Below, piece by piece: positions 1 through 64,000 of a stretch of 64,000 nucleotides of DNA. Position 1 is the stretch's first letter. Every line of letters begins with the position of its first letter. Under the pieces are notes generated by a model, which did not search any database, was not told where the DNA came from, and worked only from the letters and a program-made list of their open reading frames with translations. The position numbers and the translations under genes are program-made. Source of the DNA: a virus; IMG/VR virus record IMGVR_UViG_3300042988_000931, positions 7,470 through 71,469 of that record; one strand, 5' to 3'.

Positions 1-645
1 GCGCAGTTCGGTCTTGAGCAGACGAATAGCAACCGGCTCCAGCGCCGGCGGGATGACAAGCTTGCGCCCACGGGCGAAGATTTTCAAACCAGCCATATCG
101 CGGAAGTTCTGGCGGATGCTAACCATCGCATTGAGCAGGGAGGTCTCATTGAGCCCCTGTTCAGTGGACGGCTTGTTGGCGATGGTCGTCCCGTCGATGG
201 GATGGTCCGTCGCGCACAGCGCCTTGCCGTCACCACCAATATTCGCATTGTAGGTCGTTGCGGTATTGAGGATGCTGGCGGCGTAGATTTCCTTGGTCTG
301 AGCGAAGGACTCGTTCAGGCCAAGATTGGTCGGGTTGAATTGGGTCTTGTAGAGGTTATCGTCGATTGCCTTGCGGGTAATCGCGTATCCAAGACCCACC
401 TCGATGTGTTCCTGATTGTAAACGAAGCGCTCACCAGCGTCGTTCTGGAACTGCGTCGCGCCACCCTCAGTCTTGAGGTTGGCGAGGCCGAGGTATTTCA
501 TGTCAGCGGTGCGTTCCAACGCCATGCTGGACTTGGTCTTTTTAAAGACCTTGTCCCACTGGGTGGGAATCATCGCATATTTGCCTTCGACTCCACGGAG
601 ACCGGGAAGCAGAAGGTCTTTGATTTGGGCTAGATTAACAGCCAT
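1..645 (-). CDS. Major capsid protein (Mu gpT-like family), 3' end truncated by window edge
   Basis: Absent from the ORF track. Manual translation from ATG at 645 gives MAVNLAQIKDLLLPGLRGVEGKY...GYAITRKAIDDNLY...GDGKALCATDHP...KLVIPPALEPVAIRLL. RBS GAAGGGA upstream; lies downstream of the scaffold gene. Confidence 0.88.
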   Translation of the reverse strand, partial: MAVNLAQIKDLLLPGLRGVEGKYAMIPTQWDKVFKKTKSSMALERTADMKYLGLANLKTEGGATQFQNDAGERFVYNQEHIEVGLGYAITRKAIDDNLYKTQFNPTNLGLNESFAQTKEIYAASILNTATTYNANIGGDGKALCATDHPIDGTTIANKPSTEQGLNETSLLNAMVSIRQNFRDMAGLKIFARGRKLVIPPALEPVAIRLLKTELR

Positions 646-660
646 TGGTCAAATCCCTTC

Positions 661-1290
661 TTAGCTGATGCCGGTACGCGGGGAGCCAGCAAGCCACTGG
701 TCGTTGAAGCCAACGATGAGGTGGTTGTAGCTAGCGGTTTGGTCGGTGCCCGGACCACCCGGCGGGAAAGTCACCATGTCGTGGATGATGAATTCGCCAG
801 AGGTGCCAACCGTCTCGACATAGGCCCCGGAGAGACCCGTCGCAGTCGACGGCGTACCGATGTTGAACGTCACGGCGCGGCCCTGATAGCCCTGAGTGAT
901 GAGGCTATTCGTTCCGCTAATCGTGATGGAAGCGCCAGCCTGCACGACAAATCGCGCCTGCGGGTCAGTGACGACATACGCCTCAACGTCATAAGCGGTG
1001 TCAGTGCCCGGCCAATAGTTGGACCAGACAGTACGCTTCTGCACAGTCGAGAGGTATTTGCAGCCGACGAAGATGCCGGCAAGCGAGTTGTTGTAGCTGC
1101 CGGGGACATCTCCGGGAGCCGCGATTTTGATGTAACCGGTAGGCGTGTTGACTGCCCATTCAACGGGGTCGCCGGTATAGACCGCCGACGCGTTGTAGGG
1201 AAGACGAAGTGTCGACAGTCCGAAGGTCGGCGAAGATGCATTGCTGACGCCGATTCTCCGGAAGCCGAACGGCGCGTTAGTATTCGCCAT
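661..1290 (-). CDS. Head-associated structural protein (possible decoration/cement)
   Basis: 209 aa, beta-rich, N-terminus MANTNAPFGFR, directly upstream of the capsid gene. Confidence 0.65.
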   Translation of the reverse strand: MANTNAPFGFRRIGVSNASSPTFGLSTLRLPYNASAVYTGDPVEWAVNTPTGYIKIAAPGDVPGSYNNSLAGIFVGCKYLSTVQKRTVWSNYWPGTDTAYDVEAYVVTDPQARFVVQAGASITISGTNSLITQGYQGRAVTFNIGTPSTATGLSGAYVETVGTSGEFIIHDMVTFPPGGPGTDQTASYNHLIVGFNDQWLAGSPRTGIS

Positions 1291-1327
1291 TTCGTGTTTC
1301 CTTAGAAAGATGAAAGCATCGGGCTAA

Positions 1328-1416
1328 CCAGCGCGGCAAGTCTTCAGCTATTGGGGGTGAAACGCAGTCCAGCGCGGACCACGAAAAGGAAGCACCGTCT
1401 CAGCGCGAAACAGTGC
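1328..1416 (-). promoter_or_regulatory. Three tandem hairpins with C-GCGCU-G loops in the leader of the capsid genes
   Basis: Minus strand GCACTGTTTC-gcgct-GAGACGGTGC, CGTGGTCC-gcgct-GGACTGCG and GCC-gcgct-GGT; G-U pairs work only on the minus (mRNA) strand. Confidence 0.6.
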
Positions 1417-1427
1417 GAAGCAGTCGA

Positions 1428-1952
1428 CTACTCCCCGTCAGGGATGGCAATCGGCTGATAGCTCTTGGCGACGCCCTTCTGATTGGGGCCGCCACGCTGG
1501 AATGTGCCGCGAGGGGACATTCCGAGTTGTTCTTCCTTGTTGCGCACCGCGGAGACAGCTTCCCGATACTGGCGGGCCTTTGCCTCTTCCGTCAGTTCTG
1601 CAGGGCGCTCCATCAGGAGCAGACCGTCCTGAACAATCGTCTCGCCAGACCAGTCGTGCGGCATCATCTCGGGATGACGAGATAACGGCACGGCGGTCCA
1701 GCCCTGTCGACGAAGTTCAGCAATCTTGTGCGGGTCTTCCTTGTTCAGGACCGCAACAGCCGCCCATTCGTAGCTCCAGCCATCCGGCGGCTCAGGGGCA
1801 TGCAAGCGGTCGCGATATTCATCAAGCTCCTGCCCAAGACCGCGGATTTCCTTAATCCTGTCCTGAGCACGCTTAAGGCTGGCTCGGCGGTCCATCTCTT
1901 CACGATTGGGCCGACCAGGACCAGCAATCTGGCTACGTTCCATGTCACTCAC
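1428..1952 (-). CDS. Conserved head-module protein of unknown function
   Basis: 174 aa, PPDGWSYEW...GW.AVP...GLLLMERP pattern, between scaffold and capsid genes. Confidence 0.7.
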   Translation of the reverse strand: MSDMERSQIAGPGRPNREEMDRRASLKRAQDRIKEIRGLGQELDEYRDRLHAPEPPDGWSYEWAAVAVLNKEDPHKIAELRRQGWTAVPLSRHPEMMPHDWSGETIVQDGLLLMERPAELTEEAKARQYREAVSAVRNKEEQLGMSPRGTFQRGGPNQKGVAKSYQPIAIPDGE

Positions 1953-2908
1953 GCTGAAATTCTCCCAGCTTTAATCATCGCCGCACGGTCCATCGCATAT
2001 TGCTTCTCGGCTTCCGCAGGCTGAAGGTCGGGGTAGAGATTGCGAGCCATCTCGCGCATCTCGCTATTGAGGGTCATCGTGTTGCCGCGTGAGCCGCCAC
2101 TGCCGCCCCCTCCTGCGACAGGCGCTGCCGGGACTGGCTTGCGACCAGGTTTTGAGGTCTCTTCAGCCACTGGCGCCGCCTTCTTCAGTCCAATCTTCGT
2201 CTCGATGAAGTCGAAATACTCAGGCGTGTCAGGTGCGAGTCCCTCAAGGTCGACTGCAGCATTGTGAGCTACTGCAATGCGCTGTTTCGTCCTTGGGTCA
2301 TTGAAGAGTTCCCTGTGCTGGCTAACCCAATTGCGAGACGTGGCGGTCAGTCTGCTTGCCCACTCATCAATCGGGTCTTCTGTGCGCTGCTGCGGGGTAA
2401 TTTCAGGGCGTTTGGCCGGGGCGTTCTTGGTCGCCTCGATTTGGTCCTCGATAGCGGCCTTGCCATTTTCCAGTTGAAGCAGTCGAGCTTCCATAGACGC
2501 CATATAACGCTGGGCTTTGGCCGCCGTTGCGTGGTCCCCAGCTGCAAGAGCGTCAGAATAGGTCTTCTCGGCACTATTTGCCTCGCTCTCAACCGCTCGA
2601 ATGGCGTTTTGGATGGCCGTTAGCCTTCCATCAGCCGCTTCTGCCGCGGAAGACGTCGCTTGTTCGGCATATTCCCTTGCTTGGCGCTCCGCCTGCTCTC
2701 TCGCAGCCCGTTCCTGGGCAACTGAGCGCTTGTGAGCCTCGATTTGGGCCTTCAGGGCTTCAATTGCAGCCTGCGGGTCCTCTTCCGAGGGCTTTTCAGC
2801 CTCTACAGGAGGGGTTTTTGCCTCTACAACTGGCTTTTCAACCGGTTCAGGGGCCTTTTCTTCCTCGATAGCGATGTCAATCGGCTCGAGTTGGTCTTCG
2901 TCACCCAT
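1949..2908 (-). CDS. Capsid scaffolding protein
   Basis: Acidic coiled-coil protein; start moved to MGDEDQ at 2908 (GGAGG RBS); position upstream of capsid. Confidence 0.7.
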   Translation of the reverse strand: MGDEDQLEPIDIAIEEEKAPEPVEKPVVEAKTPPVEAEKPSEEDPQAAIEALKAQIEAHKRSVAQERAAREQAERQAREYAEQATSSAAEAADGRLTAIQNAIRAVESEANSAEKTYSDALAAGDHATAAKAQRYMASMEARLLQLENGKAAIEDQIEATKNAPAKRPEITPQQRTEDPIDEWASRLTATSRNWVSQHRELFNDPRTKQRIAVAHNAAVDLEGLAPDTPEYFDFIETKIGLKKAAPVAEETSKPGRKPVPAAPVAGGGGSGGSRGNTMTLNSEMREMARNLYPDLQPAEAEKQYAMDRAAMIKAGRISA

Positions 2909-2918
2909 TTTTGCCTCC

Positions 2919-3347
2919 TTACCAAACGCGGTCGGGGTGAGTGACCCGCATCCGGATGGAGACGTCCTTGACGAGGCGGCAAAGAACCGTGTCATCTGCA
3001 GATGAGGACGACCCACGCATGTTATTGAGCGTCAATAACTGCCCGTCGGAGGGACGAACCGCACACCAGTCGCCGACTTTGAGGCGCTCGTTGTCGGAAA
3101 AGGCATAACTATCGTCGTCAACGAAGGCTCTTGGTCCAAGCTTTACGACCAAATGGGCCTTCGATTGAAAACGGTCTTCGTCTCTGGACGTGTCCGGGAG
3201 TATTAGACCGTTCTTTGTCCTCTCCGGACGCTGATAAACGGCGAGCAGAACGTCTGTGCCGAATATTTCAATGTCAGAAAGGTCTCCCAACTTCTCCAGA
3301 AGAGCTTCTCCTGGGTCGATGGTGTGGTCCATTACAGTACTGGGCAT
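2919..3347 (-). CDS. groES: GroES/Cpn10-like co-chaperonin
   Basis: ERTKNGLILPD mobile-loop motif, VVKLGPRAF, LKVGDW. Confidence 0.8.
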   Translation of the reverse strand: MPSTVMDHTIDPGEALLEKLGDLSDIEIFGTDVLLAVYQRPERTKNGLILPDTSRDEDRFQSKAHLVVKLGPRAFVDDDSYAFSDNERLKVGDWCAVRPSDGQLLTLNNMRGSSSSADDTVLCRLVKDVSIRMRVTHPDRVW

Positions 3348-3355
3348 GTAATTCC

Positions 3356-3559
3356 TCAGCGTGAGGGTTTAAAAAAACCCCTGAGCACGTGCTCAAGGGC
3401 TGGATAATCTCTCTTCTCTTCTCGCCATCGGCTCTTCTCAAAGCCACTGGCCCATTGAGTTCTGCATCGGAGGCAAACGACGCGTTCGTCTTCAGTGATG
3501 CGGAAACTCAAACTCGTGCAGTCGCAGGCTTCGAACCCACTAACCTTCTTTCGACCCAT
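3356..3559 (-). CDS. Small Zn-ribbon-like protein
   Basis: CxC...CxxC, 67 aa, coupled to neighbours. Confidence 0.5.
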   Translation of the reverse strand: MGRKKVSGFEACDCTSLSFRITEDERVVCLRCRTQWASGFEKSRWREEKRDYPALEHVLRGFFKPSR

Positions 3560-3761
3560 CTACGCCCATGATTTTGCGCTCGATTTCATCCAGCCAACGC
3601 AGGGCGTCGAGCAGGGCGAGGCGCTGGCCAATGACGTGACGGTAGTCTTCCATGTCCTTCACGCCGCCGCCGCAGAGACGGTCGGAGATGGCCATAAGCC
3701 GCTCATTGATGTTCTTGACCATCTCGCGCTTGAGGAGGCTGTCGAAGCTTGAGAAGCTCAT
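3540..3761 (-). CDS. Small conserved protein preceding GroES-like gene
   Basis: Start at MSFSSF (ATGA overlap); GGVKDMEDYRHVIG motif. Confidence 0.6.
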   Translation of the reverse strand: MSFSSFDSLLKREMVKNINERLMAISDRLCGGGVKDMEDYRHVIGQRLALLDALRWLDEIERKIMGVDGSKEG

Positions 3762-6700
3762 GGGTAACACGCCGCACGATTGAAGTATCCGCCGGCGACA
3801 ACCAGCGCATTGCTGCCCATGGATTCCCAGCAAAGCTGTGCGGGAATTTTGTTAGCCTTCCCGGCCGTATCATTGTTGCCTCCCGTCACATCAGGCCCGA
3901 TTGGAGGCCATGCGACAGAGCCAAACCAAGATGGCTTGGACGTGTAAACGTAGGATTGAATGAGCGTCTGGTCAGGCGGCGTCGCAACCCCACCGAGTTC
4001 GCTTGTGCGCCATACGCCGGGTGTTCCATTCGTCGGAACGCCATCCGTGTAATAGTCGTAGTTACCCCAGCGCATCAGCCTCGCCGCGACCTGCGGGTCA
4101 GGATAGGTTCCGGGTGTAGCATCGGGAGTTTCACGCACTGTGTTACAGTTGCCGATGTTCGGATAGCCAAGTTCATAGATGCCGGTTGTGCCGCACCCTA
4201 CGTCATACACATTCGGATTTTCTTGGCTTGACCCCAGCACGTTGCCGACCATGTTGAAGCGGTAGGCCCATGTCAGCAAGCGGACGGGAGACCCATAGGC
4301 GTTATAGTTGCGGTTCCAACCCGTCCACCAATTGCGGAACGACGTGCCGAGCGCAGAGCCGCCGAAATAATTGTCGACGCCAAACATCTCGGCTACGTTG
4401 CCCTCCCACAGGTCCATCAGACTCATGCCGCCGTGGTCCATATCCATGGTCCAAGTGACCATGCCATCCCCATACTGAGAGACGGAGCCATGGACATAGT
4501 TATAGCCGATATACCAGCCGTTGCAGGCCGAGACACCGTTGCCGAATTCGATGGCTGGAAAGTCCTTGTTGAAGATAGTGTTCTCGACTCTATTGTTCGA
4601 ACCAACCCCGTATTGGCTAGAGGCAACGCAGTTGATGCCGGAATTGTTCGGGCCGTCCGTCGTGTCGTGGAAAAACGAGTCGGCGATTGTCGTGTTCATC
4701 GTGTTGTAGACGTAAACGTGATAACCGTGAAAGTTGCTCGTCTCGACACCCTTTACCCAGCAGCTATCGCAACCGTCGACGAGGACGGCTGTGCCAGCAT
4801 TTACAGTGTTGCTCCCATTAGCCTGACGATTGATTCCGATGTCCTCTACCGCCGCAGCATAGTTAGGGGCTGTCCCGTAATAGTAGTGGATGCGCGCAGT
4901 ATAAGCTGACGTGAAGTCGCTGACCCACGGATTGCGAACCGTTATCGTATAAGGCCCTGTCCCAGAGATGTCCGTAATGCGGTTCATCTGCATCACGTCA
5001 CGGCCATCGTGTATCGGGTTAGAGATGTTCGAGTCGGTGGTTTTGTCGACTTCGATATAGGTTCCGACAGAGAGGTTCGTCGTCGACGCCACGACAATCG
5101 TATTCGTGCCCTTCGTGCCGCCGCTAGTGATGTTCGTATTCAAAGTCCCGCTAACGTAAGCTCCATTCCCGATTCTGACTTGCGCGTCGCCGAGGAAGCG
5201 CGTCAGGTTAGCACCAGCGCCGCGCAGCGTCACATTGCTCGGCACACTGATGCGGCCGGGGTTGCTCCATGTCCCGGCGGCCAGCAGAAGATACGTATTG
5301 GCCGCGCAACCGTTGAGCCTTGATTGGATGGTCGCAGCAGATGTGCCAGCCGCGACCGTTCCGCCAGCGCATTGCGTGCGATTGGTCGGAATACCATTAG
5401 GAACGCCAGAATACTTGGCCCACGCACTCGGCAGGCTGCTGTCACCCGCAATGGACGAGGTATATTTACGGTCAGCCGGTATGGGGTCGGTTAATGCACT
5501 GACTATAGTGATGTTATACGCCACGGATTGCGCGATGCTTGTTCCAGACCCGTTAGCCGCAGTAACGGAGAATGAACCGGACGTAATGCTTGATGGGGTT
5601 GTCCCTGAGACAACACCAGTCGATGAGTTGACGCTCAACCAGGCAGGAAGCCCAGTCGCTGCATAAGTGCAAGAAGGCGTGCAGTTGCTTGCCGTGATTT
5701 GATAGCTAAACGACGAACTCACAACACCAGAGGCGCTCGAAGAAGAGGTAATGACTGGGACGGGGAGCGCCGCCACACTATAGGTAACAGGGAATGCCGC
5801 GCTCTCCCCAGTCGCATTTGACGCGTAGACATTGAACGTCCCGCTGCCGAGTATCGCCGTTCCGTTTGCGGCCATGAGACCGCTAGCGTTTGGCGCACTC
5901 AACCAAGACGGATAACCTGTGGCGCGATAGCTTGTAAGAGGGGCATTAGACGCCGTAATCTGGTAGGATAGAGACTGGCCAACAGTCCCGCTCAGCGTGC
6001 TGCTTGACGTGACGGTCGGTGGCGTCTGGACAGCCTGGAAAACAACGTCGACGTAATAGTTCTCGTTGTTGTATATCGACTGCGGATATGGGTATCCAGT
6101 TTCAAAATTGTAAACATAGCGGCCAGCGCTAATCGGGGCCGTCAAAGGACCAGATGTTTTAGACGAATTGAACCCGCCAGAATCAGACGAATAATGACCA
6201 TTCCTCGTGTTATACGAAATGGTGTATGTCTGACCAGACGTTACATTGATGGGTGAAGCAAAGTTCTGCTGCTGCCAGCCGGAGGCTGTCTCCCCCGCGA
6301 ACGTGACCTGTCCGAGATTTGTGCCCGTCGGCCCCCACAACGTTCCGGTATGCGTTCCAGTATTGGTTGACGCCTTATAGAAGCGGACCGCGGTGACCTG
6401 ACCAGACTGGGACGGTGTGAACCGCATGCCAAGTTCTATGCCGTTCGTTATTCCGCTTGTCCCGTCGTTTTGGTCTGCCAAAGACGGGACCGTATCCGAA
6501 GCGAAGATGCTATACGAGGTGACGGCGGGGGGATTTGTCACAACGAACTGAAGCGTTCCGCCTGCGCCCTCGCCTGATATGTTCGATGCATAGACAACGG
6601 AGTTCGTCGTGCCAGCGCTGTTGATAGTTCCCGTTACAAGACCGCTGGAACTCATGGACGCGCCTGATGGCAGGCTAGTCGCCCTGAAGCTCGTTGGGCT

Positions 6701-8692
6701 GTTCGTCGCCGTCACTTGGTAGGGCGTAATCGCAACGCCCCTAACCGCATTCACAACCTGCGGGTTTGGAGAGATGGCTGGCTTGGCGGGGTTGACCGTA
6801 ATGGCCAATGACCCCGTTCCAGAGCCGGAGGCGTTTGTCGCCGTGATGGTCGAATTGATGGGACCCGCATAGGTCGGCGTGCCTGTGATGGCGCCGTTCG
6901 TCGTGTTGATGTCCAGGCCCGTGCCCGTCAGGTTGGTCGCCTCAAAGCTCGTGACTGGATTGGTCGTCAAAACCTGATAGTTGAACGCCGTGCCAACAGT
7001 CGCCGTCGCCGTCTGGTTTGCCGTGACAATAGGCGGGCAGCCCGTGAGCGTGACAGTCAGGTTCTTCGTGTCAGACCCGAATTGGTTTGTCGCCGTGACG
7101 CTGCCCGTGGTCGCACCATTCGTGCAGGGGGCAGACAAGGCGCTGGCGGAGGTGATTAGGCCAGTCGGGCTAATGGAAAGACCAGCCGGAAGTCCGCTAA
7201 TGGTGTAGCTGGTCGACGTATTGGTCGTCGTAACCTGGAAGGAGAAGGAACTGTTATACGCCCAGGAAGCAGTCGTGGCCGACGTGATGACAGGAGCGCT
7301 AGATGCCAGCGCAATAACAAGGGTCGCGTCTGGGGATGTGCCGCTGGGGTTGGTGGCATTGATGATGACCGACTTGTTGCCGGGAGACGCAGTAGGCGTG
7401 CCACTGATAAGGCCCGTTGTCGTATTTATCCCTAAACCCGGAACGATAATCGCGAGGTTTTGAGCGCTGTAGCTCGTCGGGCTGTTGGTGGCGGTAATCT
7501 GATAGCTGAAGACGTCGCCCTGCTTGGCAGAGGCAGACAGGGACGAGGTGATGACAGGGAGAGAGCTCGAAACAGACAGCGCCAACTGGAATGTCGGGCT
7601 CGTCCCATAGGCGTTCGTCGAGGTCAGATTAACCGTATAGGGGCTGCCTGCAACGTCTCCCTGAACTGGCGTTCCGCTAATCACGCCAGAATTGGTGTCT
7701 AGGTTCAGGCTAGCTGGGAGGCCGGTCTGAGCATAGGTCGCCGGCTCATAAAGGGCCGTGGTCTGATAGCTGAACGCCTGCCCGACCTGTGCGCCTGCAG
7801 TGGAAGCTGAATTAATCAGCGGCGGGCCATGGATGAGCATGGCGAGTGCGGCGGGGGAGCTCGTTCCGTCGGAATTGGTCGCCGTCATAGAGACCGTAAA
7901 TGTCCCCTCAACAGTCGGCGTTCCGGTAATGGCGCCCGTTACTGCATTAAGAACAAGCCCCGTGGGCAGGCCGGTTGCGGCGAAACTGGTCGGAACCCGA
8001 GACGCCGTGATGGTGTAAAGCGGAGAACCAGACGTATATGTCGTGCTCATCACGCCAGATGCCGTGAGCGCAGAACTGATAGTTGGCTTCGGCATCGCCG
8101 GAATGGTTATAACGAGAACCGCAGTCCCCTGCCCGTAGGCATTATTGGCTCCAATCGTAACGTTGAACGTTCCGGAGGCTCTTGGCGTGCCGGTAATCCG
8201 CCCGGTAGACCCAGATACAGTTAGGCCAGTCGGGAGGCCGCTCGCACTGTAGCTCGTTGGGCTGCCCGTCGCCTGGATTGAATATGAAAATGGGACATTC
8301 AAGTTAGCGCTAGCGATTAATGCCGACGTGATGACGGGTTTGACATTAGTCCCTAGCGGAACGATTGTGAAAACAACAGTTTGACTTCTACAGCCATTGT
8401 CATTCCCTGCACAAACAGCAACCCTGTTTGTGTCGGCGCGCGTTGGCGTGCCGGATATTACGCCGGTCTCTTCATTAATGACCATCCCCGGCGGCAGCCC
8501 AATAGCTGAAAAATTGTTGGGGACGTTTGTCGCCGTGATGGTGTAGGTCAGCGCCGTCCCGACCGTCCCAGACACTGTAAGCGGCGAGGATAAGACTGGG
8601 ACGGGGTTGGGGTCTGGGAAGCACTCATAGCCCACGCCTGCCATGGCCACAGTGGCCAGTAGCACCAGAATGCCTACAAGCGCTTTTCTCAT
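3758..8692 (-). CDS. 1644-aa protein: signal peptide, many putative-Ig (He_PIG) repeats, DUF4082-like domain, C-terminal beta-helix-like domain
   Basis: MRKALVGILVLLATVAMAG; repeats like FSYQITATNSPTSYSA.GLP.GL.IN..TG.ISGTP; IELGMRF..SQSGQVTAVRFYK...ETASGWQ (DUF4082 pattern); Asn/Gly-rich C-terminus. Confidence 0.8.
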   Translation of the reverse strand: MRKALVGILVLLATVAMAGVGYECFPDPNPVPVLSSPLTVSGTVGTALTYTITATNVPNNFSAIGLPPGMVINEETGVISGTPTRADTNRVAVCAGNDNGCRSQTVVFTIVPLGTNVKPVITSALIASANLNVPFSYSIQATGSPTSYSASGLPTGLTVSGSTGRITGTPRASGTFNVTIGANNAYGQGTAVLVITIPAMPKPTISSALTASGVMSTTYTSGSPLYTITASRVPTSFAATGLPTGLVLNAVTGAITGTPTVEGTFTVSMTATNSDGTSSPAALAMLIHGPPLINSASTAGAQVGQAFSYQTTALYEPATYAQTGLPASLNLDTNSGVISGTPVQGDVAGSPYTVNLTSTNAYGTSPTFQLALSVSSSLPVITSSLSASAKQGDVFSYQITATNSPTSYSAQNLAIIVPGLGINTTTGLISGTPTASPGNKSVIINATNPSGTSPDATLVIALASSAPVITSATTASWAYNSSFSFQVTTTNTSTSYTISGLPAGLSISPTGLITSASALSAPCTNGATTGSVTATNQFGSDTKNLTVTLTGCPPIVTANQTATATVGTAFNYQVLTTNPVTSFEATNLTGTGLDINTTNGAITGTPTYAGPINSTITATNASGSGTGSLAITVNPAKPAISPNPQVVNAVRGVAITPYQVTATNSPTSFRATSLPSGASMSSSGLVTGTINSAGTTNSVVYASNISGEGAGGTLQFVVTNPPAVTSYSIFASDTVPSLADQNDGTSGITNGIELGMRFTPSQSGQVTAVRFYKASTNTGTHTGTLWGPTGTNLGQVTFAGETASGWQQQNFASPINVTSGQTYTISYNTRNGHYSSDSGGFNSSKTSGPLTAPISAGRYVYNFETGYPYPQSIYNNENYYVDVVFQAVQTPPTVTSSSTLSGTVGQSLSYQITASNAPLTSYRATGYPSWLSAPNASGLMAANGTAILGSGTFNVYASNATGESAAFPVTYSVAALPVPVITSSSSASGVVSSSFSYQITASNCTPSCTYAATGLPAWLSVNSSTGVVSGTTPSSITSGSFSVTAANGSGTSIAQSVAYNITIVSALTDPIPADRKYTSSIAGDSSLPSAWAKYSGVPNGIPTNRTQCAGGTVAAGTSAATIQSRLNGCAANTYLLLAAGTWSNPGRISVPSNVTLRGAGANLTRFLGDAQVRIGNGAYVSGTLNTNITSGGTKGTNTIVVASTTNLSVGTYIEVDKTTDSNISNPIHDGRDVMQMNRITDISGTGPYTITVRNPWVSDFTSAYTARIHYYYGTAPNYAAAVEDIGINRQANGSNTVNAGTAVLVDGCDSCWVKGVETSNFHGYHVYVYNTMNTTIADSFFHDTTDGPNNSGINCVASSQYGVGSNNRVENTIFNKDFPAIEFGNGVSACNGWYIGYNYVHGSVSQYGDGMVTWTMDMDHGGMSLMDLWEGNVAEMFGVDNYFGGSALGTSFRNWWTGWNRNYNAYGSPVRLLTWAYRFNMVGNVLGSSQENPNVYDVGCGTTGIYELGYPNIGNCNTVRETPDATPGTYPDPQVAARLMRWGNYDYYTDGVPTNGTPGVWRTSELGGVATPPDQTLIQSYVYTSKPSWFGSVAWPPIGPDVTGGNNDTAGKANKIPAQLCWESMGSNALVVAGGYFNRAACYP

Positions 8693-8703
8693 CCGGGCTG
8701 TCC

Positions 8704-9345
8704 TTACTTCTTTTGCAGTTCGATTTTCTTAACCCGGCCACCAGACGCCCTCATCATGGGCGGACGCATGGGGGGCATGGGAGCGCCACCGGGAGGCATG
8801 CCGGGAGGTCCTGCCATCGGAGGCGGCGGGACAGGAATGGGAACAGCGGCGGGAGGGGGCGGCTCTGCGCCGGGGCCGGGCTGGGCTGCTCCGGGAGCGG
8901 GAGAGCCGATGACAATGTTCACAGTGGTCTTGCCCTTGCCAGTCCTGCCGCCAGAAGCCCGCTTGGCGCGGCCACCGGAGCACATGCCCTCGCCCTCGTC
9001 ATGCTCCTCATCGGCGGGGCTCTTCTCCCACTCCTTGAGGGACATGCCAGCTTTCTTGGCTAGAGCGCGGTCCTCACGCATGTCCTTGGCGCTGCCTTCG
9101 GTAATGCGGCCACCGGACTTGCGGGGAGCCCTGTCGAGTCGGGTGTTGATTTTCCCGCCGCGGGCCATCGTATCCGTTGGGATGCGCTGGGTGTCCTTGG
9201 TCTGGACGTCGCTGGTCAGGGTATCGTCGCCATAGAAGCTCTTGCCGTTGGCGATGCCGGTGCTTTCGCCCCGATATGAGGCCAACTTAGCGGCGTGAGA
9301 CGCCTTGGCTTGTGATTTGTTCGGATGCGCCATGTTAGTTCCCAT
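8704..9345 (-). CDS. Basic, Pro-rich low-complexity protein with five xxxGG motifs (probable internal head protein)
   Basis: MARGGKI, RKSGGRI, MCSGGRA, RASGGRT, RASGGRV; start may be 9333. Confidence 0.65.
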   Translation of the reverse strand: MGTNMAHPNKSQAKASHAAKLASYRGESTGIANGKSFYGDDTLTSDVQTKDTQRIPTDTMARGGKINTRLDRAPRKSGGRITEGSAKDMREDRALAKKAGMSLKEWEKSPADEEHDEGEGMCSGGRAKRASGGRTGKGKTTVNIVIGSPAPGAAQPGPGAEPPPPAAVPIPVPPPPMAGPPGMPPGGAPMPPMRPPMMRASGGRVKKIELQKK

Positions 9346-9748
9346 TGGTTTAAGAGCCGACGGCAGCGCGCCCGGCTATTTCACAGATTTTTCGTGTGGA
9401 TTACAACTTTTACGCGCCGAATCACTCCAAAACTCGCGTTCTGGTTGTATTTTCGACACGTAATGTTATCAAAGGCTTACGGATTGACCTAATCCCACAG
9501 TTTTTTTGCGTGAATTAGTTCAAAGGCCAGTCTGGATTTGGTCAATCATTATTTTTGACCATTATCACGCTGTTTTTGCTCCGTTTTCGATGGTAACGGA
9601 GCCGTAGATTTCAAAAGATGTGCTATGGCTAGCCATAATAACGGTGGGCGGGTGGGATGAAACCCATCCTGATACATGCTGAACTGCCCCAGCACCCAAG
9701 GCATTCGGTATGAGAGACTGCTAACAAGCCCCCAACCACTCAGAACAC

Positions 9749-11509
9749 CTAGACAGACCTGCCCCCGTCAGCATATCTCCGAGCCAGACGTGTAGCGTTC
9801 TCGACTTCCCCGCCCATGGCATATCTCCTTAATATATCTATAATTTCTGGAGAAAATACCACATAATTCCGCGACCCATCGCCTGCGCCGCGCGAGCCTT
9901 GGTCGAGGTATTTGATGCCGGGGATGCCTGCTTCACGAATCGCTTGAGAAGCATACGCCTGTCTGTCCATGCCAGTCTTTGCTGCGGCGTTTGCCCCTGG
10001 TGTTAGATACAAATCAGCATAAGCAGCTTGCGCGCTCCTATCTGGGATTATTGGAGCGCCGCGAGCTTTTGCATATGCCTCCTGAACCGCTTGATGCTGC
10101 TCACTGAGCGGCTTATCCCAATCCAGGAACTGATGCGGCTCGGCGTTGATGTTGACTTCATACATGTGGCCGTCATTCGTGACGTTCACCTTGCCCCGCA
10201 ACTCTTGAAGCTTGCGGATAATCTCATCTTGTCCCGAACGCGACGCCTGTGCAGGCGTCAGCGTCGCACGATGGGCAATTTCATCTGCTAAGGCTTTCTC
10301 AATGTCCCCGCTATGCGCGCTGATAATATCGTCTAGATAGCTATCGCCGGTCGTTCCAACGCGTCTATTCGCCACAACGAACGGGTTGCCATTAACATCA
10401 ATCTTGTTCGCCAAGTCTCGCTTATATTGCTGAGCGACGCCCTCATTCTCCGCGAAATACAGCCCATGCCCATAAGCCTGAGCGCCCTCGCCCGTGCCAA
10501 TCTTGCTCAGGTCAAAGCGGTCAAATTGATGCGGGCTGCCGTGATAAGCCTTGATGGCCCCAGTCATGGGGATAAAGTTCGACGCCATTTCAACCGGGTC
10601 TTGCTTCATCGGGTCAGGAGCGGCCATCAAAGCCCCGTAACCCATGGTCTTGGCCGCATCATACGCAGCGCCGAGTTTCTCACCGAAATGACCAGACGGA
10701 ATTTCCCGTGTCATAGACGGCGGCAAGGCCATCATCATGTCATTCGGGTCGCTCGTCATATACTGCTTGGCGACGTTGTAGGCGTTCTTGATTGGGTCAG
10801 CCCAGCCGCCGTCCTCGAAATGCTGCGGCTCCGGCCAATCCTGCTCCGGGCTCCATTTGGGATAGGGGTCCTTGCCCGGCTCATAAAACGGACTGCGCCC
10901 CTCGGCCCGCCGCTGCTGTGCGTTCTCCCAAGCAGCGTCGGCAATGTCCTGGTCGGGAGGAACGCCATACTCATCCCGCCAAGGGGGGCGAGGCGTCGAA
11001 GCCGACCTAATCAGCCTGTCGAGCTGCTCTCTCGTCAGCCCCTGCGTGACCGTCGGATATTCTCCAAGCCTGTCCCCAGAGCTATACTCGGAAACCACAT
11101 CGCCATTCGGGGACTTGATAGGCCCATAGAACCCAATGTCCTTGAGTTCCCGGCTGTCCATGCGGCCTGTTTCAGGATTATACCGCGGACCCCAAGGGAA
11201 GCGCATGGGCAGCGCCATGCCGCCATCCGCATAGCCCATCGTCCCCCTCAGCGGGGCCTGCTCTATCGGCTCGGCCTGCGCCTGACCCATATAATGCGGT
11301 GGCGCGCCCTGATAGATGGACTTCGCCACATGCAAAGCCTGACCTATCGGGCCTTTGGCTCCAGTAAAAGGTTCAGCAGCGCCCTGAGCCAGCCTCAGCG
11401 CCTCATTGACGTCCCGGTTCCGGTAGACGTCATACAAGTCACGCGCGCCTTCAGACAGCCTCCTGCCGCTCTCAGCGCCGTATTCCTGTATGTCGTCCCA
11501 GAAGCCCAT
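9749..11509 (-). CDS. Modular protein with C-terminal ADP-ribosyltransferase-like (ART-PolyVal type) domain
   Basis: AYHGSPHQFDRFDLSKIGTGEGAQAYGHGLYFAE...GIPGIKYLD...NYVVF; modules separated by YADGG, FEDGG, YAMGG, YADGG. Confidence 0.75.
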   Translation of the reverse strand: MGFWDDIQEYGAESGRRLSEGARDLYDVYRNRDVNEALRLAQGAAEPFTGAKGPIGQALHVAKSIYQGAPPHYMGQAQAEPIEQAPLRGTMGYADGGMALPMRFPWGPRYNPETGRMDSRELKDIGFYGPIKSPNGDVVSEYSSGDRLGEYPTVTQGLTREQLDRLIRSASTPRPPWRDEYGVPPDQDIADAAWENAQQRRAEGRSPFYEPGKDPYPKWSPEQDWPEPQHFEDGGWADPIKNAYNVAKQYMTSDPNDMMMALPPSMTREIPSGHFGEKLGAAYDAAKTMGYGALMAAPDPMKQDPVEMASNFIPMTGAIKAYHGSPHQFDRFDLSKIGTGEGAQAYGHGLYFAENEGVAQQYKRDLANKIDVNGNPFVVANRRVGTTGDSYLDDIISAHSGDIEKALADEIAHRATLTPAQASRSGQDEIIRKLQELRGKVNVTNDGHMYEVNINAEPHQFLDWDKPLSEQHQAVQEAYAKARGAPIIPDRSAQAAYADLYLTPGANAAAKTGMDRQAYASQAIREAGIPGIKYLDQGSRGAGDGSRNYVVFSPEIIDILRRYAMGGEVENATRLARRYADGGRSV

Positions 11510-11510
11510 C

Positions 11511-11726
11511 TTATGCCACAACCCAGTCTTCAGCGAGTATGTCGGTCTGCGAGGCTAGCCAAGGGACAAAATTGCCATCAGCAGTTTTCATGAAAATATA
11601 AGGAAGCGTCATTTCAGACTCAGAGCGCGGCGGTTGAATATCAATCCACATGCCCTTGCCGTTCCATCCCTCACGGGCAACTCTCTGACCGCGCTTAAGA
11701 GCGCGAATAGCCTCACCAAAATCCAT
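11511..11726 (-). CDS. tad2: DUF2829 / Tad2-like anti-defence nucleotide sponge
   Basis: MDFGEAIRALKRGQRVAREGWNGKGMW...VPWLASQTDILAEDW is the DUF2829 signature. Confidence 0.8.
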   Translation of the reverse strand: MDFGEAIRALKRGQRVAREGWNGKGMWIDIQPPRSESEMTLPYIFMKTADGNFVPWLASQTDILAEDWVVA

Positions 11727-12463
11727 TACTCAGCCGCCTGCTTCTGTTCGTGCTGCTCATGCCAAAGGTCAGCCATTTCGCTGATGCTGCCCTTATATTC
11801 GTACTCGCCAACATGTGTCAGGGCGATGTCTGGGTAGAACCAGAACTTGTGCCCAGCCTCACGCGCATTCCTGAACAGCACCAAGTCCTCGCCAAGGTTC
11901 TTCTCAAAATGGCAGTAGCGCTTGATGGTCGGATTGGCAGCGAACTTCTTGGCGTCCTCTTCGGTTATAATGGCAGTGGCCCTTGGCATCTCATCCAACT
12001 CATGCGTGGACGCAATGTCCTCGAACACCTTGCGGTTAATCTTTACAAATCCCAAACCACCACCAGCAGCAGAGAACGCCCCGCACTCGGTCTGCTCGGC
12101 CTCGCCAATCTCAAACGCAACAGCCCACGCCGCCAGCGTGTTCATGTCCAGGTCCTGCTTGCGGCGATAGACCCCGCCCGCAATCGTCAGGTCGGACTGA
12201 ATGAGCCTAACCGCATCCGCAGGGTTCCAGCCCAAATCATCGTCCACAGCCAATAGGTCGGTAAACATAGGGTTTCTCATAAACGAATCGAAGCACTCGT
12301 TCCGAGCGTAGCTTAAATCAGAACAGCCATGAACTATTTTAACTTGAAATTCTATTCCGGCCCTTGAAAAAGCAACCAACGTTCCAAGCATCGACATACA
12401 ATACTGTCTCGTTGGCTGCCTTGCCATTGGCGTAGCTATCAACACGCATTTCTTCTTAGTCAT
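11726..12463 (-). CDS. GT-A fold glycosyltransferase-like protein
   Basis: VLIATPM...ARNECF...VDDDLGW...GEDLVLF...LTHVG. Confidence 0.7.
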   Translation of the reverse strand: MTKKKCVLIATPMARQPTRQYCMSMLGTLVAFSRAGIEFQVKIVHGCSDLSYARNECFDSFMRNPMFTDLLAVDDDLGWNPADAVRLIQSDLTIAGGVYRRKQDLDMNTLAAWAVAFEIGEAEQTECGAFSAAGGGLGFVKINRKVFEDIASTHELDEMPRATAIITEEDAKKFAANPTIKRYCHFEKNLGEDLVLFRNAREAGHKFWFYPDIALTHVGEYEYKGSISEMADLWHEQHEQKQAAE

Positions 12464-12998
12464 GTCTTGCAAATTCCCCATGTAGTTCCTTCGCCGCCTT
12501 GGCGTAGGCTTCCGCAGCTTGCTCGGGTGTGTCCCAGCGCTTGAGATGTATCACCTTGCCATTGATGCGGATTGTTGCCTGCCATTTTCGCGTCCGCCTG
12601 CAATATGAGACGCCCTTATAGCCGCTCTTATTATTGCTCTGCATCGGCCTATTGCACATGTTTTGCGAATTGGTCGCCTTCCTAAGATTGTCGAAGGCGT
12701 CGTTGCAGATATTTAAATCCTTGTGGTCTATGTGATGGTCAGGCCATTCGCCATTCATGTAAAGCCACGCAAGCCGATTGGACAAATACAGCTTACCATT
12801 TATCATTATTTGCCTTCGTCTATCGGCCCTAAACGACCCGGCCATCTTCCCGCAATATCGCGTGTTCCATGTTTTACACGCCTGCTCATTAGGAAAATTT
12901 GAGAGCGGGCGTTCATTCCATGTGAAGATGCCCGTGGACTGGTCATAGTCCAAGAGTTGACGGACGTATTCTGCTGTGAGATTGTTGTTGTAGCGCAT
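12456..12998 (-). CDS. HNH homing endonuclease with AP2 domain
   Basis: RLAWLYMNGEWP..IDHKD..ICNDAFDNLR; NNKSGYKGVS. Confidence 0.9.
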   Translation of the reverse strand: MRYNNNLTAEYVRQLLDYDQSTGIFTWNERPLSNFPNEQACKTWNTRYCGKMAGSFRADRRRQIMINGKLYLSNRLAWLYMNGEWPDHHIDHKDLNICNDAFDNLRKATNSQNMCNRPMQSNNKSGYKGVSYCRRTRKWQATIRINGKVIHLKRWDTPEQAAEAYAKAAKELHGEFARHD

Positions 12999-13066
12999 AT
13001 CTGTTTACTCCAGTGTTGCGTTAGAAACCCGTCCAGCGTTGGCTCGCTTGGCGGGTTTCGTATACC

Positions 13067-15418
13067 CTAGCTAGGTTTCTTCGCCGTCGCAACCTTTTGT
13101 TTAGCGGCTTGCTTGGCCTGTTCTTCCCTCATTTTGAGGTTGGCCTTGTGGGCTTCGGTCTTTTGTTCTAGGCCCGTGGCATGGGCCTGTTGCTTCATCG
13201 CAATGTCTTGCATGTGGCGCTGTTGATTGAGCTGCATGTCCTGCGCCGTCTTCATCTCCTCACGGCGATTGTCGTGATGAGACAGCATCTGCTCATGCGT
13301 CTGTTGCTCACGCTGCAACTGCGCATCGTGCTGATGAATGACCATCTCACGCTGCAATTTAAGCTTTTCAATCGCCAAATCAGCGTTCCGGTCAGCAGCA
13401 TGGTTCTGAGCATCCAAATGCGTCGTCGCCGCCTTGATGGCCGCGTCCTGCTGCCGAAGCTGCATGTCCTGCTCAGACGTCTTGGCTTTAATCTGAACCT
13501 CAGCCAGTTTGGCCTCTGCCGCCTTGTCAGCAGCCTGCGCCTTCAACATCATGCTCGGGTCGCCCTGCATCGGAGGCGGCGCAACCTTCGTAAACAGACT
13601 GTCAATGTCGCTAATCCCAGCCATCTGCATAACACGGCGGTCAATCGCCATCATGTCATACATGGTCGGGTTGGTCATCGCCAGCTCTCTAACCGCAATG
13701 GCCTTCTGCACCCTTACCGTCTGGCTGGCCGTGTTCGGGTCAGACGCTGGCACCAAGTCATTATTGGCCAGCGCCGCAGACACCTCCTGGCTCGCCAGAG
13801 ACGGGTCACGGTTGCCCCTGATGAGAACCTCCGGGTCTTCCTTGAACAGGTCCCGAAGAAGCTTCAGCTCTTTCTGTTGAGCCTGATGCATCCTCTTGTG
13901 AACAGCGCCAAGTATCTTCTCGGCCTGTTCAATCAGAGCTAACGTCGTTCCTACCGGAGCCGCCTGCCGCCCCTCGCCAACAGCCGTATCGGCCGTTCCT
14001 CCAACGCGCTGCGCTGTATTTGATATGTCCTGTATAAGACCAAGAAAACCAGAAGTGACGTCACGATAAGGAAGCGGAGCAACAACATCTTGTATCCTCC
14101 CACCATTCAAGTCGACGGGTGCAAGCTGCCCCGGAGCCACACGGATATTCGTCGTCTGTTGCCTGCCAGTCTCCCGGCCAATCAGTCCACCTGGGAAGTT
14201 CGCTAACATCCCGTTGTCTAAGGCAATGCGCCACGCAGCAGTAAGAGCCCGAGAAGAGTTACCAAGGATATGAAGCAGACCCAGATTAACACCTTCAAAA
14301 GCCGGCACAAACACATATTCGACGAACACCTCTTTGCGCAGACAGGTCTCGTCATCTTCATCCCACCAGCGGCGTATCTCTAGAACTTCCTTGCTATCCT
14401 TTTCTATCGTCACCCGGTAAGGCAACGGAAGGCCAGTTTCCTTGCCCTTCTCCTTGTGCTCATAGCCGGGCAGGTCAAGCTCGCAATAGCACTCATAAAC
14501 AATGCAATCCCGCTCTTCAGGATACAGCGTGCTCTTGGTCTCAACGCCGCTAATGTTGCTGAGCTTCTCGTCAACAACCCGGCTATCGGCAAGGCTGGGA
14601 TAGGTCAAATCAACATCACGCCACGCGCCGGCAACCATCATGCGCTTGACATGCGACTGAGACAGAACAGACCGATGCGTCACCCGAGGGTTGTTCTCAA
14701 TGCTCACCGCGCCACGAGACAGAATGATGTCCTTGCGGTCTATCATCTGGCTAACAGGGCGCCTTCTAATCGGGCACCAGTAAACCTTCTTATACGCCTC
14801 GCCGCCAAAGCCTAGCGAGAAGAACATCCTATCCGTGTCGGGGTAATACTCAGTCGCCGTGACAGTCAGATAATGATTAAAATCCTTGGCCAGCTTATTG
14901 GCCTGGTCTTCTTCCCGCTGTGTATCATCAGAATCGTCACGGACTTTGACCGGCCCATCTGCAGGTAGCATCTCTCCACGCGCATTCGCCTGGAAGCGCA
15001 GGACGGCTTCCAGAAGCAAAGGGTGGCGTACCACTGACATACCTTCTTCGTTGGGCTCCGGCCGCGGCTCCTCCAGCTTGATGCCCAATATGTCCAATCC
15101 ACGCGAAATATCCTCTAGCCTACGGGACTGGTCCTGCTCATCCGTGTCAATTTTCTTAAGCAAATCATCCGCTATATTGCCCAACGCCCCATCATCGAGG
15201 TGTTCAGCCAAATTAGCTTCATGGTCAGACGCATCCTCAGACGGGCCGCTCAGCGCCTTGCCAATCGTGATGATGACGCCACCATCTGGCAACTCAACGC
15301 GCAACGCCTGGTCTTCAGGCGCAATCGTCGCATCATCCGGTATGTCAACGATGGCGTCGCCCAGCGAGGGGCGCTCATCCTCCGGATGCTGTCTAAGATA
15401 CGGAGGCGGTCTATCCAT
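13067..15418 (-). CDS. Portal protein
   Basis: ~780 aa after TerL; HPLLLEAVLRFQA, GEAYKKVYW, PVGTTLALIEQ, long C-terminal coiled coil. Confidence 0.85.
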   Translation of the reverse strand: MDRPPPYLRQHPEDERPSLGDAIVDIPDDATIAPEDQALRVELPDGGVIITIGKALSGPSEDASDHEANLAEHLDDGALGNIADDLLKKIDTDEQDQSRRLEDISRGLDILGIKLEEPRPEPNEEGMSVVRHPLLLEAVLRFQANARGEMLPADGPVKVRDDSDDTQREEDQANKLAKDFNHYLTVTATEYYPDTDRMFFSLGFGGEAYKKVYWCPIRRRPVSQMIDRKDIILSRGAVSIENNPRVTHRSVLSQSHVKRMMVAGAWRDVDLTYPSLADSRVVDEKLSNISGVETKSTLYPEERDCIVYECYCELDLPGYEHKEKGKETGLPLPYRVTIEKDSKEVLEIRRWWDEDDETCLRKEVFVEYVFVPAFEGVNLGLLHILGNSSRALTAAWRIALDNGMLANFPGGLIGRETGRQQTTNIRVAPGQLAPVDLNGGRIQDVVAPLPYRDVTSGFLGLIQDISNTAQRVGGTADTAVGEGRQAAPVGTTLALIEQAEKILGAVHKRMHQAQQKELKLLRDLFKEDPEVLIRGNRDPSLASQEVSAALANNDLVPASDPNTASQTVRVQKAIAVRELAMTNPTMYDMMAIDRRVMQMAGISDIDSLFTKVAPPPMQGDPSMMLKAQAADKAAEAKLAEVQIKAKTSEQDMQLRQQDAAIKAATTHLDAQNHAADRNADLAIEKLKLQREMVIHQHDAQLQREQQTHEQMLSHHDNRREEMKTAQDMQLNQQRHMQDIAMKQQAHATGLEQKTEAHKANLKMREEQAKQAAKQKVATAKKPS

Positions 15419-15629
15419 TACGCTGCTGTCCCCGGAACAATCCAATAGCTGCCATTGTGCTGCATCACAGCTATCTGGCCCGTGTCGAAGTTAAAGCACA
15501 AGACGATGCCGCTAATGGAGTGTTTCATGCCGGCGCTCCTGCATCGCATCATCAGTCATGGACATCGTTACCTGATGGTTCAAAAAGCCCTCAATGTCAT
15601 CAACACGCTGCTCAAGCGTCGGGCCGTCG

Positions 15630-15884
15630 TCAATCTCCATCGCCTCCAGGTGCTTCTTCGCTCTGGTCAGGGCTAGCCTCCTGCGGGATGCACTGTGCTT
15701 TTGCATTGACAACCTCCCCAAACCGCCCAGTAGCCTGACCAGACACAACAAGCGTCGCCGGCTTGTCCGTCAGCAAATTGCCGGTTTCAGCAACCATCTC
15801 TATATGCTTGCCCATATTCATTAGCTCCAACTTACGCAAAGCCTTCATATGCGCCAATTGCTGCGCCTGTAGCAGCCGGAACAT
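15630..15884 (-). CDS. Hypothetical protein
   Basis: 84-aa ORF in the TerL-portal interval. Confidence 0.4.
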   Translation of the reverse strand: MFRLLQAQQLAHMKALRKLELMNMGKHIEMVAETGNLLTDKPATLVVSGQATGRFGEVVNAKAQCIPQEASPDQSEEAPGGDGD

Positions 15885-15898
15885 GCTGTCGCGCTCGG

Positions 15899-16162
15899 TT
15901 ATGGCTTCACATCCTTAACGACATCCGCATAGACCGGCGCGTTCTTCAGGTCCTTTGTCGCTGCGTTGTAAAGCGCCTCACGCTGCTGCGGATAGGCAAG
16001 CCCCAGCAAGCCAATCAGCTTCTCAGCCTGCAAATGCGTCAGACGAATGCGCTTGTCATCCTGATACAGGTCAATGCCATCCTCATACGGCACAAACCGA
16101 ATGACGGGGATGCTCTTGAAAGCGCCGAGCGGGTCTTCGCCGATTTGTGCTTCGTCAATCAT
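15899..16162 (-). CDS. Hypothetical protein
   Basis: 87 aa, ATGA overlap with TerL stop. Confidence 0.55.
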   Translation of the reverse strand: MIDEAQIGEDPLGAFKSIPVIRFVPYEDGIDLYQDDKRIRLTHLQAEKLIGLLGLAYPQQREALYNAATKDLKNAPVYADVVKDVKP

Positions 16163-17844
16163 GTTTCGTAAAGAGCCTTTGGAGATGACGTATGCATGGC
16201 TGCTTCGACAAATGCCGCCCTCACCTCGGTCTTGCGTTGGAGCAGACCAGCATCGCGAAGGTATTTGATGGCCTGCGTCACAGTGTCGACCTGGTCATCA
16301 TGCGGCGCCTTTGGGAAGAGCTCGCATTCGGTTATGACTTCCTCTGACCATTTGCGGTCTGGCGCGTATATCTGCCCCTCGGCGAATGACGGCGCAACAG
16401 CATGCGCTCTCGCTACCTTGTCAATCCGGCCGGGGTCCACAAGCCTCACACCAAACCCATCAAACCGATGCAGCCTCTTCATCTCCTGCCCGACGCTAAT
16501 GCCGCTGGCCTTGTTCTCGACGAGGAGCAGGTCAACCTTGTATCTCTTGCACGAGTAAGCAACCCACTGTATCAGGCCCCAGCGGTCGCTTGTCCTGAGC
16601 TTCCATTCCCGCTCGCTCTCACTGTCCTTGCGCTCGATGTCCGAGCCGTGCAAGGGCAGGCGCTTCTTCCAAGCGTCCATCAGCATCGCATTCGGGTTTT
16701 CGTTGTCGTCCTGGAATACGCCCCAGATGGACAAGGCCGAATAGTCGTTCTCTTCCTTCTCGCCGAATGCCGTGTCCAGACTGCCAACGATATAGCTCAT
16801 CGCCGGATAGTTCGGGAATACCGCGCCATACTCGGCTGCGCATTCCTCATCATACAGCTGCCACCACTCGCGACGCAGGATTGACCCACCTGCCGGCGTT
16901 GGTCTTTGCTGGAGCTGTCCAGAAGCGCCATAGGGACCGAGGGCCCGCTCAAGGGTTGAGACCTCCTCGTCGCCGAACCGCTCAGGGCAGAGCAGCTCGC
17001 CTTCATATGTGCGCGGGTCTTCCCAGCCTAGGACAGTGTAGCATTTGCGGTCTGCTTCGAAGCGCATGGGCAGCATGAGATGCACCCAATCGTCGCCGCG
17101 GTCGAGGAGATGTCCTGTAAGGTCATCCGAATGAAAGCGCTGTTGCACAACCACGTAAGCGCCGGTCTTGGGGTCGTTGAGGCGGGTCGACATGGCGCTG
17201 TCCCACCAATCGTTCACGCCTGTGCGGATAACCTCAGACTCGGCCTCCATAGCGTTGTTCGGGTCGTCTAGGATAATAAGGTTTGCGCCTTCGCCAGTTA
17301 GAGCGCCGCCAACTGATGTAGCGATGCGATATCCACCTGCTGTCGTATCGAAGCGTTGTTTCTGCGCCTGGTCAGATGTGAGAGCTACGTGAGGCCAGCG
17401 AGCTTGAAACCATGGTGATGTGATGAGGCGTCTAGTCTTGACTGAGTCGCGTATGGAGAGGCTGTTTGCGTAGGATGCGGATAGGATTTGTGTTTGCGGT
17501 CCAGAGATAGGACCTGCCATTGACTGCGCCCATATCCAGGCGCTGAAGCCGACAGAGACGATGCTGCTCTTTGAGGTTCGGGGCGGGATATTGATAATCA
17601 GCCGGCGGATGTCTCCATTCGCTACGGCCTCGAGGTGCTCACAGACGGCATCGACATGCCATGAGTGATGATACGCATTTGGGTCGATGTATTTCCAGCC
17701 CTGGCGGATGAACTCGCTTAGGCTGGCCTCACACGCTTCCTTGCTCTCAAGTATCTCTATCTGGTCCATCAAAGGACGCAGCGTTTGGAGCTGGTTCGGC
17801 GACAAGCTCGATAATTTTTGAAGCCAGTAGCTCTTTGAGCTCAT
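16159..17844 (-). CDS. terL: Terminase large subunit
   Basis: Walker A variant NIPPRTSKS, Walker B LIILDDP, QQRP, nuclease SLDTAF...DYSA...HDDQVD; start uncertain (possibly 17769). Confidence 0.95.
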   Translation of the reverse strand: MSSKSYWLQKLSSLSPNQLQTLRPLMDQIEILESKEACEASLSEFIRQGWKYIDPNAYHHSWHVDAVCEHLEAVANGDIRRLIINIPPRTSKSSIVSVGFSAWIWAQSMAGPISGPQTQILSASYANSLSIRDSVKTRRLITSPWFQARWPHVALTSDQAQKQRFDTTAGGYRIATSVGGALTGEGANLIILDDPNNAMEAESEVIRTGVNDWWDSAMSTRLNDPKTGAYVVVQQRFHSDDLTGHLLDRGDDWVHLMLPMRFEADRKCYTVLGWEDPRTYEGELLCPERFGDEEVSTLERALGPYGASGQLQQRPTPAGGSILRREWWQLYDEECAAEYGAVFPNYPAMSYIVGSLDTAFGEKEENDYSALSIWGVFQDDNENPNAMLMDAWKKRLPLHGSDIERKDSESEREWKLRTSDRWGLIQWVAYSCKRYKVDLLLVENKASGISVGQEMKRLHRFDGFGVRLVDPGRIDKVARAHAVAPSFAEGQIYAPDRKWSEEVITECELFPKAPHDDQVDTVTQAIKYLRDAGLLQRKTEVRAAFVEAAMHTSSPKALYET

Positions 17845-18154
17845 CTACGGAGCGCCCGTCATAGTGATTGATATTGGCCTCTATTGTCTGAGCTGCTTTT
17901 CCCCAGCCTCTGTCCAACATCACAGAGGCAGCCGACACTCTGGCGCTGGGCGGAGCAGATTGGTCTGTCATGACCTCGGCGAGCGTTTCGATGGCTTGCG
18001 GCGTATAAGCCCGAGCTAGGTCACGAACATCCCAGCCCTCGCCATGATAGGCGATTGATTTGCCAGTCCCAGGCGCTCGGCCTTTTGGGTTTCCTGATTG
18101 TCCGGGTTTGAAGGTCACTTGCTTCTTGCCAATCTTAACCTTGTCCTTCGCCAT
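17747..18154 (-). CDS. terS: Terminase small subunit
   Basis: FKPGQSGNPKGR (DUF5681-like) and LDRGWGKA motifs directly upstream of TerL. Confidence 0.8.
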   Translation of the reverse strand: MAKDKVKIGKKQVTFKPGQSGNPKGRAPGTGKSIAYHGEGWDVRDLARAYTPQAIETLAEVMTDQSAPPSARVSAASVMLDRGWGKAAQTIEANINHYDGRSVDELKELLASKIIELVAEPAPNAASFDGPDRDT

Positions 18155-18192
18155 TCATAACTGCTTGTTATGTCTAGCTCAGTGCATTTTAT

Positions 18193-18243
18193 CCGCATAA
18201 TGCGTGATTTTTCTCTTGCACAACTCCACATAATGCGTATGAT
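18193..18243 (+). promoter_or_regulatory. Sigma70-type promoter with two palindromic operators
   Basis: TTGCAC(18216)-16 nt-TATGAT(18238); CCGCATAATGCGT at 18193 and CCACATAATGCGT at 18226. Confidence 0.7.
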
Positions 18244-18271
18244 GGCTACATAGACAAACGGGAGCAAGCAA

Positions 18272-18478
18272 ATGACTTATCACTTCAGCAGCAACACAGT
18301 GAAGCTCAACAAGGGCCACGCCATTAGCAAGCATCAGTCGGCTATCGAATATGCCCGTAAGCTTTTGAAGGTCGAGGGCAAAGAGCCCGTCTACTATGAC
18401 TGGCACAAGCGGACGATTGAACTGAACCGCAAAGCTATCGAAGAAATCTTGGCCCAGCCAGACACCATGTGGAACTAA
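18272..18478 (+). CDS. Small early hypothetical protein
   Basis: GGGAG RBS, promoter upstream, hairpin GGGGC-tcct-GCCCC downstream. Confidence 0.7.
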   Translation: MTYHFSSNTVKLNKGHAISKHQSAIEYARKLLKVEGKEPVYYDWHKRTIELNRKAIEEILAQPDTMWN

Positions 18479-18798
18479 GGGACGGGGCTCCTGCCCCTTC
18501 CTAACCCCTCACCCTAACAAACGCGCGCTTGCGCCACACATAATCTACCGGCGCAGGCTTCTTCGGCTTAGGCTCTCCGCGTCTATCTGGGGGTCTTGAG
18601 CAGAACATAGCAAAGTTTCCGCTTCCGACAACGACATGGGCATCATAGTCAGGTGAGGCCCAGAGGGCTGTGTGGCTCGGGAGCTTCATGGCGTGTATGT
18701 CGCAATGACCATAACAATGAGCACCAGCGTGGCCGTGATGATGAGCCAGTCAATGCAGTGTTTGCCAGGGTCGCCTACGTCCATAGAAGGAGCCACCA

Positions 18799-18984
18799 AT
18801 GACTGAAGACGATATCCCACCTCCTGACAAGCCAGACCCAATCGCCCTCTACATGGCCATATATCAGGTTAGCTTCCCAGAGGCTGTTAGCAGGCTGATG
18901 CAACATGCGCTCGACGGGACAGATTGGCGTGAGGTAATAAGCGCCAAGATTATCCCGTTTCCAACCAAACCGCAAAATAAGTAA
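18799..18984 (+). CDS. Small hypothetical protein
   Basis: AAGGAG RBS, 61 aa. Confidence 0.55.
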   Translation: MTEDDIPPPDKPDPIALYMAIYQVSFPEAVSRLMQHALDGTDWREVISAKIIPFPTKPQNK

Positions 18985-19004
18985 AAACCCCTAGCATTTT
19001 TCTC

Positions 19005-19033
19005 TTGCACGACTACGCATTATGTGGGATAAC
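19005..19033 (+). promoter_or_regulatory. Promoter with operator
   Basis: TTGCAC-17 nt-GATAAC; ACGCATTATGTGG at 19015; shares ATTTTTCTCTTGCAC with the 18216 promoter. Confidence 0.65.
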
Positions 19034-19065
19034 CACATTGTCAGAAGCAAACAGGAGCAACCGAC

Positions 19066-19320
19066 ATGTTCATCTACTTCATCGACACAGACGACAAAGA
19101 GCTGAACTGGTTTGTCGCAGCGCCTAGCCCAGAACGGGCAATCGAGATTTGGCGTAACATCCCCTATATCCACGGATGCAGCCCAGACGCCAGCATAGAA
19201 GTAGAAGCATACCGTATCCCCGCCATTCCATTGGATGGCGTTGAAGAGGGACCGCTTGAATGGTCAAGCAAGTCGCCCCTCGGGATTGTCAGAAGCTTGA
19301 CCGAAACTGCTATAGCCTAA
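19066..19320 (+). CDS. Small early hypothetical protein
   Basis: AGGAG RBS, 84 aa. Confidence 0.7.
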   Translation: MFIYFIDTDDKELNWFVAAPSPERAIEIWRNIPYIHGCSPDASIEVEAYRIPAIPLDGVEEGPLEWSSKSPLGIVRSLTETAIA

Positions 19321-19337
19321 CCAAACAGGAGACTATC

Positions 19338-19466
19338 ATGACCAAGCTTATCATCGCCGCCATTATCGCCGCCGCCACCTCAGCCGCTTATGTGGCGCCG
19401 GCGCAAGCCATTACCTGCCGCACAACCTGCTACAACGGCCAGGCGTGCTCCACCACCTGCAACTGA
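19338..19466 (+). CDS. 42-aa secreted four-cysteine peptide
   Basis: AGGAG RBS; MTKLIIAAIIAAATSAAYVAPAQA / ITCRTTCYNGQACSTTCN. Confidence 0.7.
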   Translation: MTKLIIAAIIAAATSAAYVAPAQAITCRTTCYNGQACSTTCN

Positions 19467-19517
19467 GCACCAACGGGAGGGGCGCAAGCCCCTCTCTTAC
19501 CAAACGGGAGCTAAACC

Positions 19518-19769
19518 ATGAAATCCATCGCAGTCACAGCCGTAAACGCCGCAACCCTGCTGATAGCCCTCATCGGCGCAGCATCAGCCCAGCCCTATGG
19601 GTATGGACGCGGGTATGGATATCCACCGCCCCCTCCGCAACCAGTCTATGTCACGCCGTATCAGGCGCCTATCGTCAGGCCAATCCCGATGCCAAATCCA
19701 TATGGAGAAGTTAGAGATGATTTGCCGTATTCAGGAAAGCCTAATTGCTCACTCCCATACGGCTGCTAA
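19518..19769 (+). CDS. Secreted Pro/Tyr/Gly-rich small protein
   Basis: GGGAG RBS; signal peptide ending ASA; C-terminal Cys pair. Confidence 0.7.
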   Translation: MKSIAVTAVNAATLLIALIGAASAQPYGYGRGYGYPPPPPQPVYVTPYQAPIVRPIPMPNPYGEVRDDLPYSGKPNCSLPYGC

Positions 19770-20311
19770 TCGAGAGGGGCTAAGGCCCCTCTTTTCCTTG
19801 CTACGCCAAACGGGTGAAATTGCTCCTCAGCCGCCTTTCGAGCAGCGATAGCCTCATCAAGAGTTTTAAACTTCCTGCGAAAGACGTCTTTCCCGCCTAC
19901 CGCAAGATGAGCAACGAACCGATTCAAACTCTTGCTAAAATATACCCCAGTAACCCCTGTTTTGCTGTTTTTCATCAGCGTCTTATGATGTTGCTGCTCT
20001 GAATACGTCGCGTCTTCAAGATTGGCTATTCGATTGTCGTCGTGGCTGTGATTGCCGTGGTCAATCGTGCTGCTGGGCCATTCCCCATAATAATGCAGCC
20101 ACGCTAGCCTATGCGCTTGATAATAAACATCATTAATTGAAATTAGCCGATAACCTTCGACGTTTAACGTCCCTGCCTTTTTCCCAGCATAGACCGTGTT
20201 CCATCCCTTGCGGACGTTGTCACGCTCTTTCCAGAAAAAATCGCCAGTCGCAGGGTTGTAATCCAGAATTGACCGAACGTAGTCCGCCGTTATATCGTTC
20301 CTGTAACGCAT
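19766..20311 (-). CDS. HNH homing endonuclease with AP2-like domain
   Basis: AHRLAWLHYYGEWP..IDH...DNRIANL; SKTGVTGV. Confidence 0.88.
   Translation of the reverse strand: MRYRNDITADYVRSILDYNPATGDFFWKERDNVRKGWNTVYAGKKAGTLNVEGYRLISINDVYYQAHRLAWLHYYGEWPSSTIDHGNHSHDDNRIANLEDATYSEQQHHKTLMKNSKTGVTGVYFSKSLNRFVAHLAVGGKDVFRRKFKTLDEAIAARKAAEEQFHPFGVARKRGALAPLD
19772..19795 (+). terminator. Intrinsic terminator
   Basis: GAGGGGC-taag-GCCCCTC followed by TTTT; near copy at 19474-19495. Confidence 0.6.
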
Positions 20312-20509
20312 AGCCTATCTCCGTTAGGTTGTGTGCCAGAGCCTATCAAGCGTCTCACCGCTTGTTAGGCTCGATTTTTATGGAACGACCTGCCGCAGGC
20401 ACCGACTCCGCGACAGGTCAACTCGGCGTAATCTCGGACTTTCCCCAAGTTCGTCTGACGAACATCAGACGCCTGCTTAAATTACCGTGACCGTGAACGC
20501 TGTCAAGCC

Positions 20510-20866
20510 TTACACGTCACCAGTAGGAGGCGTCGTAGGCGTATCGGTCGAAGGAGCCAAAGGGACCGGCACAACCTCGGTGTTGGCCAGGATAGCAGCG
20601 CCCAAAGCATCCGCGCTGGCCTTCAACTGGTCAGACAAAGCCTGCAGTTCAGCCGGCGTGGCGCCCGACGAGGCAAGCTCAGCAATCTTAGCAGCCAAGC
20701 CATTAATCATCTCAATCGCCGAAGCCTCAGCGTCGGTGTTGGCCTGGACCTGGGCCTTCAGGGCGTCAAGCTCAATCATAACTGTAGACTCCAGTTGCGC
20801 TAGGCGTTTGCTGATTTGGGAAACGCTATTCCCCAGTCGGTTTAGATAATCCCACCAATCGAACAT
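20510..20866 (-). CDS. Small alpha-helical hypothetical protein
   Basis: GGAG RBS; Ala-rich coiled coil. Confidence 0.65.
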   Translation of the reverse strand: MFDWWDYLNRLGNSVSQISKRLAQLESTVMIELDALKAQVQANTDAEASAIEMINGLAAKIAELASSGATPAELQALSDQLKASADALGAAILANTEVVPVPLAPSTDTPTTPPTGDV

Positions 20867-20905
20867 TTATTCGCTCCGGCGGGGTGAAAAACAGGTTTAT
20901 CTAGG

Positions 20906-20933
20906 TTGACACGTCCACATTATGCGGTATGCT
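20906..20933 (+). promoter_or_regulatory. Promoter with operator
   Basis: TTGACA-16 nt-TATGCT; CCACATTATGCGG at 20915. Confidence 0.75.
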
Positions 20934-20959
20934 CAGACCGTCAACAACAGGAGCAACCG

Positions 20960-21241
20960 ATGACCATTTCCAATCTCGCCAAGCTAGCCGACGATTATGC
21001 CCGCGCCAAGGCCATGGCAGACGAAGTCGCCAAACATCTCGACAGTCTCAAGCGCGAGATACTCGCAACCGGCCTCGACGAAATCAAAGGCGAGAACTTC
21101 GCCGTGAAGGTCTCAAAGTTCGAGCAGTCCCGTTTGGACACGAAGGCCATCCGAGCCATCCTGTCCGAGCAGCAAATCGAAGCTTACAGCGTCACCAGCG
21201 AAATCACCAAGCTGACAGTCAAGGCTTCGCTGAACATCTAA
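20960..21241 (+). CDS. Small conserved phage protein
   Basis: Start at MTISNL with AGGAG RBS; RLDTKAI motif. Confidence 0.7.
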   Translation: MTISNLAKLADDYARAKAMADEVAKHLDSLKREILATGLDEIKGENFAVKVSKFEQSRLDTKAIRAILSEQQIEAYSVTSEITKLTVKASLNI

Positions 21242-21256
21242 GGATAGGAGACAGCC

Positions 21257-21466
21257 ATGAAAGACACAATCAACCGCCTCGTCGAAGCTAAGCAAAACCT
21301 CGTCGACGCCTTCTTGGCTTGGCGGGACTTTGAGGGTCTTCCCCAGAAGCTCCCAAGCCAGCTTCTCTATGACCACGCTCAGGAGCTCTCCCCCATACAG
21401 CGCAACGCCATCCTCAGATGGGCCGAGGCCGTCGAGGCCGTCAAGACTGTCGAGGCGGCGCTATGA
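21257..21466 (+). CDS. Hypothetical protein
   Basis: AGGAG RBS, 69 aa. Confidence 0.65.
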   Translation: MKDTINRLVEAKQNLVDAFLAWRDFEGLPQKLPSQLLYDHAQELSPIQRNAILRWAEAVEAVKTVEAAL

Positions 21467-21705
21467 AGGGAGCCGAACTGAAAGAGGCCCGGAAAAAACT
21501 GGGCCTCACGCAATGGGAGTTCGCATGGCTGCTCGGCGGATATGACGCCAAGAGCATCAGCAGGCTTGAGTATGAGGAAAACTTTCACTGCGGAAAGGCT
21601 CTAGGAATTCTCGTTGAACTCGTCATCAATGTTCCTGAAGCTCTAAAATATCTTCAAAAAACCAGGATGACAATTCAAGCGCCTAAAAAGCAAAAAACCG
21701 AATGA
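21463..21705 (+). CDS. XRE-family HTH regulator
   Basis: MKGAELKEARKKLGLTQWEFAWLLG...SISRLE; ATGA overlap. Confidence 0.85.
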   Translation: MKGAELKEARKKLGLTQWEFAWLLGGYDAKSISRLEYEENFHCGKALGILVELVINVPEALKYLQKTRMTIQAPKKQKTE

Positions 21706-21711
21706 AAACAA

Positions 21712-21751
21712 AGCCCCGCGATGCCAACAGGAGCGCAAGCATCGCGGGGCT
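21712..21751. terminator. Hairpin between convergent genes, likely terminator
   Basis: 13-bp stem AGCCCCGCGATGC / GCATCGCGGGGCT; T-rich tail on minus strand. Confidence 0.6.
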
Positions 21752-21815
21752 CTCGTAGGAACAAAATACGTGAGCCTACGGATAAACTGGACCATATAGC
21801 AACCAAAGCAACCAG

Positions 21816-22361
21816 TCAAGGGCGAAAAAATTCGCCGTGCAGTTCTTTTGCGACCCGACAATAGTCGGCATATGCCTCCTCTGCCGTTAAATGATACGCC
21901 CTGTATGCCTGCTTCCCATTGGCATAAACAGTAGTTGAGTATCTTTTATCGCGCTTATCCCAAGAAACGCCCTTATATCCAGACGTATTATTCCTTTGCT
22001 TTGGCCTGTTGCAAAGGTTCATACCACGCAAAAGCCTAAGATTTTCTATTCTATTATCTGAGGTAACCATATTTATATGGTCTATATCATCTTTAGGAAT
22101 GTCGCCGTAATAATGGAGCCACGCAAGTCTATGTGCTCTCCATAAGGTTGGCTTTAACATGATAACAATATATCCCAACCTTCCTATGCTTCCAGCTTGT
22201 TTTCCGGCGAATTTCCCATTCCAAAGCTTACAGTTAAGCTCTGGCACTTCGCTGTCAAACATGTCTGGCGTTCTCGGCTTCCAGGTAAATAGCCCCGTCT
22301 CAGGGTCATAATCCAAAAGCTTGCGAACAGTCTCAGCCGTGATATTGTCTATATAACGCAT
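21816..22361 (-). CDS. HNH homing endonuclease with AP2 domain
   Basis: AHRLAWLHYYG...IDHIN...DNRIENLR; NNTSGYKGVSW. Confidence 0.9.
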   Translation of the reverse strand: MRYIDNITAETVRKLLDYDPETGLFTWKPRTPDMFDSEVPELNCKLWNGKFAGKQAGSIGRLGYIVIMLKPTLWRAHRLAWLHYYGDIPKDDIDHINMVTSDNRIENLRLLRGMNLCNRPKQRNNTSGYKGVSWDKRDKRYSTTVYANGKQAYRAYHLTAEEAYADYCRVAKELHGEFFRP

Positions 22362-22438
22362 GGTCTGCCACCTTCAGATTATGCTAGGAGCCGCTTGGCG
22401 TCTCAAGCGCCAGCGGCTCCGCTAATTTACCTTGTTCC

Positions 22439-22954
22439 TCATCTTGTTTCAATCTCCGCCTCACGTATCAGCACCCTGTCCCTATTAAGACAGTCGCTTA
22501 TCTTTTGCAGGCCGTCGGCCTTTTTCCTTCGATACGTGGTCATTGACCATTTACGCTTCCGAAACTCTATTTGGAGAGGCCGCCTGGCTGCTGTAAGGGT
22601 TGCCCAAGCCAATATCACCCTAGCTGCTCCATCATCATTCCGAAGGTATTTTGGAATCCAAGCCGCAGCTTCTTCCGCGCGGCTAAGGGCAGCAGCATCA
22701 TATTGGGGGCGTATGTTTGACCAAGAAATCCAAAGCTCCTTACGAGCATCGTCTCCTCTTCCAATTAAATCCTCCCAAGTCGCCACATATGTGGGCCAGC
22801 CTGAGCCGAACCCGGTTTTTGGGCGCCCATAAGTGGTGTTTGCAATGACTTTCATTGATTCCACTAGCCTGGCGGACACGATAGGAGGAGACCAAACCTG
22901 CGGGGCGTCTGCTTCCAGCCATCCTAGGAACTCGTGGTATATAGCCAAGCTCAT
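22439..22954 (-). CDS. Putative late transcription regulator (Q-like position)
   Basis: WS...V.ARL.E...SGWP...RAEEA..WI pattern; last gene of the middle operon. Confidence 0.5.
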   Translation of the reverse strand: MSLAIYHEFLGWLEADAPQVWSPPIVSARLVESMKVIANTTYGRPKTGFGSGWPTYVATWEDLIGRGDDARKELWISWSNIRPQYDAAALSRAEEAAAWIPKYLRNDDGAARVILAWATLTAARRPLQIEFRKRKWSMTTYRRKKADGLQKISDCLNRDRVLIREAEIETR

Positions 22955-23006
22955 GCTAATCGCTCCTGTTAGCCTAAGAATATAATAAAGTCATCGCAGC
23001 ATTACT

Positions 23007-23288
23007 TCAAACATCTACGTCGTCTATCGCCCGCCCGTTAGCGTCAACAACAGCAATCCGCACACCAAGCGCCTGGGCGAGGATGTGAAGATTGGAAAGC
23101 TTTGGGGTGTTCTTGCCGCGTTCCCACCGCTGTACAGCCGAGACAGCATAGCCTGCATGGTCAGCAAAATCAGCCTGCGAAAGTTTTTTCTTAAACCTCA
23201 TCTTGCGCAGGACATGCAAGACAGGGTCAATCTCGCTCAGAGGTTCCCGGTATTCCTGCACGCCAAATGGGCGGCCACGTTTAGGCAT
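23007..23288 (-). CDS. XRE-family HTH protein
   Basis: LSQADFADHAGYAVSAVQRWERGKNTPKL. Confidence 0.85.
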   Translation of the reverse strand: MPKRGRPFGVQEYREPLSEIDPVLHVLRKMRFKKKLSQADFADHAGYAVSAVQRWERGKNTPKLSNLHILAQALGVRIAVVDANGRAIDDVDV

Positions 23289-24030
23289 TGTCTAGGTCCT
23301 TCTTCTCGACCGCCTCCATGAGGGTGCGGAGAGCGCGAAAATCCTTAATTTGCATCAAGACGCGGCACATATCGTCGCTCTGCCGGATGTCATCGGTTGA
23401 ACGGAACGTTTGCGGCTCTTTATCAAACAACGTCCTGCACGCCTCCACAATCTCATCTCGGGAGCGCACAGCGGCGGCCTGCATGTTCTGGGCGACATGA
23501 CGCTCAACACGTAGTTCCCTGCATTCGGCGCGGGCCTCTTCTGCAAGTCTCTCGGCTGCCTCGGCGCGGGCTTCATGCACGTTGGCCAGTGTCGCACATT
23601 GTTTGGCGTAATGACGCGCCTCATCCCGCTCCTTCTGCGCCTCGGCTAGCTGGGCTTGGAGTTGTTCGATGACATCGGCGGCTTCTGGGCCAACCTCGCC
23701 CGCGTTAGGCCCACCAAGACGCAACCTCGCAATCAGTTCGTCCTCTATGCGCAGATGCTCGCGAGCCTCGGATAGCTGGGCTTGGAGTGTTTCAGCTCTT
23801 GCGCATTGCCGTTCGCATTCATCCTCCTCTATGCGCAGATGTTCGCGTAACTCGGCTAGCTGGGCGTGGAGTTTTAGCTCACGTTCTGCCCCCATGTCAT
23901 ACGCCTCGGCTAGCTGGGCTTGGAGTTGCTCAATGGCGTCGGCAATAATTGGTCGCGCTTTGGCAAACGAAGTCCCATACAGAAAACCTGAACGCAATTT
24001 CGCGACCAGTTCGTCATGCTGCCCCATCAT
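23281..24030 (-). CDS. Coiled-coil protein with internal repeats
   Basis: Four LQAQLAEA-type and two REHLRIE repeats. Confidence 0.65.
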   Translation of the reverse strand: MMGQHDELVAKLRSGFLYGTSFAKARPIIADAIEQLQAQLAEAYDMGAERELKLHAQLAELREHLRIEEDECERQCARAETLQAQLSEAREHLRIEDELIARLRLGGPNAGEVGPEAADVIEQLQAQLAEAQKERDEARHYAKQCATLANVHEARAEAAERLAEEARAECRELRVERHVAQNMQAAAVRSRDEIVEACRTLFDKEPQTFRSTDDIRQSDDMCRVLMQIKDFRALRTLMEAVEKKDLDNA

Positions 24031-24305
24031 CCCTGCTCCTGTGTCTCGTTGAGGGCGGCGCGGGCTTCCACAAAAATTATGTCATTGCGACAATCTGGAA
24101 TAACTTCTCGCTCAACCATAAAATCGAACTCAAGAAGCATCCGCCGCAGCGCCGCTTTCAGTTTCTCGTTTTCTGCAACAAGCCCCTCCGCTCGTTCCTG
24201 CAACATTCGGCGCGTTGTTTTGTGCGACTCTATCTCAGCTTGCATCCTCCCCTCACGCGTCTCTTGGACGGCGGCCCATGGCGATGTGGATAATATGTCG
24301 GTCAT
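24027..24305 (-). CDS. Hypothetical protein, SPWAAVQETRE N-terminal module
   Basis: ATGA coupling; shares N-terminus with neighbour. Confidence 0.65.
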   Translation of the reverse strand: MTDILSTSPWAAVQETREGRMQAEIESHKTTRRMLQERAEGLVAENEKLKAALRRMLLEFDFMVEREVIPDCRNDIIFVEARAALNETQEQG

Positions 24306-24592
24306 GGCTTCCCCTTTGCGAGTTCGGCGCGGGCGAATTCCTCAATGCAAAGCCCGCAATCTTCATACATAAACATCTCATGAATGCAGCGGTCATTTTT
24401 GCTTGGCTGCCAGTCCTTGCGGTAGTGGAAAGAGACCGGCCTTGGAACGTCGCCGTCTGCAATCGCATTCAGCGCCTTCTCAAGCTCCGCTATCCTGCGA
24501 TACAGCCTTTCCTCGCGCGTCTCCTGGACAGCGGCCCATGGCGATGGGGATAGCCATTCGGCGGGAAAAATAGCTTGTCTCTGTTCACTCAT
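24302..24592 (-). CDS. Hypothetical protein, SPWAAVQETRE N-terminal module, Cys/His C-terminus
   Basis: ATGA coupling; CxH...CxxC. Confidence 0.65.
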   Translation of the reverse strand: MSEQRQAIFPAEWLSPSPWAAVQETREERLYRRIAELEKALNAIADGDVPRPVSFHYRKDWQPSKNDRCIHEMFMYEDCGLCIEEFARAELAKGKP

Positions 24593-24834
24593 GACACGCG
24601 CCTTTCTGCATTAACCTTAGAAATATTCTTCCGGTTTTGGTCTGCCTTCAAACATCCGCATGACAGTCGCCGGCCCTCCCTCATCGCACAGCCATATGCG
24701 ACAACTTCCTTTCCACATGAACATTTGCACCGCCAGAACTGGCCAGCAGGATAGCCGGTCGCTGGACGAGGAGCCTTCTCAATCACTGTCAGGCGCCCAA
24801 ACGTCAGACCTGTCATGTCAAAAATCTTAGCCAT
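24589..24834 (-). CDS. Stand-alone Zn-binding domain like the N-terminus of some homing endonucleases
   Basis: DMTGLTFGRLTVIE...WRCKCSCG...SCGC; no nuclease domain follows. Confidence 0.65.
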   Translation of the reverse strand: MAKIFDMTGLTFGRLTVIEKAPRPATGYPAGQFWRCKCSCGKEVVAYGCAMREGRRLSCGCLKADQNRKNISKVNAERRVS

Positions 24835-25034
24835 CAATCTCGTCTCCAGAGCCATGATGGAAACCGACCACCAGAAAGCACGCGATGCATGTTGCGTTGT
24901 AGTGGCGTGTAGACCTTAGATGATTTGCCATAAACGCTTTGCGGGAGCCAGTCGCGCTTTTGGCGCGGCTGCGTTTCGATGTCGCGCTTCTCGACCTTCA
25001 ACCAGGGCGACTTTTCTCGGAAATGTTTGCTCAT
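24834..25034 (-). CDS. Hypothetical protein
   Basis: 66 aa, coupled on both sides. Confidence 0.45.
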   Translation of the reverse strand: MSKHFREKSPWLKVEKRDIETQPRQKRDWLPQSVYGKSSKVYTPLQRNMHRVLSGGRFPSWLWRRD

Positions 25035-25849
25035 GCGTTCATGCTTTCAATGATGGCACGGCCAATCATTTCCGGGATTTGCGGGACGACGGCGTTCCCG
25101 AGACTTCTAAGTCTGTCCACCCTGCTGGGAACCCCATGAGCCACTCGACCCACGGCGGGTTCAATTGCCCACTGGTGTTGGATTCCGAAGCTATTATGTC
25201 TTCCAATCTGCAATATTTTGGTGATCTCCCAGGTTTCCCGTAGGCCATCGCTTGCGTCGCGCGAGGCGTAGGCCACAATTTTACTGCGAGTGACAATGGG
25301 GTTCCACCCTGCGCATATTTCTGGCTCCGCGAGCTCGCATCCGTCGTTGGCGTAGGCCACAACCCAGAGTCTGTCGCGTCTGTGAGGCGCACCAACGGCG
25401 GAAGCCGGTATGCAATGCCATTCCGCATCATACCCGAGCGCGGCCAAGCCTCCGAGAACGTCTCCAATCCCCCGTCCAAGCAATGCTGCGACGTTCTCCA
25501 CGATGACGAATCTGGGTCGTAATTCGCCAATAAGTCTGGCGTATTCGAACCATAGACCGCTGCGCTCTCCAGCAAGACCTGCGCCTTTTCCGGCAACGCT
25601 GATATCCTGGCAGGGGAACCCTCCGCAGATGGCGTCAACTCCAATTCCATCTGCGGCGAGGCGTTCTGCGCTAAGCGTTCTGATGTCATCGTATTGCGGA
25701 ACCTCTGGCCAGTGCTTTGACAAGACGCGGCGACAAAATGGGTCAATCTCACAGAAAGCGACTGTCTCAAAGCCGCCGCTTCTCTCTAGCCCAAGAGAGA
25801 ATCCGCCAATTCCTGAGAACAAGTCGAGCAATTGAAGCTTCTTTTCCAT
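25031..25849 (-). CDS. C5-cytosine DNA methyltransferase, large (alpha) chain
   Basis: Motifs I (LFSGIGG), IV (GGFPCQD), VI (VENV), VIII (HRRDR), X (LGNAV); motif IX missing. Confidence 0.92.
   Translation of the reverse strand: MEKKLQLLDLFSGIGGFSLGLERSGGFETVAFCEIDPFCRRVLSKHWPEVPQYDDIRTLSAERLAADGIGVDAICGGFPCQDISVAGKGAGLAGERSGLWFEYARLIGELRPRFVIVENVAALLGRGIGDVLGGLAALGYDAEWHCIPASAVGAPHRRDRLWVVAYANDGCELAEPEICAGWNPIVTRSKIVAYASRDASDGLRETWEITKILQIGRHNSFGIQHQWAIEPAVGRVAHGVPSRVDRLRSLGNAVVPQIPEMIGRAIIESMNA
25066..25770 (-). CDS. Nested alternative-frame ORF: probable beta chain of the C5 methyltransferase
   Basis: Two WPTP repeats and motif IX-like LNPPWVEWLMGFPAGWT; start uncertain. Confidence 0.75.
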   Translation of the reverse strand: MRQSLSVRLTHFVAASCQSTGQRFRNTMTSERLAQNASPQMELELTPSAEGSPARISALPEKAQVLLESAAVYGSNTPDLLANYDPDSSSWRTSQHCLDGGLETFSEAWPRSGMMRNGIAYRLPPLVRLTDATDSGLWPTPTTDASSRSQKYAQGGTPLSLAVKLWPTPRATQAMAYGKPGRSPKYCRLEDIIASESNTSGQLNPPWVEWLMGFPAGWTDLEVSGTPSSRKSRK

Positions 25850-25853
25850 CGCC

Positions 25854-26129
25854 CTATTCCACAATCGGCCGTTCAAGCCATGCCACCTTGGCGAGCGATA
25901 TCCGGGTAACAGACTGGCCGTTCTCAGCCAGCGCCAACTTCGTCACGCAAGGAACTGACGGCTCAAACGGCTGATTGTCCTGTCCTAGACGCGGCCGAAG
26001 CTGATTGATTGCCCTGCGGATTTTCTGCCAGTGCTTCTCTTCGTAGACTGCAAAGATTTCACGGTCTGATTTGCCATCCGCAATCATCTCAGCGACATGA
26101 CGGAAGATTGTTACCTGCTCTTTTCTCAT
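25854..26129 (-). CDS. Hypothetical protein
   Basis: MRKEQV start overlapping the helicase stop. Confidence 0.5.
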   Translation of the reverse strand: MRKEQVTIFRHVAEMIADGKSDREIFAVYEEKHWQKIRRAINQLRPRLGQDNQPFEPSVPCVTKLALAENGQSVTRISLAKVAWLERPIVE

Positions 26130-27613
26130 ATGCGCGCCCCGCCTGTCTCTGCCTTCTTGCGCTCTGCAATCCAAGCCTTCTGACTTTCCTTGACGAACTT
26201 TCTTACTGCATCATCAGGGTAAGACGCAAATTTATCAAGTGCTCTTGGCCATACGCCGAACTTTTCTCTGTATTTATTAGCAGCCCAGCCCGGCAAGTAT
26301 CCCTTCTCTTGTGCAATCCAAAGAAGAGAGGAATACCAAACCTGCTTCATGTCCCGCGTGACCTTCTCGCCTGGGGCGCCGGTCGCCATGTTATACTCAA
26401 CCAGCTCACCATCTGCCGAGATGATTCCGCTGGCCCGCTTGCGTTCAAACCCACAGCTTGGGCATATATGGTCTTTCGGGCTAAGTAGATATGAGCAGGA
26501 AGGGCATGGCTTGGGGAGACGCTCTTTCTGCTCTTCGCGCTTGGCCTTTTCCTTCTTCCCGTCCAAGAAGTCTTCTATGTCTTGCTCGTCCGGAAAGCCT
26601 AAACGTAGCGCTGTTCCAGAGTGGTCGAGGATTATCGCCTCGGTCTTGCCGGGATATGTGCGAAGGGCACGACCGAGCTGCTGGATGTAGAGCATCCGGC
26701 TCCACGTTGGTCGAGCCAAAATCACGCACCCCAAAAACGGGGCGTCGAGACCAGCCGAAAAGCAGTTTACATTTGCGATGACTTTTAGCTCTCCGGTCCT
26801 CAGCTTCTCGACTAGCTCTTCTCTCTCGCTAACCTCAGTGTTTGCATCCACATAGCCTGCTGGGATTTTCGCAGCGTTGAATTGCTCGCATAGGCTCTGA
26901 GCGTGCGCACGGTCAATGCAAAAACATAACGCTGGCTGCCAATTCCCCTTCTCAAGATAGGTCTTCACAACGTCGGCAATCAGTTGTGGGGCGACCTTTT
27001 CCGATAGGTCCTTCTCAGAGAAATCGCCCGCCATCATCTTCACCCCTGTCATGTCAGGAGAACTTGGCGCAAACAGCCGATAAGGTGACAGATAACCCTG
27101 CCTAATTAGATTTGACATCGTTTCGACGGGAATTAGCTCGTCCCAGCCGTCTTTCCTCATGTCAACTCTGAACGGACTTGCAGACAAACCGATATGCACT
27201 GCGTTCGGCGCATGCTCCATCCAGCGGCGATAAAGGATGCTTCCGCAATGGCATTCATCCCATATAACAATATCAACGTCCGGAAGGTCTTTCCTCCGAA
27301 CAAGCGTGTCACGGCTGCAAATTTGGATGTCTTTCGACATGTCATACAAGATGCTGTCAGCCTGGATAAGGCTCATATTCATTTCATCCAAACCAGCATC
27401 ACGAAAATGCTTCCATGTTTGGTTGAGTATCGAAATGAAAGGCGCCACGAAGGCAACCCGCTTTCCCTTTTTCCTCGCCAGCAAGAATATTTCGGCTGCA
27501 ATGCGTGTCTTTCCTGCCCCAGTCGCGATGTAAATTACAGGCTTCTTTTTCTGAGCAACGGCAGCACGAGTGCGCTCTAGGGCGCGTTCCTGATAATCGC
27601 GGAGAGGCATCAT
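26126..27613 (-). CDS. Superfamily 2 helicase (RadD/YejH-like) with C-terminal Zn ribbon
   Basis: LRDYQ, ATGAGKT, DECH, LSASP, QQLGRALR, CPSC...CPSCG. Confidence 0.92.
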   Translation of the reverse strand: MMPLRDYQERALERTRAAVAQKKKPVIYIATGAGKTRIAAEIFLLARKKGKRVAFVAPFISILNQTWKHFRDAGLDEMNMSLIQADSILYDMSKDIQICSRDTLVRRKDLPDVDIVIWDECHCGSILYRRWMEHAPNAVHIGLSASPFRVDMRKDGWDELIPVETMSNLIRQGYLSPYRLFAPSSPDMTGVKMMAGDFSEKDLSEKVAPQLIADVVKTYLEKGNWQPALCFCIDRAHAQSLCEQFNAAKIPAGYVDANTEVSEREELVEKLRTGELKVIANVNCFSAGLDAPFLGCVILARPTWSRMLYIQQLGRALRTYPGKTEAIILDHSGTALRLGFPDEQDIEDFLDGKKEKAKREEQKERLPKPCPSCSYLLSPKDHICPSCGFERKRASGIISADGELVEYNMATGAPGEKVTRDMKQVWYSSLLWIAQEKGYLPGWAANKYREKFGVWPRALDKFASYPDDAVRKFVKESQKAWIAERKKAETGGARI

Positions 27614-27795
27614 TGGACTTGCTCGCTGTTTTTTGCTTTTGCAATCGCTTCAGCTTCATCCTTCCGGAAGACGCTGCCAAGGTCCTGAACGGTAGACCAA
27701 TAGCCGCGTTCATGGCCTAACATCTTCCAATATTCCTTGCCGTCTCGAACAACGAGGAAAAGCCCTTCGCGTGATGATTTGGCAACTTCAATCAT
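27610..27795 (-). CDS. Hypothetical protein
   Basis: 61 aa, coupled to helicase. Confidence 0.5.
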   Translation of the reverse strand: MIEVAKSSREGLFLVVRDGKEYWKMLGHERGYWSTVQDLGSVFRKDEAEAIAKAKNSEQVQ

Positions 27796-27798
27796 TTG

Positions 27799-28140
27799 TC
27801 ATGCTCCACATTCTGATTTGATTTTCTCGAACCATCCGCGCTGTTTAGCGCTGAGCATGTATTTTCCATCCGCAGCTTTGTTCAGCAAATCGTTTATAAA
27901 TAACCTCTCATTCGGAGCCAATCGACCACCATCAAGAAGTCTTTTGGCCGTCGGCGTCCAGTTCACGTCGTCTCCAAATTTCAATATTTTCGGCTCGGAT
28001 TTGCTCTTCGGATCGCTTTCGTCCTCCGTCCCAAACCCGAGCAAAAACCATGCATCTTTTATCTGTATTTTCCCGTCCCGATATTGTTCTAGGATTGCAC
28101 TGAAATCTTTGAACGTCAGATTGTCGTTCCATTCCATCAC
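27799..28140 (-). CDS. Hypothetical protein of the replication module
   Basis: 113 aa; ERLFINDL...LSAKQRGW motif; AGGAG RBS. Confidence 0.65.
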   Translation of the reverse strand: MMEWNDNLTFKDFSAILEQYRDGKIQIKDAWFLLGFGTEDESDPKSKSEPKILKFGDDVNWTPTAKRLLDGGRLAPNERLFINDLLNKAADGKYMLSAKQRGWFEKIKSECGA

Positions 28141-28391
28141 TTTCTCCTGTTTTTCGGTATGATTTCGACAACTTCTCCAGTCAATGGGTCGATGCGTCTA
28201 ACATCAGACGCCGCTCCCATCTTTCCGTGTTTCTTTCGTTCGTAATTCACTCTCGCAATGCTTCGGATTGTTCCACCGTCTTTTCTGTTTCTTCCGTTGA
28301 ACATCCAAGACTGAAGCATCTTGTCCTGTTTCTTCGACACCAGAAGCCTATCGGGTGAGAGGGAAGAGGGAGGAAGGCGCAACTCGCCCAT
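28137..28391 (-). CDS. Basic hypothetical protein
   Basis: GAASDVRRIDPLTGEVVE motif; start uncertain. Confidence 0.5.
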   Translation of the reverse strand: MGELRLPPSSLSPDRLLVSKKQDKMLQSWMFNGRNRKDGGTIRSIARVNYERKKHGKMGAASDVRRIDPLTGEVVEIIPKNRRK

Positions 28392-28399
28392 CCTGGGGG

Positions 28400-28821
28400 A
28401 GATATGGCAAAGCTGACGTTAATCAGCCTTGCCTTTTCTATCGGTATGAGCCGGTTGTCGGTCGTCATACGCACTCGTTCACCTCTTAGATGGTTTGGGG
28501 CCATCGCGCCGGGGTCGTCCGGGGGCGGCGCATTAAAGGGTTCTCTACTAACGACGGCGGCCTCGTCACGCCAAACGAGAAACGTGACAAGACGTGCTGG
28601 TCCTTTTCAGCCAGCGTCCTGTGCGGCAGGGCGCAAGTGTCCTGCATCACTTTTCCGCCGCTCGTCCCCTTGGTTTGTGTGACCCAAGTTCGGCCCCTGT
28701 CGGGCGTTGTAGCGGCGGGGAGACTTCCACCATGTCGCTGGGGCGCCATTATATGGGCTTTACCCGAGGCATCCGGTCAAGCTCTCGCTATCGCCTGCCT
28801 CTAACGACACTGCCGAGGCGT
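28400..28821 (-). ncRNA. Candidate large structured non-coding RNA or replication element
   Basis: At least nine back-to-back stems, one enclosing two inner hairpins; G-U pairs favour the minus strand; no credible CDS. Confidence 0.55.
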
Positions 28822-29070
28822 CTACAAGACCCCCTCCTTCTCAAGCTGGTTCCGCAGGCGTGCGGCGTCCCGCATGAAGTCGAAACAGAGTTCGACGTCA
28901 CGCTTAAGGCTTGAAATGTCGTTGATATTCAGGTGGATGCGGGCGCATTCAGCGTGCTGAGACCCGATATGGAGTGACGCGACGAGCTGCCGGAGAAGCA
29001 TCTCGGTCTCCGCCCTTGTAAGAGGGGGGTTGTCATTCACGGACTTTTTAGTTAAAGTCTGAGCCGTCAC
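28822..29070 (-). CDS. Hypothetical protein
   Basis: 82 aa, GTG start. Confidence 0.55.
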   Translation of the reverse strand: MTAQTLTKKSVNDNPPLTRAETEMLLRQLVASLHIGSQHAECARIHLNINDISSLKRDVELCFDFMRDAARLRNQLEKEGVL

Positions 29071-29271
29071 GGATAATCCTAGTCAGTATCTGTGGCATCG
29101 CTGCCGATAATCGCATCTTATCTGGTAGCCAGAGAGCTTTCGCTCTCCAAACCGCTCGTCAGGTCGCTCTGGCGGGCGGTTCGTCTATGTAGATTGCCTC
29201 AAGACAAGCAGGCAGGCAAGCCTAGTTTGGGACATTTTTTCGCCTCGTCAATGGGCAGAAACCTCTAGGGA

Positions 29272-29443
29272 TTTTCCACAGGTTTTTACCTGAACAATAT
29301 CATATGCTTAGTTTCAGTATGAGTAGGAATACGTAGGCGAAGAAATATTTAGTCCGCCAAACTGTGCGGGATTTGGCGGACTAAAATTAGCGCTAAAAGA
29401 AATACGCCGCCGCTCCGCGTATTTCCGCGTATTTGCGTATTTC
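29272..29443. repeat. Candidate origin: DnaA-box match, 14-bp inverted repeat, GCGTATTT repeats
   Basis: TTTTCCACA (29272); TTTAGTCCGCCAAA-10 nt-TTTGGCGGACTAAA (29348-29385); GCGTATTT x3. Confidence 0.45.
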
Positions 29444-29481
29444 CCGAAACCCCTCCCTTTTTCAGGAGGTTTTGGGATAAG

Positions 29482-30267
29482 CTAAGCCTCTACCTTGTAG
29501 ACCTTCTTGACCGGCTCGCCGATGGAACCGACCAGGCAGGGCCGTACATTGGTGATTTTGCCATCTGGGAGATGCCGGATATGTCCACGCCGCCAGTGCA
29601 TACGGGGGGAGGCATGGTTGCCGACCTCGTTGCCTGAGACATAGCGAAGCTGCTTGCCAACCCGGATGCGGATTTCGTTGTTTTCCTTGATTGGGTATTT
29701 GCCGGCGGCGACGCGATGCTTGTTGAGCCTGTCAGGGGCTGGCGTGCGGATTGTTTCTACACCTTGGGCGTTCAAAAGAGACGTAAGGCTAAGAACCCCT
29801 GTCGTCATAGCGTCGAAAAAGTATTTCATAGCTTTTTCTTCGTCCCATACCTCAGGTCCAAACTCATAGCGAGGATTTAGAAAATGCGTATGGTCGTCCG
29901 AACTTATTTTACCGTTATTTTCAAATGATTCGGACCCTACGTAAGCAATAAAATCCTTGTCCTGCTCTACAAACCCATGAGATACAATTACTTTGTCCTC
30001 CGCAATAGAAACAATTACATTGTAAATGTAGTCAACGAATGAAAACTCATAATAGCAAATCGGAAATGGCAATTGGAATAGATTGTTTCGTATAAGTTCT
30101 ATCGAATAAAAATACAAATCAAGCGTCTCTTCTTTGGATATATTATCCATTTTACCAAAGGAAAACTCTGTGATAAACGGATATAATTCTATAAGTCGTT
30201 TAACATCATTATATGTTTCGTGTTCCGGCAAGCCTTTGATGATATCGAACAGCTTGTGCGCTCTCAT
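29482..30267 (-). CDS. Hypothetical protein with C-terminal HxRRGH motif
   Basis: HASPRMHWRRGHIRHL; visibly AT-rich 5' two thirds. Confidence 0.75.
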   Translation of the reverse strand: MRAHKLFDIIKGLPEHETYNDVKRLIELYPFITEFSFGKMDNISKEETLDLYFYSIELIRNNLFQLPFPICYYEFSFVDYIYNVIVSIAEDKVIVSHGFVEQDKDFIAYVGSESFENNGKISSDDHTHFLNPRYEFGPEVWDEEKAMKYFFDAMTTGVLSLTSLLNAQGVETIRTPAPDRLNKHRVAAGKYPIKENNEIRIRVGKQLRYVSGNEVGNHASPRMHWRRGHIRHLPDGKITNVRPCLVGSIGEPVKKVYKVEA

Positions 30268-30279
30268 GCTTGGCTCCTG

Positions 30280-30471
30280 TTACCTAGTCCTGCACCGTAT
30301 GCGGGCATACTCATCTTGAGCCAGACCATTACCGCCCGCGGTCCCCGCAATCGCCCCAACGCCGCACATGGCGTCAACCCGGACTGATATGACCGCTCTG
30401 GCTGTCTTCTCAGTGCAGCTGTGCCGCTCTAGGGCGCCGGAACAGATTAGGACAACCACGAGCGTTTCCAT
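30280..30471 (-). CDS. Small four-Cys protein with hydrophobic N-terminus
   Basis: METLVVVLICS...C...C...C. Confidence 0.55.
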   Translation of the reverse strand: METLVVVLICSGALERHSCTEKTARAVISVRVDAMCGVGAIAGTAGGNGLAQDEYARIRCRTR

Positions 30472-30681
30472 TCAGGTGGCGCTTTCCTTTTCCAGCCAGT
30501 CCCGCAATATCCCGAACAAATCTTCAGCTTGGCGCTTGGTAAGCGAGACAGGTTTTTTCTTGCTCTGCCACAGGACAACGTTGGTCGGATACATATCGAC
30601 CATGATTTCAGGGCAGCACAGGACATCCTCGTCGATAGGGTCCTGCTGAATGAAAACTTGGGTGGGGAGGAAGTCGGTCAT
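30472..30681 (-). CDS. Hypothetical protein
   Basis: Start at MTDFLP. Confidence 0.5.
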   Translation of the reverse strand: MTDFLPTQVFIQQDPIDEDVLCCPEIMVDMYPTNVVLWQSKKKPVSLTKRQAEDLFGILRDWLEKESAT

Positions 30682-30820
30682 TTCTGCCTTCTCAATTCGT
30701 GGAGTTGGTCGATAAGCTCTGCCGAAATGGCTTGGATTTCCCTGTCTTTCCGCTGCTTGTCGAGATAGAGCGTTGCGCCAAAAGCGATATAAACGACCAT
30801 CATTATAATGAAACGGTCCA

Positions 30821-31045
30821 TTATTGCTCTCCTTTGCTTGCCTTCCAAGTGAGAACCCAGTCAAAACAGCCACGGCACAGCCACATCTCCTGGCCTTTCT
30901 TGTTGAGCATCGCCAACTCTGCAAGCTCCTTCCGGCTCTTGTCGCAGACACGCTTTAGTTCGCACCAGCGGTCGGTTGTTTCGTAGACGCGTTTATCAAA
31001 TCCCCAGCGTCTTTTGGTCTCGCTCATAATCGCCGTCTCGCTCAA
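30821..31045 (-). CDS. Small CxxC protein
   Basis: WCELKRVC...LCRGC. Confidence 0.45.
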   Translation of the reverse strand: MSETAIMSETKRRWGFDKRVYETTDRWCELKRVCDKSRKELAELAMLNKKGQEMWLCRGCFDWVLTWKASKGEQ

Positions 31046-31658
31046 GTTTCTTTCTGCAAATGCCAGTCCAGCATAATGTCGGTTCGTCTATTGTGGCTGT
31101 TACAAACCATATTAACCAGCAATAGCTTGTTGCTGTCGAGCCCTTCTCAAGCAGCCGTCCCTTGTGCATTGGGACCCGCTCCGTGAACTGCAAAATGTAT
31201 GTCGGAGGATGTGGTTCGAAGAGCCGAACATAACGCCCCCCGCCTTCCAGGAAGGATGTGCGGACAAGAAGCGCGCAGCCCTCATTTGCCTCCTGGATTG
31301 CTTTGAGAGCAAATTTCTCGGCGAGATTGAACGGCGGGTTGGTGATAATCCAGTCAACAAGACCGCTGAATTCAGTGGTTTTAAGATAATCCATAACTTT
31401 AGCGTAGCCATAATTGTCAACGTCAGAGGAGTAGACGGTCTTGAAATATTCCCCCAAAACGCGGGACATATGGCCTTTCCCGCATGCCGGTTCCCAGACT
31501 TCGCTCTGCCCGAGGTCAGTTGCGCATTGACCAAGAAACTCGCATAGAGCCCGTGTCGCCCAGGGCGGGGTTGGGAAGAAATCCAGCGAATCAGCCGGTT
31601 CATTGCGCTGCGCCATGACGGCGTGAGATGTGTTCTGCGTCACCGATATGCCCTCCAC
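30996..31658 (-). CDS. Amino (N6-adenine/N4-cytosine) DNA methyltransferase
   Basis: DFFPTPPW, WEPACGKG (motif I), IITNPPF (motif IV). Confidence 0.88.
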   Translation of the reverse strand: MEGISVTQNTSHAVMAQRNEPADSLDFFPTPPWATRALCEFLGQCATDLGQSEVWEPACGKGHMSRVLGEYFKTVYSSDVDNYGYAKVMDYLKTTEFSGLVDWIITNPPFNLAEKFALKAIQEANEGCALLVRTSFLEGGGRYVRLFEPHPPTYILQFTERVPMHKGRLLEKGSTATSYCWLIWFVTATIDEPTLCWTGICRKKLERDGDYERDQKTLGI

Positions 31659-32209
31659 AGTCCGCTCTTCTTCTTCGTCTCAGGCTTGTAAGCTATAGCG
31701 CAGCAACGCGGGCAATATGGCTTGCCAGGCTTTACCGGCTCTCCGCAAAACCCAAAGTCAGATTTGCTCGGGTCGGAGAAGGGAAACCGGCAGGTGTCGT
31801 GCCGCAGGTCCATCAGGTCGAGCAGGCCGTCTGTCCGCGGCGGGGGAGCAATCTCGTCAAAGAGCTCCTCGATGGATAGGACAATATCCTCAAGCCTACG
31901 CTGCGGGACCGAAATCGGCATTTCGGTTCCTGAGATGATTTTCGCTGAAACCAAAGGGGGGGACTTAAGTTCAACCTTAAGCGTTGGAGCAACCATGACG
32001 ATGTCCTTTGGAAGTCTTGGTTTCTTCTTCCGAATGATGCAGGGCGGGTTCTTGCATTGCAGTTTGAGCCGGTGAGCCTGACCTATCGCGGCGTTTTTCC
32101 CCCTGCCAAGATGTTCGCCGATGCGAGAAAAGGTCCAACCCTGTGACACCAGTTCGGTTAAACGTTGTTTTTCCTCGTCAGTCCAAAGTTTTTGATAGGG
32201 GTAAGACAT
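31640..32209 (-). CDS. gcrA: GcrA family cell-cycle regulator
   Basis: WTDE...G.TFSRIG..LG..KNAAIGQAHRL; L.DL...CRFP..DP....FGFCG......YC..C..IAY. Confidence 0.88.
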   Translation of the reverse strand: MSYPYQKLWTDEEKQRLTELVSQGWTFSRIGEHLGRGKNAAIGQAHRLKLQCKNPPCIIRKKKPRLPKDIVMVAPTLKVELKSPPLVSAKIISGTEMPISVPQRRLEDIVLSIEELFDEIAPPPRTDGLLDLMDLRHDTCRFPFSDPSKSDFGFCGEPVKPGKPYCPRCCAIAYKPETKKKSGLWRAYR

Positions 32210-32581
32210 CTATTGCCACGCAGCTTTCTTTGTTGGGATATTCCAAGCCTTTAGACAAGTCTGAACATCTTCGACGCTTCTCACCAAGCACCAAGGCACT
32301 CCGTTTAATACACACCAATTGCCGAAGTCGTCCTGTTCCTTGCTAAGCTTTCCCTTGGCTGTCTTGACTTCAATCCAATGTGACCGTCCCAGCGGGCCGA
32401 GTAGACATAGGTCAGGGACGCCCTTCGTTAGTCCTGCCACTGCATTCATTGCAAACCCTGACGCTGTTCGTCTAGAAGCGTTTGGAATAGCAAAACACCG
32501 ATAATCATTAGGCAAAACAATGCTTAGATAAGTCACGATTGACCGCTGGATTTGTGCTTCGGAGGGTTGTTTAGCCTTCAT
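32210..32581 (-). CDS. VRR-NUC (PD-(D/E)xK) nuclease
   Basis: SEAQIQ...AIPN...GVPDL...IEVKTAKGKLSKEQ. Confidence 0.88.
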   Translation of the reverse strand: MKAKQPSEAQIQRSIVTYLSIVLPNDYRCFAIPNASRRTASGFAMNAVAGLTKGVPDLCLLGPLGRSHWIEVKTAKGKLSKEQDDFGNWCVLNGVPWCLVRSVEDVQTCLKAWNIPTKKAAWQ

Positions 32582-32767
32582 ACCTAACCTCAAAAAAATG
32601 GCCGAGAGGAACATGGTCATTGACCTAGCTCAACTCTCGACCAGTATTTCGGCTGCGGGGAGGGCGCGCCGAAATGCGATTTGCCAACCTAACCTTGGAA
32701 AAATCGAAATGCAACACGAAATGTCGTTGACAGTGCCGCAATACACATCAATAAAATAAGTGCGCAA

Positions 32768-33007
32768 GTGATTTTGGAGGGGGATATGTCGATAGAGGAT
32801 GAGAGCATCGTTGAGAAAATGGCGCGGCATTTGAAGCACGCTAACCTCAACAACCCCGGTTCGCCGGAGCGTGTCCTGCATTTGACGGGCCAGTTTACCG
32901 ACGAGCAAATCAAAAGCTGGGTGTCTGCCGCTATCGAACTCCAACGCAAGCAAAGACACGCCTTTAAACTGCGCCTGGTAGGCGATACTTTGGGGCCGAG
33001 AGAATGA
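32768..33007 (+). CDS. Hypothetical protein
   Basis: First gene of the divergent unit; likely start 32786 after GGAGG. Confidence 0.55.
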   Translation: MILEGDMSIEDESIVEKMARHLKHANLNNPGSPERVLHLTGQFTDEQIKSWVSAAIELQRKQRHAFKLRLVGDTLGPRE

Positions 33008-33228
33008 TGGATGTAATTATGGCGATTGAAGACGTCCCTGAGTTTCGGCCAGACGACGCAGAATTATTGACTGGCGCACTGGTCTGCGCTCGCGGCGTAT
33101 TGTCGGCTGCATTGGGCATGGCCGCCGAGTCAGGCTATTCTGATGAGACAATCCTTCGGCTGAAGAACTATTACATCGAAACCCTAGACCGGGATTTGAG
33201 CCTGATTACTGCGAGAAACTACCAATGA
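33004..33228 (+). CDS. Hypothetical protein
   Basis: ATGA coupling. Confidence 0.6.
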   Translation: MMDVIMAIEDVPEFRPDDAELLTGALVCARGVLSAALGMAAESGYSDETILRLKNYYIETLDRDLSLITARNYQ

Positions 33229-33740
33229 GCGGCCCGTTAACCCACGAGTTGAGACTTTATAACCATCTCAAGGAAAGGCTGAAGCTGGAGTTCGACCTTG
33301 AGGAGGGGGATGAGGCGCTCGTCGACACACTCGACGGCATGACTGACTTGAAGGAGAGGCTTGTCTATCTGGCTCGCTGCGTGCGGGACACAGATGCTGA
33401 CATCGCTGCCTTGAAGGGCATCATCAGCGAGATGAAGGCCCGTCAGGAGCGCTTTGAGGTGAGGAGGGAGAAGCTTCGGGGGGTTATCAGTTGGTGTATG
33501 TCTGAGGCTGGCATCAAGTCCATCCCGGCGCCGGACCTGACACTCTCGACCCGCCAGGGGCAGCCGCCAACGATAATAGACCCAATCGACCCCGAGACGG
33601 GGCCGGCAAGATTTGTGCGGGTTGTGACCACGTTCTCTTGGGACAAGGTCGCCATCCGCTCTGCGCTTGAGGCTGGCGAGTCATTGGACTTCGCCCGCCT
33701 TGGGAACGCGTCAACTGTTTTGACGCTTCGGACTAAATGA
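33225..33740 (+). CDS. Gp157/Gam-like coiled-coil protein
   Basis: LVDTLDG.TDL, WDKVAIRSALEAGE...ARL.N....L..R. Confidence 0.8.
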   Translation: MSGPLTHELRLYNHLKERLKLEFDLEEGDEALVDTLDGMTDLKERLVYLARCVRDTDADIAALKGIISEMKARQERFEVRREKLRGVISWCMSEAGIKSIPAPDLTLSTRQGQPPTIIDPIDPETGPARFVRVVTTFSWDKVAIRSALEAGESLDFARLGNASTVLTLRTK

Positions 33741-33762
33741 ACTGCACTCGAAAGGACACGAT

Positions 33763-34185
33763 ATGAAAATCACTGAAGCATTCCCTGGCAATTTTATCAA
33801 GGCATCAGACCTGCAAGGGAAAGAGGTCACGGTCACGATGGATGAGGTTCGCCGGGAGGAGCTAGGGCAGGGAGCCGACAAGGAAACTAAACCCGTTCTC
33901 TACTTCAAGGGAAAAGAGCGTGGCCTTGTGCTCAATAAAACGAATGCCAACGCTATTACTGAAATGTATGGCGACGAAACTGATGATTGGCACGGGAAGA
34001 AGATTGTTCTTGTCGCTCGTTTCGTTGAGTTTCAGGGGAAAGAGGTCGAAGCCATCCGCATCAAGCGGCCGACTCGTCACGTTGAGGAAGACGAGCCGCC
34101 TGCGCGTGAGATTGAACAGCCCGTGCGCCGTTCTCTGAAAGACCAGATTAGCGATGACATCCCATTTATGTATGAGTGGCGCTAA
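33763..34185 (+). CDS. Putative ssDNA-binding protein
   Basis: KPVLYF...LVLNKTN...DDW.GKKI.L; acidic tail DDIPF. Confidence 0.65.
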   Translation: MKITEAFPGNFIKASDLQGKEVTVTMDEVRREELGQGADKETKPVLYFKGKERGLVLNKTNANAITEMYGDETDDWHGKKIVLVARFVEFQGKEVEAIRIKRPTRHVEEDEPPAREIEQPVRRSLKDQISDDIPFMYEWR

Positions 34186-34628
34186 TGGAAGACGAGCAAG
34201 CTCCGGTCTTTCGCGTCTCTTATGCAGACATGAAAATAATCAAGTCTAGGCGAGTCGCCCAGATTGTGATGGAACTCGCCCTTGAGGAGGCGCAAAATTT
34301 CGTTTCGGCTTTCGGTCTTCCAAACCCGGCAGCAGAGATGTGGTTTGCGCTTGCTGGCCTCGACATGAAAGTCGTCGAGCCGAAGGAAAAGCGAAACTTC
34401 GAAGACTTGCCGCTGCCTCAACAGGCAGCGCTTATCTGCAACAATGAACGGTTCTGGAGGTTTCTCAGGTCGGAACGCGGTTACAAGAATGTCCATGACG
34501 AGCAAGCTGCCGCCGATGCGCTGCGGCTTTTATGCGGAATAGAGTCTCGCCGTGAACTTGAAACAAACAAGGTCGCCGCATCGGCCTTCAATCACGTGGT
34601 TGATGCTTTCAACCATTTTATCATCTAA
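34185..34628 (+). CDS. Conserved phage hypothetical protein
   Basis: AALICN..RFWRFL...LCGIESRREL. Confidence 0.7.
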   Translation: MEDEQAPVFRVSYADMKIIKSRRVAQIVMELALEEAQNFVSAFGLPNPAAEMWFALAGLDMKVVEPKEKRNFEDLPLPQQAALICNNERFWRFLRSERGYKNVHDEQAAADALRLLCGIESRRELETNKVAASAFNHVVDAFNHFII

Positions 34629-34639
34629 AAGGAAAGACT

Positions 34640-34978
34640 ATGGCTAAGGCTAAGCTTTTGAAAGAAACGACCAGCGCCTTCTCGGTGCGCTTGACGGACA
34701 AAATTATTGGCAAGGTCCGCAGCCTCGCTAACCAGCGTGGTCAGACGATTAATGGCGTCATTGCCATTGCCTTAACAGGATATATCGACGACGTTGAGAA
34801 GGAGCTGGGCAAGAAGCTGCGCGTCAAGTCCGCCAGCCCTGAAGTTGCTCGACGCAACGCCAGCATCCGCGCGGCGCTAATCGCCAAGCGAGAGAAGGCG
34901 AATGGCGTTGTTGCTGAGCCTGTGAAGAAGCGTGGCCGCCCGAAGAAGCAGCCTGTCGAGGCGGGATTTCCGCTCTGA
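34640..34978 (+). CDS. Ribbon-helix-helix DNA-binding protein with AT-hook
   Basis: FSVRL...A...GQTINGVI; KKRGRPKK. Confidence 0.65.
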   Translation: MAKAKLLKETTSAFSVRLTDKIIGKVRSLANQRGQTINGVIAIALTGYIDDVEKELGKKLRVKSASPEVARRNASIRAALIAKREKANGVVAEPVKKRGRPKKQPVEAGFPL

Positions 34979-34979
34979 C

Positions 34980-35363
34980 ATGGCTAAGCGCCGCAAAATC
35001 ACAGCGGCTCTAAAAGCACGCGTTTGGACGGCTGCAAAAGGCATTTGCTATTTATGCAATCGTCCAATCGCGGCTGGTGAGATTTGGGAGGTGGAGCATG
35101 TCAAGCCGCTGTCAATGGGAGGCACGGACGAGGAAGAAAACCTACGCCCTGCACATGCGGACTGTCATAAAGGCAAAACGCAAAAGGAGGTGGAGCCTCG
35201 CACGAAAGCGGATAGAATTGCGAAAAAACATGCTGGTCTTAAACCTGTTCCTAAGCAGAAACTGGTCAGCAGAGGCTTCCCGGTCATAGAGAAAAAGCAA
35301 ACTGGCGTGGACAAGAAGGGCTTGCCACCATTGCCTCGCAGAAACATGTTTGAGGATGTTTAA
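34980..35363 (+). CDS. HNH endonuclease (short Zn-finger type)
   Basis: CYLC...VEHVKPLSMGGTDEEENLRPAH.DCH. Confidence 0.85.
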   Translation: MAKRRKITAALKARVWTAAKGICYLCNRPIAAGEIWEVEHVKPLSMGGTDEEENLRPAHADCHKGKTQKEVEPRTKADRIAKKHAGLKPVPKQKLVSRGFPVIEKKQTGVDKKGLPPLPRRNMFEDV

Positions 35364-35382
35364 TAACCATTAGGAGTTCAAC

Positions 35383-35622
35383 ATGCCGATATGTCAAAAA
35401 TGCCAAGGGCGTGGGATTGTTTTAATTCCGTGTGGGGGACAAACGCTTGGGCTGGATTTCTGCCGGGAGTGTGATGGGATGGGGAAGGTTTTGACGGAGG
35501 ATGAGAAAGAGCTCCTCACGGAGGAAGTGCCGCCGCAAGTAGCCGGGATGCTATTGTGCATGCTTTACGGCGTCATTGTCGGCATTGCGTTTGGACTGCT
35601 AATTGGGCTGAACTGGAAATGA
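35383..35622 (+). CDS. DnaJ-type Zn-finger protein with C-terminal TM helix
   Basis: CQKCQGRG...CRECDGMG; hydrophobic tail. Confidence 0.6.
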   Translation: MPICQKCQGRGIVLIPCGGQTLGLDFCRECDGMGKVLTEDEKELLTEEVPPQVAGMLLCMLYGVIVGIAFGLLIGLNWK

Positions 35623-35707
35623 TGAACATACTCTCAGGGATTATCCTGCTCTATTTTGCCTTCGTGCTTATCGCCTTCTGGCTAATATGCAGACTGCCGC
35701 CGGAGGA

Positions 35708-36097
35708 TTAATCCGGCGGCTGGAATGTCTGTTTCTTGCCCAGTGGGGTCTTGCCAAATATCTGGGGAGTAACCTGCATCACAAACGAATGCATGCTGTC
35801 CACCCTTTCCCCTATCCTGTCCAACCGCGCGTTAATCATATTCATCTCGCGGCGGATGTCATCCATAGCGACTTTCGTCTCTGGTTTAGGGGAGGCGTCT
35901 CTCTGGATGGCTGTTACGTCCCTGCGCAGCTCTGTCATGTCTGCGCGCATGGCCTGGTCGGCATTGAGCAGCGGCGTATAGACTAGCGCTGCAAAGCCGG
36001 AAACAATCAACCCGACGACGAATATCAAAACCGTTAAAAACGGCGTCGACATGCAGATGGGGACCGGCGGTTCTTTGTCTTTATCTAAATGCTCCAT
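35708..36097 (-). CDS. Single-TM coiled-coil protein at the end of the lysis cassette
   Basis: N-terminal TM helix, then coiled coil. Confidence 0.6.
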   Translation of the reverse strand: MEHLDKDKEPPVPICMSTPFLTVLIFVVGLIVSGFAALVYTPLLNADQAMRADMTELRRDVTAIQRDASPKPETKVAMDDIRREMNMINARLDRIGERVDSMHSFVMQVTPQIFGKTPLGKKQTFQPPD

Positions 36098-36115
36098 TTG
36101 CCCCCACTCCCCAGC

Positions 36116-36346
36116 CTACTCTCTACATGCGTCTCTGAGCTTTTTGTAATCAACAATCATTTTTGCTAGCTGGGTTTTGGATATCTGCCGCAGCTCTTTC
36201 GCCGCCTGCTGTTGCTGGGCAAGCGAGTATGTGACGAGCGGAGGGCAGCCCCCACCCGACGTTGTCTGGCACGAAGCCAAGATTAAGCTAAAACTTACCA
36301 GCGTCCAAGTCTTTAGCGACATCTTCCGGCTCTTTCTGCTCGGCAA
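36116..36346 (-). CDS. Putative o-spanin lipoprotein
   Basis: Lipobox LASC, CPPL, overlaps i-spanin. Confidence 0.65.
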   Translation of the reverse strand: MPSRKSRKMSLKTWTLVSFSLILASCQTTSGGGCPPLVTYSLAQQQQAAKELRQISKTQLAKMIVDYKKLRDACRE

Positions 36347-36512
36347 TAATCTCGCCCTGCTTCTTTAGGCGTGCGAGCGTCTCCTCAGCCGCCTTGGCGC
36401 GGGCTTCGGCCTTGCCAAGCGCTTCCTGTTTGGCTGCAAGGAACCTGAAGACGGCGTAGGCGAGCAGACATAAGCCTGCTACGCCAGCCACGCCCAAAAG
36501 CGTCGTGTTCAT
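36288..36512 (-). CDS. Putative i-spanin
   Basis: N-terminal TM helix and short coiled coil. Confidence 0.6.
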   Translation of the reverse strand: MNTTLLGVAGVAGLCLLAYAVFRFLAAKQEALGKAEARAKAAEETLARLKKQGEIIAEQKEPEDVAKDLDAGKF

Positions 36513-36730
36513 TACGGGACCTTACTGGCCGGAGACGGCTGGGCGGCGTTGGTAGTCCCTGCATCCTTGGCGGCGATAAGGCCCATGGACGTAATGAGCA
36601 TCCAGATTTGGTTCATGTCGCTGAAATCGACAGAGCCAGCCTTAATCCACTTGCCAATGATGGTGAGAATGCCGAGGACACCAAAAAAGGTCGTCTGCGG
36701 GGAGGCGAGGACATTCTTAAGCGAAAACAT
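36512..36730 (-). CDS. Holin
   Basis: 72 aa, two TM helices, TT..G...GLIAAKD. Confidence 0.7.
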   Translation of the reverse strand: MFSLKNVLASPQTTFFGVLGILTIIGKWIKAGSVDFSDMNQIWMLITSMGLIAAKDAGTTNAAQPSPASKVP

Positions 36731-36741
36731 TTTACTTTCTC

Positions 36742-36858
36742 CTATAATACCCGGTGGGGGCGATAGTGTTTATCCAGGCGCCACATTTCCCATTTTGGTG
36801 CGCTGGATTGACATGCCGCCAGCATCAACGCCAGCAGCAATAGGATGAGCTTGCGCAT
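36742..36858 (-). CDS. 38-aa lipoprotein
   Basis: Manual translation MRKLILLLLALMLAAC-QSSAPKWEMWRLDKHYRPHRVL; TAATG overlap with the endolysin stop. Confidence 0.6.
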   Translation of the reverse strand: MRKLILLLLALMLAACQSSAPKWEMWRLDKHYRPHRVL

Positions 36859-37466
36859 TACTTCCTCCCAAAGACCTTGGAAACGAATTGGTCCATGGGG
36901 AATGCCGGGCCGGGGTCTGTCTTGCGCTTCGGCGCGACATCTTCATGCCCGACAATTTCTTTTATCCCATAGGCGTCGACAATCGCATCGGCGATTCCAA
37001 CCGCCGCCAAAAGCTGCTCGGGAGGGTAGACCATCCATGGCCTCTCGGGCCCGCCGTTCTTATGAGCGGCGACCACCACCTGAGAGGCTGGGATGACCTT
37101 CCCCGCGACATCATAATATTTTCCGTCGGCTCGTTTGGTCAGGTATCCTGGGTTGACCATCTCAATGCCGATAGAGAAGGCATTGCACCCGTGCTTGCCC
37201 TTCCAGGATGACTTCCCAGCGTGCCAGCACAAAAGATTGAGTGGCGCGAGTTGTGTCGCGACACCCATCTGGTCTAGAACGATATGAGCGCTGGCCTTTG
37301 CTTGCTTGTTGCACAGCCAGGAGATTGCGCCAGAGGCGTTTTGTCCAGCAGTATAATGCATCACCAACAAAGTCGGCTTCATTATACCGCCGTGGTTTGG
37401 CGTCTTCTTCTGGGCGACAGGTTTCCCGTCAAGAAAAAGGATGTGGCTTTTTACGGAGAACGTCAT
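36858..37466 (-). CDS. Endolysin, N-acetylmuramoyl-L-alanine amidase (Amidase_2)
   Basis: VMHYTA, ASAH, WHAG, NAFSIGIE, VGHEDVAPKRKTDPG. Confidence 0.93.
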   Translation of the reverse strand: MTFSVKSHILFLDGKPVAQKKTPNHGGIMKPTLLVMHYTAGQNASGAISWLCNKQAKASAHIVLDQMGVATQLAPLNLLCWHAGKSSWKGKHGCNAFSIGIEMVNPGYLTKRADGKYYDVAGKVIPASQVVVAAHKNGGPERPWMVYPPEQLLAAVGIADAIVDAYGIKEIVGHEDVAPKRKTDPGPAFPMDQFVSKVFGRK

Positions 37467-37601
37467 CGCGATTATCCCTCACCCATATGCCAATGGCGCC
37501 CGTCATCAGGCCGAGGAGGGCGGTTAGGTCTATCAAAAGCATTCCACAGTCCATCGTCGATGCCTTTCGATTGGTTAGAGCATCAACTCCCTTGGAATTT
37601 T

Positions 37602-37880
37602 CTAGTTTGCGCCCAACGGGAGGGCTACAGTCTTAACGGCTACCCGGTTTTGATTGGTCGTAATAGTGTTCTGGATGTCAGCGATTACGCCACTTTGTCC
37701 GCCGCCACTGAGCCAAACAGTTGTCAGCGTATTGGTAAATGTCGTGACAGAGATAACAAGCCCAGCGGGCGCCACCCACGAACTGGAGATGATACTCTCT
37801 CCGGGAGCCAGCCAACGGCTCCAGTCGATGCTGTAGTCTTTACTATCCCGAGGGTCATGGATGGGCCATTGAAGATACAT
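37602..37880 (-). CDS. Small tail/fibre adaptor-like protein
   Basis: DP....DY.IDW..WL..GE.I.SS.W...TVWLSGG. Confidence 0.65.
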   Translation of the reverse strand: MYLQWPIHDPRDSKDYSIDWSRWLAPGESIISSSWVAPAGLVISVTTFTNTLTTVWLSGGGQSGVIADIQNTITTNQNRVAVKTVALPLGAN

Positions 37881-38087
37881 TTAACTCTCCGGGATAATGA
37901 CGGTTCTGTTTTCATATGGCACAATCACCCGGCGTTCTGCGCTGAGTGAGAACCCAGCAGCGACAACCGTCGAGTAAGCGTAAATCGTGCCAAAGGCCGT
38001 GTCGTCTGGAACAACATCAGAGGCTGTTAATGGGCCAGACGTGAGCGGCGACGAGGTGAGTGCGCCATCTAGGAACGTGTCGGCCAT
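37881..38087 (-). CDS. Small tail-associated protein
   Basis: 68 aa, coupled to neighbours. Confidence 0.55.
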   Translation of the reverse strand: MADTFLDGALTSSPLTSGPLTASDVVPDDTAFGTIYAYSTVVAAGFSLSAERRVIVPYENRTVIIPES

Positions 38088-39373
38088 TAGTTGCGTCCGT
38101 AGATTTTGATGGTGCCTGACGTGATAACGCCGCTGCCAAAATTAAATTGCAGTCCTGTTACAGGGGAAGTATTGGGAGAATAAGCGGATATAATGAGATT
38201 GTCGGCATATCCGAAATAGTCAAGATATGTCCCTGACCCAAACAAGGTCTTTTTACCGGATGAATTGGACGGGTTTGTCAGTCTAAGATTTAGATTTACA
38301 CCTGCCCCCGCCGCCACCCGCGCCCCCGCCGTCAGGTCGATATATGTGGAAGAATATACTGTCGCGATTGCGTTTTGCGCTACTATGGCATTTGTTGTTC
38401 CAGAATACCCAGCGGAAGCCCAAGCGCCGTTGACATACATATTGCAGCCAAGGGCAGCCGCATTAGCCGACGGAATTAAATCCATAATTCGTATTTCATA
38501 TTCTGAATAAGCCGATGTGAACGACGTAATGTTGAGCAGGCTTGCCGACGAACTCGCCGTTAGTGTGCTGAGCAATATCCAGCCGCCGGTCCCCGCCGCT
38601 TGCGCAGGGGTAATCGTCCCAGAGATATCCGAGAATGAAGGCTGCGCAGAAGAAGCGACGCCATTCGTCCCAATCCCGGTTAGGAACTGCGACGCAACAA
38701 CGTCCTTTGAATAAATCCCACCAACGGTTGTCGGAGTGGGGCCGGGAAGCTGAGTGCCGGAGATTTGGCCAAGGATATGGGAAAAGTAGACCTGCGTGAC
38801 TTGCAAAGTGCCAGACGATAAAAGGCCAGTTACAAAGTAGGGTGGGGTATAGTCCTGACCGGCAAACGTGTAAACGCCGCCACGAGTAGTCACATCTGGC
38901 GCAGGGATATCGCCGACTACGGGTGCGCCGTCCGTTCCGATGCTTGTGACGACTTTACCCGTCTGAGCAGCAGCTGACTTCACGCCGCCAAGCGTTGTTG
39001 CAGTGGGCAGGGGCAGTAACGGCGAGAGGATTTTACCGTTATCATCTAGCCGCACAAGGTTTCGAGCCTGGGAGCCCGACTGTAAGTCCCAGGAGTTGGG
39101 CGTCAGACTGATTGTCGGAGGAGAGGCCCAGTCAACGGCGTTGCCGCTATTGCTCGAGCCGAGGATAGTGGTCCTGGCCAGAGTAGACGGAGCGGTAAAC
39201 AGCCCCTGCCCCCACTCGTAATCCAATCCCTGCTCGGCAAGGTAGCTGACGGTCTCCCCAGTCGTAACGACGGTAAAATCTCTATATGCCGGGATGGCGC
39301 TGCCGACCGTATAATCACCAGTTCCTGTCGTTGTGGTGACGACCTTAACGCGAGAATAAAGACGGCTGACCAT
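38087..39373 (-). CDS. Tail fibre protein
   Basis: RVK.TTTTTGTG N-terminus, ATTLGGVK repeats, C-terminal SGTIKIYG. Confidence 0.75.
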   Translation of the reverse strand: MVSRLYSRVKVVTTTTGTGDYTVGSAIPAYRDFTVVTTGETVSYLAEQGLDYEWGQGLFTAPSTLARTTILGSSNSGNAVDWASPPTISLTPNSWDLQSGSQARNLVRLDDNGKILSPLLPLPTATTLGGVKSAAAQTGKVVTSIGTDGAPVVGDIPAPDVTTRGGVYTFAGQDYTPPYFVTGLLSSGTLQVTQVYFSHILGQISGTQLPGPTPTTVGGIYSKDVVASQFLTGIGTNGVASSAQPSFSDISGTITPAQAAGTGGWILLSTLTASSSASLLNITSFTSAYSEYEIRIMDLIPSANAAALGCNMYVNGAWASAGYSGTTNAIVAQNAIATVYSSTYIDLTAGARVAAGAGVNLNLRLTNPSNSSGKKTLFGSGTYLDYFGYADNLIISAYSPNTSPVTGLQFNFGSGVITSGTIKIYGRN

Positions 39374-39375
39374 GG

Positions 39376-39804
39376 TTATTCCTCAGTGATGGAGGTGTTA
39401 ACTTGCGAAATCGTCGGAACGCCCAGCGCAGATATGGAGATGGAGCGAGAGAGCGGGCCGGAGTAGTAAATCAGCCCACCTCCGCTGACATCACGACCAA
39501 TCGCCCAGTGCGTGGCGATGGCTGTTCCGCTCACCACCTCTGGAAACTGCACAGCATTGACGAGGGATATGACATTAGCCGTTCTGACCCACCCCGCGCT
39601 TGTCCGGGGGACTGGCTGACGGGCATATGGATTGTAAGAGACCTCGAGATAGCTTTGCAGGCTAGTCGGGTTGGCCGCTACATCAGGGTCGCCTGTATGC
39701 AGGCTGATATACCAATCGGTATAGGTAGACAGACTATCGTTGAGAACCCCAAAAAAGAACCAGTCTAATATGTCCTGTTGGGCCTGTATGCTCTTGCCAG
39801 CCAT
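39376..39804 (-). CDS. Tail-associated protein
   Basis: YISLHTGDP...EVSY..YARQ.V.R...GW; start MAGKS. Confidence 0.7.
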   Translation of the reverse strand: MAGKSIQAQQDILDWFFFGVLNDSLSTYTDWYISLHTGDPDVAANPTSLQSYLEVSYNPYARQPVPRTSAGWVRTANVISLVNAVQFPEVVSGTAIATHWAIGRDVSGGGLIYYSGPLSRSISISALGVPTISQVNTSITEE

Positions 39805-39805
39805 G

Positions 39806-40498
39806 TTAGCTCCATCCGATGTCGATAGACCCGCCGCCACCGGGGAATCCGGGCGTGCCAAAGATGGGCGGGTTGCCGCTCGAAACGATACCGAGTGCTC
39901 CGCCGGCTCCTCCTGCGCCAATCGTAATGGCGACTTGAGAACCGACGGCGGGGCCTGTCCCGCCTGAATTAATCGGGTTGGTGAGCGTTAAGACAACCTT
40001 GCCGCCTGCACCGCCTGTTCCGCCCCCTGGAAATCCTCCAACGCCACCGGCAGGGAGCCCGTCTGACCCTAGGCCCGCAGCGCCATTGGCTCCAAAGAAA
40101 CCAGCGCCGCCGCCCAGCGCTGTCCCGAAGGCTCCAAAACTGCTAGAGCCACCCGGCGTTCCTGGGCTGCCGACTTGAGCAGCAGGGCTGCCGCCACCGG
40201 CGCCACCTCCAGCCCCCGCACGGATGACAACTGTCATGATTGAATAGGTTGGGACAACAAAAGTCCCGGCTGAGACAAATGTCTTCGACCCGGCCGGGAT
40301 GCCGCTTGCCGGACCCTTGCCGTATAAAGAAGAGAAGGTCAGATTATAATCTGTGAAAACGCCTGAACTCGCATTAGCCTTGAACCACCTAACCCCAGCG
40401 AGTTGAGATAGAGATATCGCCCCCGAAACAGACGGGAAGAATACCGACTTGACTTGGCTCATCGAGATTGAGCCGCTCGCCGGAAGGAAGGCTGTCAT
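39806..40498 (-). CDS. Gly-rich fibre-tip/adhesin-like protein
   Basis: LPASGSISMSQV N-terminus, polyglycine blocks. Confidence 0.65.
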   Translation of the reverse strand: MTAFLPASGSISMSQVKSVFFPSVSGAISLSQLAGVRWFKANASSGVFTDYNLTFSSLYGKGPASGIPAGSKTFVSAGTFVVPTYSIMTVVIRAGAGGGAGGGSPAAQVGSPGTPGGSSSFGAFGTALGGGAGFFGANGAAGLGSDGLPAGGVGGFPGGGTGGAGGKVVLTLTNPINSGGTGPAVGSQVAITIGAGGAGGALGIVSSGNPPIFGTPGFPGGGGSIDIGWS

Positions 40499-41313
40499 TG
40501 GTTCAGAGCCTCCAGCTCGTCAACGCGGGCCGACAATTCTTTGACGGCTTCAATGAGAACGCCAACGATGTTGCCATAGGCCACAGAATAAAGCCCATCT
40601 GCGTTTTGGATGACGACTTCCGGGATGACCTCATTAACCTCTTGGGCAATGACGCCAACTCGCTGTTCTCCCAGCGCGTTAGCATATCTCACGCCCTCAA
40701 GGCGGCTGATGAGATTTAGGGCGTCTTCAATGGGGCGGATATTTGATTTAATGCGCCTGTCTGATAGCGCCGTAATATCCCCAGCAGCAGTGAGCGACCC
40801 GGAGAGCGTTACATTGCCGTTCGTGCAAACAAGCTGAGAGCCGCCGACTGATAGGCCGTTTGTGGGAAGGGTTAATCCTCCCGTCAGCGTGCCGCCCGCC
40901 TTTGAGAGATAGGAACCGCTATCGGCCAAATAGACATTCGTCCCATCTGACCAGATAAATGTCGTCGTATTGATGGACGTGGTTGGCATCGTAACCCACG
41001 TCGCCCCAGCACTTCTGATTGTGACGGTTACTGCGCTGCTGATATTATTAGCGCATATCCATGAGCCAATGCCGCTGGCCGGGAGCGTGACGACGACATT
41101 CGTCGCTGGCGTTCCCTCAAATACCAATACTGCGCTTCTGGCTTGGTCTGTCGTCAGGGTGACGTTGCCAGCGGAGAGATTGACATGGGTGTGGCCCGCA
41201 ATCGCCGCGTCTATCTCGTCAAAATTGAGATTTGTCGGAATGTCCCAGGTCCCGACATTCGACCCATTCGCTGGCTTGGTGAGGTAGCCTTTGTATCCTG
41301 TGTAATCAACCAA
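40495..41313 (-). CDS. Tail needle/fibre with C-terminal peptidase S74 intramolecular chaperone
   Basis: SDRRIKSNI...L.GVRY...GVIAQEV...V.YGN...LIEAVKEL; TTG start after GGAGG. Confidence 0.85.
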   Translation of the reverse strand: MVDYTGYKGYLTKPANGSNVGTWDIPTNLNFDEIDAAIAGHTHVNLSAGNVTLTTDQARSAVLVFEGTPATNVVVTLPASGIGSWICANNISSAVTVTIRSAGATWVTMPTTSINTTTFIWSDGTNVYLADSGSYLSKAGGTLTGGLTLPTNGLSVGGSQLVCTNGNVTLSGSLTAAGDITALSDRRIKSNIRPIEDALNLISRLEGVRYANALGEQRVGVIAQEVNEVIPEVVIQNADGLYSVAYGNIVGVLIEAVKELSARVDELEALNQ

Positions 41314-42994
41314 TTTGGCCTCCTCTGGCAAGGCGCAGGGCGTTTGCGATAGCCTCGTCGTCATAATCTTGGAGGTAATTAAACTGGCCTCCAAGTTTGC
41401 GGCATTCCCGCTCGGCAAGTTTGGTGTAGTCGGGAATTCTGCCCCCAGAAGCCCGTTCCAGTGCTCTTGGCGCTTCATATCCGCCGAGCAATGCGCCCAT
41501 CTGGTTCATGTATTTGCCGGTGGCAGGTTCATATGGGACATGTCCGCGTGCAATGAGGTGCTTAAGGGCCTCTATGTCCTTCTCCCCGACCTTTACGGCG
41601 CCAGTTTTCATGGCGTTACCAGCAAGACCTGTCCCAATTATCCCGGCTGCCGTGACTGGATGCCCCATCATAGCTGCGGCGATGGCTCCTGGGACCTCTC
41701 CCTTTCCAGCCAAGCCGGATAGAGCAACAGAATTGCCAATCAATCGAAGCATATTACGCATGCTGAGCTTGCCGCCGCCACTTTGGACTTTCTTAATAGC
41801 CGCCTTCTCTGCCTCACTCCATCGACCAGGGAATTTTAGGTCCTTATTAAGGATTTTGTTAAACTCCTGACGGATGGTGTTATCAAGATTGCCGCCACTA
41901 TATGTTGATTCGGCGCGGCGCTGGGCCTTGACGTATGCGGTCTCTATGTCATCTAACTTTTTAGAGATGCTCCACGTTTTACGGGCGTTTTGCAAAAAGT
42001 CTTTTGCCTCGTTCACAGCATCAGGGTGCATATTAGCATCATCAAAATGATGTTCGACATTGTCGAGGATTTTGTCGATTTCATCTCTTGCGACATATCC
42101 AGTTCGACGTGTCGCATCGTCAGCGTCGGTCAGAAGATTTTTGTTTATGGATTGGCGGAGCTTCTCAAGGTCGTGGAATGAAACAGGCCCGCCATTGTCG
42201 GCGACCTCCTTCATTTTATCCATTGCAGAAAGAACCCCTGTCGATTTTTGCGACGACAAAAATGGACTATAACCGCTCTTCTCTTCCAGCGCCCTTTGCG
42301 TGTTTTCTCTCATACCTGCGAGAGAACTTGGCTTTAGATTTATATTGTTCTGGAAGGCTTGTTTATAGAGGCCCTGTCCTTCAGCCTTTTTGTCAGCAGC
42401 CGTGATGACCTTTTCCGCCTTCGGAATGAGGGTTGGGGCTTCGCCAGTAAGTTCTGAGACTTTGCCAGTCGGTATCCGCCTGCCGATAGCGTTTACAGCC
42501 GGAGCCAATGCCCGCCCAGCCAAAGCACCCGCTCCGGCGCCAGCGAGGCCAAGGCCAGCGCCAGTAACAGCGCCTTCACCCGTTCCTGTCTCACCATAAC
42601 CGGCAGCGGCCCCAGAGGCAGCGCCAGCACCGAGAGCAGCCGGAATGGTCGCCAGTCTGGCTGGGAGGAGCGCCGAAGCGCCGATGCCCGCTCCCGTGCC
42701 AATCATGGACGCAGTGGGATGGGCCTCCTGCGCAGCGGACTGCTTGGACTTGATGCGCTGATACTCTTCCGGGTAGCTCGTGCCATGTATCATCGAGCCG
42801 ATTTTAGCCCGAGCAGCCGTCGCCATTCCCATCGTCGGAACGTCGAGATAGTTCGAGCCGAACGCCTCTAGCGCAGAGCCGCCAGATGGTTTGGAAGAAG
42901 CGGCAGGTTGCTCCCCCTCCAAGACAAACCCCTCCGGAGGCGGCGGGGCTTGATTTTCGAGTTCAAAGCCTTCCGGAGGCGCAGGAATATTCAT
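41306..42994 (-). CDS. Internal virion (ejection) protein
   Basis: PPEGF repeats, Gly/Ala hydrophobic segments, helical; C-terminal RASGGRI and LARGG. Confidence 0.7.
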   Translation of the reverse strand: MNIPAPPEGFELENQAPPPPEGFVLEGEQPAASSKPSGGSALEAFGSNYLDVPTMGMATAARAKIGSMIHGTSYPEEYQRIKSKQSAAQEAHPTASMIGTGAGIGASALLPARLATIPAALGAGAASGAAAGYGETGTGEGAVTGAGLGLAGAGAGALAGRALAPAVNAIGRRIPTGKVSELTGEAPTLIPKAEKVITAADKKAEGQGLYKQAFQNNINLKPSSLAGMRENTQRALEEKSGYSPFLSSQKSTGVLSAMDKMKEVADNGGPVSFHDLEKLRQSINKNLLTDADDATRRTGYVARDEIDKILDNVEHHFDDANMHPDAVNEAKDFLQNARKTWSISKKLDDIETAYVKAQRRAESTYSGGNLDNTIRQEFNKILNKDLKFPGRWSEAEKAAIKKVQSGGGKLSMRNMLRLIGNSVALSGLAGKGEVPGAIAAAMMGHPVTAAGIIGTGLAGNAMKTGAVKVGEKDIEALKHLIARGHVPYEPATGKYMNQMGALLGGYEAPRALERASGGRIPDYTKLAERECRKLGGQFNYLQDYDDEAIANALRLARGGQIG

Positions 42995-45900
42995 CACATC
43001 GGCTCCCATTTGCCGTTACGGAAGATGACACGTTCGCCTGTCTTCGGGTTGATGGCTGTTTGACCACCAGAAGAACCCGAACCACCACCGAGAGATTTTT
43101 TATCCGCGTCGGTAAGGAGCGGATGCTTTTCGGCCCAATCGCTGATGTAGCTATCCCACCCCGCGTCCAATCCGCCATGCGTCTGGGCGTATTCATTCGC
43201 CATCTTGAAGACTTCATGCTGTCTGTCGACGACGCGCCGCTGCAGCCCGATAAGTTTACGGTTTGCATCTGGTGTAAGGTCGACATTCGGCATTCTTGCC
43301 TTGATAAACGCGACGTCAGCATTCGACACACCAGAGCCAAGCGAACCGTTCTGCGCATCCAAAACCAGCTTGTTGGATAGCGATTTGAACAAGTCTGTCG
43401 GCGTTGCAGCTTCAGGGTCGACGAGGCCGATTGCCGAACCGAGTTTCTTGACTGTGTTAAATTGTTCCGCGCCGACGCCAGAATAGAAGTTTTTGTTGCT
43501 CATCAGCTCTTCCATCTGGTCGAGCGTTGCTTTCGTCTGTTTAGCGATTTCGTCGGATTTCTTCAGGCCAGAATATGCGTCAGCGTATTGCTTATTCTCA
43601 GCCTCTTGTTTTTTGACCTCAACCTGGTTTGACGCCTCAAGCATTTTGTTCTGACGCTCTCTCTCGTCTTTGAGATGCGCGTCGATGGCGGCTATTCTTA
43701 GTTCGGTGGACTTTATTTGAGCTGGTGTATAGCCAGGGTCATTAATAAGCGCCTCACGCTGCGCCATCAGGTTGTCTATTGCCGAATTTACCGGAGCGGC
43801 AGCAGCCGTCTGAACAGGAGCGCCTGCCGCGGTGGCGGAGGCTCCAGAGGGCGCAACAGAGACAGACCCTGTGGCGCCAGCGGCGCGCCTTCTGTCCCAT
43901 TCTCTTGCGGATTCAGCCGCAGCCTGCTTCTGAGCCATTTCAAGCTTGCGCTCTTCAATCTGGCTCATAATGTTCTGGACTTGCGCCGCCTTATACGGGT
44001 CGTTTTCCGCAGCTCTAGCCTCTTGCTCAGCGCCCATGGCGGAAAGGCCCGCTAGACCGCCTTGGCCAATAGCCTCGCCAAGCGTTGGGGCGCCAGACGC
44101 CAGCATGCCAAGACCAGCCGACAAGAGCCCGCCCCAGATATCGGGTCCGCTGTCCTGTGCAGAACTTGCCGTCTGGGCAACTGGAGCCGCCGGAGCGGCA
44201 GGAGCCGCCTGCGCCTGAGAGGGTGAGAACAACCCAGATAGGCCGTTGCCGATTGCGCGGAGGGGCTCCGGCCAGTCAATGCCGTCATCGTCAGCGGGGG
44301 CTTCACCCAATCCGCCTTCAGCGAAGTGAATACGGCCGCCACGCGCTGCAAAGTCCATGTCACTAACGCTCTCGCCCAGCGCCATGAGCGAGTCGCTGAT
44401 ACTGGGAGTGGGCGGCGGCGCGGATATGCCTGCGTCTTGGATATTCGTGATGTCACCTGGGCGAGTCGGCGGAAGAGGAGCGCCACCGAGGTCATTTGGC
44501 CGCTGGGGCGGAGTAGGGGTGTTTGAGGCGAACTGCGTGTTCCCAGAAGGCGCGCCATATGCCTTGGCAAACATCTGCATGTATTTAGGGGCATTCGTGC
44601 CGAGAACGTCTGTCGCACTCTGGTGCTTGCGCCAGCCGGGACCACCAATCCAGTTCGCCGCAGCAAGTCTGGGGTCGCCACCTTCTTTTTTTATGTAATT
44701 CAGGCCCTGAACTTTGGCCACAGCATCTTGAATGCTCTTATCAGCTAGGAACTTTTGGGGCGTCAGGTTGTCGAAGCCTGCCGCTTTTCCCCAAGACGGA
44801 ATGTTTGCTCCCATAACCTGATAGGCGCCATATGGGATATCCCCTGTCCGGCTTTTAGGTCCCGTAATGCCATATCGTCCGCCGCTCTCGATTTGACGGA
44901 TTGCAGCGAGCCAGCGGTCAATGTCTACCCCGCCATCAGCAAAGCCAACCCGCCCGCCATCGGCCCTGTCTTCAGGTCTGATGCCTTGGTAGGGGTCTGC
45001 GCCGACAATTGAACCGAGCCAGCTTCCAAGGTCAGAGTATGACTTTTGAGCCATGCTACCGAGCCCGGAATAGACATTTGCCGGAGCTTCTGAAAATTGC
45101 ATAGGACCAACATTACGGCCGAGGTTCTGATTTCCAGGACGGGCCATAATCGGGATATCCCCCGCCGTTAGACCGGGGGAGACAGAAGGAAGCCTCTGAC
45201 CGCCCAAATCGACACGGTCTGAGCGCCATTCGGGGTGCGCCCATATCTTTTCAATGCCGCCGAGGCTGAAGGTCTCCGCAGGCGCTTCCGGCATCGGAGG
45301 GCCAGAGCGAGGGCCAATCGTAATCGGAGGAAGTTCCTGCTTCATCGGAGGCCCTTCCGGCTCCCGCTGCGGCTGCTGCCCTTCTCCCGTTGGCGCTTCC
45401 GCGCTGACCAGCACCTTGCCTCTCTTGAACAGGTCGGACAGCGCCTTGCCAGCCTTGCTCGCGTCAAATTGACTCTTACGACGCTCCGTCGGACCCAAGA
45501 ATTTAATATCCGGAAACTCTGGGCGAGAGGCTTGGATGGGAGCTACCGGCAGGCCATAAAGACCACCGGTAAACTGGCCCCCGCCCTCAGCAAACCCAAT
45601 ACGACCGCCCTCGCTCTTGAACTTCACCTCTGGAAATTCTGGCTTTACAGGCGAGAGAGGTGCAACCGGGAGACCGAATAACCCACCCTGCGCAGGCGGG
45701 GCCACGTCGCCACCATCATCAGGAACATCAAGAAGGCCGCCATCTGCATACGGAATGCGCCCGCCTTCATTCATCGCAAACATCTTGCCGAGCAGGCCAA
45801 TGCCCGACAGAAGGCCGCCCGCGAGCTGACCACCGCTGTTTGTTTTCTGCTCCGGAGAGGACGAATAGCCCTGCGTCGTGCCGCCCAGCAACGGGCCAAT

Positions 45901-46662
45901 GCCCTGCTGAATGCCCGCCAGCCACTGCGTTTGGGCATACGGGAATTGTTTCTCAAGCTGCCACTGCTGATAGGCCGTCCCCAACTTCTGCTGCTCAAGC
46001 GCCTGCTGTTCCTTGCCGGCGTTGTTGAGCATGCCCGTCTCAGCCATGCGGTTCTGCAAGCCCTGCTGCCCCAGATTGGCGACCTGATTGGCGCCAGACA
46101 TCTGGAAATTGGCGTTGGCAAGCGCCTGCGACTGAGCATTCGAATAGCCCTGCTGCATCAGTTCGGCGATGGTCTTGTCGCGGGTCAGGTTTTGCTGCCC
46201 CTGCAACGCAGCGCGGGAAATAGCCCCGCGGTCGCCACCCATGCCGCCAGCCCGAATGATATTGCTTTGCAATTCATTTTGCTGCTGAGCGTTCTGATTG
46301 TTCATCCAGTCCAGCGTCGTGCCGACCACGTTCTGCTGATACGGGTTCATGTATTGCTGGACAGTCTGCCCATAGTTCTCCGGACCCATCGAAGCCATTG
46401 AGCCGAGCGTCTGACCTGTGGCCGTGTCGATGTAGGGCTGGGAATAGCCCTGCAGCCCCTGCGTCTGCTGAAACGACTGCTGCTGGAACGGAGAAAACTC
46501 CGCCACAAGGGGCTTGTTATACGCCTCGAATGGCGTCGAGGCGACATTCGCTGCACGCTGAAGCGTCGTGTAGTATTGCGCAGCCGCAAACGGGTCCGGC
46601 ATGCTCCGAGTCGCGCTATAGCTCATTTGTTGGCCGCCGCCGCCGCCGCCCTTGCTGCCCAT
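42994..46662 (-). CDS. Large ejection protein with lytic transglycosylase-like domain
   Basis: Gln-rich N-terminus (YMNPYQQNV); AIRQIESGG.Y...YGAYQVM...QDAVA...W.GG; four tandem pairs of GG motifs. Confidence 0.8.
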   Translation of the reverse strand: MGSKGGGGGGQQMSYSATRSMPDPFAAAQYYTTLQRAANVASTPFEAYNKPLVAEFSPFQQQSFQQTQGLQGYSQPYIDTATGQTLGSMASMGPENYGQTVQQYMNPYQQNVVGTTLDWMNNQNAQQQNELQSNIIRAGGMGGDRGAISRAALQGQQNLTRDKTIAELMQQGYSNAQSQALANANFQMSGANQVANLGQQGLQNRMAETGMLNNAGKEQQALEQQKLGTAYQQWQLEKQFPYAQTQWLAGIQQGIGPLLGGTTQGYSSSPEQKTNSGGQLAGGLLSGIGLLGKMFAMNEGGRIPYADGGLLDVPDDGGDVAPPAQGGLFGLPVAPLSPVKPEFPEVKFKSEGGRIGFAEGGGQFTGGLYGLPVAPIQASRPEFPDIKFLGPTERRKSQFDASKAGKALSDLFKRGKVLVSAEAPTGEGQQPQREPEGPPMKQELPPITIGPRSGPPMPEAPAETFSLGGIEKIWAHPEWRSDRVDLGGQRLPSVSPGLTAGDIPIMARPGNQNLGRNVGPMQFSEAPANVYSGLGSMAQKSYSDLGSWLGSIVGADPYQGIRPEDRADGGRVGFADGGVDIDRWLAAIRQIESGGRYGITGPKSRTGDIPYGAYQVMGANIPSWGKAAGFDNLTPQKFLADKSIQDAVAKVQGLNYIKKEGGDPRLAAANWIGGPGWRKHQSATDVLGTNAPKYMQMFAKAYGAPSGNTQFASNTPTPPQRPNDLGGAPLPPTRPGDITNIQDAGISAPPPTPSISDSLMALGESVSDMDFAARGGRIHFAEGGLGEAPADDDGIDWPEPLRAIGNGLSGLFSPSQAQAAPAAPAAPVAQTASSAQDSGPDIWGGLLSAGLGMLASGAPTLGEAIGQGGLAGLSAMGAEQEARAAENDPYKAAQVQNIMSQIEERKLEMAQKQAAAESAREWDRRRAAGATGSVSVAPSGASATAAGAPVQTAAAAPVNSAIDNLMAQREALINDPGYTPAQIKSTELRIAAIDAHLKDERERQNKMLEASNQVEVKKQEAENKQYADAYSGLKKSDEIAKQTKATLDQMEELMSNKNFYSGVGAEQFNTVKKLGSAIGLVDPEAATPTDLFKSLSNKLVLDAQNGSLGSGVSNADVAFIKARMPNVDLTPDANRKLIGLQRRVVDRQHEVFKMANEYAQTHGGLDAGWDSYISDWAEKHPLLTDADKKSLGGGSGSSGGQTAINPKTGERVIFRNGKWEPM

Positions 46663-47138
46663 TACGCTACTCCGTCCACATTAGAGGGCTTATACATAAA
46701 GAACGCACCAACCGGAGGGATTTGCCTCCGATAGAGACGAACCTTCGCCTCAGTGCGTTCGTTCGATACAACGCCCATCATCAGGTCAATGCCGAGCCCA
46801 TCGGAACAGTGCTTTGCAAAACAGATAAGCTGCTTTGCGAAATCAGATTTCCGGAATTCAGGGTCGACAAAATTGCTCAATTCCAGCAACTGCGTATCGC
46901 GCGAATACCATACCTCATCCAATCTGAGGTAGACGTAGCCCTTAAGCTTCTCGCCCCTGCTTCCGATAACGCCAATCATGGACGCCTGACGGTGAACAGC
47001 CGCCCAGATGCTCTGGGAGACTTTCATGTCATCCATTTCATGCTCGCCAGCTTCCTCCCAGGCGAGGACCATCAGTCGGAAAATCTCGTCGCAGTCTTCC
47101 GGAGTGGCCATGCGAACATCAGAGCATTTTTCAAACAT
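46662..47138 (-). CDS. GNAT-fold acetyltransferase-like protein
   Basis: VRMATPED...FVDPEFRKS...RLY. Confidence 0.65.
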   Translation of the reverse strand: MFEKCSDVRMATPEDCDEIFRLMVLAWEEAGEHEMDDMKVSQSIWAAVHRQASMIGVIGSRGEKLKGYVYLRLDEVWYSRDTQLLELSNFVDPEFRKSDFAKQLICFAKHCSDGLGIDLMMGVVSNERTEAKVRLYRRQIPPVGAFFMYKPSNVDGVA

Positions 47139-47140
47139 AT

Positions 47141-47629
47141 TCAGCCTTTCGCCGGTCCGGGGAGACTCTTGAGCGTCTTGATGTGCTTCTTACGCTGGCC
47201 CACAACGAACTTGTCGAGTATTGAGTGGCCTTTTTTGATGTTGCCGTTGCCGATGGCCGTAACAGTCTCTGGGTCGATAATATATTCACCACCGGCAACA
47301 ACGGCTGGAACTGCCCCGCTATGAGCGGGACCCCCGAGGCCGTATTTGTGAATTAGTCCGCCTGCTGCTCGTCCAACCGGACTGTCAGGCCCCCACATCT
47401 TCTTGATGACCTCGTATCCGGCTTCCGTGTTTCCCTCTCCCAGCGAGGAGACAACATCAGCCGGGATGACATACGCCCCACCAGGAACATGGACATTGAG
47501 CCGGTCAGTCCTGCCGGGGACGGGAGAGCGGATTTCTCCCGTATAGACCTTGCCGCCAGAGGCACGCCGTTCTCTGGCGACACGCATGGCTGCGGCTATC
47601 GCTTGGTCTCTACCCTTAAGGAGCGCCAT
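47141..47629 (-). CDS. Two-repeat protein associated with GG motifs
   Basis: VPGGAYVIPADVVSSLGEGN and VAGGEYIIDPETVTAIGNGN; RASGGKV, RAAGGLI. Confidence 0.7.
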   Translation of the reverse strand: MALLKGRDQAIAAAMRVARERRASGGKVYTGEIRSPVPGRTDRLNVHVPGGAYVIPADVVSSLGEGNTEAGYEVIKKMWGPDSPVGRAAGGLIHKYGLGGPAHSGAVPAVVAGGEYIIDPETVTAIGNGNIKKGHSILDKFVVGQRKKHIKTLKSLPGPAKG

Positions 47630-47889
47630 TAGCTGATTATCCAGTTCGTTCCATTGGAATAAACGAGCACGATATTGGCCCCGCCACCGGCAACGGTAGA
47701 CAGGCGCGTTGTCGCATTGGCGTCAGTGACCATGTAAAGCGCACCCGGATAGGCCGAAGCAGCAGGTAGGAGAGCAGCCGTAGTCGACGGAGCAACGCCG
47801 GTTGCAGCCGCCCTCGTCGCCGCAGTAAGGCTGTTAATCGCGATAACGCCATTTTGAAGGGCAGAAAGGATGTCAGAGAGCGAAGCCAA
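47629..47889 (-). CDS. Small virion protein
   Basis: VTDA...GGG...VYSNGTNW. Confidence 0.65.
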   Translation of the reverse strand: MASLSDILSALQNGVIAINSLTAATRAAATGVAPSTTAALLPAASAYPGALYMVTDANATTRLSTVAGGGANIVLVYSNGTNWIIS

Positions 47890-49962
47890 TTAGCGTCTCC
47901 CATCAGTTGCGACACGGAAACGGCACTTACCCAGACGCCAGAATGTCCCGAGGTCCTGACTTGAAACCTGCATCTGAACGTATCGCCCGCGAATGCGCAG
48001 GGGGATGGTATGAACGCGCCTGTTTACGTAATAGGGGCCATATTTCCTCGGATTTTCTCCAAGATAGTCCGTTACGTTGAACGTAAAACCAACAACGCCG
48101 CCTTCATTCTCGACGTATGTCCCTGTCTGGGCTCCAGTCTCGTCGAGATGCTCAGCGTATGTCTCCCATTTCATGTCGGGGTAAAAAAGGTCGACGAACA
48201 GGAAATCTTGTCCCTCTTGGAGCGCCGCATAACCGGTCGTGAGAGACGGCATGATTGGCTGACCATCTGCATCCGGAGACGTCTCGTGCTGGTAGATATA
48301 GCCATTCGAAGCCCCAAGCGGACCGCCAATATTTGACTGGTCCGTCCATGCCGTTCGGTTCATCGTGCCAATATCCCAAACATTCTGAAGCGTATTATAG
48401 CAAACGTAAGAGTCATTGTCTCCATTTGCGCTTGCTGCACTGGGATAATACCAGACAATTTCATTGAACATTGCATTAGATGCGCAGACAATATTGTCCA
48501 CATAATCGAAATTGAGGTTCTGAAAGACAGCATCCCAGACAGAACACGGCAGCACCTGATAATTCTGTCCTGCATTTGAGAAGAAATTGCGTTGCGACAT
48601 CCAGTAAACAGTCGTCGACTGCTGGGCGAGCGCCTTTGGAGCGATGAGACCACAGCCGGAAGCGACCTTCTGGAACCCCCAGATTGGCCCCGGCGCGCCG
48701 ACATACTGCGCGTTATAGGCGTCAACATCGGTCAGGATGAGCAATTGCTGGGCCGTCAGGACCACCCGCTGTATCTTGCTGCCGGTCGGGATGTGATAGC
48801 CGCCCGCCTGATTGGTGACGTCCGGCGTCCAAGTAGAATAATCGCCTGCATCAGACCAGCGGATTTGTAGCGGGTCAGAGATGCCGTTATAGGTCGAGCC
48901 CCACGCCACAACCTGCTGTTGCGGCATTGCCACCAGCACGCCATTGTTCTGCGTCGGGGCATTTGGCATCAGCGTTGCATTATTGACGCCCGAGCTGGGG
49001 CTCCAGATGAATATCGGGCCGCCAGTCACCCCAGCGATGAGCACCTCGCCCCAATTGTCGAGCCAATAATCCGTATTTGTGATGCTCGTCCCGGTTGCCC
49101 CTGTGGGAGCCGTTCCAACGCCATACCCGCCATCTCCATAAGGGCCGACGCCATATCCTACGCCTGTGACGGGCGGGTTCTTGGTCGAATAGAACGTCAG
49201 CAACATTTTACTGTTATTGATGCTTGCAGTTGCATTGGCGTTGGCGGATTGAGACGCCTGGAAAGTGAATGTGTTAGTCTGTACAGATTGGATGATATAG
49301 ACGCCGTAAATTGTAATCCCACCGACCGTTGTAGACACGGCGGCAGGATAATAATCCCCCGGCTGATACCCATGACCGTTAAGCGTCGCGGTAACGAGCG
49401 AAGAGCCATCCGTCACAGCATAAGAAACGACGGAGCCGTTCTTTCGGCCTCCCGCAGTGGCCGCCCCAGTCGTTTGGATTGTAAATGCACTGGCAGTCGC
49501 CGCCGTGATTTGATACGGGCCGTAAATAATTATGCCATCGACAGATACATGCGTATTGAAGATGACGGAGTCATATACAGTGTAGTCATTAGAGAGATAC
49601 ACAGTGACGGTTCCAGCGCCCAACGACGTGCCGAATACTTCATTCGGGGTTGCGACTGACGTAGTAGCCGAAGATGTGCTAACCTGCGGAGTTATGTCTG
49701 AAGACGTTCCGTTATGGATGGAAACAAGCTGCGCAGTAGAGCCTGCGGCAAGATAAGTTCCGCCGCTAATGTCCATCCATGGGTGCAGCGCATTGATGAC
49801 GCCGCTCATTTGATAGTTGATATATTTCTTCCAGCCGCCGCGCTTTTCTGGCATTCCATTGCGCCAGCGGATGAAAGAACTGCTCGACACGCCCGTCTCA
49901 TTGGCGGCAAGCGTCTTTTCAGTATCAACGCCGGGGGTGATTTGAAGAGCGATTGTCGGCAT
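47890..49962 (-). CDS. Tail nozzle / DNA stabilisation protein
   Basis: ~690 aa beta-propeller-like, IRWSD, GCGLIAP, C-terminal FWRLG......DGRR; start MPTIAL. Confidence 0.78.
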   Translation of the reverse strand: MPTIALQITPGVDTEKTLAANETGVSSSSFIRWRNGMPEKRGGWKKYINYQMSGVINALHPWMDISGGTYLAAGSTAQLVSIHNGTSSDITPQVSTSSATTSVATPNEVFGTSLGAGTVTVYLSNDYTVYDSVIFNTHVSVDGIIIYGPYQITAATASAFTIQTTGAATAGGRKNGSVVSYAVTDGSSLVTATLNGHGYQPGDYYPAAVSTTVGGITIYGVYIIQSVQTNTFTFQASQSANANATASINNSKMLLTFYSTKNPPVTGVGYGVGPYGDGGYGVGTAPTGATGTSITNTDYWLDNWGEVLIAGVTGGPIFIWSPSSGVNNATLMPNAPTQNNGVLVAMPQQQVVAWGSTYNGISDPLQIRWSDAGDYSTWTPDVTNQAGGYHIPTGSKIQRVVLTAQQLLILTDVDAYNAQYVGAPGPIWGFQKVASGCGLIAPKALAQQSTTVYWMSQRNFFSNAGQNYQVLPCSVWDAVFQNLNFDYVDNIVCASNAMFNEIVWYYPSAASANGDNDSYVCYNTLQNVWDIGTMNRTAWTDQSNIGGPLGASNGYIYQHETSPDADGQPIMPSLTTGYAALQEGQDFLFVDLFYPDMKWETYAEHLDETGAQTGTYVENEGGVVGFTFNVTDYLGENPRKYGPYYVNRRVHTIPLRIRGRYVQMQVSSQDLGTFWRLGKCRFRVATDGRR

Positions 49963-49963
49963 A

Positions 49964-50665
49964 TCAAGCCACCGGAGCAGAATGAGAAACCCAATCGCCA
50001 AAGGCGAATTTCTTGCGCATCTCTTCCGACATCGCGGACGCTTTGGCGGTCTGATACTGTGCTTCCCAGTAGCCGGGGCCGTCCTGCGTCTGGGCGCCGT
50101 ATTCCATGATGGCCCGAGAGAAGAACGCCATGCTCGCATTGAAGAACAGGTCTGGGAGATAGAGCGTCAGGAAGGTTGTCGTGTTCGATGCCGACAACGG
50201 CGCTGGCCTAATCGTGCCCACCACCTCAACATTATAGGCGGCATCAGGCCATGGACCGAGGATGATAGACGTATTGTCCCGAATGGCGAAATATTTAGGA
50301 ACGCCTGCCATTGACGGAAGCGAGCTATCATAGACGCTGTCCAGAAAGTCGGGGCTGACCGGCATGAGTTGGTTTCTGGTACCTGTCCCCGCCGCGAGAG
50401 AGGCAGTCGGTGGCGTGATGACATTAACGGACTGAACAGTCACCCATGTCCCATCGTCTGTCGGGAGGTCAAACCGCCGGTAATTTGGCGTGAGCGTGCC
50501 AGTCGAGTTGCGGTTGATAGTCGCTACAAAGTCAAGCTCGCGGTAGCACCTCATCTCTGCAGCGTCGATGGTCGCTGGAAGAATGACCGACCAGTCGATG
50601 TCGTCACTTTTAATGCTGATGAAGGCAGCCAGACGTAGAGCAAATTGCGTATAGGTCATGCTCAT
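49964..50665 (-). CDS. Tail adaptor protein, paralogue 1
   Basis: I..AE.R.YREL, GP.PD..Y.VE, T.L..Y.PDL. Confidence 0.72.
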   Translation of the reverse strand: MSMTYTQFALRLAAFISIKSDDIDWSVILPATIDAAEMRCYRELDFVATINRNSTGTLTPNYRRFDLPTDDGTWVTVQSVNVITPPTASLAAGTGTRNQLMPVSPDFLDSVYDSSLPSMAGVPKYFAIRDNTSIILGPWPDAAYNVEVVGTIRPAPLSASNTTTFLTLYLPDLFFNASMAFFSRAIMEYGAQTQDGPGYWEAQYQTAKASAMSEEMRKKFAFGDWVSHSAPVA

Positions 50666-50668
50666 TTA

Positions 50669-51394
50669 TCAGGTCCTCGTCGGCTGCATGCCAGGCGTGA
50701 GTTCGCTGTTCCAACGGCGGCGGGCTTCTTCCGCCTGCGCGGACTGGAGCAACTGCTGATAGGTGGCTTCCCAGGACATCGCCATTTTCGGGTCGTCCGC
50801 CTGTGAGCCGAAATTGCGCATCCAGCCGCTGAGGAAGACCATCGAGGCGGCGATGAACAAATCAGGTAGATAGGTGCAGAGAAACGTCGTCGGGTTGCTG
50901 GCCGACAGCGGCGTCGGTCTAATTGTGCCAACCACCTCGACCTGAAAAGCGCCACCGGGCGAGGGGCCAAGAACTATCGTGTCCTGGTCACGCATATAAT
51001 ACATGCTCGGCGTCTGGTCGCTCGACGCTGCAATCTCGCTTGGGGCAATATAGTCGACCAGATTGCGCGTTGCAGAGGCCAGCGCCGTACGGGTGGGCGT
51101 AACGCTTGAGGGCGTCGTGTTTGTTATGTCCGTCCCGGCTGGCGTGATGACATTTACGCCCGTTACGGTGATGAATGTGCCATGCGCTGCTGGTAAGTCA
51201 AATTCACGTTGGTTTGGCGTAGTTGACTTAGACGTATCGGCAACACGGGTGGCGACGAGATTAAGGTCTCTGTAGATGCGCTGCTCGGCATAGTCTATCG
51301 TGCCGGGGACGATGGCGGAGAAGTTGGGGTCGCCGACATCAGTTGCGATAATTTTCGCCAACTCATCCTGATACTGGACATAATTAATAGTCAC
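50669..51394 (-). CDS. Tail adaptor protein, paralogue 2
   Basis: Same motifs as neighbour; GTG start overlapping upstream stop. Confidence 0.72.
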   Translation of the reverse strand: MTINYVQYQDELAKIIATDVGDPNFSAIVPGTIDYAEQRIYRDLNLVATRVADTSKSTTPNQREFDLPAAHGTFITVTGVNVITPAGTDITNTTPSSVTPTRTALASATRNLVDYIAPSEIAASSDQTPSMYYMRDQDTIVLGPSPGGAFQVEVVGTIRPTPLSASNPTTFLCTYLPDLFIAASMVFLSGWMRNFGSQADDPKMAMSWEATYQQLLQSAQAEEARRRWNSELTPGMQPTRT

Positions 51395-52074
51395 CGCCAA
51401 TACCCCGCATAGTTCGGCATGATGCGCACGCCTAAATTTTCTGTGTCGGACTGGATGGCGTTCTTCCACGCTTCATCAGCAACAGCCTTGAGAGCCACGG
51501 CCCTGTCTGGCGCATAGATGGACGCCAACCGCCACGAGAGCTCCCAGCTAAAGGCGTCAAAGAAGCGATACGGAACTTCAACACCAGTTGCGCTGCCGAG
51601 ACTGGCGTCCTGCAACTGGGTGGCGCGGTAGAACTTCAGGACCGTCGTGCCATCATTCGGGACGAGCCACAGCGTGATTGTTGGGTGAAGCTGCCTATCA
51701 AACCAGTAGGAGGTTGGCGTCCCCTCCATGGTCTTATTTGCAAGCGAGGCATAGTCAGAACGGCTCAGTGGCGTAATTAGCCTGTCGATGCCATTCTGCG
51801 TCAGATAAACGTCGAGCAGGAACACTGTGTCGTCGGGCACGCTGTAGGTCTTGGCGCCGGCCACCAGCGGGATGGAGTAGAGGTCGACCGACCACAGATT
51901 GACCCCGCTGGCCGTCCATTTGGCCATGATGAGGTTCGTCTCAGTCCGCGCATCTTGCAGGTGCTGCGTGAGCAATTCCGTCCTGCGGATGCCACAGCGG
52001 GCATAGGCCGTAATGACGAAATCGCCAAGCGACGGCGCAAAGTTGGTCGTACCAGTGGTTGTCTCTACTGTCAT
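51391..52074 (-). CDS. Head-tail connector protein
   Basis: A.ARCG...NL...W...GVNLW; Y..L.NK...G.P...WFDRQ. Confidence 0.72.
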   Translation of the reverse strand: MTVETTTGTTNFAPSLGDFVITAYARCGIRRTELLTQHLQDARTETNLIMAKWTASGVNLWSVDLYSIPLVAGAKTYSVPDDTVFLLDVYLTQNGIDRLITPLSRSDYASLANKTMEGTPTSYWFDRQLHPTITLWLVPNDGTTVLKFYRATQLQDASLGSATGVEVPYRFFDAFSWELSWRLASIYAPDRAVALKAVADEAWKNAIQSDTENLGVRIMPNYAGYWR

Positions 52075-53456
52075 GATTTAACCAGCGTTGCGGTTTTACC
52101 GGACCAAACGAATTCAAACGTATCAGGCGTCCACGTTACATCCCATAGCGTAGTGAATGCCATCGTCGCCGTGCCTGCCTGAGTAAAGTCTTTGGTCGCG
52201 GCTTCAAGGTAATTCGGCCCCATCACCACAGACCCGGACATGGTGAACGCCTTGGTAAGCGCCGTCATGAATATCGGGTAGAACTGTTCATAGGTGAACG
52301 TGGCAGTGCCAGAGAGCGTGTAGTATTGCTGGCCGTTGAACGACAGGTCGAACGACGGGTCGAAGCTCGCATAGGCCGAGTTGAACGGCGTCGTCGCCAT
52401 CCGGTAGGTAGATGTTCTGTTTTCTGTCCGGAGCGCCTCGCTCTCCTCTGTAAGAACATCGGAGACGCCATCTTCGAGAGCGATGAAGTTGCCGGATTCG
52501 TAAGCGACGAGAGTGGCATTGCCGACGAAGTTGTAAGGGATAATCTCTGGGTAAAAGTTGCGGCTGATAAGGTATGTCGCCTCTGCTCCGCTGAATGCAT
52601 AAGGACTAGTGTCAGCCACAAGGCCCTGGCCTCTGAGCATGACGTTGTCGCCAGCCATGACGAAGTCTTTGGTGTCCGCAGCAAGCGTTTTTGTCTTGAA
52701 CAGCTCGCCCGCGCCGCCAAAGGCATAAGCCCCTGTCGCTGCAATCGCGTCGATGGAGAATACCGTCTCGCCAGCGAAAGCATAGGGGCCATCGGAAGCC
52801 GATAGGCCACGGTCGGCGGGCGGGAAGTCAAAGACTGCTTCGGCATTGCCAAAGACAAAGTCGCCATAGGCGGCTTCGATGTTAATCTCACGATTAAACG
52901 CCGCATCCTCGCCAGCCCAAACGAAGTCACCCGCGGCCTGCGCCTGAGTCCATTCCCGCGTAAGCAGGCTTTGCGAGCCGTTGACGAAGAAGCCCCCGAT
53001 TTCGGCAGCCAAATCCCAGATGACCTGAATGTATTCTGGGACGAGTGTCGCGTCGTTTACAGACAGGTCGAAAGCGGCGGGGTCGACGTTGAATTTGAGT
53101 TGCAGGAACGGGTAATTGTCGACCGCAGACTCGATTTCGTCGAACTTGAAAGCAAATGCGCGGGGTTCTGCCCACATCTTCCATTCGCGGAGCTGGATAG
53201 GCTCTGGCTGCCGCGGCCTTGGGTCCCTGATGGGCAACGGGTCCGGCGTGAGTATCTTGACCCGCAACTGGGGTTGGGGGATGTCCAAACAGCGCTGGCA
53301 GACTAAGAACCTGCGGTTCGCTAGTCTGTTGCCATTCCATTGCATTTCCCAATGCAAATCTGAGTGGTTGTATGTGCTGCCGCACCTATCGCATACCGCC
53401 CACGCTCTAGGTGATGTTGCATTAACTCTAGCCTTGGAGTGTGGGCGCCATGCCAT
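52071..53456 (-). CDS. CxxC-CxxC domain fused to a long acidic repeat region
   Basis: AVCDRCG...LVCQRCLD.PQPQL, then A..G.F.F.G..A.L repeats. Confidence 0.7.
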   Translation of the reverse strand: MAWRPHSKARVNATSPRAWAVCDRCGSTYNHSDLHWEMQWNGNRLANRRFLVCQRCLDIPQPQLRVKILTPDPLPIRDPRPRQPEPIQLREWKMWAEPRAFAFKFDEIESAVDNYPFLQLKFNVDPAAFDLSVNDATLVPEYIQVIWDLAAEIGGFFVNGSQSLLTREWTQAQAAGDFVWAGEDAAFNREINIEAAYGDFVFGNAEAVFDFPPADRGLSASDGPYAFAGETVFSIDAIAATGAYAFGGAGELFKTKTLAADTKDFVMAGDNVMLRGQGLVADTSPYAFSGAEATYLISRNFYPEIIPYNFVGNATLVAYESGNFIALEDGVSDVLTEESEALRTENRTSTYRMATTPFNSAYASFDPSFDLSFNGQQYYTLSGTATFTYEQFYPIFMTALTKAFTMSGSVVMGPNYLEAATKDFTQAGTATMAFTTLWDVTWTPDTFEFVWSGKTATLVKS

Positions 53457-54037
53457 TACTCATCCCCCACGTATTTGAACCGCATGCCTTTAGCGGTCTT
53501 TCTACGCGGATTGCCGTTGCACAACTCGACAATCATGCTGCGCGAGATGCCGTAATGCCTAGCGGCAGCACCGGTGCTCTCGAAGACCTCATTTGTTTCC
53601 AAGCAAATAACCTTCCGAGCTCGTGATGCCGGTCCGAGATGCGCGTATTGTTTGAATTTGTCGATGTTCTTGTGCCCAAGGTCTGATAAGAGCGCCTTGG
53701 TCTCTTCGGAATGTTTCTTTCCTAGATGCCCATACGAGGCAAATCCCTTAACCCCTGCGCCTCCCAACGTCGTGTTATAGGATGGTGTTAGCTCTGCTAT
53801 AAGAGCCATCTCACGAGCGTGGCCTTCTTCAATCGTTGAGACCGCTTCAATCTCTTCAATAGCAAAGCTTTCGATGCCATGCTCTCTCATGGCCGCCCAA
53901 AGCTTGCACGCCGTCTCGCCCTTGCGGGCGGCACACGTATGTTCGTTCCACCTACGCTTTAGCTTTTTGGTCGTGCAGCCAATGTAAAAATGCCCATTGA
54001 CGCAATTCGTAATCTTATAGAGAGTAATTATAGCCAT
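53456..54037 (-). CDS. GIY-YIG homing endonuclease with NUMOD3/NUMOD1 motifs
   Basis: LYKITN..NG.FYIG.T...RW.EH; YN...GG; GKKHSEETK; F.S...AA...GI. Confidence 0.9.
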   Translation of the reverse strand: MAIITLYKITNCVNGHFYIGCTTKKLKRRWNEHTCAARKGETACKLWAAMREHGIESFAIEEIEAVSTIEEGHAREMALIAELTPSYNTTLGGAGVKGFASYGHLGKKHSEETKALLSDLGHKNIDKFKQYAHLGPASRARKVICLETNEVFESTGAAARHYGISRSMIVELCNGNPRRKTAKGMRFKYVGDE

Positions 54038-54111
54038 ATTCCCGGTCCTTTCGGGGTTGTGGTCAGAAGCCGCTCAGCGTTCCTAGCGCTGGGCGGTTTC
54101 GTATTATACCC

Positions 54112-55350
54112 TCAATTATGTTTCAGGTCGAGCTTCATCAGCTGCAGCAAATGCCACGGGAAGTGCATCATCGTGTACTGCCCATTGCAATCCGGGTCCC
54201 ATGTATAGGGCTTCCCCGGATACCCAGTCGTCGAGTTCTTATAATGGTCGACGCCGACACAGTCGAAAATTCCACCGTCTTTGAGATAGGGGTCCGGGGT
54301 ATAAGGAGTGGTGAAAGTCATCCCCGTATCAAGTCCGCCGGGGTTCTGGACACGAATGACGCCTGAGCCGCCATTATCGTTGACGATGAAGCCATACGTC
54401 TTCACAGCGCGGGCAATCATCTTGGGGAATTTCTTTAGAGGGTTTCCATCTCTGTCCCGGTAGGCGTCAACGTCAAAGTCTGCGGGAAGCCGCAGGATAG
54501 CTCCTTCTGGCATATCAAATGGGTCTGTGCCGCCACCGTCTGTATGCCGGGCGATTGGCCCTGTGTAATAGTCCTTTTTGATGTTCGGAAGGACCAGCCC
54601 AATCATATGCGGGATTTCTCCGGCAAGCATCTCTTCGATGGTTGGGGTATAGCCGAGATAAGGTATTTGCGAGCCTGTAACGCCACGGCCAACTGACACG
54701 CCTCCCCAGCCGCCATAGGGACTGGTCCATGACGTTGTCCCAGGCCAAATCGTCATCTCCGTCCAAATGGCGTCGCTTTGGGACACGTTATACATAACGG
54801 ACGCATTGTTGAAATTCCATGTATTCAGCGTGCTGTCCCAAGTCATTCCGCCCATTTCATAATAGGCGTTTGCCTTTCTATCCCATATGACCGCCTGATT
54901 GTCGCACCCGTCGTTCCCTAACGTCTCCGGCGCTTGGACGCCTTGCAAGAGATGCTGCCACCATCCATTGTAATCATAGGCATAGCCTGGGTATCTTCTG
55001 ACAAAAGACCATTTTGGGTCAGTTTCTTCCGTCACCCAGATAATGACGGCGCAGGCCCAAATCGCGACGTCCATAAAGGGCTGCCGACCGCTGCCATAAT
55101 CATTTACCGTCAGATTATCGACCAACCGAGAAATGTAATTCTTCGACTGCGGGTCGACCGCAAGAGGGGTCGGCCACAAGTCAAGCGGTGTCGTATTGGG
55201 AGAGCCCATTCTCCAAACCTGCCCGTCACCCGTCGTCAATGCGCCAGGGCCACGCGGGACGGGAGGCTCCGCAGGAGGGTTATCCGAACTGCTCCAAAAC
55301 GCCTGAGCGAATGTCGGCAGAAGAGCAATAACGAACAGGAGTCTCTTCAT
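54112..55350 (-). CDS. Signal-peptide protein, paralogue A of an uncharacterised domain
   Basis: MKRLLFVIALLPTFAQA; GEIPHMIG...PEGAILRL...A...YGFIVND. Confidence 0.8.
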   Translation of the reverse strand: MKRLLFVIALLPTFAQAFWSSSDNPPAEPPVPRGPGALTTGDGQVWRMGSPNTTPLDLWPTPLAVDPQSKNYISRLVDNLTVNDYGSGRQPFMDVAIWACAVIIWVTEETDPKWSFVRRYPGYAYDYNGWWQHLLQGVQAPETLGNDGCDNQAVIWDRKANAYYEMGGMTWDSTLNTWNFNNASVMYNVSQSDAIWTEMTIWPGTTSWTSPYGGWGGVSVGRGVTGSQIPYLGYTPTIEEMLAGEIPHMIGLVLPNIKKDYYTGPIARHTDGGGTDPFDMPEGAILRLPADFDVDAYRDRDGNPLKKFPKMIARAVKTYGFIVNDNGGSGVIRVQNPGGLDTGMTFTTPYTPDPYLKDGGIFDCVGVDHYKNSTTGYPGKPYTWDPDCNGQYTMMHFPWHLLQLMKLDLKHN

Positions 55351-55361
55351 GTCTTAGCTCT

Positions 55362-57212
55362 TCATCGAGTGGTGTAGCAGGGATAAAGAGCCGGGTCAGT
55401 CGTTTTGTGACCCACGCCATCCGCCCAGCTTGTTGTCGTGCATGTGCATGTCGGCTTTGGCCAAGCGCCGCTCTGGCTTGTCGCGCCGTTCATTTCAAAT
55501 GCCATCGTCTGAAGAGCCCATACGGGGAACTTCGCCAAATTTGCAGAACTGTCGGGCGCATTGGGCATATTGGGGGCCGTCACTCCCTTGAACATGCCAT
55601 TCCCGTCTGGCCTTTGATAAGGCGTCCCTGGGAGGTATTGAGGATACTGGTTATACCCCCAACCAGACATATATGTTTTTTGGTCGTGATAGGGTTTCGT
55701 GCGCTCTTCCCAGAAGGCGGAATGAGAATATTGTGTGCCGTCATATTTTAAGACGCCTCGATACCCGACTTCTTGAAAACGAACGTTCAGGTTCGAGCCT
55801 GTATCAGAGATAATAAATCCATAATCGCGCGCGGCCTTCATAATGGTCTTGACCCACTGAGGCGGCACACCCCACCCGTTGCCAGTCCCATAGGGATGGC
55901 TCTGGTCTATGAACCCGCCGAGGTAGTTGTTGATGACGTCGTCCGTCCACACCTCTGGGTCCAAACGAAGCCGCGCACCTTCCGGTAGGCTACAATCAAC
56001 AGGCTGATAGTTTTGGCCAAAATTGTTATAGTCGTTTTTTGTCGCCGGGTATGTATGGGCAAAATACGGTGAAGACACACCCAAATGGGCTTCAGGGACG
56101 ACAAGCCCGACAGCATGCTGAATATGCCCCGCCTCTATTTCAGCGACGGAAACAGTGAGGGCCATCTGGGCGATGCCAACCGCATTAAAGCCGAGATACG
56201 CACCAGGCGCATATTTTGTGTGGGGGTCTCCATAGATGACGGACGTTCCGTCGCCGCCGATATACTGCGTCCAGATACCATCCCATTGCGAGGCGTTGCT
56301 CATGGCTCCGCCAAACCCGCCCGCCAGATGGTCACTATCAATCACTACCAGGTCAGCCGGCGCGGTTCCAACAGTAACGTCAATAGGCGTTCCGCCAGAC
56401 GACGCCGAAACCTGGAAGTTTTTCCCGTCTGAGTTTACGGCATAGTATATCGTGTCAATGTTTATGTTCGTTGGCATAGCAGCAGCAGACGCAGATGAAA
56501 ATCTGATTTTGTCGCCGTTGACTATCTGTATCTCATTAACTATTGGGTTTGAATTTGTATCATAAGTTGTTACGTCCGCCTTTGTAATCGTTCCGGGACT
56601 TGGGCCGGAAATGGTTGCGCTCCACCCCGCATATCTTGAGGCTCCGTATTCGATGTATCTATCCTGCTGCGGGTCATAAATTGAGATAATATTATCCGCT
56701 GAATACTGAGACCCAAAGCCGTCAACGCCATCCGGAATAGGAATGTCTTGGGCGAGATTGCCCATAGTCGTGCGCCATTTGCAATAGTAGAACCCGTTTA
56801 TGGACGTATAAGACGGGTTGCAAAGGTCCCGCTCCGTCATGAAAAGGTCTTTACGCTTATCGCTACTGCGCGCTATCCACATCGTCGAGCCGTTGTTGAG
56901 ATAGGCTTCGAAGTTCAAATTTCTTTGATTATCGCTACCCAGGTTTTTCTTCCCGGCGCTTTCAAGCCTCGCAGCCCAGCCCTTTGTTCCAGGCTCAAGG
57001 TGCGTGCATGGCTCCTGACGAATGACATTCCCATCGCTGTCTTCGCAATTCGGGGGGAGTATCGTCGTCAGAAGGCTGCCGCTCTTAAACGGGAACCCGT
57101 CTTTAACAACAACGTACCCCCAGAACTTTTGCGAGCAAAACCGAGCCGCGTACACCTGTCCGGCAAACGGCAGCATCATGAACACTAAAAGGGCGACAGT
57201 GCTCTTTTTCAT
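55362..57212 (-). CDS. Signal-peptide protein, paralogue B
   Basis: MKKSTVALLVFMMLPFAGQVYA; GHIQHAVG...PEGARLRL...ARDYGFIISD. Confidence 0.8.
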   Translation of the reverse strand: MKKSTVALLVFMMLPFAGQVYAARFCSQKFWGYVVVKDGFPFKSGSLLTTILPPNCEDSDGNVIRQEPCTHLEPGTKGWAARLESAGKKNLGSDNQRNLNFEAYLNNGSTMWIARSSDKRKDLFMTERDLCNPSYTSINGFYYCKWRTTMGNLAQDIPIPDGVDGFGSQYSADNIISIYDPQQDRYIEYGASRYAGWSATISGPSPGTITKADVTTYDTNSNPIVNEIQIVNGDKIRFSSASAAAMPTNINIDTIYYAVNSDGKNFQVSASSGGTPIDVTVGTAPADLVVIDSDHLAGGFGGAMSNASQWDGIWTQYIGGDGTSVIYGDPHTKYAPGAYLGFNAVGIAQMALTVSVAEIEAGHIQHAVGLVVPEAHLGVSSPYFAHTYPATKNDYNNFGQNYQPVDCSLPEGARLRLDPEVWTDDVINNYLGGFIDQSHPYGTGNGWGVPPQWVKTIMKAARDYGFIISDTGSNLNVRFQEVGYRGVLKYDGTQYSHSAFWEERTKPYHDQKTYMSGWGYNQYPQYLPGTPYQRPDGNGMFKGVTAPNMPNAPDSSANLAKFPVWALQTMAFEMNGATSQSGAWPKPTCTCTTTSWADGVGHKTTDPALYPCYTTR

Positions 57213-57219
57213 TTGCTGC

Positions 57220-59151
57220 TCACCTCGTCCAACATGGGGTTAGGATTTCTTGGTAGCCATTGTATCCGCCACCGGTTTTGATATCTGCCCCCTCATAATT
57301 CCGGCATGCACAAGTCGGCGCCGGCCAGCCATTCATGTCAAACGGCAGCATTTGCAGCGCCCATGTGGGGAAGGTTCCAAGGTCATTAGGCCCACCGGCG
57401 CCGGGCTCCCCTCTCGCTGAGCCCCGGAAAATTCCCCTGCCGTCACGACGCCAATAGGCATCCCCTGGAAGATATTCTGGGTATTGATTAGTGGTTGTTC
57501 CACTTTGGAAATACATATCTTCGTTATTTTGGGTGTCTACTATATTAAACCACATATAGCCTCCCTCAGTATAATCAGCCCGCGTCCCATCATATTTTAT
57601 AACATCTCGATACCCTTGAACTTGCATGCGTATATTGATATTTGAGCCCTTGTCAGAGACAATCCACCCGTAATCGCGGGCGCCCTTCATGACTGTCTGG
57701 ACCCAGGTAGTCGGCGTGCCCCAGCCCCGCCCATCGCCGTAAGGATGTTCTGCAGAGATTGGGCCGCCGATATAATGCTCGATGACGTCGTCAGTCCAAA
57801 CATCCGGGTCGAGCCGAAGCCAAGAACCTTCTGGCATATCACAATCAGCCGTATTCGTCCCGCCGCCGCCGTCGTTCTTCGTGGCAGGATAAGAGTGCGC
57901 CCAAGGCAAGCCGTGGGGGATACTAGGTGGCGCGCCAAGATAAACATCAGGAAGAACAACGCCAACAGCATGTTCAATTTTCTTCTCTTCCAAATCGGCG
58001 ATGGACACGGTCAACATCATCTGATTGATGCCAGCGGCGTTATAGCCGAGCACCATGTGGCCCCACCAGTCGCTATAATGTGGGTCTAGGTATTCTATTT
58101 CGCCCCATGTATATGGATTGTTGCCATCAGACCCAATGGATTTTGTCCAAACGCCGTCCCATTGCGAGGCATTGTCCATCATGCCACCGAACATTCCACC
58201 GCGCACATTAGTATCTATCGCCCATATATTCCCAGACGACGGGCTGCTGGACATGTTTATTGGCGCACCGCCTTTTGTTTCTGAAATCTGGAATGTCGTG
58301 TCCGTCACGTTGACAGCATAATAATCCCTTAGCGCTGAAATGTTGGCAGGCAGCACGCCTTTCGGCCATATTAAGCTAGCATCCCCGCTCGTTCCATTTG
58401 ATACATAATCAGCAATCCGGATTTGGTCCCCAGCTTGTATTTTATGTTTTATGGGTGGGACGTTGACCTCTGTCCCAGTCGCAGGTGGGTTGGGGGCGGC
58501 GCTTCTACCATATGTCGTGATGACGCTAGTCGCTTGCGAGATTTTGATTTTCCATCCCATGGCTCCATATTTGCCAAGTTCTGTATATCTGTCATGAACT
58601 GGGTCGTATATCGCGTGCAAGCTGTCTGCAGAAGCGTCAGGACCGGCTCCGCCATAGATTCCGCCAGGGTTTGCTGACCCCCAGAACTGCGACCAAAATG
58701 TTTTTTGCCATTTACACTGGGGGAGATTGATGTCTCCTCCAAAATCGGGGTTACACTCATTCGTAACTATCCGATAAAGCTTCATATCCCTTATGGGGTC
58801 GCCGCCCTGGGTAATCCACATGCCTGTGCCATTAGTGATATATCCTTGGATATTTGGGGCTCTGTTACCATCACCGCCATACCTCATCTTGGCCATGCTC
58901 GACAAATGGGCCGCCCAACCCCTCGTATTAGGTTGCAAGTGCTGGCAATTGGTTGTGCGAATAGTGTTGCCATCACTGTCTTCGCAATTAGGCTTCAACG
59001 GCGTGGTAAGGATAGACCCCTTTTTGAATGGGTAGCCGTCCTTTACGCGGATGTAACCCCATTTTGGCTTCTCGCACCCCCAAAAGGCATAGGCTGTCCC
59101 AATAAATGGGAGCATCATAAACGCCAGAAGAACTGCAATGTTCTTTCTCAT
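57220..59151 (-). CDS. Signal-peptide protein, paralogue C
   Basis: Start MRKNIAVLLAFMMLPFIGTAYA (ATGA overlap); KIEHAVG...PEGSWLRL...ARDYGWIVSD. Confidence 0.8.
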   Translation of the reverse strand: MRKNIAVLLAFMMLPFIGTAYAFWGCEKPKWGYIRVKDGYPFKKGSILTTPLKPNCEDSDGNTIRTTNCQHLQPNTRGWAAHLSSMAKMRYGGDGNRAPNIQGYITNGTGMWITQGGDPIRDMKLYRIVTNECNPDFGGDINLPQCKWQKTFWSQFWGSANPGGIYGGAGPDASADSLHAIYDPVHDRYTELGKYGAMGWKIKISQATSVITTYGRSAAPNPPATGTEVNVPPIKHKIQAGDQIRIADYVSNGTSGDASLIWPKGVLPANISALRDYYAVNVTDTTFQISETKGGAPINMSSSPSSGNIWAIDTNVRGGMFGGMMDNASQWDGVWTKSIGSDGNNPYTWGEIEYLDPHYSDWWGHMVLGYNAAGINQMMLTVSIADLEEKKIEHAVGVVLPDVYLGAPPSIPHGLPWAHSYPATKNDGGGGTNTADCDMPEGSWLRLDPDVWTDDVIEHYIGGPISAEHPYGDGRGWGTPTTWVQTVMKGARDYGWIVSDKGSNINIRMQVQGYRDVIKYDGTRADYTEGGYMWFNIVDTQNNEDMYFQSGTTTNQYPEYLPGDAYWRRDGRGIFRGSARGEPGAGGPNDLGTFPTWALQMLPFDMNGWPAPTCACRNYEGADIKTGGGYNGYQEILTPCWTR

Positions 59152-60170
59152 AGAGCTTCTCCTGTGCAGCCCGTCCCGCTGGATGCAGCGGCATATCCCT
59201 GAACGGTCGAACCAGAAACAGTCGGGTCGAAAACGCAAACGAGTCGATACCAATAGCCCGCCGGAAATATCAGTGTATTCGGCGCATATGCCGTGCGGGT
59301 AATAGTCCCCGTGGCCTCGTCCATTTTCTCCACCAACGACCATCCCTCAGAGAGCATGTCTGAGAGGCTAGCAGATGCGCCCAATTGGTCGGAGGCGCGG
59401 GTCACTCTGCCAGATGTATTGTTTACAATCGCCGACGTTGGATAACAATTCGACGCATCGGGGCAAATCTCGCTTTGCACCATATCAACGGCGAATGTGT
59501 TAGCCGTGGTCAAAAGATTGAGGCCAACGCTAAGGGATGTTACAGATTCTCCCCCGCTGGACGGGCGCAGATATCTTACCCATGATGATGTGGCGGCAGT
59601 TGACGTGCTGGTCGAATAACCATTCTGCGTAATTCTGATATTCCCTGACCCGGTTCCGCGCTTAATATATGCTGTCATCACACGCGTTCCAGATGGCGTG
59701 CCGGATACTGCCGACATACCTATTGTGCCATTATTGGCCACAGACGTTAATAACGTTGCTGAATTAGCCACGCCAGTAACACCTGTTTGGCTTAGAGCGG
59801 CCGACACATTTGACTTGCCTGGCCAGGCATTAAGATTTCTATTATTGATAACGTCTTGGGTTCTCGACTCCTCGATAAGAAGGCCGAGCGGCGTCCCTGG
59901 AGACGTGAAGCTATAATCAAACCGCGCCGCGCCTGCCGGACTTGCCAGAGCCAGATTGCCAGATGAGTTGACGTACGTCGCAATCTGGCTGGTATCGCCA
60001 CGGTAAAAAGTAAACTTCCCGTCAAGAGCACTCGTCGCCCGGAAGTTCTGGCTAAACCTCACCTCCGCGGGTGCGACATAGTCGGTGTCATTGCCAGACC
60101 CGAGCAGCATAAAGTCCGCTTGAGCGGGACTCGATAAGAACAGCGCTATGGCGATGAGACGCTTCATCAC
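59148..60170 (-). CDS. Signal-peptide protein with head-spike/fibre-like domain
   Basis: MMKRLIAIALFLSSPAQA; ATYVNSSG...ARFDY...GLLIEESRT; PTS.I.....VTRASD. Confidence 0.72.
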   Translation of the reverse strand: MMKRLIAIALFLSSPAQADFMLLGSGNDTDYVAPAEVRFSQNFRATSALDGKFTFYRGDTSQIATYVNSSGNLALASPAGAARFDYSFTSPGTPLGLLIEESRTQDVINNRNLNAWPGKSNVSAALSQTGVTGVANSATLLTSVANNGTIGMSAVSGTPSGTRVMTAYIKRGTGSGNIRITQNGYSTSTSTAATSSWVRYLRPSSGGESVTSLSVGLNLLTTANTFAVDMVQSEICPDASNCYPTSAIVNNTSGRVTRASDQLGASASLSDMLSEGWSLVEKMDEATGTITRTAYAPNTLIFPAGYWYRLVCVFDPTVSGSTVQGYAAASSGTGCTGEAL

Positions 60171-60862
60171 TTATACCCGAAGTTCAGGACAATCCCAGTA
60201 GAGGCGTTGGTGGCGTCGGCGTCATCCTGACCGCCAACTATGCAGAAAGAGATGCCATTTTGGAACGCAAACCCAACGGAGTTATTGATTGTCAACCCCG
60301 TCCCGGCAGAGTTTGCCGGTATCAGATAGCTTAGGCCAACCGCCTCGCTGCCGCAGGTTGGCGTCGTCGCCTTGTCAATGATTTTGAGCCAGTATTTTGT
60401 GCCGTTAGTGTTCTCTGGCGTGATGCTGTAAAGCGTTCCTGCTGCCGCCTTAACAACCGTGGCGTTTGTAGACGCCGCCGAATTATAATGATATGGCGTC
60501 GCGCCGCCTACAGCACCGGCAATTGGGGTGACGCCATTCGTCAGACCCGGAGTTGTCGTATCAGTGCCAGCCTTGCCAATGATGTTCGTCCCAGCAATCA
60601 AGCCAACATTGCCGATGGTGTTTGTGCCGGCGTCCAACATAACCGCGCCGATGGTGTTCGTTCCCGAAGGAGCCGCTTTGCCCATCTGGCTAGCGATGTA
60701 TTTCCAAAGGCTCATTGCTGAGCAATCGCCGATAGCCGTTCCACAGACGCCGTCAGATTTAGAGCCAAAGTCGCCGCCAAGACCGCCTTCTTTGGACTGG
60801 CCATAGGCGACAGCACTAATGACGAGAATGGAAGCCGTCAGGAATACAAGATGTTTTTTCAT
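60167..60862 (-). CDS. Signal-peptide virion-type protein
   Basis: MKKHLVFLTASILVISAVAYG; AGTNxIG repeats; SAASTNATVVKAAAGTLY. Confidence 0.72.
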   Translation of the reverse strand: MKKHLVFLTASILVISAVAYGQSKEGGLGGDFGSKSDGVCGTAIGDCSAMSLWKYIASQMGKAAPSGTNTIGAVMLDAGTNTIGNVGLIAGTNIIGKAGTDTTTPGLTNGVTPIAGAVGGATPYHYNSAASTNATVVKAAAGTLYSITPENTNGTKYWLKIIDKATTPTCGSEAVGLSYLIPANSAGTGLTINNSVGFAFQNGISFCIVGGQDDADATNASTGIVLNFGYK

Positions 60863-61308
60863 ATCGCGGCTCCCGTGATAAACGCGGTAGAAGACTTGGT
60901 CAGAGTGAATGGGCCAGTCGATGAGAAGACTGCCATAATGCCTGTAGCGAACGAGGCCGGAGGTAGTCCAGAAAACGACAATACGCCAAGCGTGTTAGAG
61001 CCGACCGGAACAGCAAAGTCTGGCGTGACGGTTCCGTTGACTGGAACGCTCGTCGTATCAAAGAGCATAAGCCACCCAGGAACGGTCGAAGAGCACTGAA
61101 CATAGTAAAGACTGCCAGCACTCGCCTTGATGGCAAGATGGTCAGTGACTAGCGTTGTTACGACCGGGGCGATAGGTGTCATGGTTCCATCCTGAACAGT
61201 CTGCAAAACAGCGACCATGTCGAGCAGCACGCCTTGCAAGACAGTGCCCGTTATGGCCCCCGATGTGTTTTGGTAGATTTTGGATATGATTTCCGCTGAG
61301 ATTGTCAT
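60859..61308 (-). CDS. Virion-type protein
   Basis: NTSGAIT...L; KASAGSLY...F.TGI domain similar to neighbour. Confidence 0.65.
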   Translation of the reverse strand: MTISAEIISKIYQNTSGAITGTVLQGVLLDMVAVLQTVQDGTMTPIAPVVTTLVTDHLAIKASAGSLYYVQCSSTVPGWLMLFDTTSVPVNGTVTPDFAVPVGSNTLGVLSFSGLPPASFATGIMAVFSSTGPFTLTKSSTAFITGAAI

Positions 61309-61333
61309 CGGCAGCCCTTATTTGCACTGTGGC

Positions 61334-63481
61334 CTACATTGTTCTTTGCTTGACGTCCCATGGGAACGAGACGTCATGCACAAGCGTGACGCCGTTAAGA
61401 GGGTGATACCTCTCAACTTTGTCGCCGCCGACTTCGTATTTTTCCAAAACTTCTGGGATGCCAATTGTCAGTGTGGCGTCAGAGCCATTGAAGACATAAG
61501 CGCCAGACGACCCAGATAAATACAGCTCTCTGTTGAGTGTAGTGTCAGACCCGTTGAATGTGTAGGAACCAGTCTCGCCATCAAAATACAATTGCCGATA
61601 GGCAGATGCGTCTGACCCATTAAAGGTGTATGCGCCAGTCTCGCCGAGCAGATAGAGCTGTCTCTCAAGGGCCGCGTCATATCCGGTAAACGTATACGAC
61701 CCAGAAACGCCATCGAGATAAAGCTGCTTTTGAAGCGCAGCATCCGAGCCAGTTTCTGTATAAGCGCCGCTATCAGCAGAAAGGCTGGTGGACGCGACAG
61801 GCGCCGGGTTGACAACATAACCGCCCGGAATTGCAATCGATGACGGGGCCGTAGGCAGCGTGACATACAGACCGCCAATAAAGGGGCTGTATCCAACTGC
61901 GACGCAGGTAAACGCCCCGCTAACTGATGCGGTCTGTGTAGAAGCGGCTGTCGCTGACTCAGACGCCGTCGCAGACCCGGAAAACGTTCCAGTCGCAGTC
62001 GCAGTCAGGGAAAGCGACTCAGCGCTTAACCCGACAAACTGACCGAGGGTTGTTTCCGTATGGGACGCTGTGACGGCTTCCGTCGCAGACCCGACGAGCT
62101 CCCCAGTTGCAGACTGCGTTGAGGATGCGGTCGCCGCTTCTGTCAGCGACCCGACAAGGTCTCCTCCACCTACCTGTGTGCTGGAAGCCGTTGAGGCTGC
62201 CGTATCTGATGCGACAAGTACGCCAGTCGCTGACTGTGTGCTGGAGGCTGTTGCCGTCTCAGTATTAGACGCCGCATTCCCGACTGTGACTGTCTGCGTC
62301 GAGCCTGCAGTCGCAGATTCCGTTAGAGACGTAGCGCCGGTTAATGCGCCTGTCTGTGTGCTTCCAGCGGTTGCTGAACCCGCTCCATCCGAAGAAGCGG
62401 AATTGAATGTAGCAGTCTGTGTCGAACTGCCAGTTGCGGCGCCAGTATTAGATGCGACACCAACAAGACCCGCCGTCTGGGTCGACGAAGCGGTTGCTGT
62501 TTCTGTAGCGGCGCTGGCATTTGATGCGGGGACATATGTAACGACGATAATGCCGCCGCCGCCGTCACCGCCTTTTCCAATGTTTAATGATGTAGTATAG
62601 CCCGCGCCGCCGCCACCACCTCCATAAGCGCCGCCATTTCCACCAGCGCCCGTCTCAGATGATGTGTGATTAGACCCGCCACCACCGCCGCCATGACCTT
62701 GCCCATGGGTTGCGTCCCAATAGGCGTTTCCGGTTCCGTTCGAACCGTCGCCGTTGGCCCCATCACCACCATCGCCGCCAGCGCCGCCTGAACCACCCGT
62801 CGCGCCAGAACCTGCAGCGCCAGCTCCTCCGCCATTAGCTGCGCCGCCTTCGCCGCCGCCGCTTGACGTAGTGGCGCCGCTTGCTGAACTGCTATCACCG
62901 CCAGCCCCGCCAACGCCAGATGGACCGCCTGCACCACCACCCGCTCCGGCGCCATTGCCAATGCCCGCGCCACTGGCGCCGCCGTTGTATCCTGTCCCTC
63001 CTGTTCCACCAGTTCCACCAGCGGCAGATACGCCATTTACTTGTCCGCCCTGGCCGCCCTTGGCGATGAGCGCGCCGGAATTAAAATTTGTGTCGCCGCC
63101 GGAAGAACCTACATTGCTAACGCCGCTTGTTGAAGCTGCGCCGCCTGAACCGCCTCCGCCGATGCTGTAAGTAATATTGGCGCCGGGCGTCAGACTGACA
63201 TTCGTCAGTTTACGATATTCGCCGCCGCCGCCGCCGCCGTTATTTGCCCCGGTTCCGCCACCACCACCGCCGCCAATCGCCTCGATGGTGTTGTTTGAAC
63301 TATTCCAGTCGGCCGGGACTGTCCAACTCGTCCCGCTGACAAGAAATGTCGTGTAAGTTGGTTTTACAAGTGTCGCGTCGGAACCAGAAAATCCGTAACT
63401 TCCAGACTCGGCGGTTAGCGCCTTATTGCCAACGAGTAGTTGCGCTGACCCAGGAAGTAATGGCCCAAACGGATAGGCCAT
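61334..63481 (-). CDS. Gly-rich and Ser/Thr/Ala-repeat tail-associated protein
   Basis: SWTVPADWN...IEAIGGGGGG; ~24-aa TE.ATASSTQ repeats; L.GE.G.YTFNG.DA.L repeats. Confidence 0.75.
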   Translation of the reverse strand: MAYPFGPLLPGSAQLLVGNKALTAESGSYGFSGSDATLVKPTYTTFLVSGTSWTVPADWNSSNNTIEAIGGGGGGGTGANNGGGGGGEYRKLTNVSLTPGANITYSIGGGGSGGAASTSGVSNVGSSGGDTNFNSGALIAKGGQGGQVNGVSAAGGTGGTGGTGYNGGASGAGIGNGAGAGGGAGGPSGVGGAGGDSSSASGATTSSGGGEGGAANGGGAGAAGSGATGGSGGAGGDGGDGANGDGSNGTGNAYWDATHGQGHGGGGGGSNHTSSETGAGGNGGAYGGGGGGAGYTTSLNIGKGGDGGGGIIVVTYVPASNASAATETATASSTQTAGLVGVASNTGAATGSSTQTATFNSASSDGAGSATAGSTQTGALTGATSLTESATAGSTQTVTVGNAASNTETATASSTQSATGVLVASDTAASTASSTQVGGGDLVGSLTEAATASSTQSATGELVGSATEAVTASHTETTLGQFVGLSAESLSLTATATGTFSGSATASESATAASTQTASVSGAFTCVAVGYSPFIGGLYVTLPTAPSSIAIPGGYVVNPAPVASTSLSADSGAYTETGSDAALQKQLYLDGVSGSYTFTGYDAALERQLYLLGETGAYTFNGSDASAYRQLYFDGETGSYTFNGSDTTLNRELYLSGSSGAYVFNGSDATLTIGIPEVLEKYEVGGDKVERYHPLNGVTLVHDVSFPWDVKQRTM

Positions 63482-63483
63482 AT

Positions 63484-63837
63484 TTAGGCGACCTGTCTAA
63501 TCGACCAATAGACAGTTATCGTTCCCGTGATGACAGTGAAGGTGATATCCCAACCATGGAGAAGAATGAGCGACGGCGTGACGAATAATGGCTCGGCCTG
63601 AACGTCGCGCAGAATAGCGTCATAGACCAAGCGCTGGGTGTCCCCAGAACGCGCTTTTTCATAGACGCGAATGCGGGAGACTTCGCCGACGGCTTGGTCA
63701 GACACGTCAATGAACGCCTGAAAGACGCCATCGCCAGTCTGAGCGCCAACGCTGGTCGTCCCATTGGACAGAGACCATTCGCCGTCCCCAGAGACTTGGC
63801 CAGCTTTGGTGCCCGAATATGCTTCGGTTATGGCCAT
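63484..63837 (-). CDS. Small virion-region protein
   Basis: 117 aa, beta-rich. Confidence 0.65.
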   Translation of the reverse strand: MAITEAYSGTKAGQVSGDGEWSLSNGTTSVGAQTGDGVFQAFIDVSDQAVGEVSRIRVYEKARSGDTQRLVYDAILRDVQAEPLFVTPSLILLHGWDITFTVITGTITVYWSIRQVA

Positions 63838-63840
63838 TAT

Positions 63841-63999
63841 TCAGTCCACTCCGTAGATTGCAAAGCCACGCGCTTCAGCCGTCGACATCATCGCCCCGAC
63901 GCCAAGATAGGAGGCCGCTGGGATGTCAAACATCATGTGAGACAGGATGAAGTTCGCAGCGACATATTCCTCAGCTTCTAGCGTCGTGCTTTCCTTATA
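63841..63999 (-). CDS. 3' end of a gene truncated by the window edge
   Basis: Open frame ...FDIPAASYLGVGAMMSTAEARGFAIYGVD*. Confidence 0.55.
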   Translation of the reverse strand, partial: YKESTTLEAEEYVAANFILSHMMFDIPAASYLGVGAMMSTAEARGFAIYGVD

Positions 64000-64000
64000 G

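What the first reader, a model, noticed from the sequence alone, without database searches (positions are those of the whole stretch)
8704..47629. Shared xxxGG motif divides five probable virion-internal proteins: candidate cargo sorting or processing code
Seen: about 20 copies of [FYMRK]-[AS]-x-G-G-(R/K)-(I/V)-like motifs concentrated in five genes at two distant loci. 8704-9345: MARGGKI, RKSGGRI, MCSGGRA, RASGGRT, RASGGRV. 9749-11509: YADGG, FEDGG, YAMGG, YADGG. 41306-42994: RASGGRI, LARGG. 42994-46662: four tandem pairs NEGGRIPYADGG, SEGGRIGFAEGG, ADGGRVGFADGG, ARGGRIHFAEGG. 47141-47629: RASGGKV, RAAGGLI. The motifs lie in linkers and bracket folded domains (transglycosylase, ART). Established: di-glycine sites are cleaved by adenovirus protease and ubiquitin-like proteases. 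Inference: a common cleavage or capsid-loading signal that turns ejection proteins into polyproteins delivering separate effectors.
Basis: partly seen in the sequence, partly recalled or inferred. Interest (0 to 1): 0.85.

Follow-up and report, generated by a model that had tools for sequence, protein, structure and literature searches.

The report
Shared glycine tag on phage cargo
A short, strictly conserved glycine-glycine peptide marks the ends and domain joints of the proteins that this short-tailed phage and a very large group of uncultured relatives carry inside their capsids, and it is probably a loading or processing label of a kind not described before.

Summary
The window is most of a 71.5-kb podophage genome. 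The motif [R/Y/F/M]-A-x-G-G-[R/K]-[I/V] occurs 18 times in the five named proteins against 1.5 expected from shuffling. It is not enriched in the rest of the proteome. All five are head-internal or ejection proteins. Relatives keep the motif in the same three protein classes: post-portal polyvalent proteins, a small basic Pro-rich protein before the scaffold gene, and post-nozzle ejection proteins. It sits at protein termini and at Pfam or AlphaFold domain borders, often beside an amphipathic "ALRLAR" helix.

The tandem form GG-R-[IV]-G-[YF]-A-[DE]-GG occurs in at least 120 IMG/VR contigs. A reversed-order control pattern gives 8.

My best reading (0.4) is a modular cargo-loading or docking tag that stays at the joints when tagged modules fuse. 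Proteolytic processing (0.3) remains a live rival, favoured by a portal-lysozyme fusion that carries the tag at its junction.

Earlier notes of this scan describe similar xxxGG joints in crass-like phages. crAss001 cargo protein gp45 shows A-x-G-G at the edges of its cryo-EM-resolved docked segments. No binding or cleavage was tested; the complex-prediction tool never ran.

The parts
8704..9345 (-). P0001, a 213-aa basic, Pro-rich head-block protein with 5 tags: MARGGKI 9148-9168, RKSGGRI 9103-9123, MCSGGRA 8965-8985, RASGGRT 8941-8961, RASGGRV 8731-8751. It is the densest carrier.
   Evidence: Its family has 84 proteins holding 380 tags against 36.4 expected; 75 of 84 have 3 or more.
9749..11521 (-). 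P0002, a 590-aa polyvalent-type protein with an ART-PolyVal domain (about residues 321-567). Tags: YADGG 11213-11233, FEDGG 10799-10819, YAMGG 9803-9823, and helix plus YADGG at the C-terminus 9752-9796.
   Evidence: Pfam ART-PolyVal E 3.5e-7, 31.5 bits against a cut-off of 31.2. AF2 model. 15,006 domain relatives.
41306..43009 (-). P0003, a 567-aa ejection-module protein with a C-terminal tag module: RASGGRI 41435-41455 and ALRLARGGQIG at the end, 41309-41341.
   Evidence: The C-terminal module is conserved in 5 of 7 putative homologues read.
42994..46662 (-). P0004, a 1222-aa ejection protein. It has a phrog_4287 N-terminal domain and a transglycosylase-like domain at about residues 586-717. 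Four tandem tags lie at 45730-45774, 45574-45618, 44923-44967 and 44305-44349.
   Evidence: Internal ~50-aa repeat.
47141..47629 (-). P0005, a 162-aa protein after the nozzle gene. An N-terminal helix plus RRASGGKV lies at 47546-47593 and RAAGGLI at 47351-47371.
   Evidence: In an alignment of 30 family members R19, G25 and G26 are invariant. AF2 model. No fold match.
13067..15445 (-). Portal protein (phrog_1216). It is a candidate receptor and marks the start of the head-cargo gene block.
   Evidence: Relatives found.
1949..2911 (-). Scaffolding protein: acidic N-terminus, coiled coil, conserved middle domain and a C-terminal helix pair. It is a candidate receptor and has no protease domain.
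1..645 (-). Major capsid protein (Mu gpT-like, 304 aa; it continues upstream of the window). It is a candidate receptor.
   Evidence: More than 7189 homologues, the best 120 being 77-100% identical.
46662..47138 (-). GNAT-like 158-aa protein between P0005 and P0004. It carries no tag and keeps this position even in tag-poor relatives.
47890..50139 (-). Nozzle-like virion protein (phrog_3287), which precedes the ejection-protein block.

Best explanation
The motif is a modular cargo tag.

Shown:
- An 8-residue unit, [R/Y/F/M]-[A/K]-x-G-G-[R/K/x]-[I/V]-(G), is often joined to an amphipathic helix of the type [D/N]ALR[L/I]A[R/K].
- It is confined to proteins of the head-cargo and ejection gene blocks of a very large podophage lineage. 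The lineage shares portal phrog_1216, nozzle phrog_3287 and a Mu gpT-like capsid protein.
- It sits at N- or C-termini and at domain joints.
- It is selected at the protein level.

Inferred:
- Each packaged module carries its own tag. The tag is a flexible Gly-Gly hinge flanked by two short strand-forming halves.
- The tag docks the module onto a conserved inner component of the procapsid: the unusually conserved capsid protein, the scaffold's conserved middle domain, or the portal.
- When tagged modules are fused into polyvalent proteins, the tags remain at the joints. This explains why they 'bracket' domains without any need for cleavage.
- The tag-dense small basic protein (P0001 family) would act as a multivalent adaptor inside the head.
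For: 1. Restriction to cargo. In this genome 18 of 22 matches lie in the five proteins. In 13 related loci, 23 of 270 ORFs hold 102 tags (4.7 per 1000 aa). The other 247 ORFs hold 21 (0.36 per 1000 aa).

2. Terminal position.
- P0001, P0002 and P0003 end 3-12 residues after a tag, and P0005 starts with helix plus tag.
- Polyvalent proteins of relatives start with helix plus tag at residues 5-35.
- The tag-poor HTVC023P keeps single copies only at termini.
- 5 of 7 P0003-like C-termini share the module.

3. No protease family in the whole genome. The gene before the capsid gene encodes a protease-less scaffold.

4. The densest carriers have no enzyme domain: 84 P0001-family proteins hold 380 tags against 36.4 expected.

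5. The tag goes with the phage lineage, not with the cargo domain. Of the 149 best ART-domain relatives, 25 have 3 or more tags. Giant polyvalent proteins of other lineages (7242, 5566 and 4248 aa) are at chance.

6. Protein-level selection. Synonymous codons vary like the background. Unselected positions of 100 tandem instances agree: G at the middle position in 75, A or K at -2 in 77.

7. The helix pattern is about 7-fold enriched in carriers, and 14 of 21 copies lie within 22 residues of a tag.

8. Precedent in a solved virion. In crAss001 gp45 the portal-bound domain 425-552 starts at A425 of an A-F-G-G. The tail-barrel helix 214-245 starts 4 residues after S-A-Y-G-G (my translation; residue numbers from passages of PMC10172136).
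Against: - No receptor has been identified and no binding was tested.
- A portal-lysozyme fusion (L044, a 1134-aa ORF without stops) keeps the tandem tag between the portal and the lysozyme. A docking tag seems superfluous there, whereas release by cleavage would make sense.
- Position at domain borders fits processing equally well.
- The P0005 AF2 model shows the tag only as a low-confidence hinge.
- The strand-pairing idea rests on sequence logic only.
- The crAss001 parallel is post hoc, and its motif differs in detail.
Confidence: 0.4

Rival explanations
1. The tags are proteolytic processing sites. Cargo proteins are polyproteins cut at or next to G-G, by an unrecognised phage protease or a host protease, during head maturation or after ejection. 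This frees the individual domains. The tag could be both a loading label and a cut site, as in the T4 capsid targeting sequence (recalled).
For: - The tags sit exactly at domain borders. In MW202675.1: tag51-GNAT-tag217-M15 peptidase-tag412-?-tag555-ART-tag735. DUF6321 is flanked on both sides. The ART fold ends at the tag.
- The portal-lysozyme fusion has the tag at the junction. The lysozyme could hardly leave the head uncut.
- Processing of polyvalent proteins was predicted by Iyer et al. 2017 (passages of PMC5512222).
- Gly-Gly sites are used by several viral and bacterial proteases (recalled).
Against: - No protease family was found in this genome.
- P0005, the only conserved unknown that travels with the tag, is absent from tag-bearing low-GC relatives L103 and L105.
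- Tags only 3-12 residues from C-termini, and 5-15 tags in small domain-less proteins, give no useful products.
- Many sites would expose N-terminal Arg or Lys, which the bacterial N-end rule marks for degradation (established knowledge, inference).
- The crAss001 authors model gp45 as an uncut chain and report peptides from the connecting region (passages only).
Confidence: 0.3
2. The tag is a structural joint or self-pairing element with no separate receptor. It would be a Gly-Gly beta-turn whose two flanks pair, either as a hairpin or between chains. The tandem strand R-I-G-Y-A-D is self-complementary when antiparallel: R with D, I with A, G with Y. This would let cargo chains zip together into a compact core or condensate, and let domains unfold and refold one by one during passage through the tail.
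For: - Successive tags are never closer than 8 residues, and 14 of 104 gaps are exactly 8.
- The middle position of the tandem form is G in 75 of 100 instances.
- The folded repeats of P0005 contain beta-hairpins with G-G turns.
- Conservation across contigs of 31-71% GC, while the portal and capsid proteins diverge to 30-40% identity, is easy to explain if the tag pairs with itself.
Against: - This is pure sequence logic. No model or experiment shows the pairing.
- The residue before G-G and the one after it do not covary as a strict salt bridge.
- A mere hinge would not need such sequence conservation.
Confidence: 0.2
3. The tags are DNA-level recombination joints that promote shuffling of cargo modules. 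The peptide would be a by-product.
For: The tags lie where modules are exchanged between relatives.
Against: Codons of the 18 copies vary synonymously in the same proportions as the background (Gly GGC/GGT/GGG/GGA, Ala all four codons). The peptide is conserved from 31% to 71% GC.
Confidence: 0.03
4. The pattern is a chance or compositional effect of Gly-rich linkers.
For: GG dipeptides are mildly raised in the five proteins (58 against 41.9).
Against: - 0 of 5000 shuffles reach the observed counts.
- The tags are conserved at aligned positions in relatives.
- At least 120 IMG/VR stretches match the tandem pattern, against 8 for the reversed-order control.
Confidence: 0.01

Closest known systems
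T4 capsid targeting sequence of internal proteins (recalled knowledge; the review listing was not read)
   Same: It is a short peptide shared by otherwise unrelated proteins, and it sends them into the prohead interior.
   Different: The T4 signal is N-terminal only, works through the scaffolding core and is removed by the prohead protease. Here the tag is N-terminal, C-terminal and internal, is repeated up to 15 times, and no protease gene is present.
Encapsulin cargo-loading peptides (recalled; the paper PMC13669383 was seen only in the search listing)
   Same: They are short Gly-flanked terminal peptides that dock cargo onto the inside of an HK97-fold shell. No cleavage is needed, and they are portable between cargo proteins.
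   Different: The sequence is different. They are usually a single C-terminal copy and are not known in tailed-phage capsids. Binding of this tag to the capsid protein is untested.
Gly-Gly-X polyprotein processing by adenovirus-type and related viral cysteine proteases, and double-glycine leader peptidases (recalled)
   Same: The Gly-Gly core lies in linkers between functional units. In the leader-peptide case an amphipathic helix precedes Gly-Gly.
   Different: No such protease was detected in this genome. The residues flanking Gly-Gly differ. Many copies are at extreme C-termini.
Cargo protein C1 (gp45) of Bacteroides phage crAss001, Bayfield et al. 2023, PMC10172136 (passages read)
   Same: It is an ejection or cargo protein encoded after the tail gatekeeper gene. 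It has 8 A-x-G-G against 1.44 expected (0 of 5000 shuffles). The two segments seen docked on the portal and in the tail barrel begin at, or 4 residues after, such a motif. Its C-terminus carries K-A-K-G-G-K-V.
   Different: The aromatic residue sits directly before G-G rather than three residues before. No sequence homology was shown: the protein-atlas score of P0005 to the crAss cargo-1 cluster is 0.79, which is only a lead. The paper does not mention the motif.
Phage polyvalent proteins (Iyer et al. 2017, PMC5512222; passages read)
   Same: P0002 and the post-portal giants of relatives are members. They carry ART-PolyVal, PBECR5, InPase, lysozyme and M15 domains next to the portal gene.
   Different: The words 'linker' and 'glycine' do not occur in that paper's main text. 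It attributes processing to zincin-like peptidase domains, which are absent here.

Membership tests
Phage polyvalent proteins (P0002 and the post-portal proteins of relatives) | Several unrelated effector domains in one late-gene protein next to head genes | tested here: met
   P0002 has ART-PolyVal. Relatives combine GNAT+M15+ART, PBECR5, InPase, lysozyme, DUF4214 and DUF6321 directly after the portal gene.
Podovirus ejection (internal virion) proteins, T7 gp14-16 / P22 gp7-20-16 type | Genes placed after the adaptor and nozzle genes and before the fibre genes; one large protein with a cell-wall-cutting domain | tested here: met
   The gene order is adaptors x3, nozzle-like phrog_3287, 92 aa, P0005, GNAT, P0004 (phrog_4287 'DNA ejection protein' plus phrog_24990), P0003, fibre. 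Residues 579-725 of P0004 match phage glycosylase regions. No virion data exist.
T4-type capsid targeting sequence | N-terminal position only | tested here: not met
   The tags are also C-terminal and internal.
T4-type capsid targeting sequence | Removal by a phage prohead protease | tested here: not met
   No protease family was found among the proteins scanned from the whole genome. Cleavage itself is not testable here.
Encapsulin-type cargo-loading peptide | Short terminal peptide on a flexible linker, portable between unrelated cargo | tested here: met
   The tags are terminal and lie in low-pLDDT stretches. They are shared by unrelated domains.
Encapsulin-type cargo-loading peptide | Binds the inner face of the HK97-fold shell protein | not testable with these tools
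   The complex prediction with capsid protein plus scaffold plus a tag segment could not be run (see Tried and rejected).
Gly-Gly-X viral polyprotein processing | Gly-Gly at the scissile position between functional units | tested here: inconclusive
   Gly-Gly lies at domain borders, but no cut has been shown.
Gly-Gly-X viral polyprotein processing | A cognate cysteine protease encoded by the virus | tested here: not met
   There was no peptidase hit in Pfam or PHROGs for any ORF scanned. An unrecognised fold cannot be excluded.
RTX-type calcium-binding glycine repeats | Long tandem arrays of a nine-residue Gly/Asp repeat | tested here: not met
   The period is 8 and arrays rarely exceed two tandem units (14 of 104 gaps are exactly 8). 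No Pfam hit.

The most novel reading that the evidence does not exclude
A portable 8-13-residue 'cargo code' would be used by one of the most abundant uncultured podophage lineages, and in a related form by crassviruses. The same Gly-Gly tag would address any protein module to the capsid interior. It would also define the joints at which the cargo chain is held on the portal or capsid, threaded, and perhaps cut during ejection. It would be a phage counterpart of encapsulin loading peptides. It would also explain how polyvalent effector proteins can swap modules freely and still be packaged.
Probability: 0.25. Interest if true: 0.85.

Novelty: new variant of a known kind. Interest (0 to 1): 0.7.

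Why it matters
How tailed phages select which proteins go into the head and are injected with the DNA is known for only a few model phages. A short, portable and widely conserved tag would make that question testable: fuse the tag to a reporter, or mutate Gly-Gly. It would allow cargo proteins, and therefore injected anti-defence effectors such as the ART protein here, to be predicted from sequence in thousands of uncultured genomes. It would also give a handle for loading foreign proteins into phage capsids.

The lineage is large. Its capsid protein has more than 7189 relatives at E<=1e-10, the best 120 being 77-100% identical. It includes relatives of the HTVC023P-type pelagiphages.

Tried and rejected
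1. Complex prediction. The job was capsid protein alignment A2 + scaffold alignment A3 + P0004 residues 336-375. The queue was full or the machine gave no answer each time, so it never ran and nothing can be said about binding.

2. Solved structures. The P0005 alignment, P0004 and P0003 gave nothing below E 0.1. For the P0005 model, Foldseek's best hit was E 1.4 and the VIA-align wide search gave a best Z of 3.2. No fold could be assigned.

3. Literature string searches. YADGG, FADGG, FAEGG, RASGGR and YAEGG were searched. GYADGG, GFADGG, GFAEGG, GYAEGG, GGRIG and GGRVG were searched. No phage paper turned up. The searches cover open-access text only, and supplements are closed.

4. The HTVC023P-type pelagiphage paper PMC9599517 does not contain 'internal virion', 'ejection' or 'polyvalent'.

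5. P0005 as the universal receptor or protease: rejected. It accompanies 9 of 11 phrog_4287 carriers. It is missing between the nozzle gene and the carrier in tag-bearing L103 and L105.

6. Recombination-joint idea: rejected on codon variation.

7. Cellular genomes. Only 21 of 120 matches have G at the middle position or 3 or more tags in the ORF, and most lie in short ORFs of high-GC genomes. These are mostly chance matches.

8. Cultured relatives with virion proteomes. None were found for P0005 (2 uncultured records). A low-GC carrier had no match. phiM5, which has a particle proteome, lacks the tag.

9. The 355-aa ORF as a Mu gpI-like protease: rejected. It is a scaffold.


Full report
**What the window is.** The window is bases 7470-71469 of a single 71,469-bp contig. 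PHROGs and Pfam scans of 53 ORFs, and of the remaining ORFs, show a short-tailed phage. Identified genes:
- large terminase (16159-17844)
- portal, phrog_1216 (13067-15445)
- Mu gpT-like capsid protein (ending at 645)
- three SU10-type adaptor paralogues (49964-52074)
- nozzle-like protein, phrog_3287 (47890-50139)
- GP4-type fibre proteins

Almost all structural genes lie on the minus strand and wrap round the contig ends.

- Head-cargo part, gene order: portal, HNH, 251 aa, Tad2-like, P0002, P0001, 1644-aa Ig-domain protein, GroES-like, scaffold, capsid.
- Ejection part, gene order: nozzle, 92 aa, P0005, GNAT, P0004, P0003, fibre.

All 21 listed copies are present. In a non-overlapping ORF set of the whole genome (104 ORFs, 22,543 aa), [FYRKM][ASC]xGG matches 22 times. 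Eighteen of these lie in the five proteins, which make up 2,754 aa. Shuffling each of the five proteins 5000 times gives 1.49 +/- 1.21, and none of the 5000 shuffles reaches 18. Three narrower patterns behave alike. The remaining ORFs have 4 matches against 5.7 expected. The plain GG count is only mildly raised (58 against 41.9), so glycine content does not explain the result.

**Conservation in close relatives.** The nearest annotated record, MW202675.1, has the same ejection module. It keeps tags at the aligned places: the N-terminal helix plus tag of the P0005 homologue, degenerate tandem tags in the large ejection protein, and a tag about 50 residues from the C-terminus of the P0003 homologue.
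- Its three post-portal polyvalent proteins and its 382-aa P0001 homologue carry 2-12 copies each. Portal, capsid protein and adaptor carry none, and the 290-aa scaffold-like protein was not checked.
- Seven IMG/VR loci found through P0005 behave alike. So do the 9 longest of the 20 loci found through the portal.
- Over 13 such loci, 23 of 270 ORFs hold 102 tags (4.7 per 1000 aa). The other 247 ORFs hold 21 (0.36 per 1000 aa).
- The P0005 family has 281 members at E<=0.001 among 569 candidates. In an alignment of 30 of them, the Arg and both Gly of the first tag are invariant.
- The P0001 family has 84 proteins with 380 tags against 36.4 expected, and 75 of the 84 have three or more.

**Anatomy of the tag.** A logo of 119 distinct instances gives these frequencies:
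- position -6: R in 46
- position -3: R/Y/K/F/M
- position -2: A in 80, K in 32
- position -1: D in 32
- then G-G
- position +1: R/K in 48
- position +2: V/I in 52

A second element travels with the tag. It is an amphipathic helix of the type [D/N]ALR[L/I]A[R/K], placed just before or just after it. A pattern for this helix occurs at 0.80 per 1000 aa in carriers against 0.11 elsewhere, and 14 of 21 copies lie within 22 residues of a tag. Successive tags are never closer than 8 residues. Fourteen of 104 gaps are exactly 8. Codons of the copies vary synonymously like the background, so selection acts on the peptide and not on the DNA.

**Position relative to domains.**
- In the AF2 model of P0002 (pTM 0.53), the ART fold (residues 321-567, pLDDT above 90) ends in a strand whose last residue is Y567 of YAMGG. 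The next helix, 576-586, is the ATRLARRYADG element. YADGG 97-101 and FEDGG 235-239 lie inside stretches with pLDDT below 50.
- In the P0005 model (pLDDT 77), the tag 20-25 is a low-confidence hinge between an N-terminal helix and two hairpin-helix repeats.
- The 739-aa protein of MW202675.1 reads tag51, GNAT 64-121, tag217, M15 294-386, tag412, unknown, tag555, ART 569-721, tag735.
- DUF6321 is flanked on both sides in four of the five polyvalent proteins that carry it; in the fifth (L025) it runs to the C-terminus and has a tag only before it.
- Many carriers begin or end with the module. Of 28 carriers, the first G-G lies within 60 residues of the start in 11, and the last lies within 40 residues of the end in 6. 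The stricter pattern used there misses some terminal copies such as LARGGQIG.

**The tag is far more widespread than this clade.** The same codons in reversed order gave 8.
- In the first 80 loci, 79 of 82 matches lie in ORFs of 300 aa or more, and 48 of those ORFs have three or more tags.
- Contig GC ranges from 31 to 71%.
- In 100 distinct instances from all 120 loci, the unselected positions agree with the logo: G in the middle in 75, and A or K at -2 in 77.
- PHROGs on 60 of the 77 carrier ORFs of 300-2000 aa gave phrog_4287 'DNA ejection protein' in 11. Polyvalent-type families (DarB-like, minor head, ParB-like) and lysin-type families appeared in others. Portal phrog_1216 appeared in 2. 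Thirty-four had no family.
- Low-GC contigs carry the same terminase, portal and nozzle families. They also carry pelagiphage-type ferrochelatase and 2OG oxygenase genes. Their carriers lie between terminase and portal, or after the nozzle.
- The cultured HTVC023P has only single vestigial copies at three protein termini. phiM5 and CRP-902 have none in their ejection modules.
- In cellular genomes the pattern behaves like chance.
- Among the 149 best relatives of the ART domain, 25 have three or more tags. Giant polyvalent proteins of other lineages do not. The tag therefore belongs to the virion lineage and not to the cargo domain.

**Is there a protease?** None of the proteins scanned from the whole genome hits a peptidase family. 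The 355-aa ORF before the capsid gene has an acidic N-terminus, a coiled coil, a conserved middle domain and a C-terminal helix pair. It aligns with the equivalent proteins of relatives, so it is a scaffold. P0005 has no known fold. It accompanies 9 of 11 phrog_4287 carriers but is absent from tag-bearing L103 and L105. It cannot therefore be the general receptor or protease.

**Weighing the mechanisms.** For a loading or docking tag that persists at fusion joints:
- the terminal copies
- the exclusive association with cargo and with one virion lineage
- the tag-dense domain-less P0001 family
- the lack of a protease
- the amphipathic helix typical of docking peptides

For processing:
- the exact border positions
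- a portal-lysozyme fusion in L044. This is one 1134-aa ORF without stops, with portal 192-710, tandem tag 826-838 and Phage_lysozyme 985-1127. Release by cutting is the simplest way out of the head for that lysozyme.

A third reading is a self-pairing beta element. It rests on the exact 8-residue period, on the Gly at the middle of the tandem strand, and on conservation that exceeds that of portal (30% identity to HTVC023P) and capsid protein (40%).

The capsid protein is nevertheless remarkably constrained. It has more than 7189 relatives at E<=1e-10 among 8000 scored, the best 120 being 77-100% identical over 304 residues. That makes it my first candidate receptor. I could not test any pairing because the complex-prediction job never ran.

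**Link to a solved virion and to earlier notes of this scan.** Two earlier notes (e1-5975408, e1-5947359) describe xxxGG joints in cargo proteins of crass-like phages, so a similar feature was seen before on other DNA. I checked the reference phage crAss001 myself.
- Its cargo protein gp45 has 8 A-x-G-G against 1.44 expected (0 of 5000 shuffles).
- By the residue numbers given in PMC10172136 (passages read), the portal-bound domain 425-552 starts at A425 of A-F-G-G. It is followed by F-A-Y-G-G at 559-563.
- The tail-barrel helix 214-245 starts four residues after S-A-Y-G-G (206-210). It is followed by F-A-E-G-G at 260-264.
- The protein ends with K-A-K-G-G-K-V.
- The authors model one uncut chain spanning portal and tail, and they do not mention the motif.

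This comparison is post hoc and the motif differs in detail. It does show that, in the one virion where such cargo has been seen, the ordered docked pieces begin at these joints.

**Verdict.** No paper found by my string searches describes the tag (open-access text only), and the polyvalent-protein paper does not mention it. I rate it a new variant of a known kind (capsid-targeting or cargo-loading peptides, or viral processing sites), with the mechanism still open.

Noticed in passing
window 11511-11726 (-): A 71-aa ORF inside the head-gene block, between the 251-aa protein and the ART protein, matches the Tad2-like Thoeris anti-defence domain (Pfam E 1.7e-28).
   Followed up: no
window 12456-12998, 19766-20311, 21816-22361, 34932-35363, 53456-54037; L033 6405-7079: The density of homing-type endonucleases is unusual. 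There are three HNH(-AP2) paralogues, one further HNH, one GIY-YIG and one endonuclease VII. Several are inserted between structural genes.
   Followed up: no
window 3758-8692 (-): A 1644-aa protein with seven He_PIG Ig-like repeats and a DUF4082 domain lies between P0001 and the scaffold gene. The relatives read have no gene there. It carries no tag.
   Followed up: no
L033 7200-8114 (capsid gene; it ends at window 645): The capsid protein is extraordinarily conserved and abundant. More than 7189 proteins score E<=1e-10 among 8000 scored, and the best 120 are 77-100% identical and nearly all exactly 304 aa long.
   Followed up: partly
window about 45450-45775 (P0004 residues 297-403): A tandem ~50-aa repeat is present. 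Each copy holds a tandem tag, then GGL[FY]GLPVAP, then PEFP[ED][VI]KF (BLASTP of the two halves E 1e-12). The second and third elements may be further short motifs.
   Followed up: partly
L044 1-3402 (+), L079 4263-7199 (+): The portal protein is fused in one reading frame to a C-terminal extension with the tandem tag. In L044 a Phage_lysozyme domain follows.
   Followed up: partly
L016, L028, L030, L025, L013 (post-portal proteins): Small conserved mini-modules lie between tags. They include DUF6321 and a ~55-residue basic module beginning VWDKPRPK and ending NMRAAKA before the next G-G.
   Followed up: no
window 31640-32209 (-) and 2919-3347 (-): A GcrA-like cell-cycle regulator gene (Pfam E 5.5e-24) hints at an alphaproteobacterial host. 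A GroES-like 142-aa ORF precedes the scaffold gene, and equivalent genes are annotated GroES in relatives.
   Followed up: no
window 61334-63481 (-): A 715-aa protein has a long Gly-rich stretch (residues about 68-290) that accounts for many plain xxGG matches but none of the full tag. It has no family hit.
   Followed up: no
L283 11988-14516 (crAss001 gp45): A-x-G-G motifs are enriched (8 against 1.44 expected). They sit at the edges of the two cryo-EM-resolved segments of this cargo protein.
   Followed up: partly
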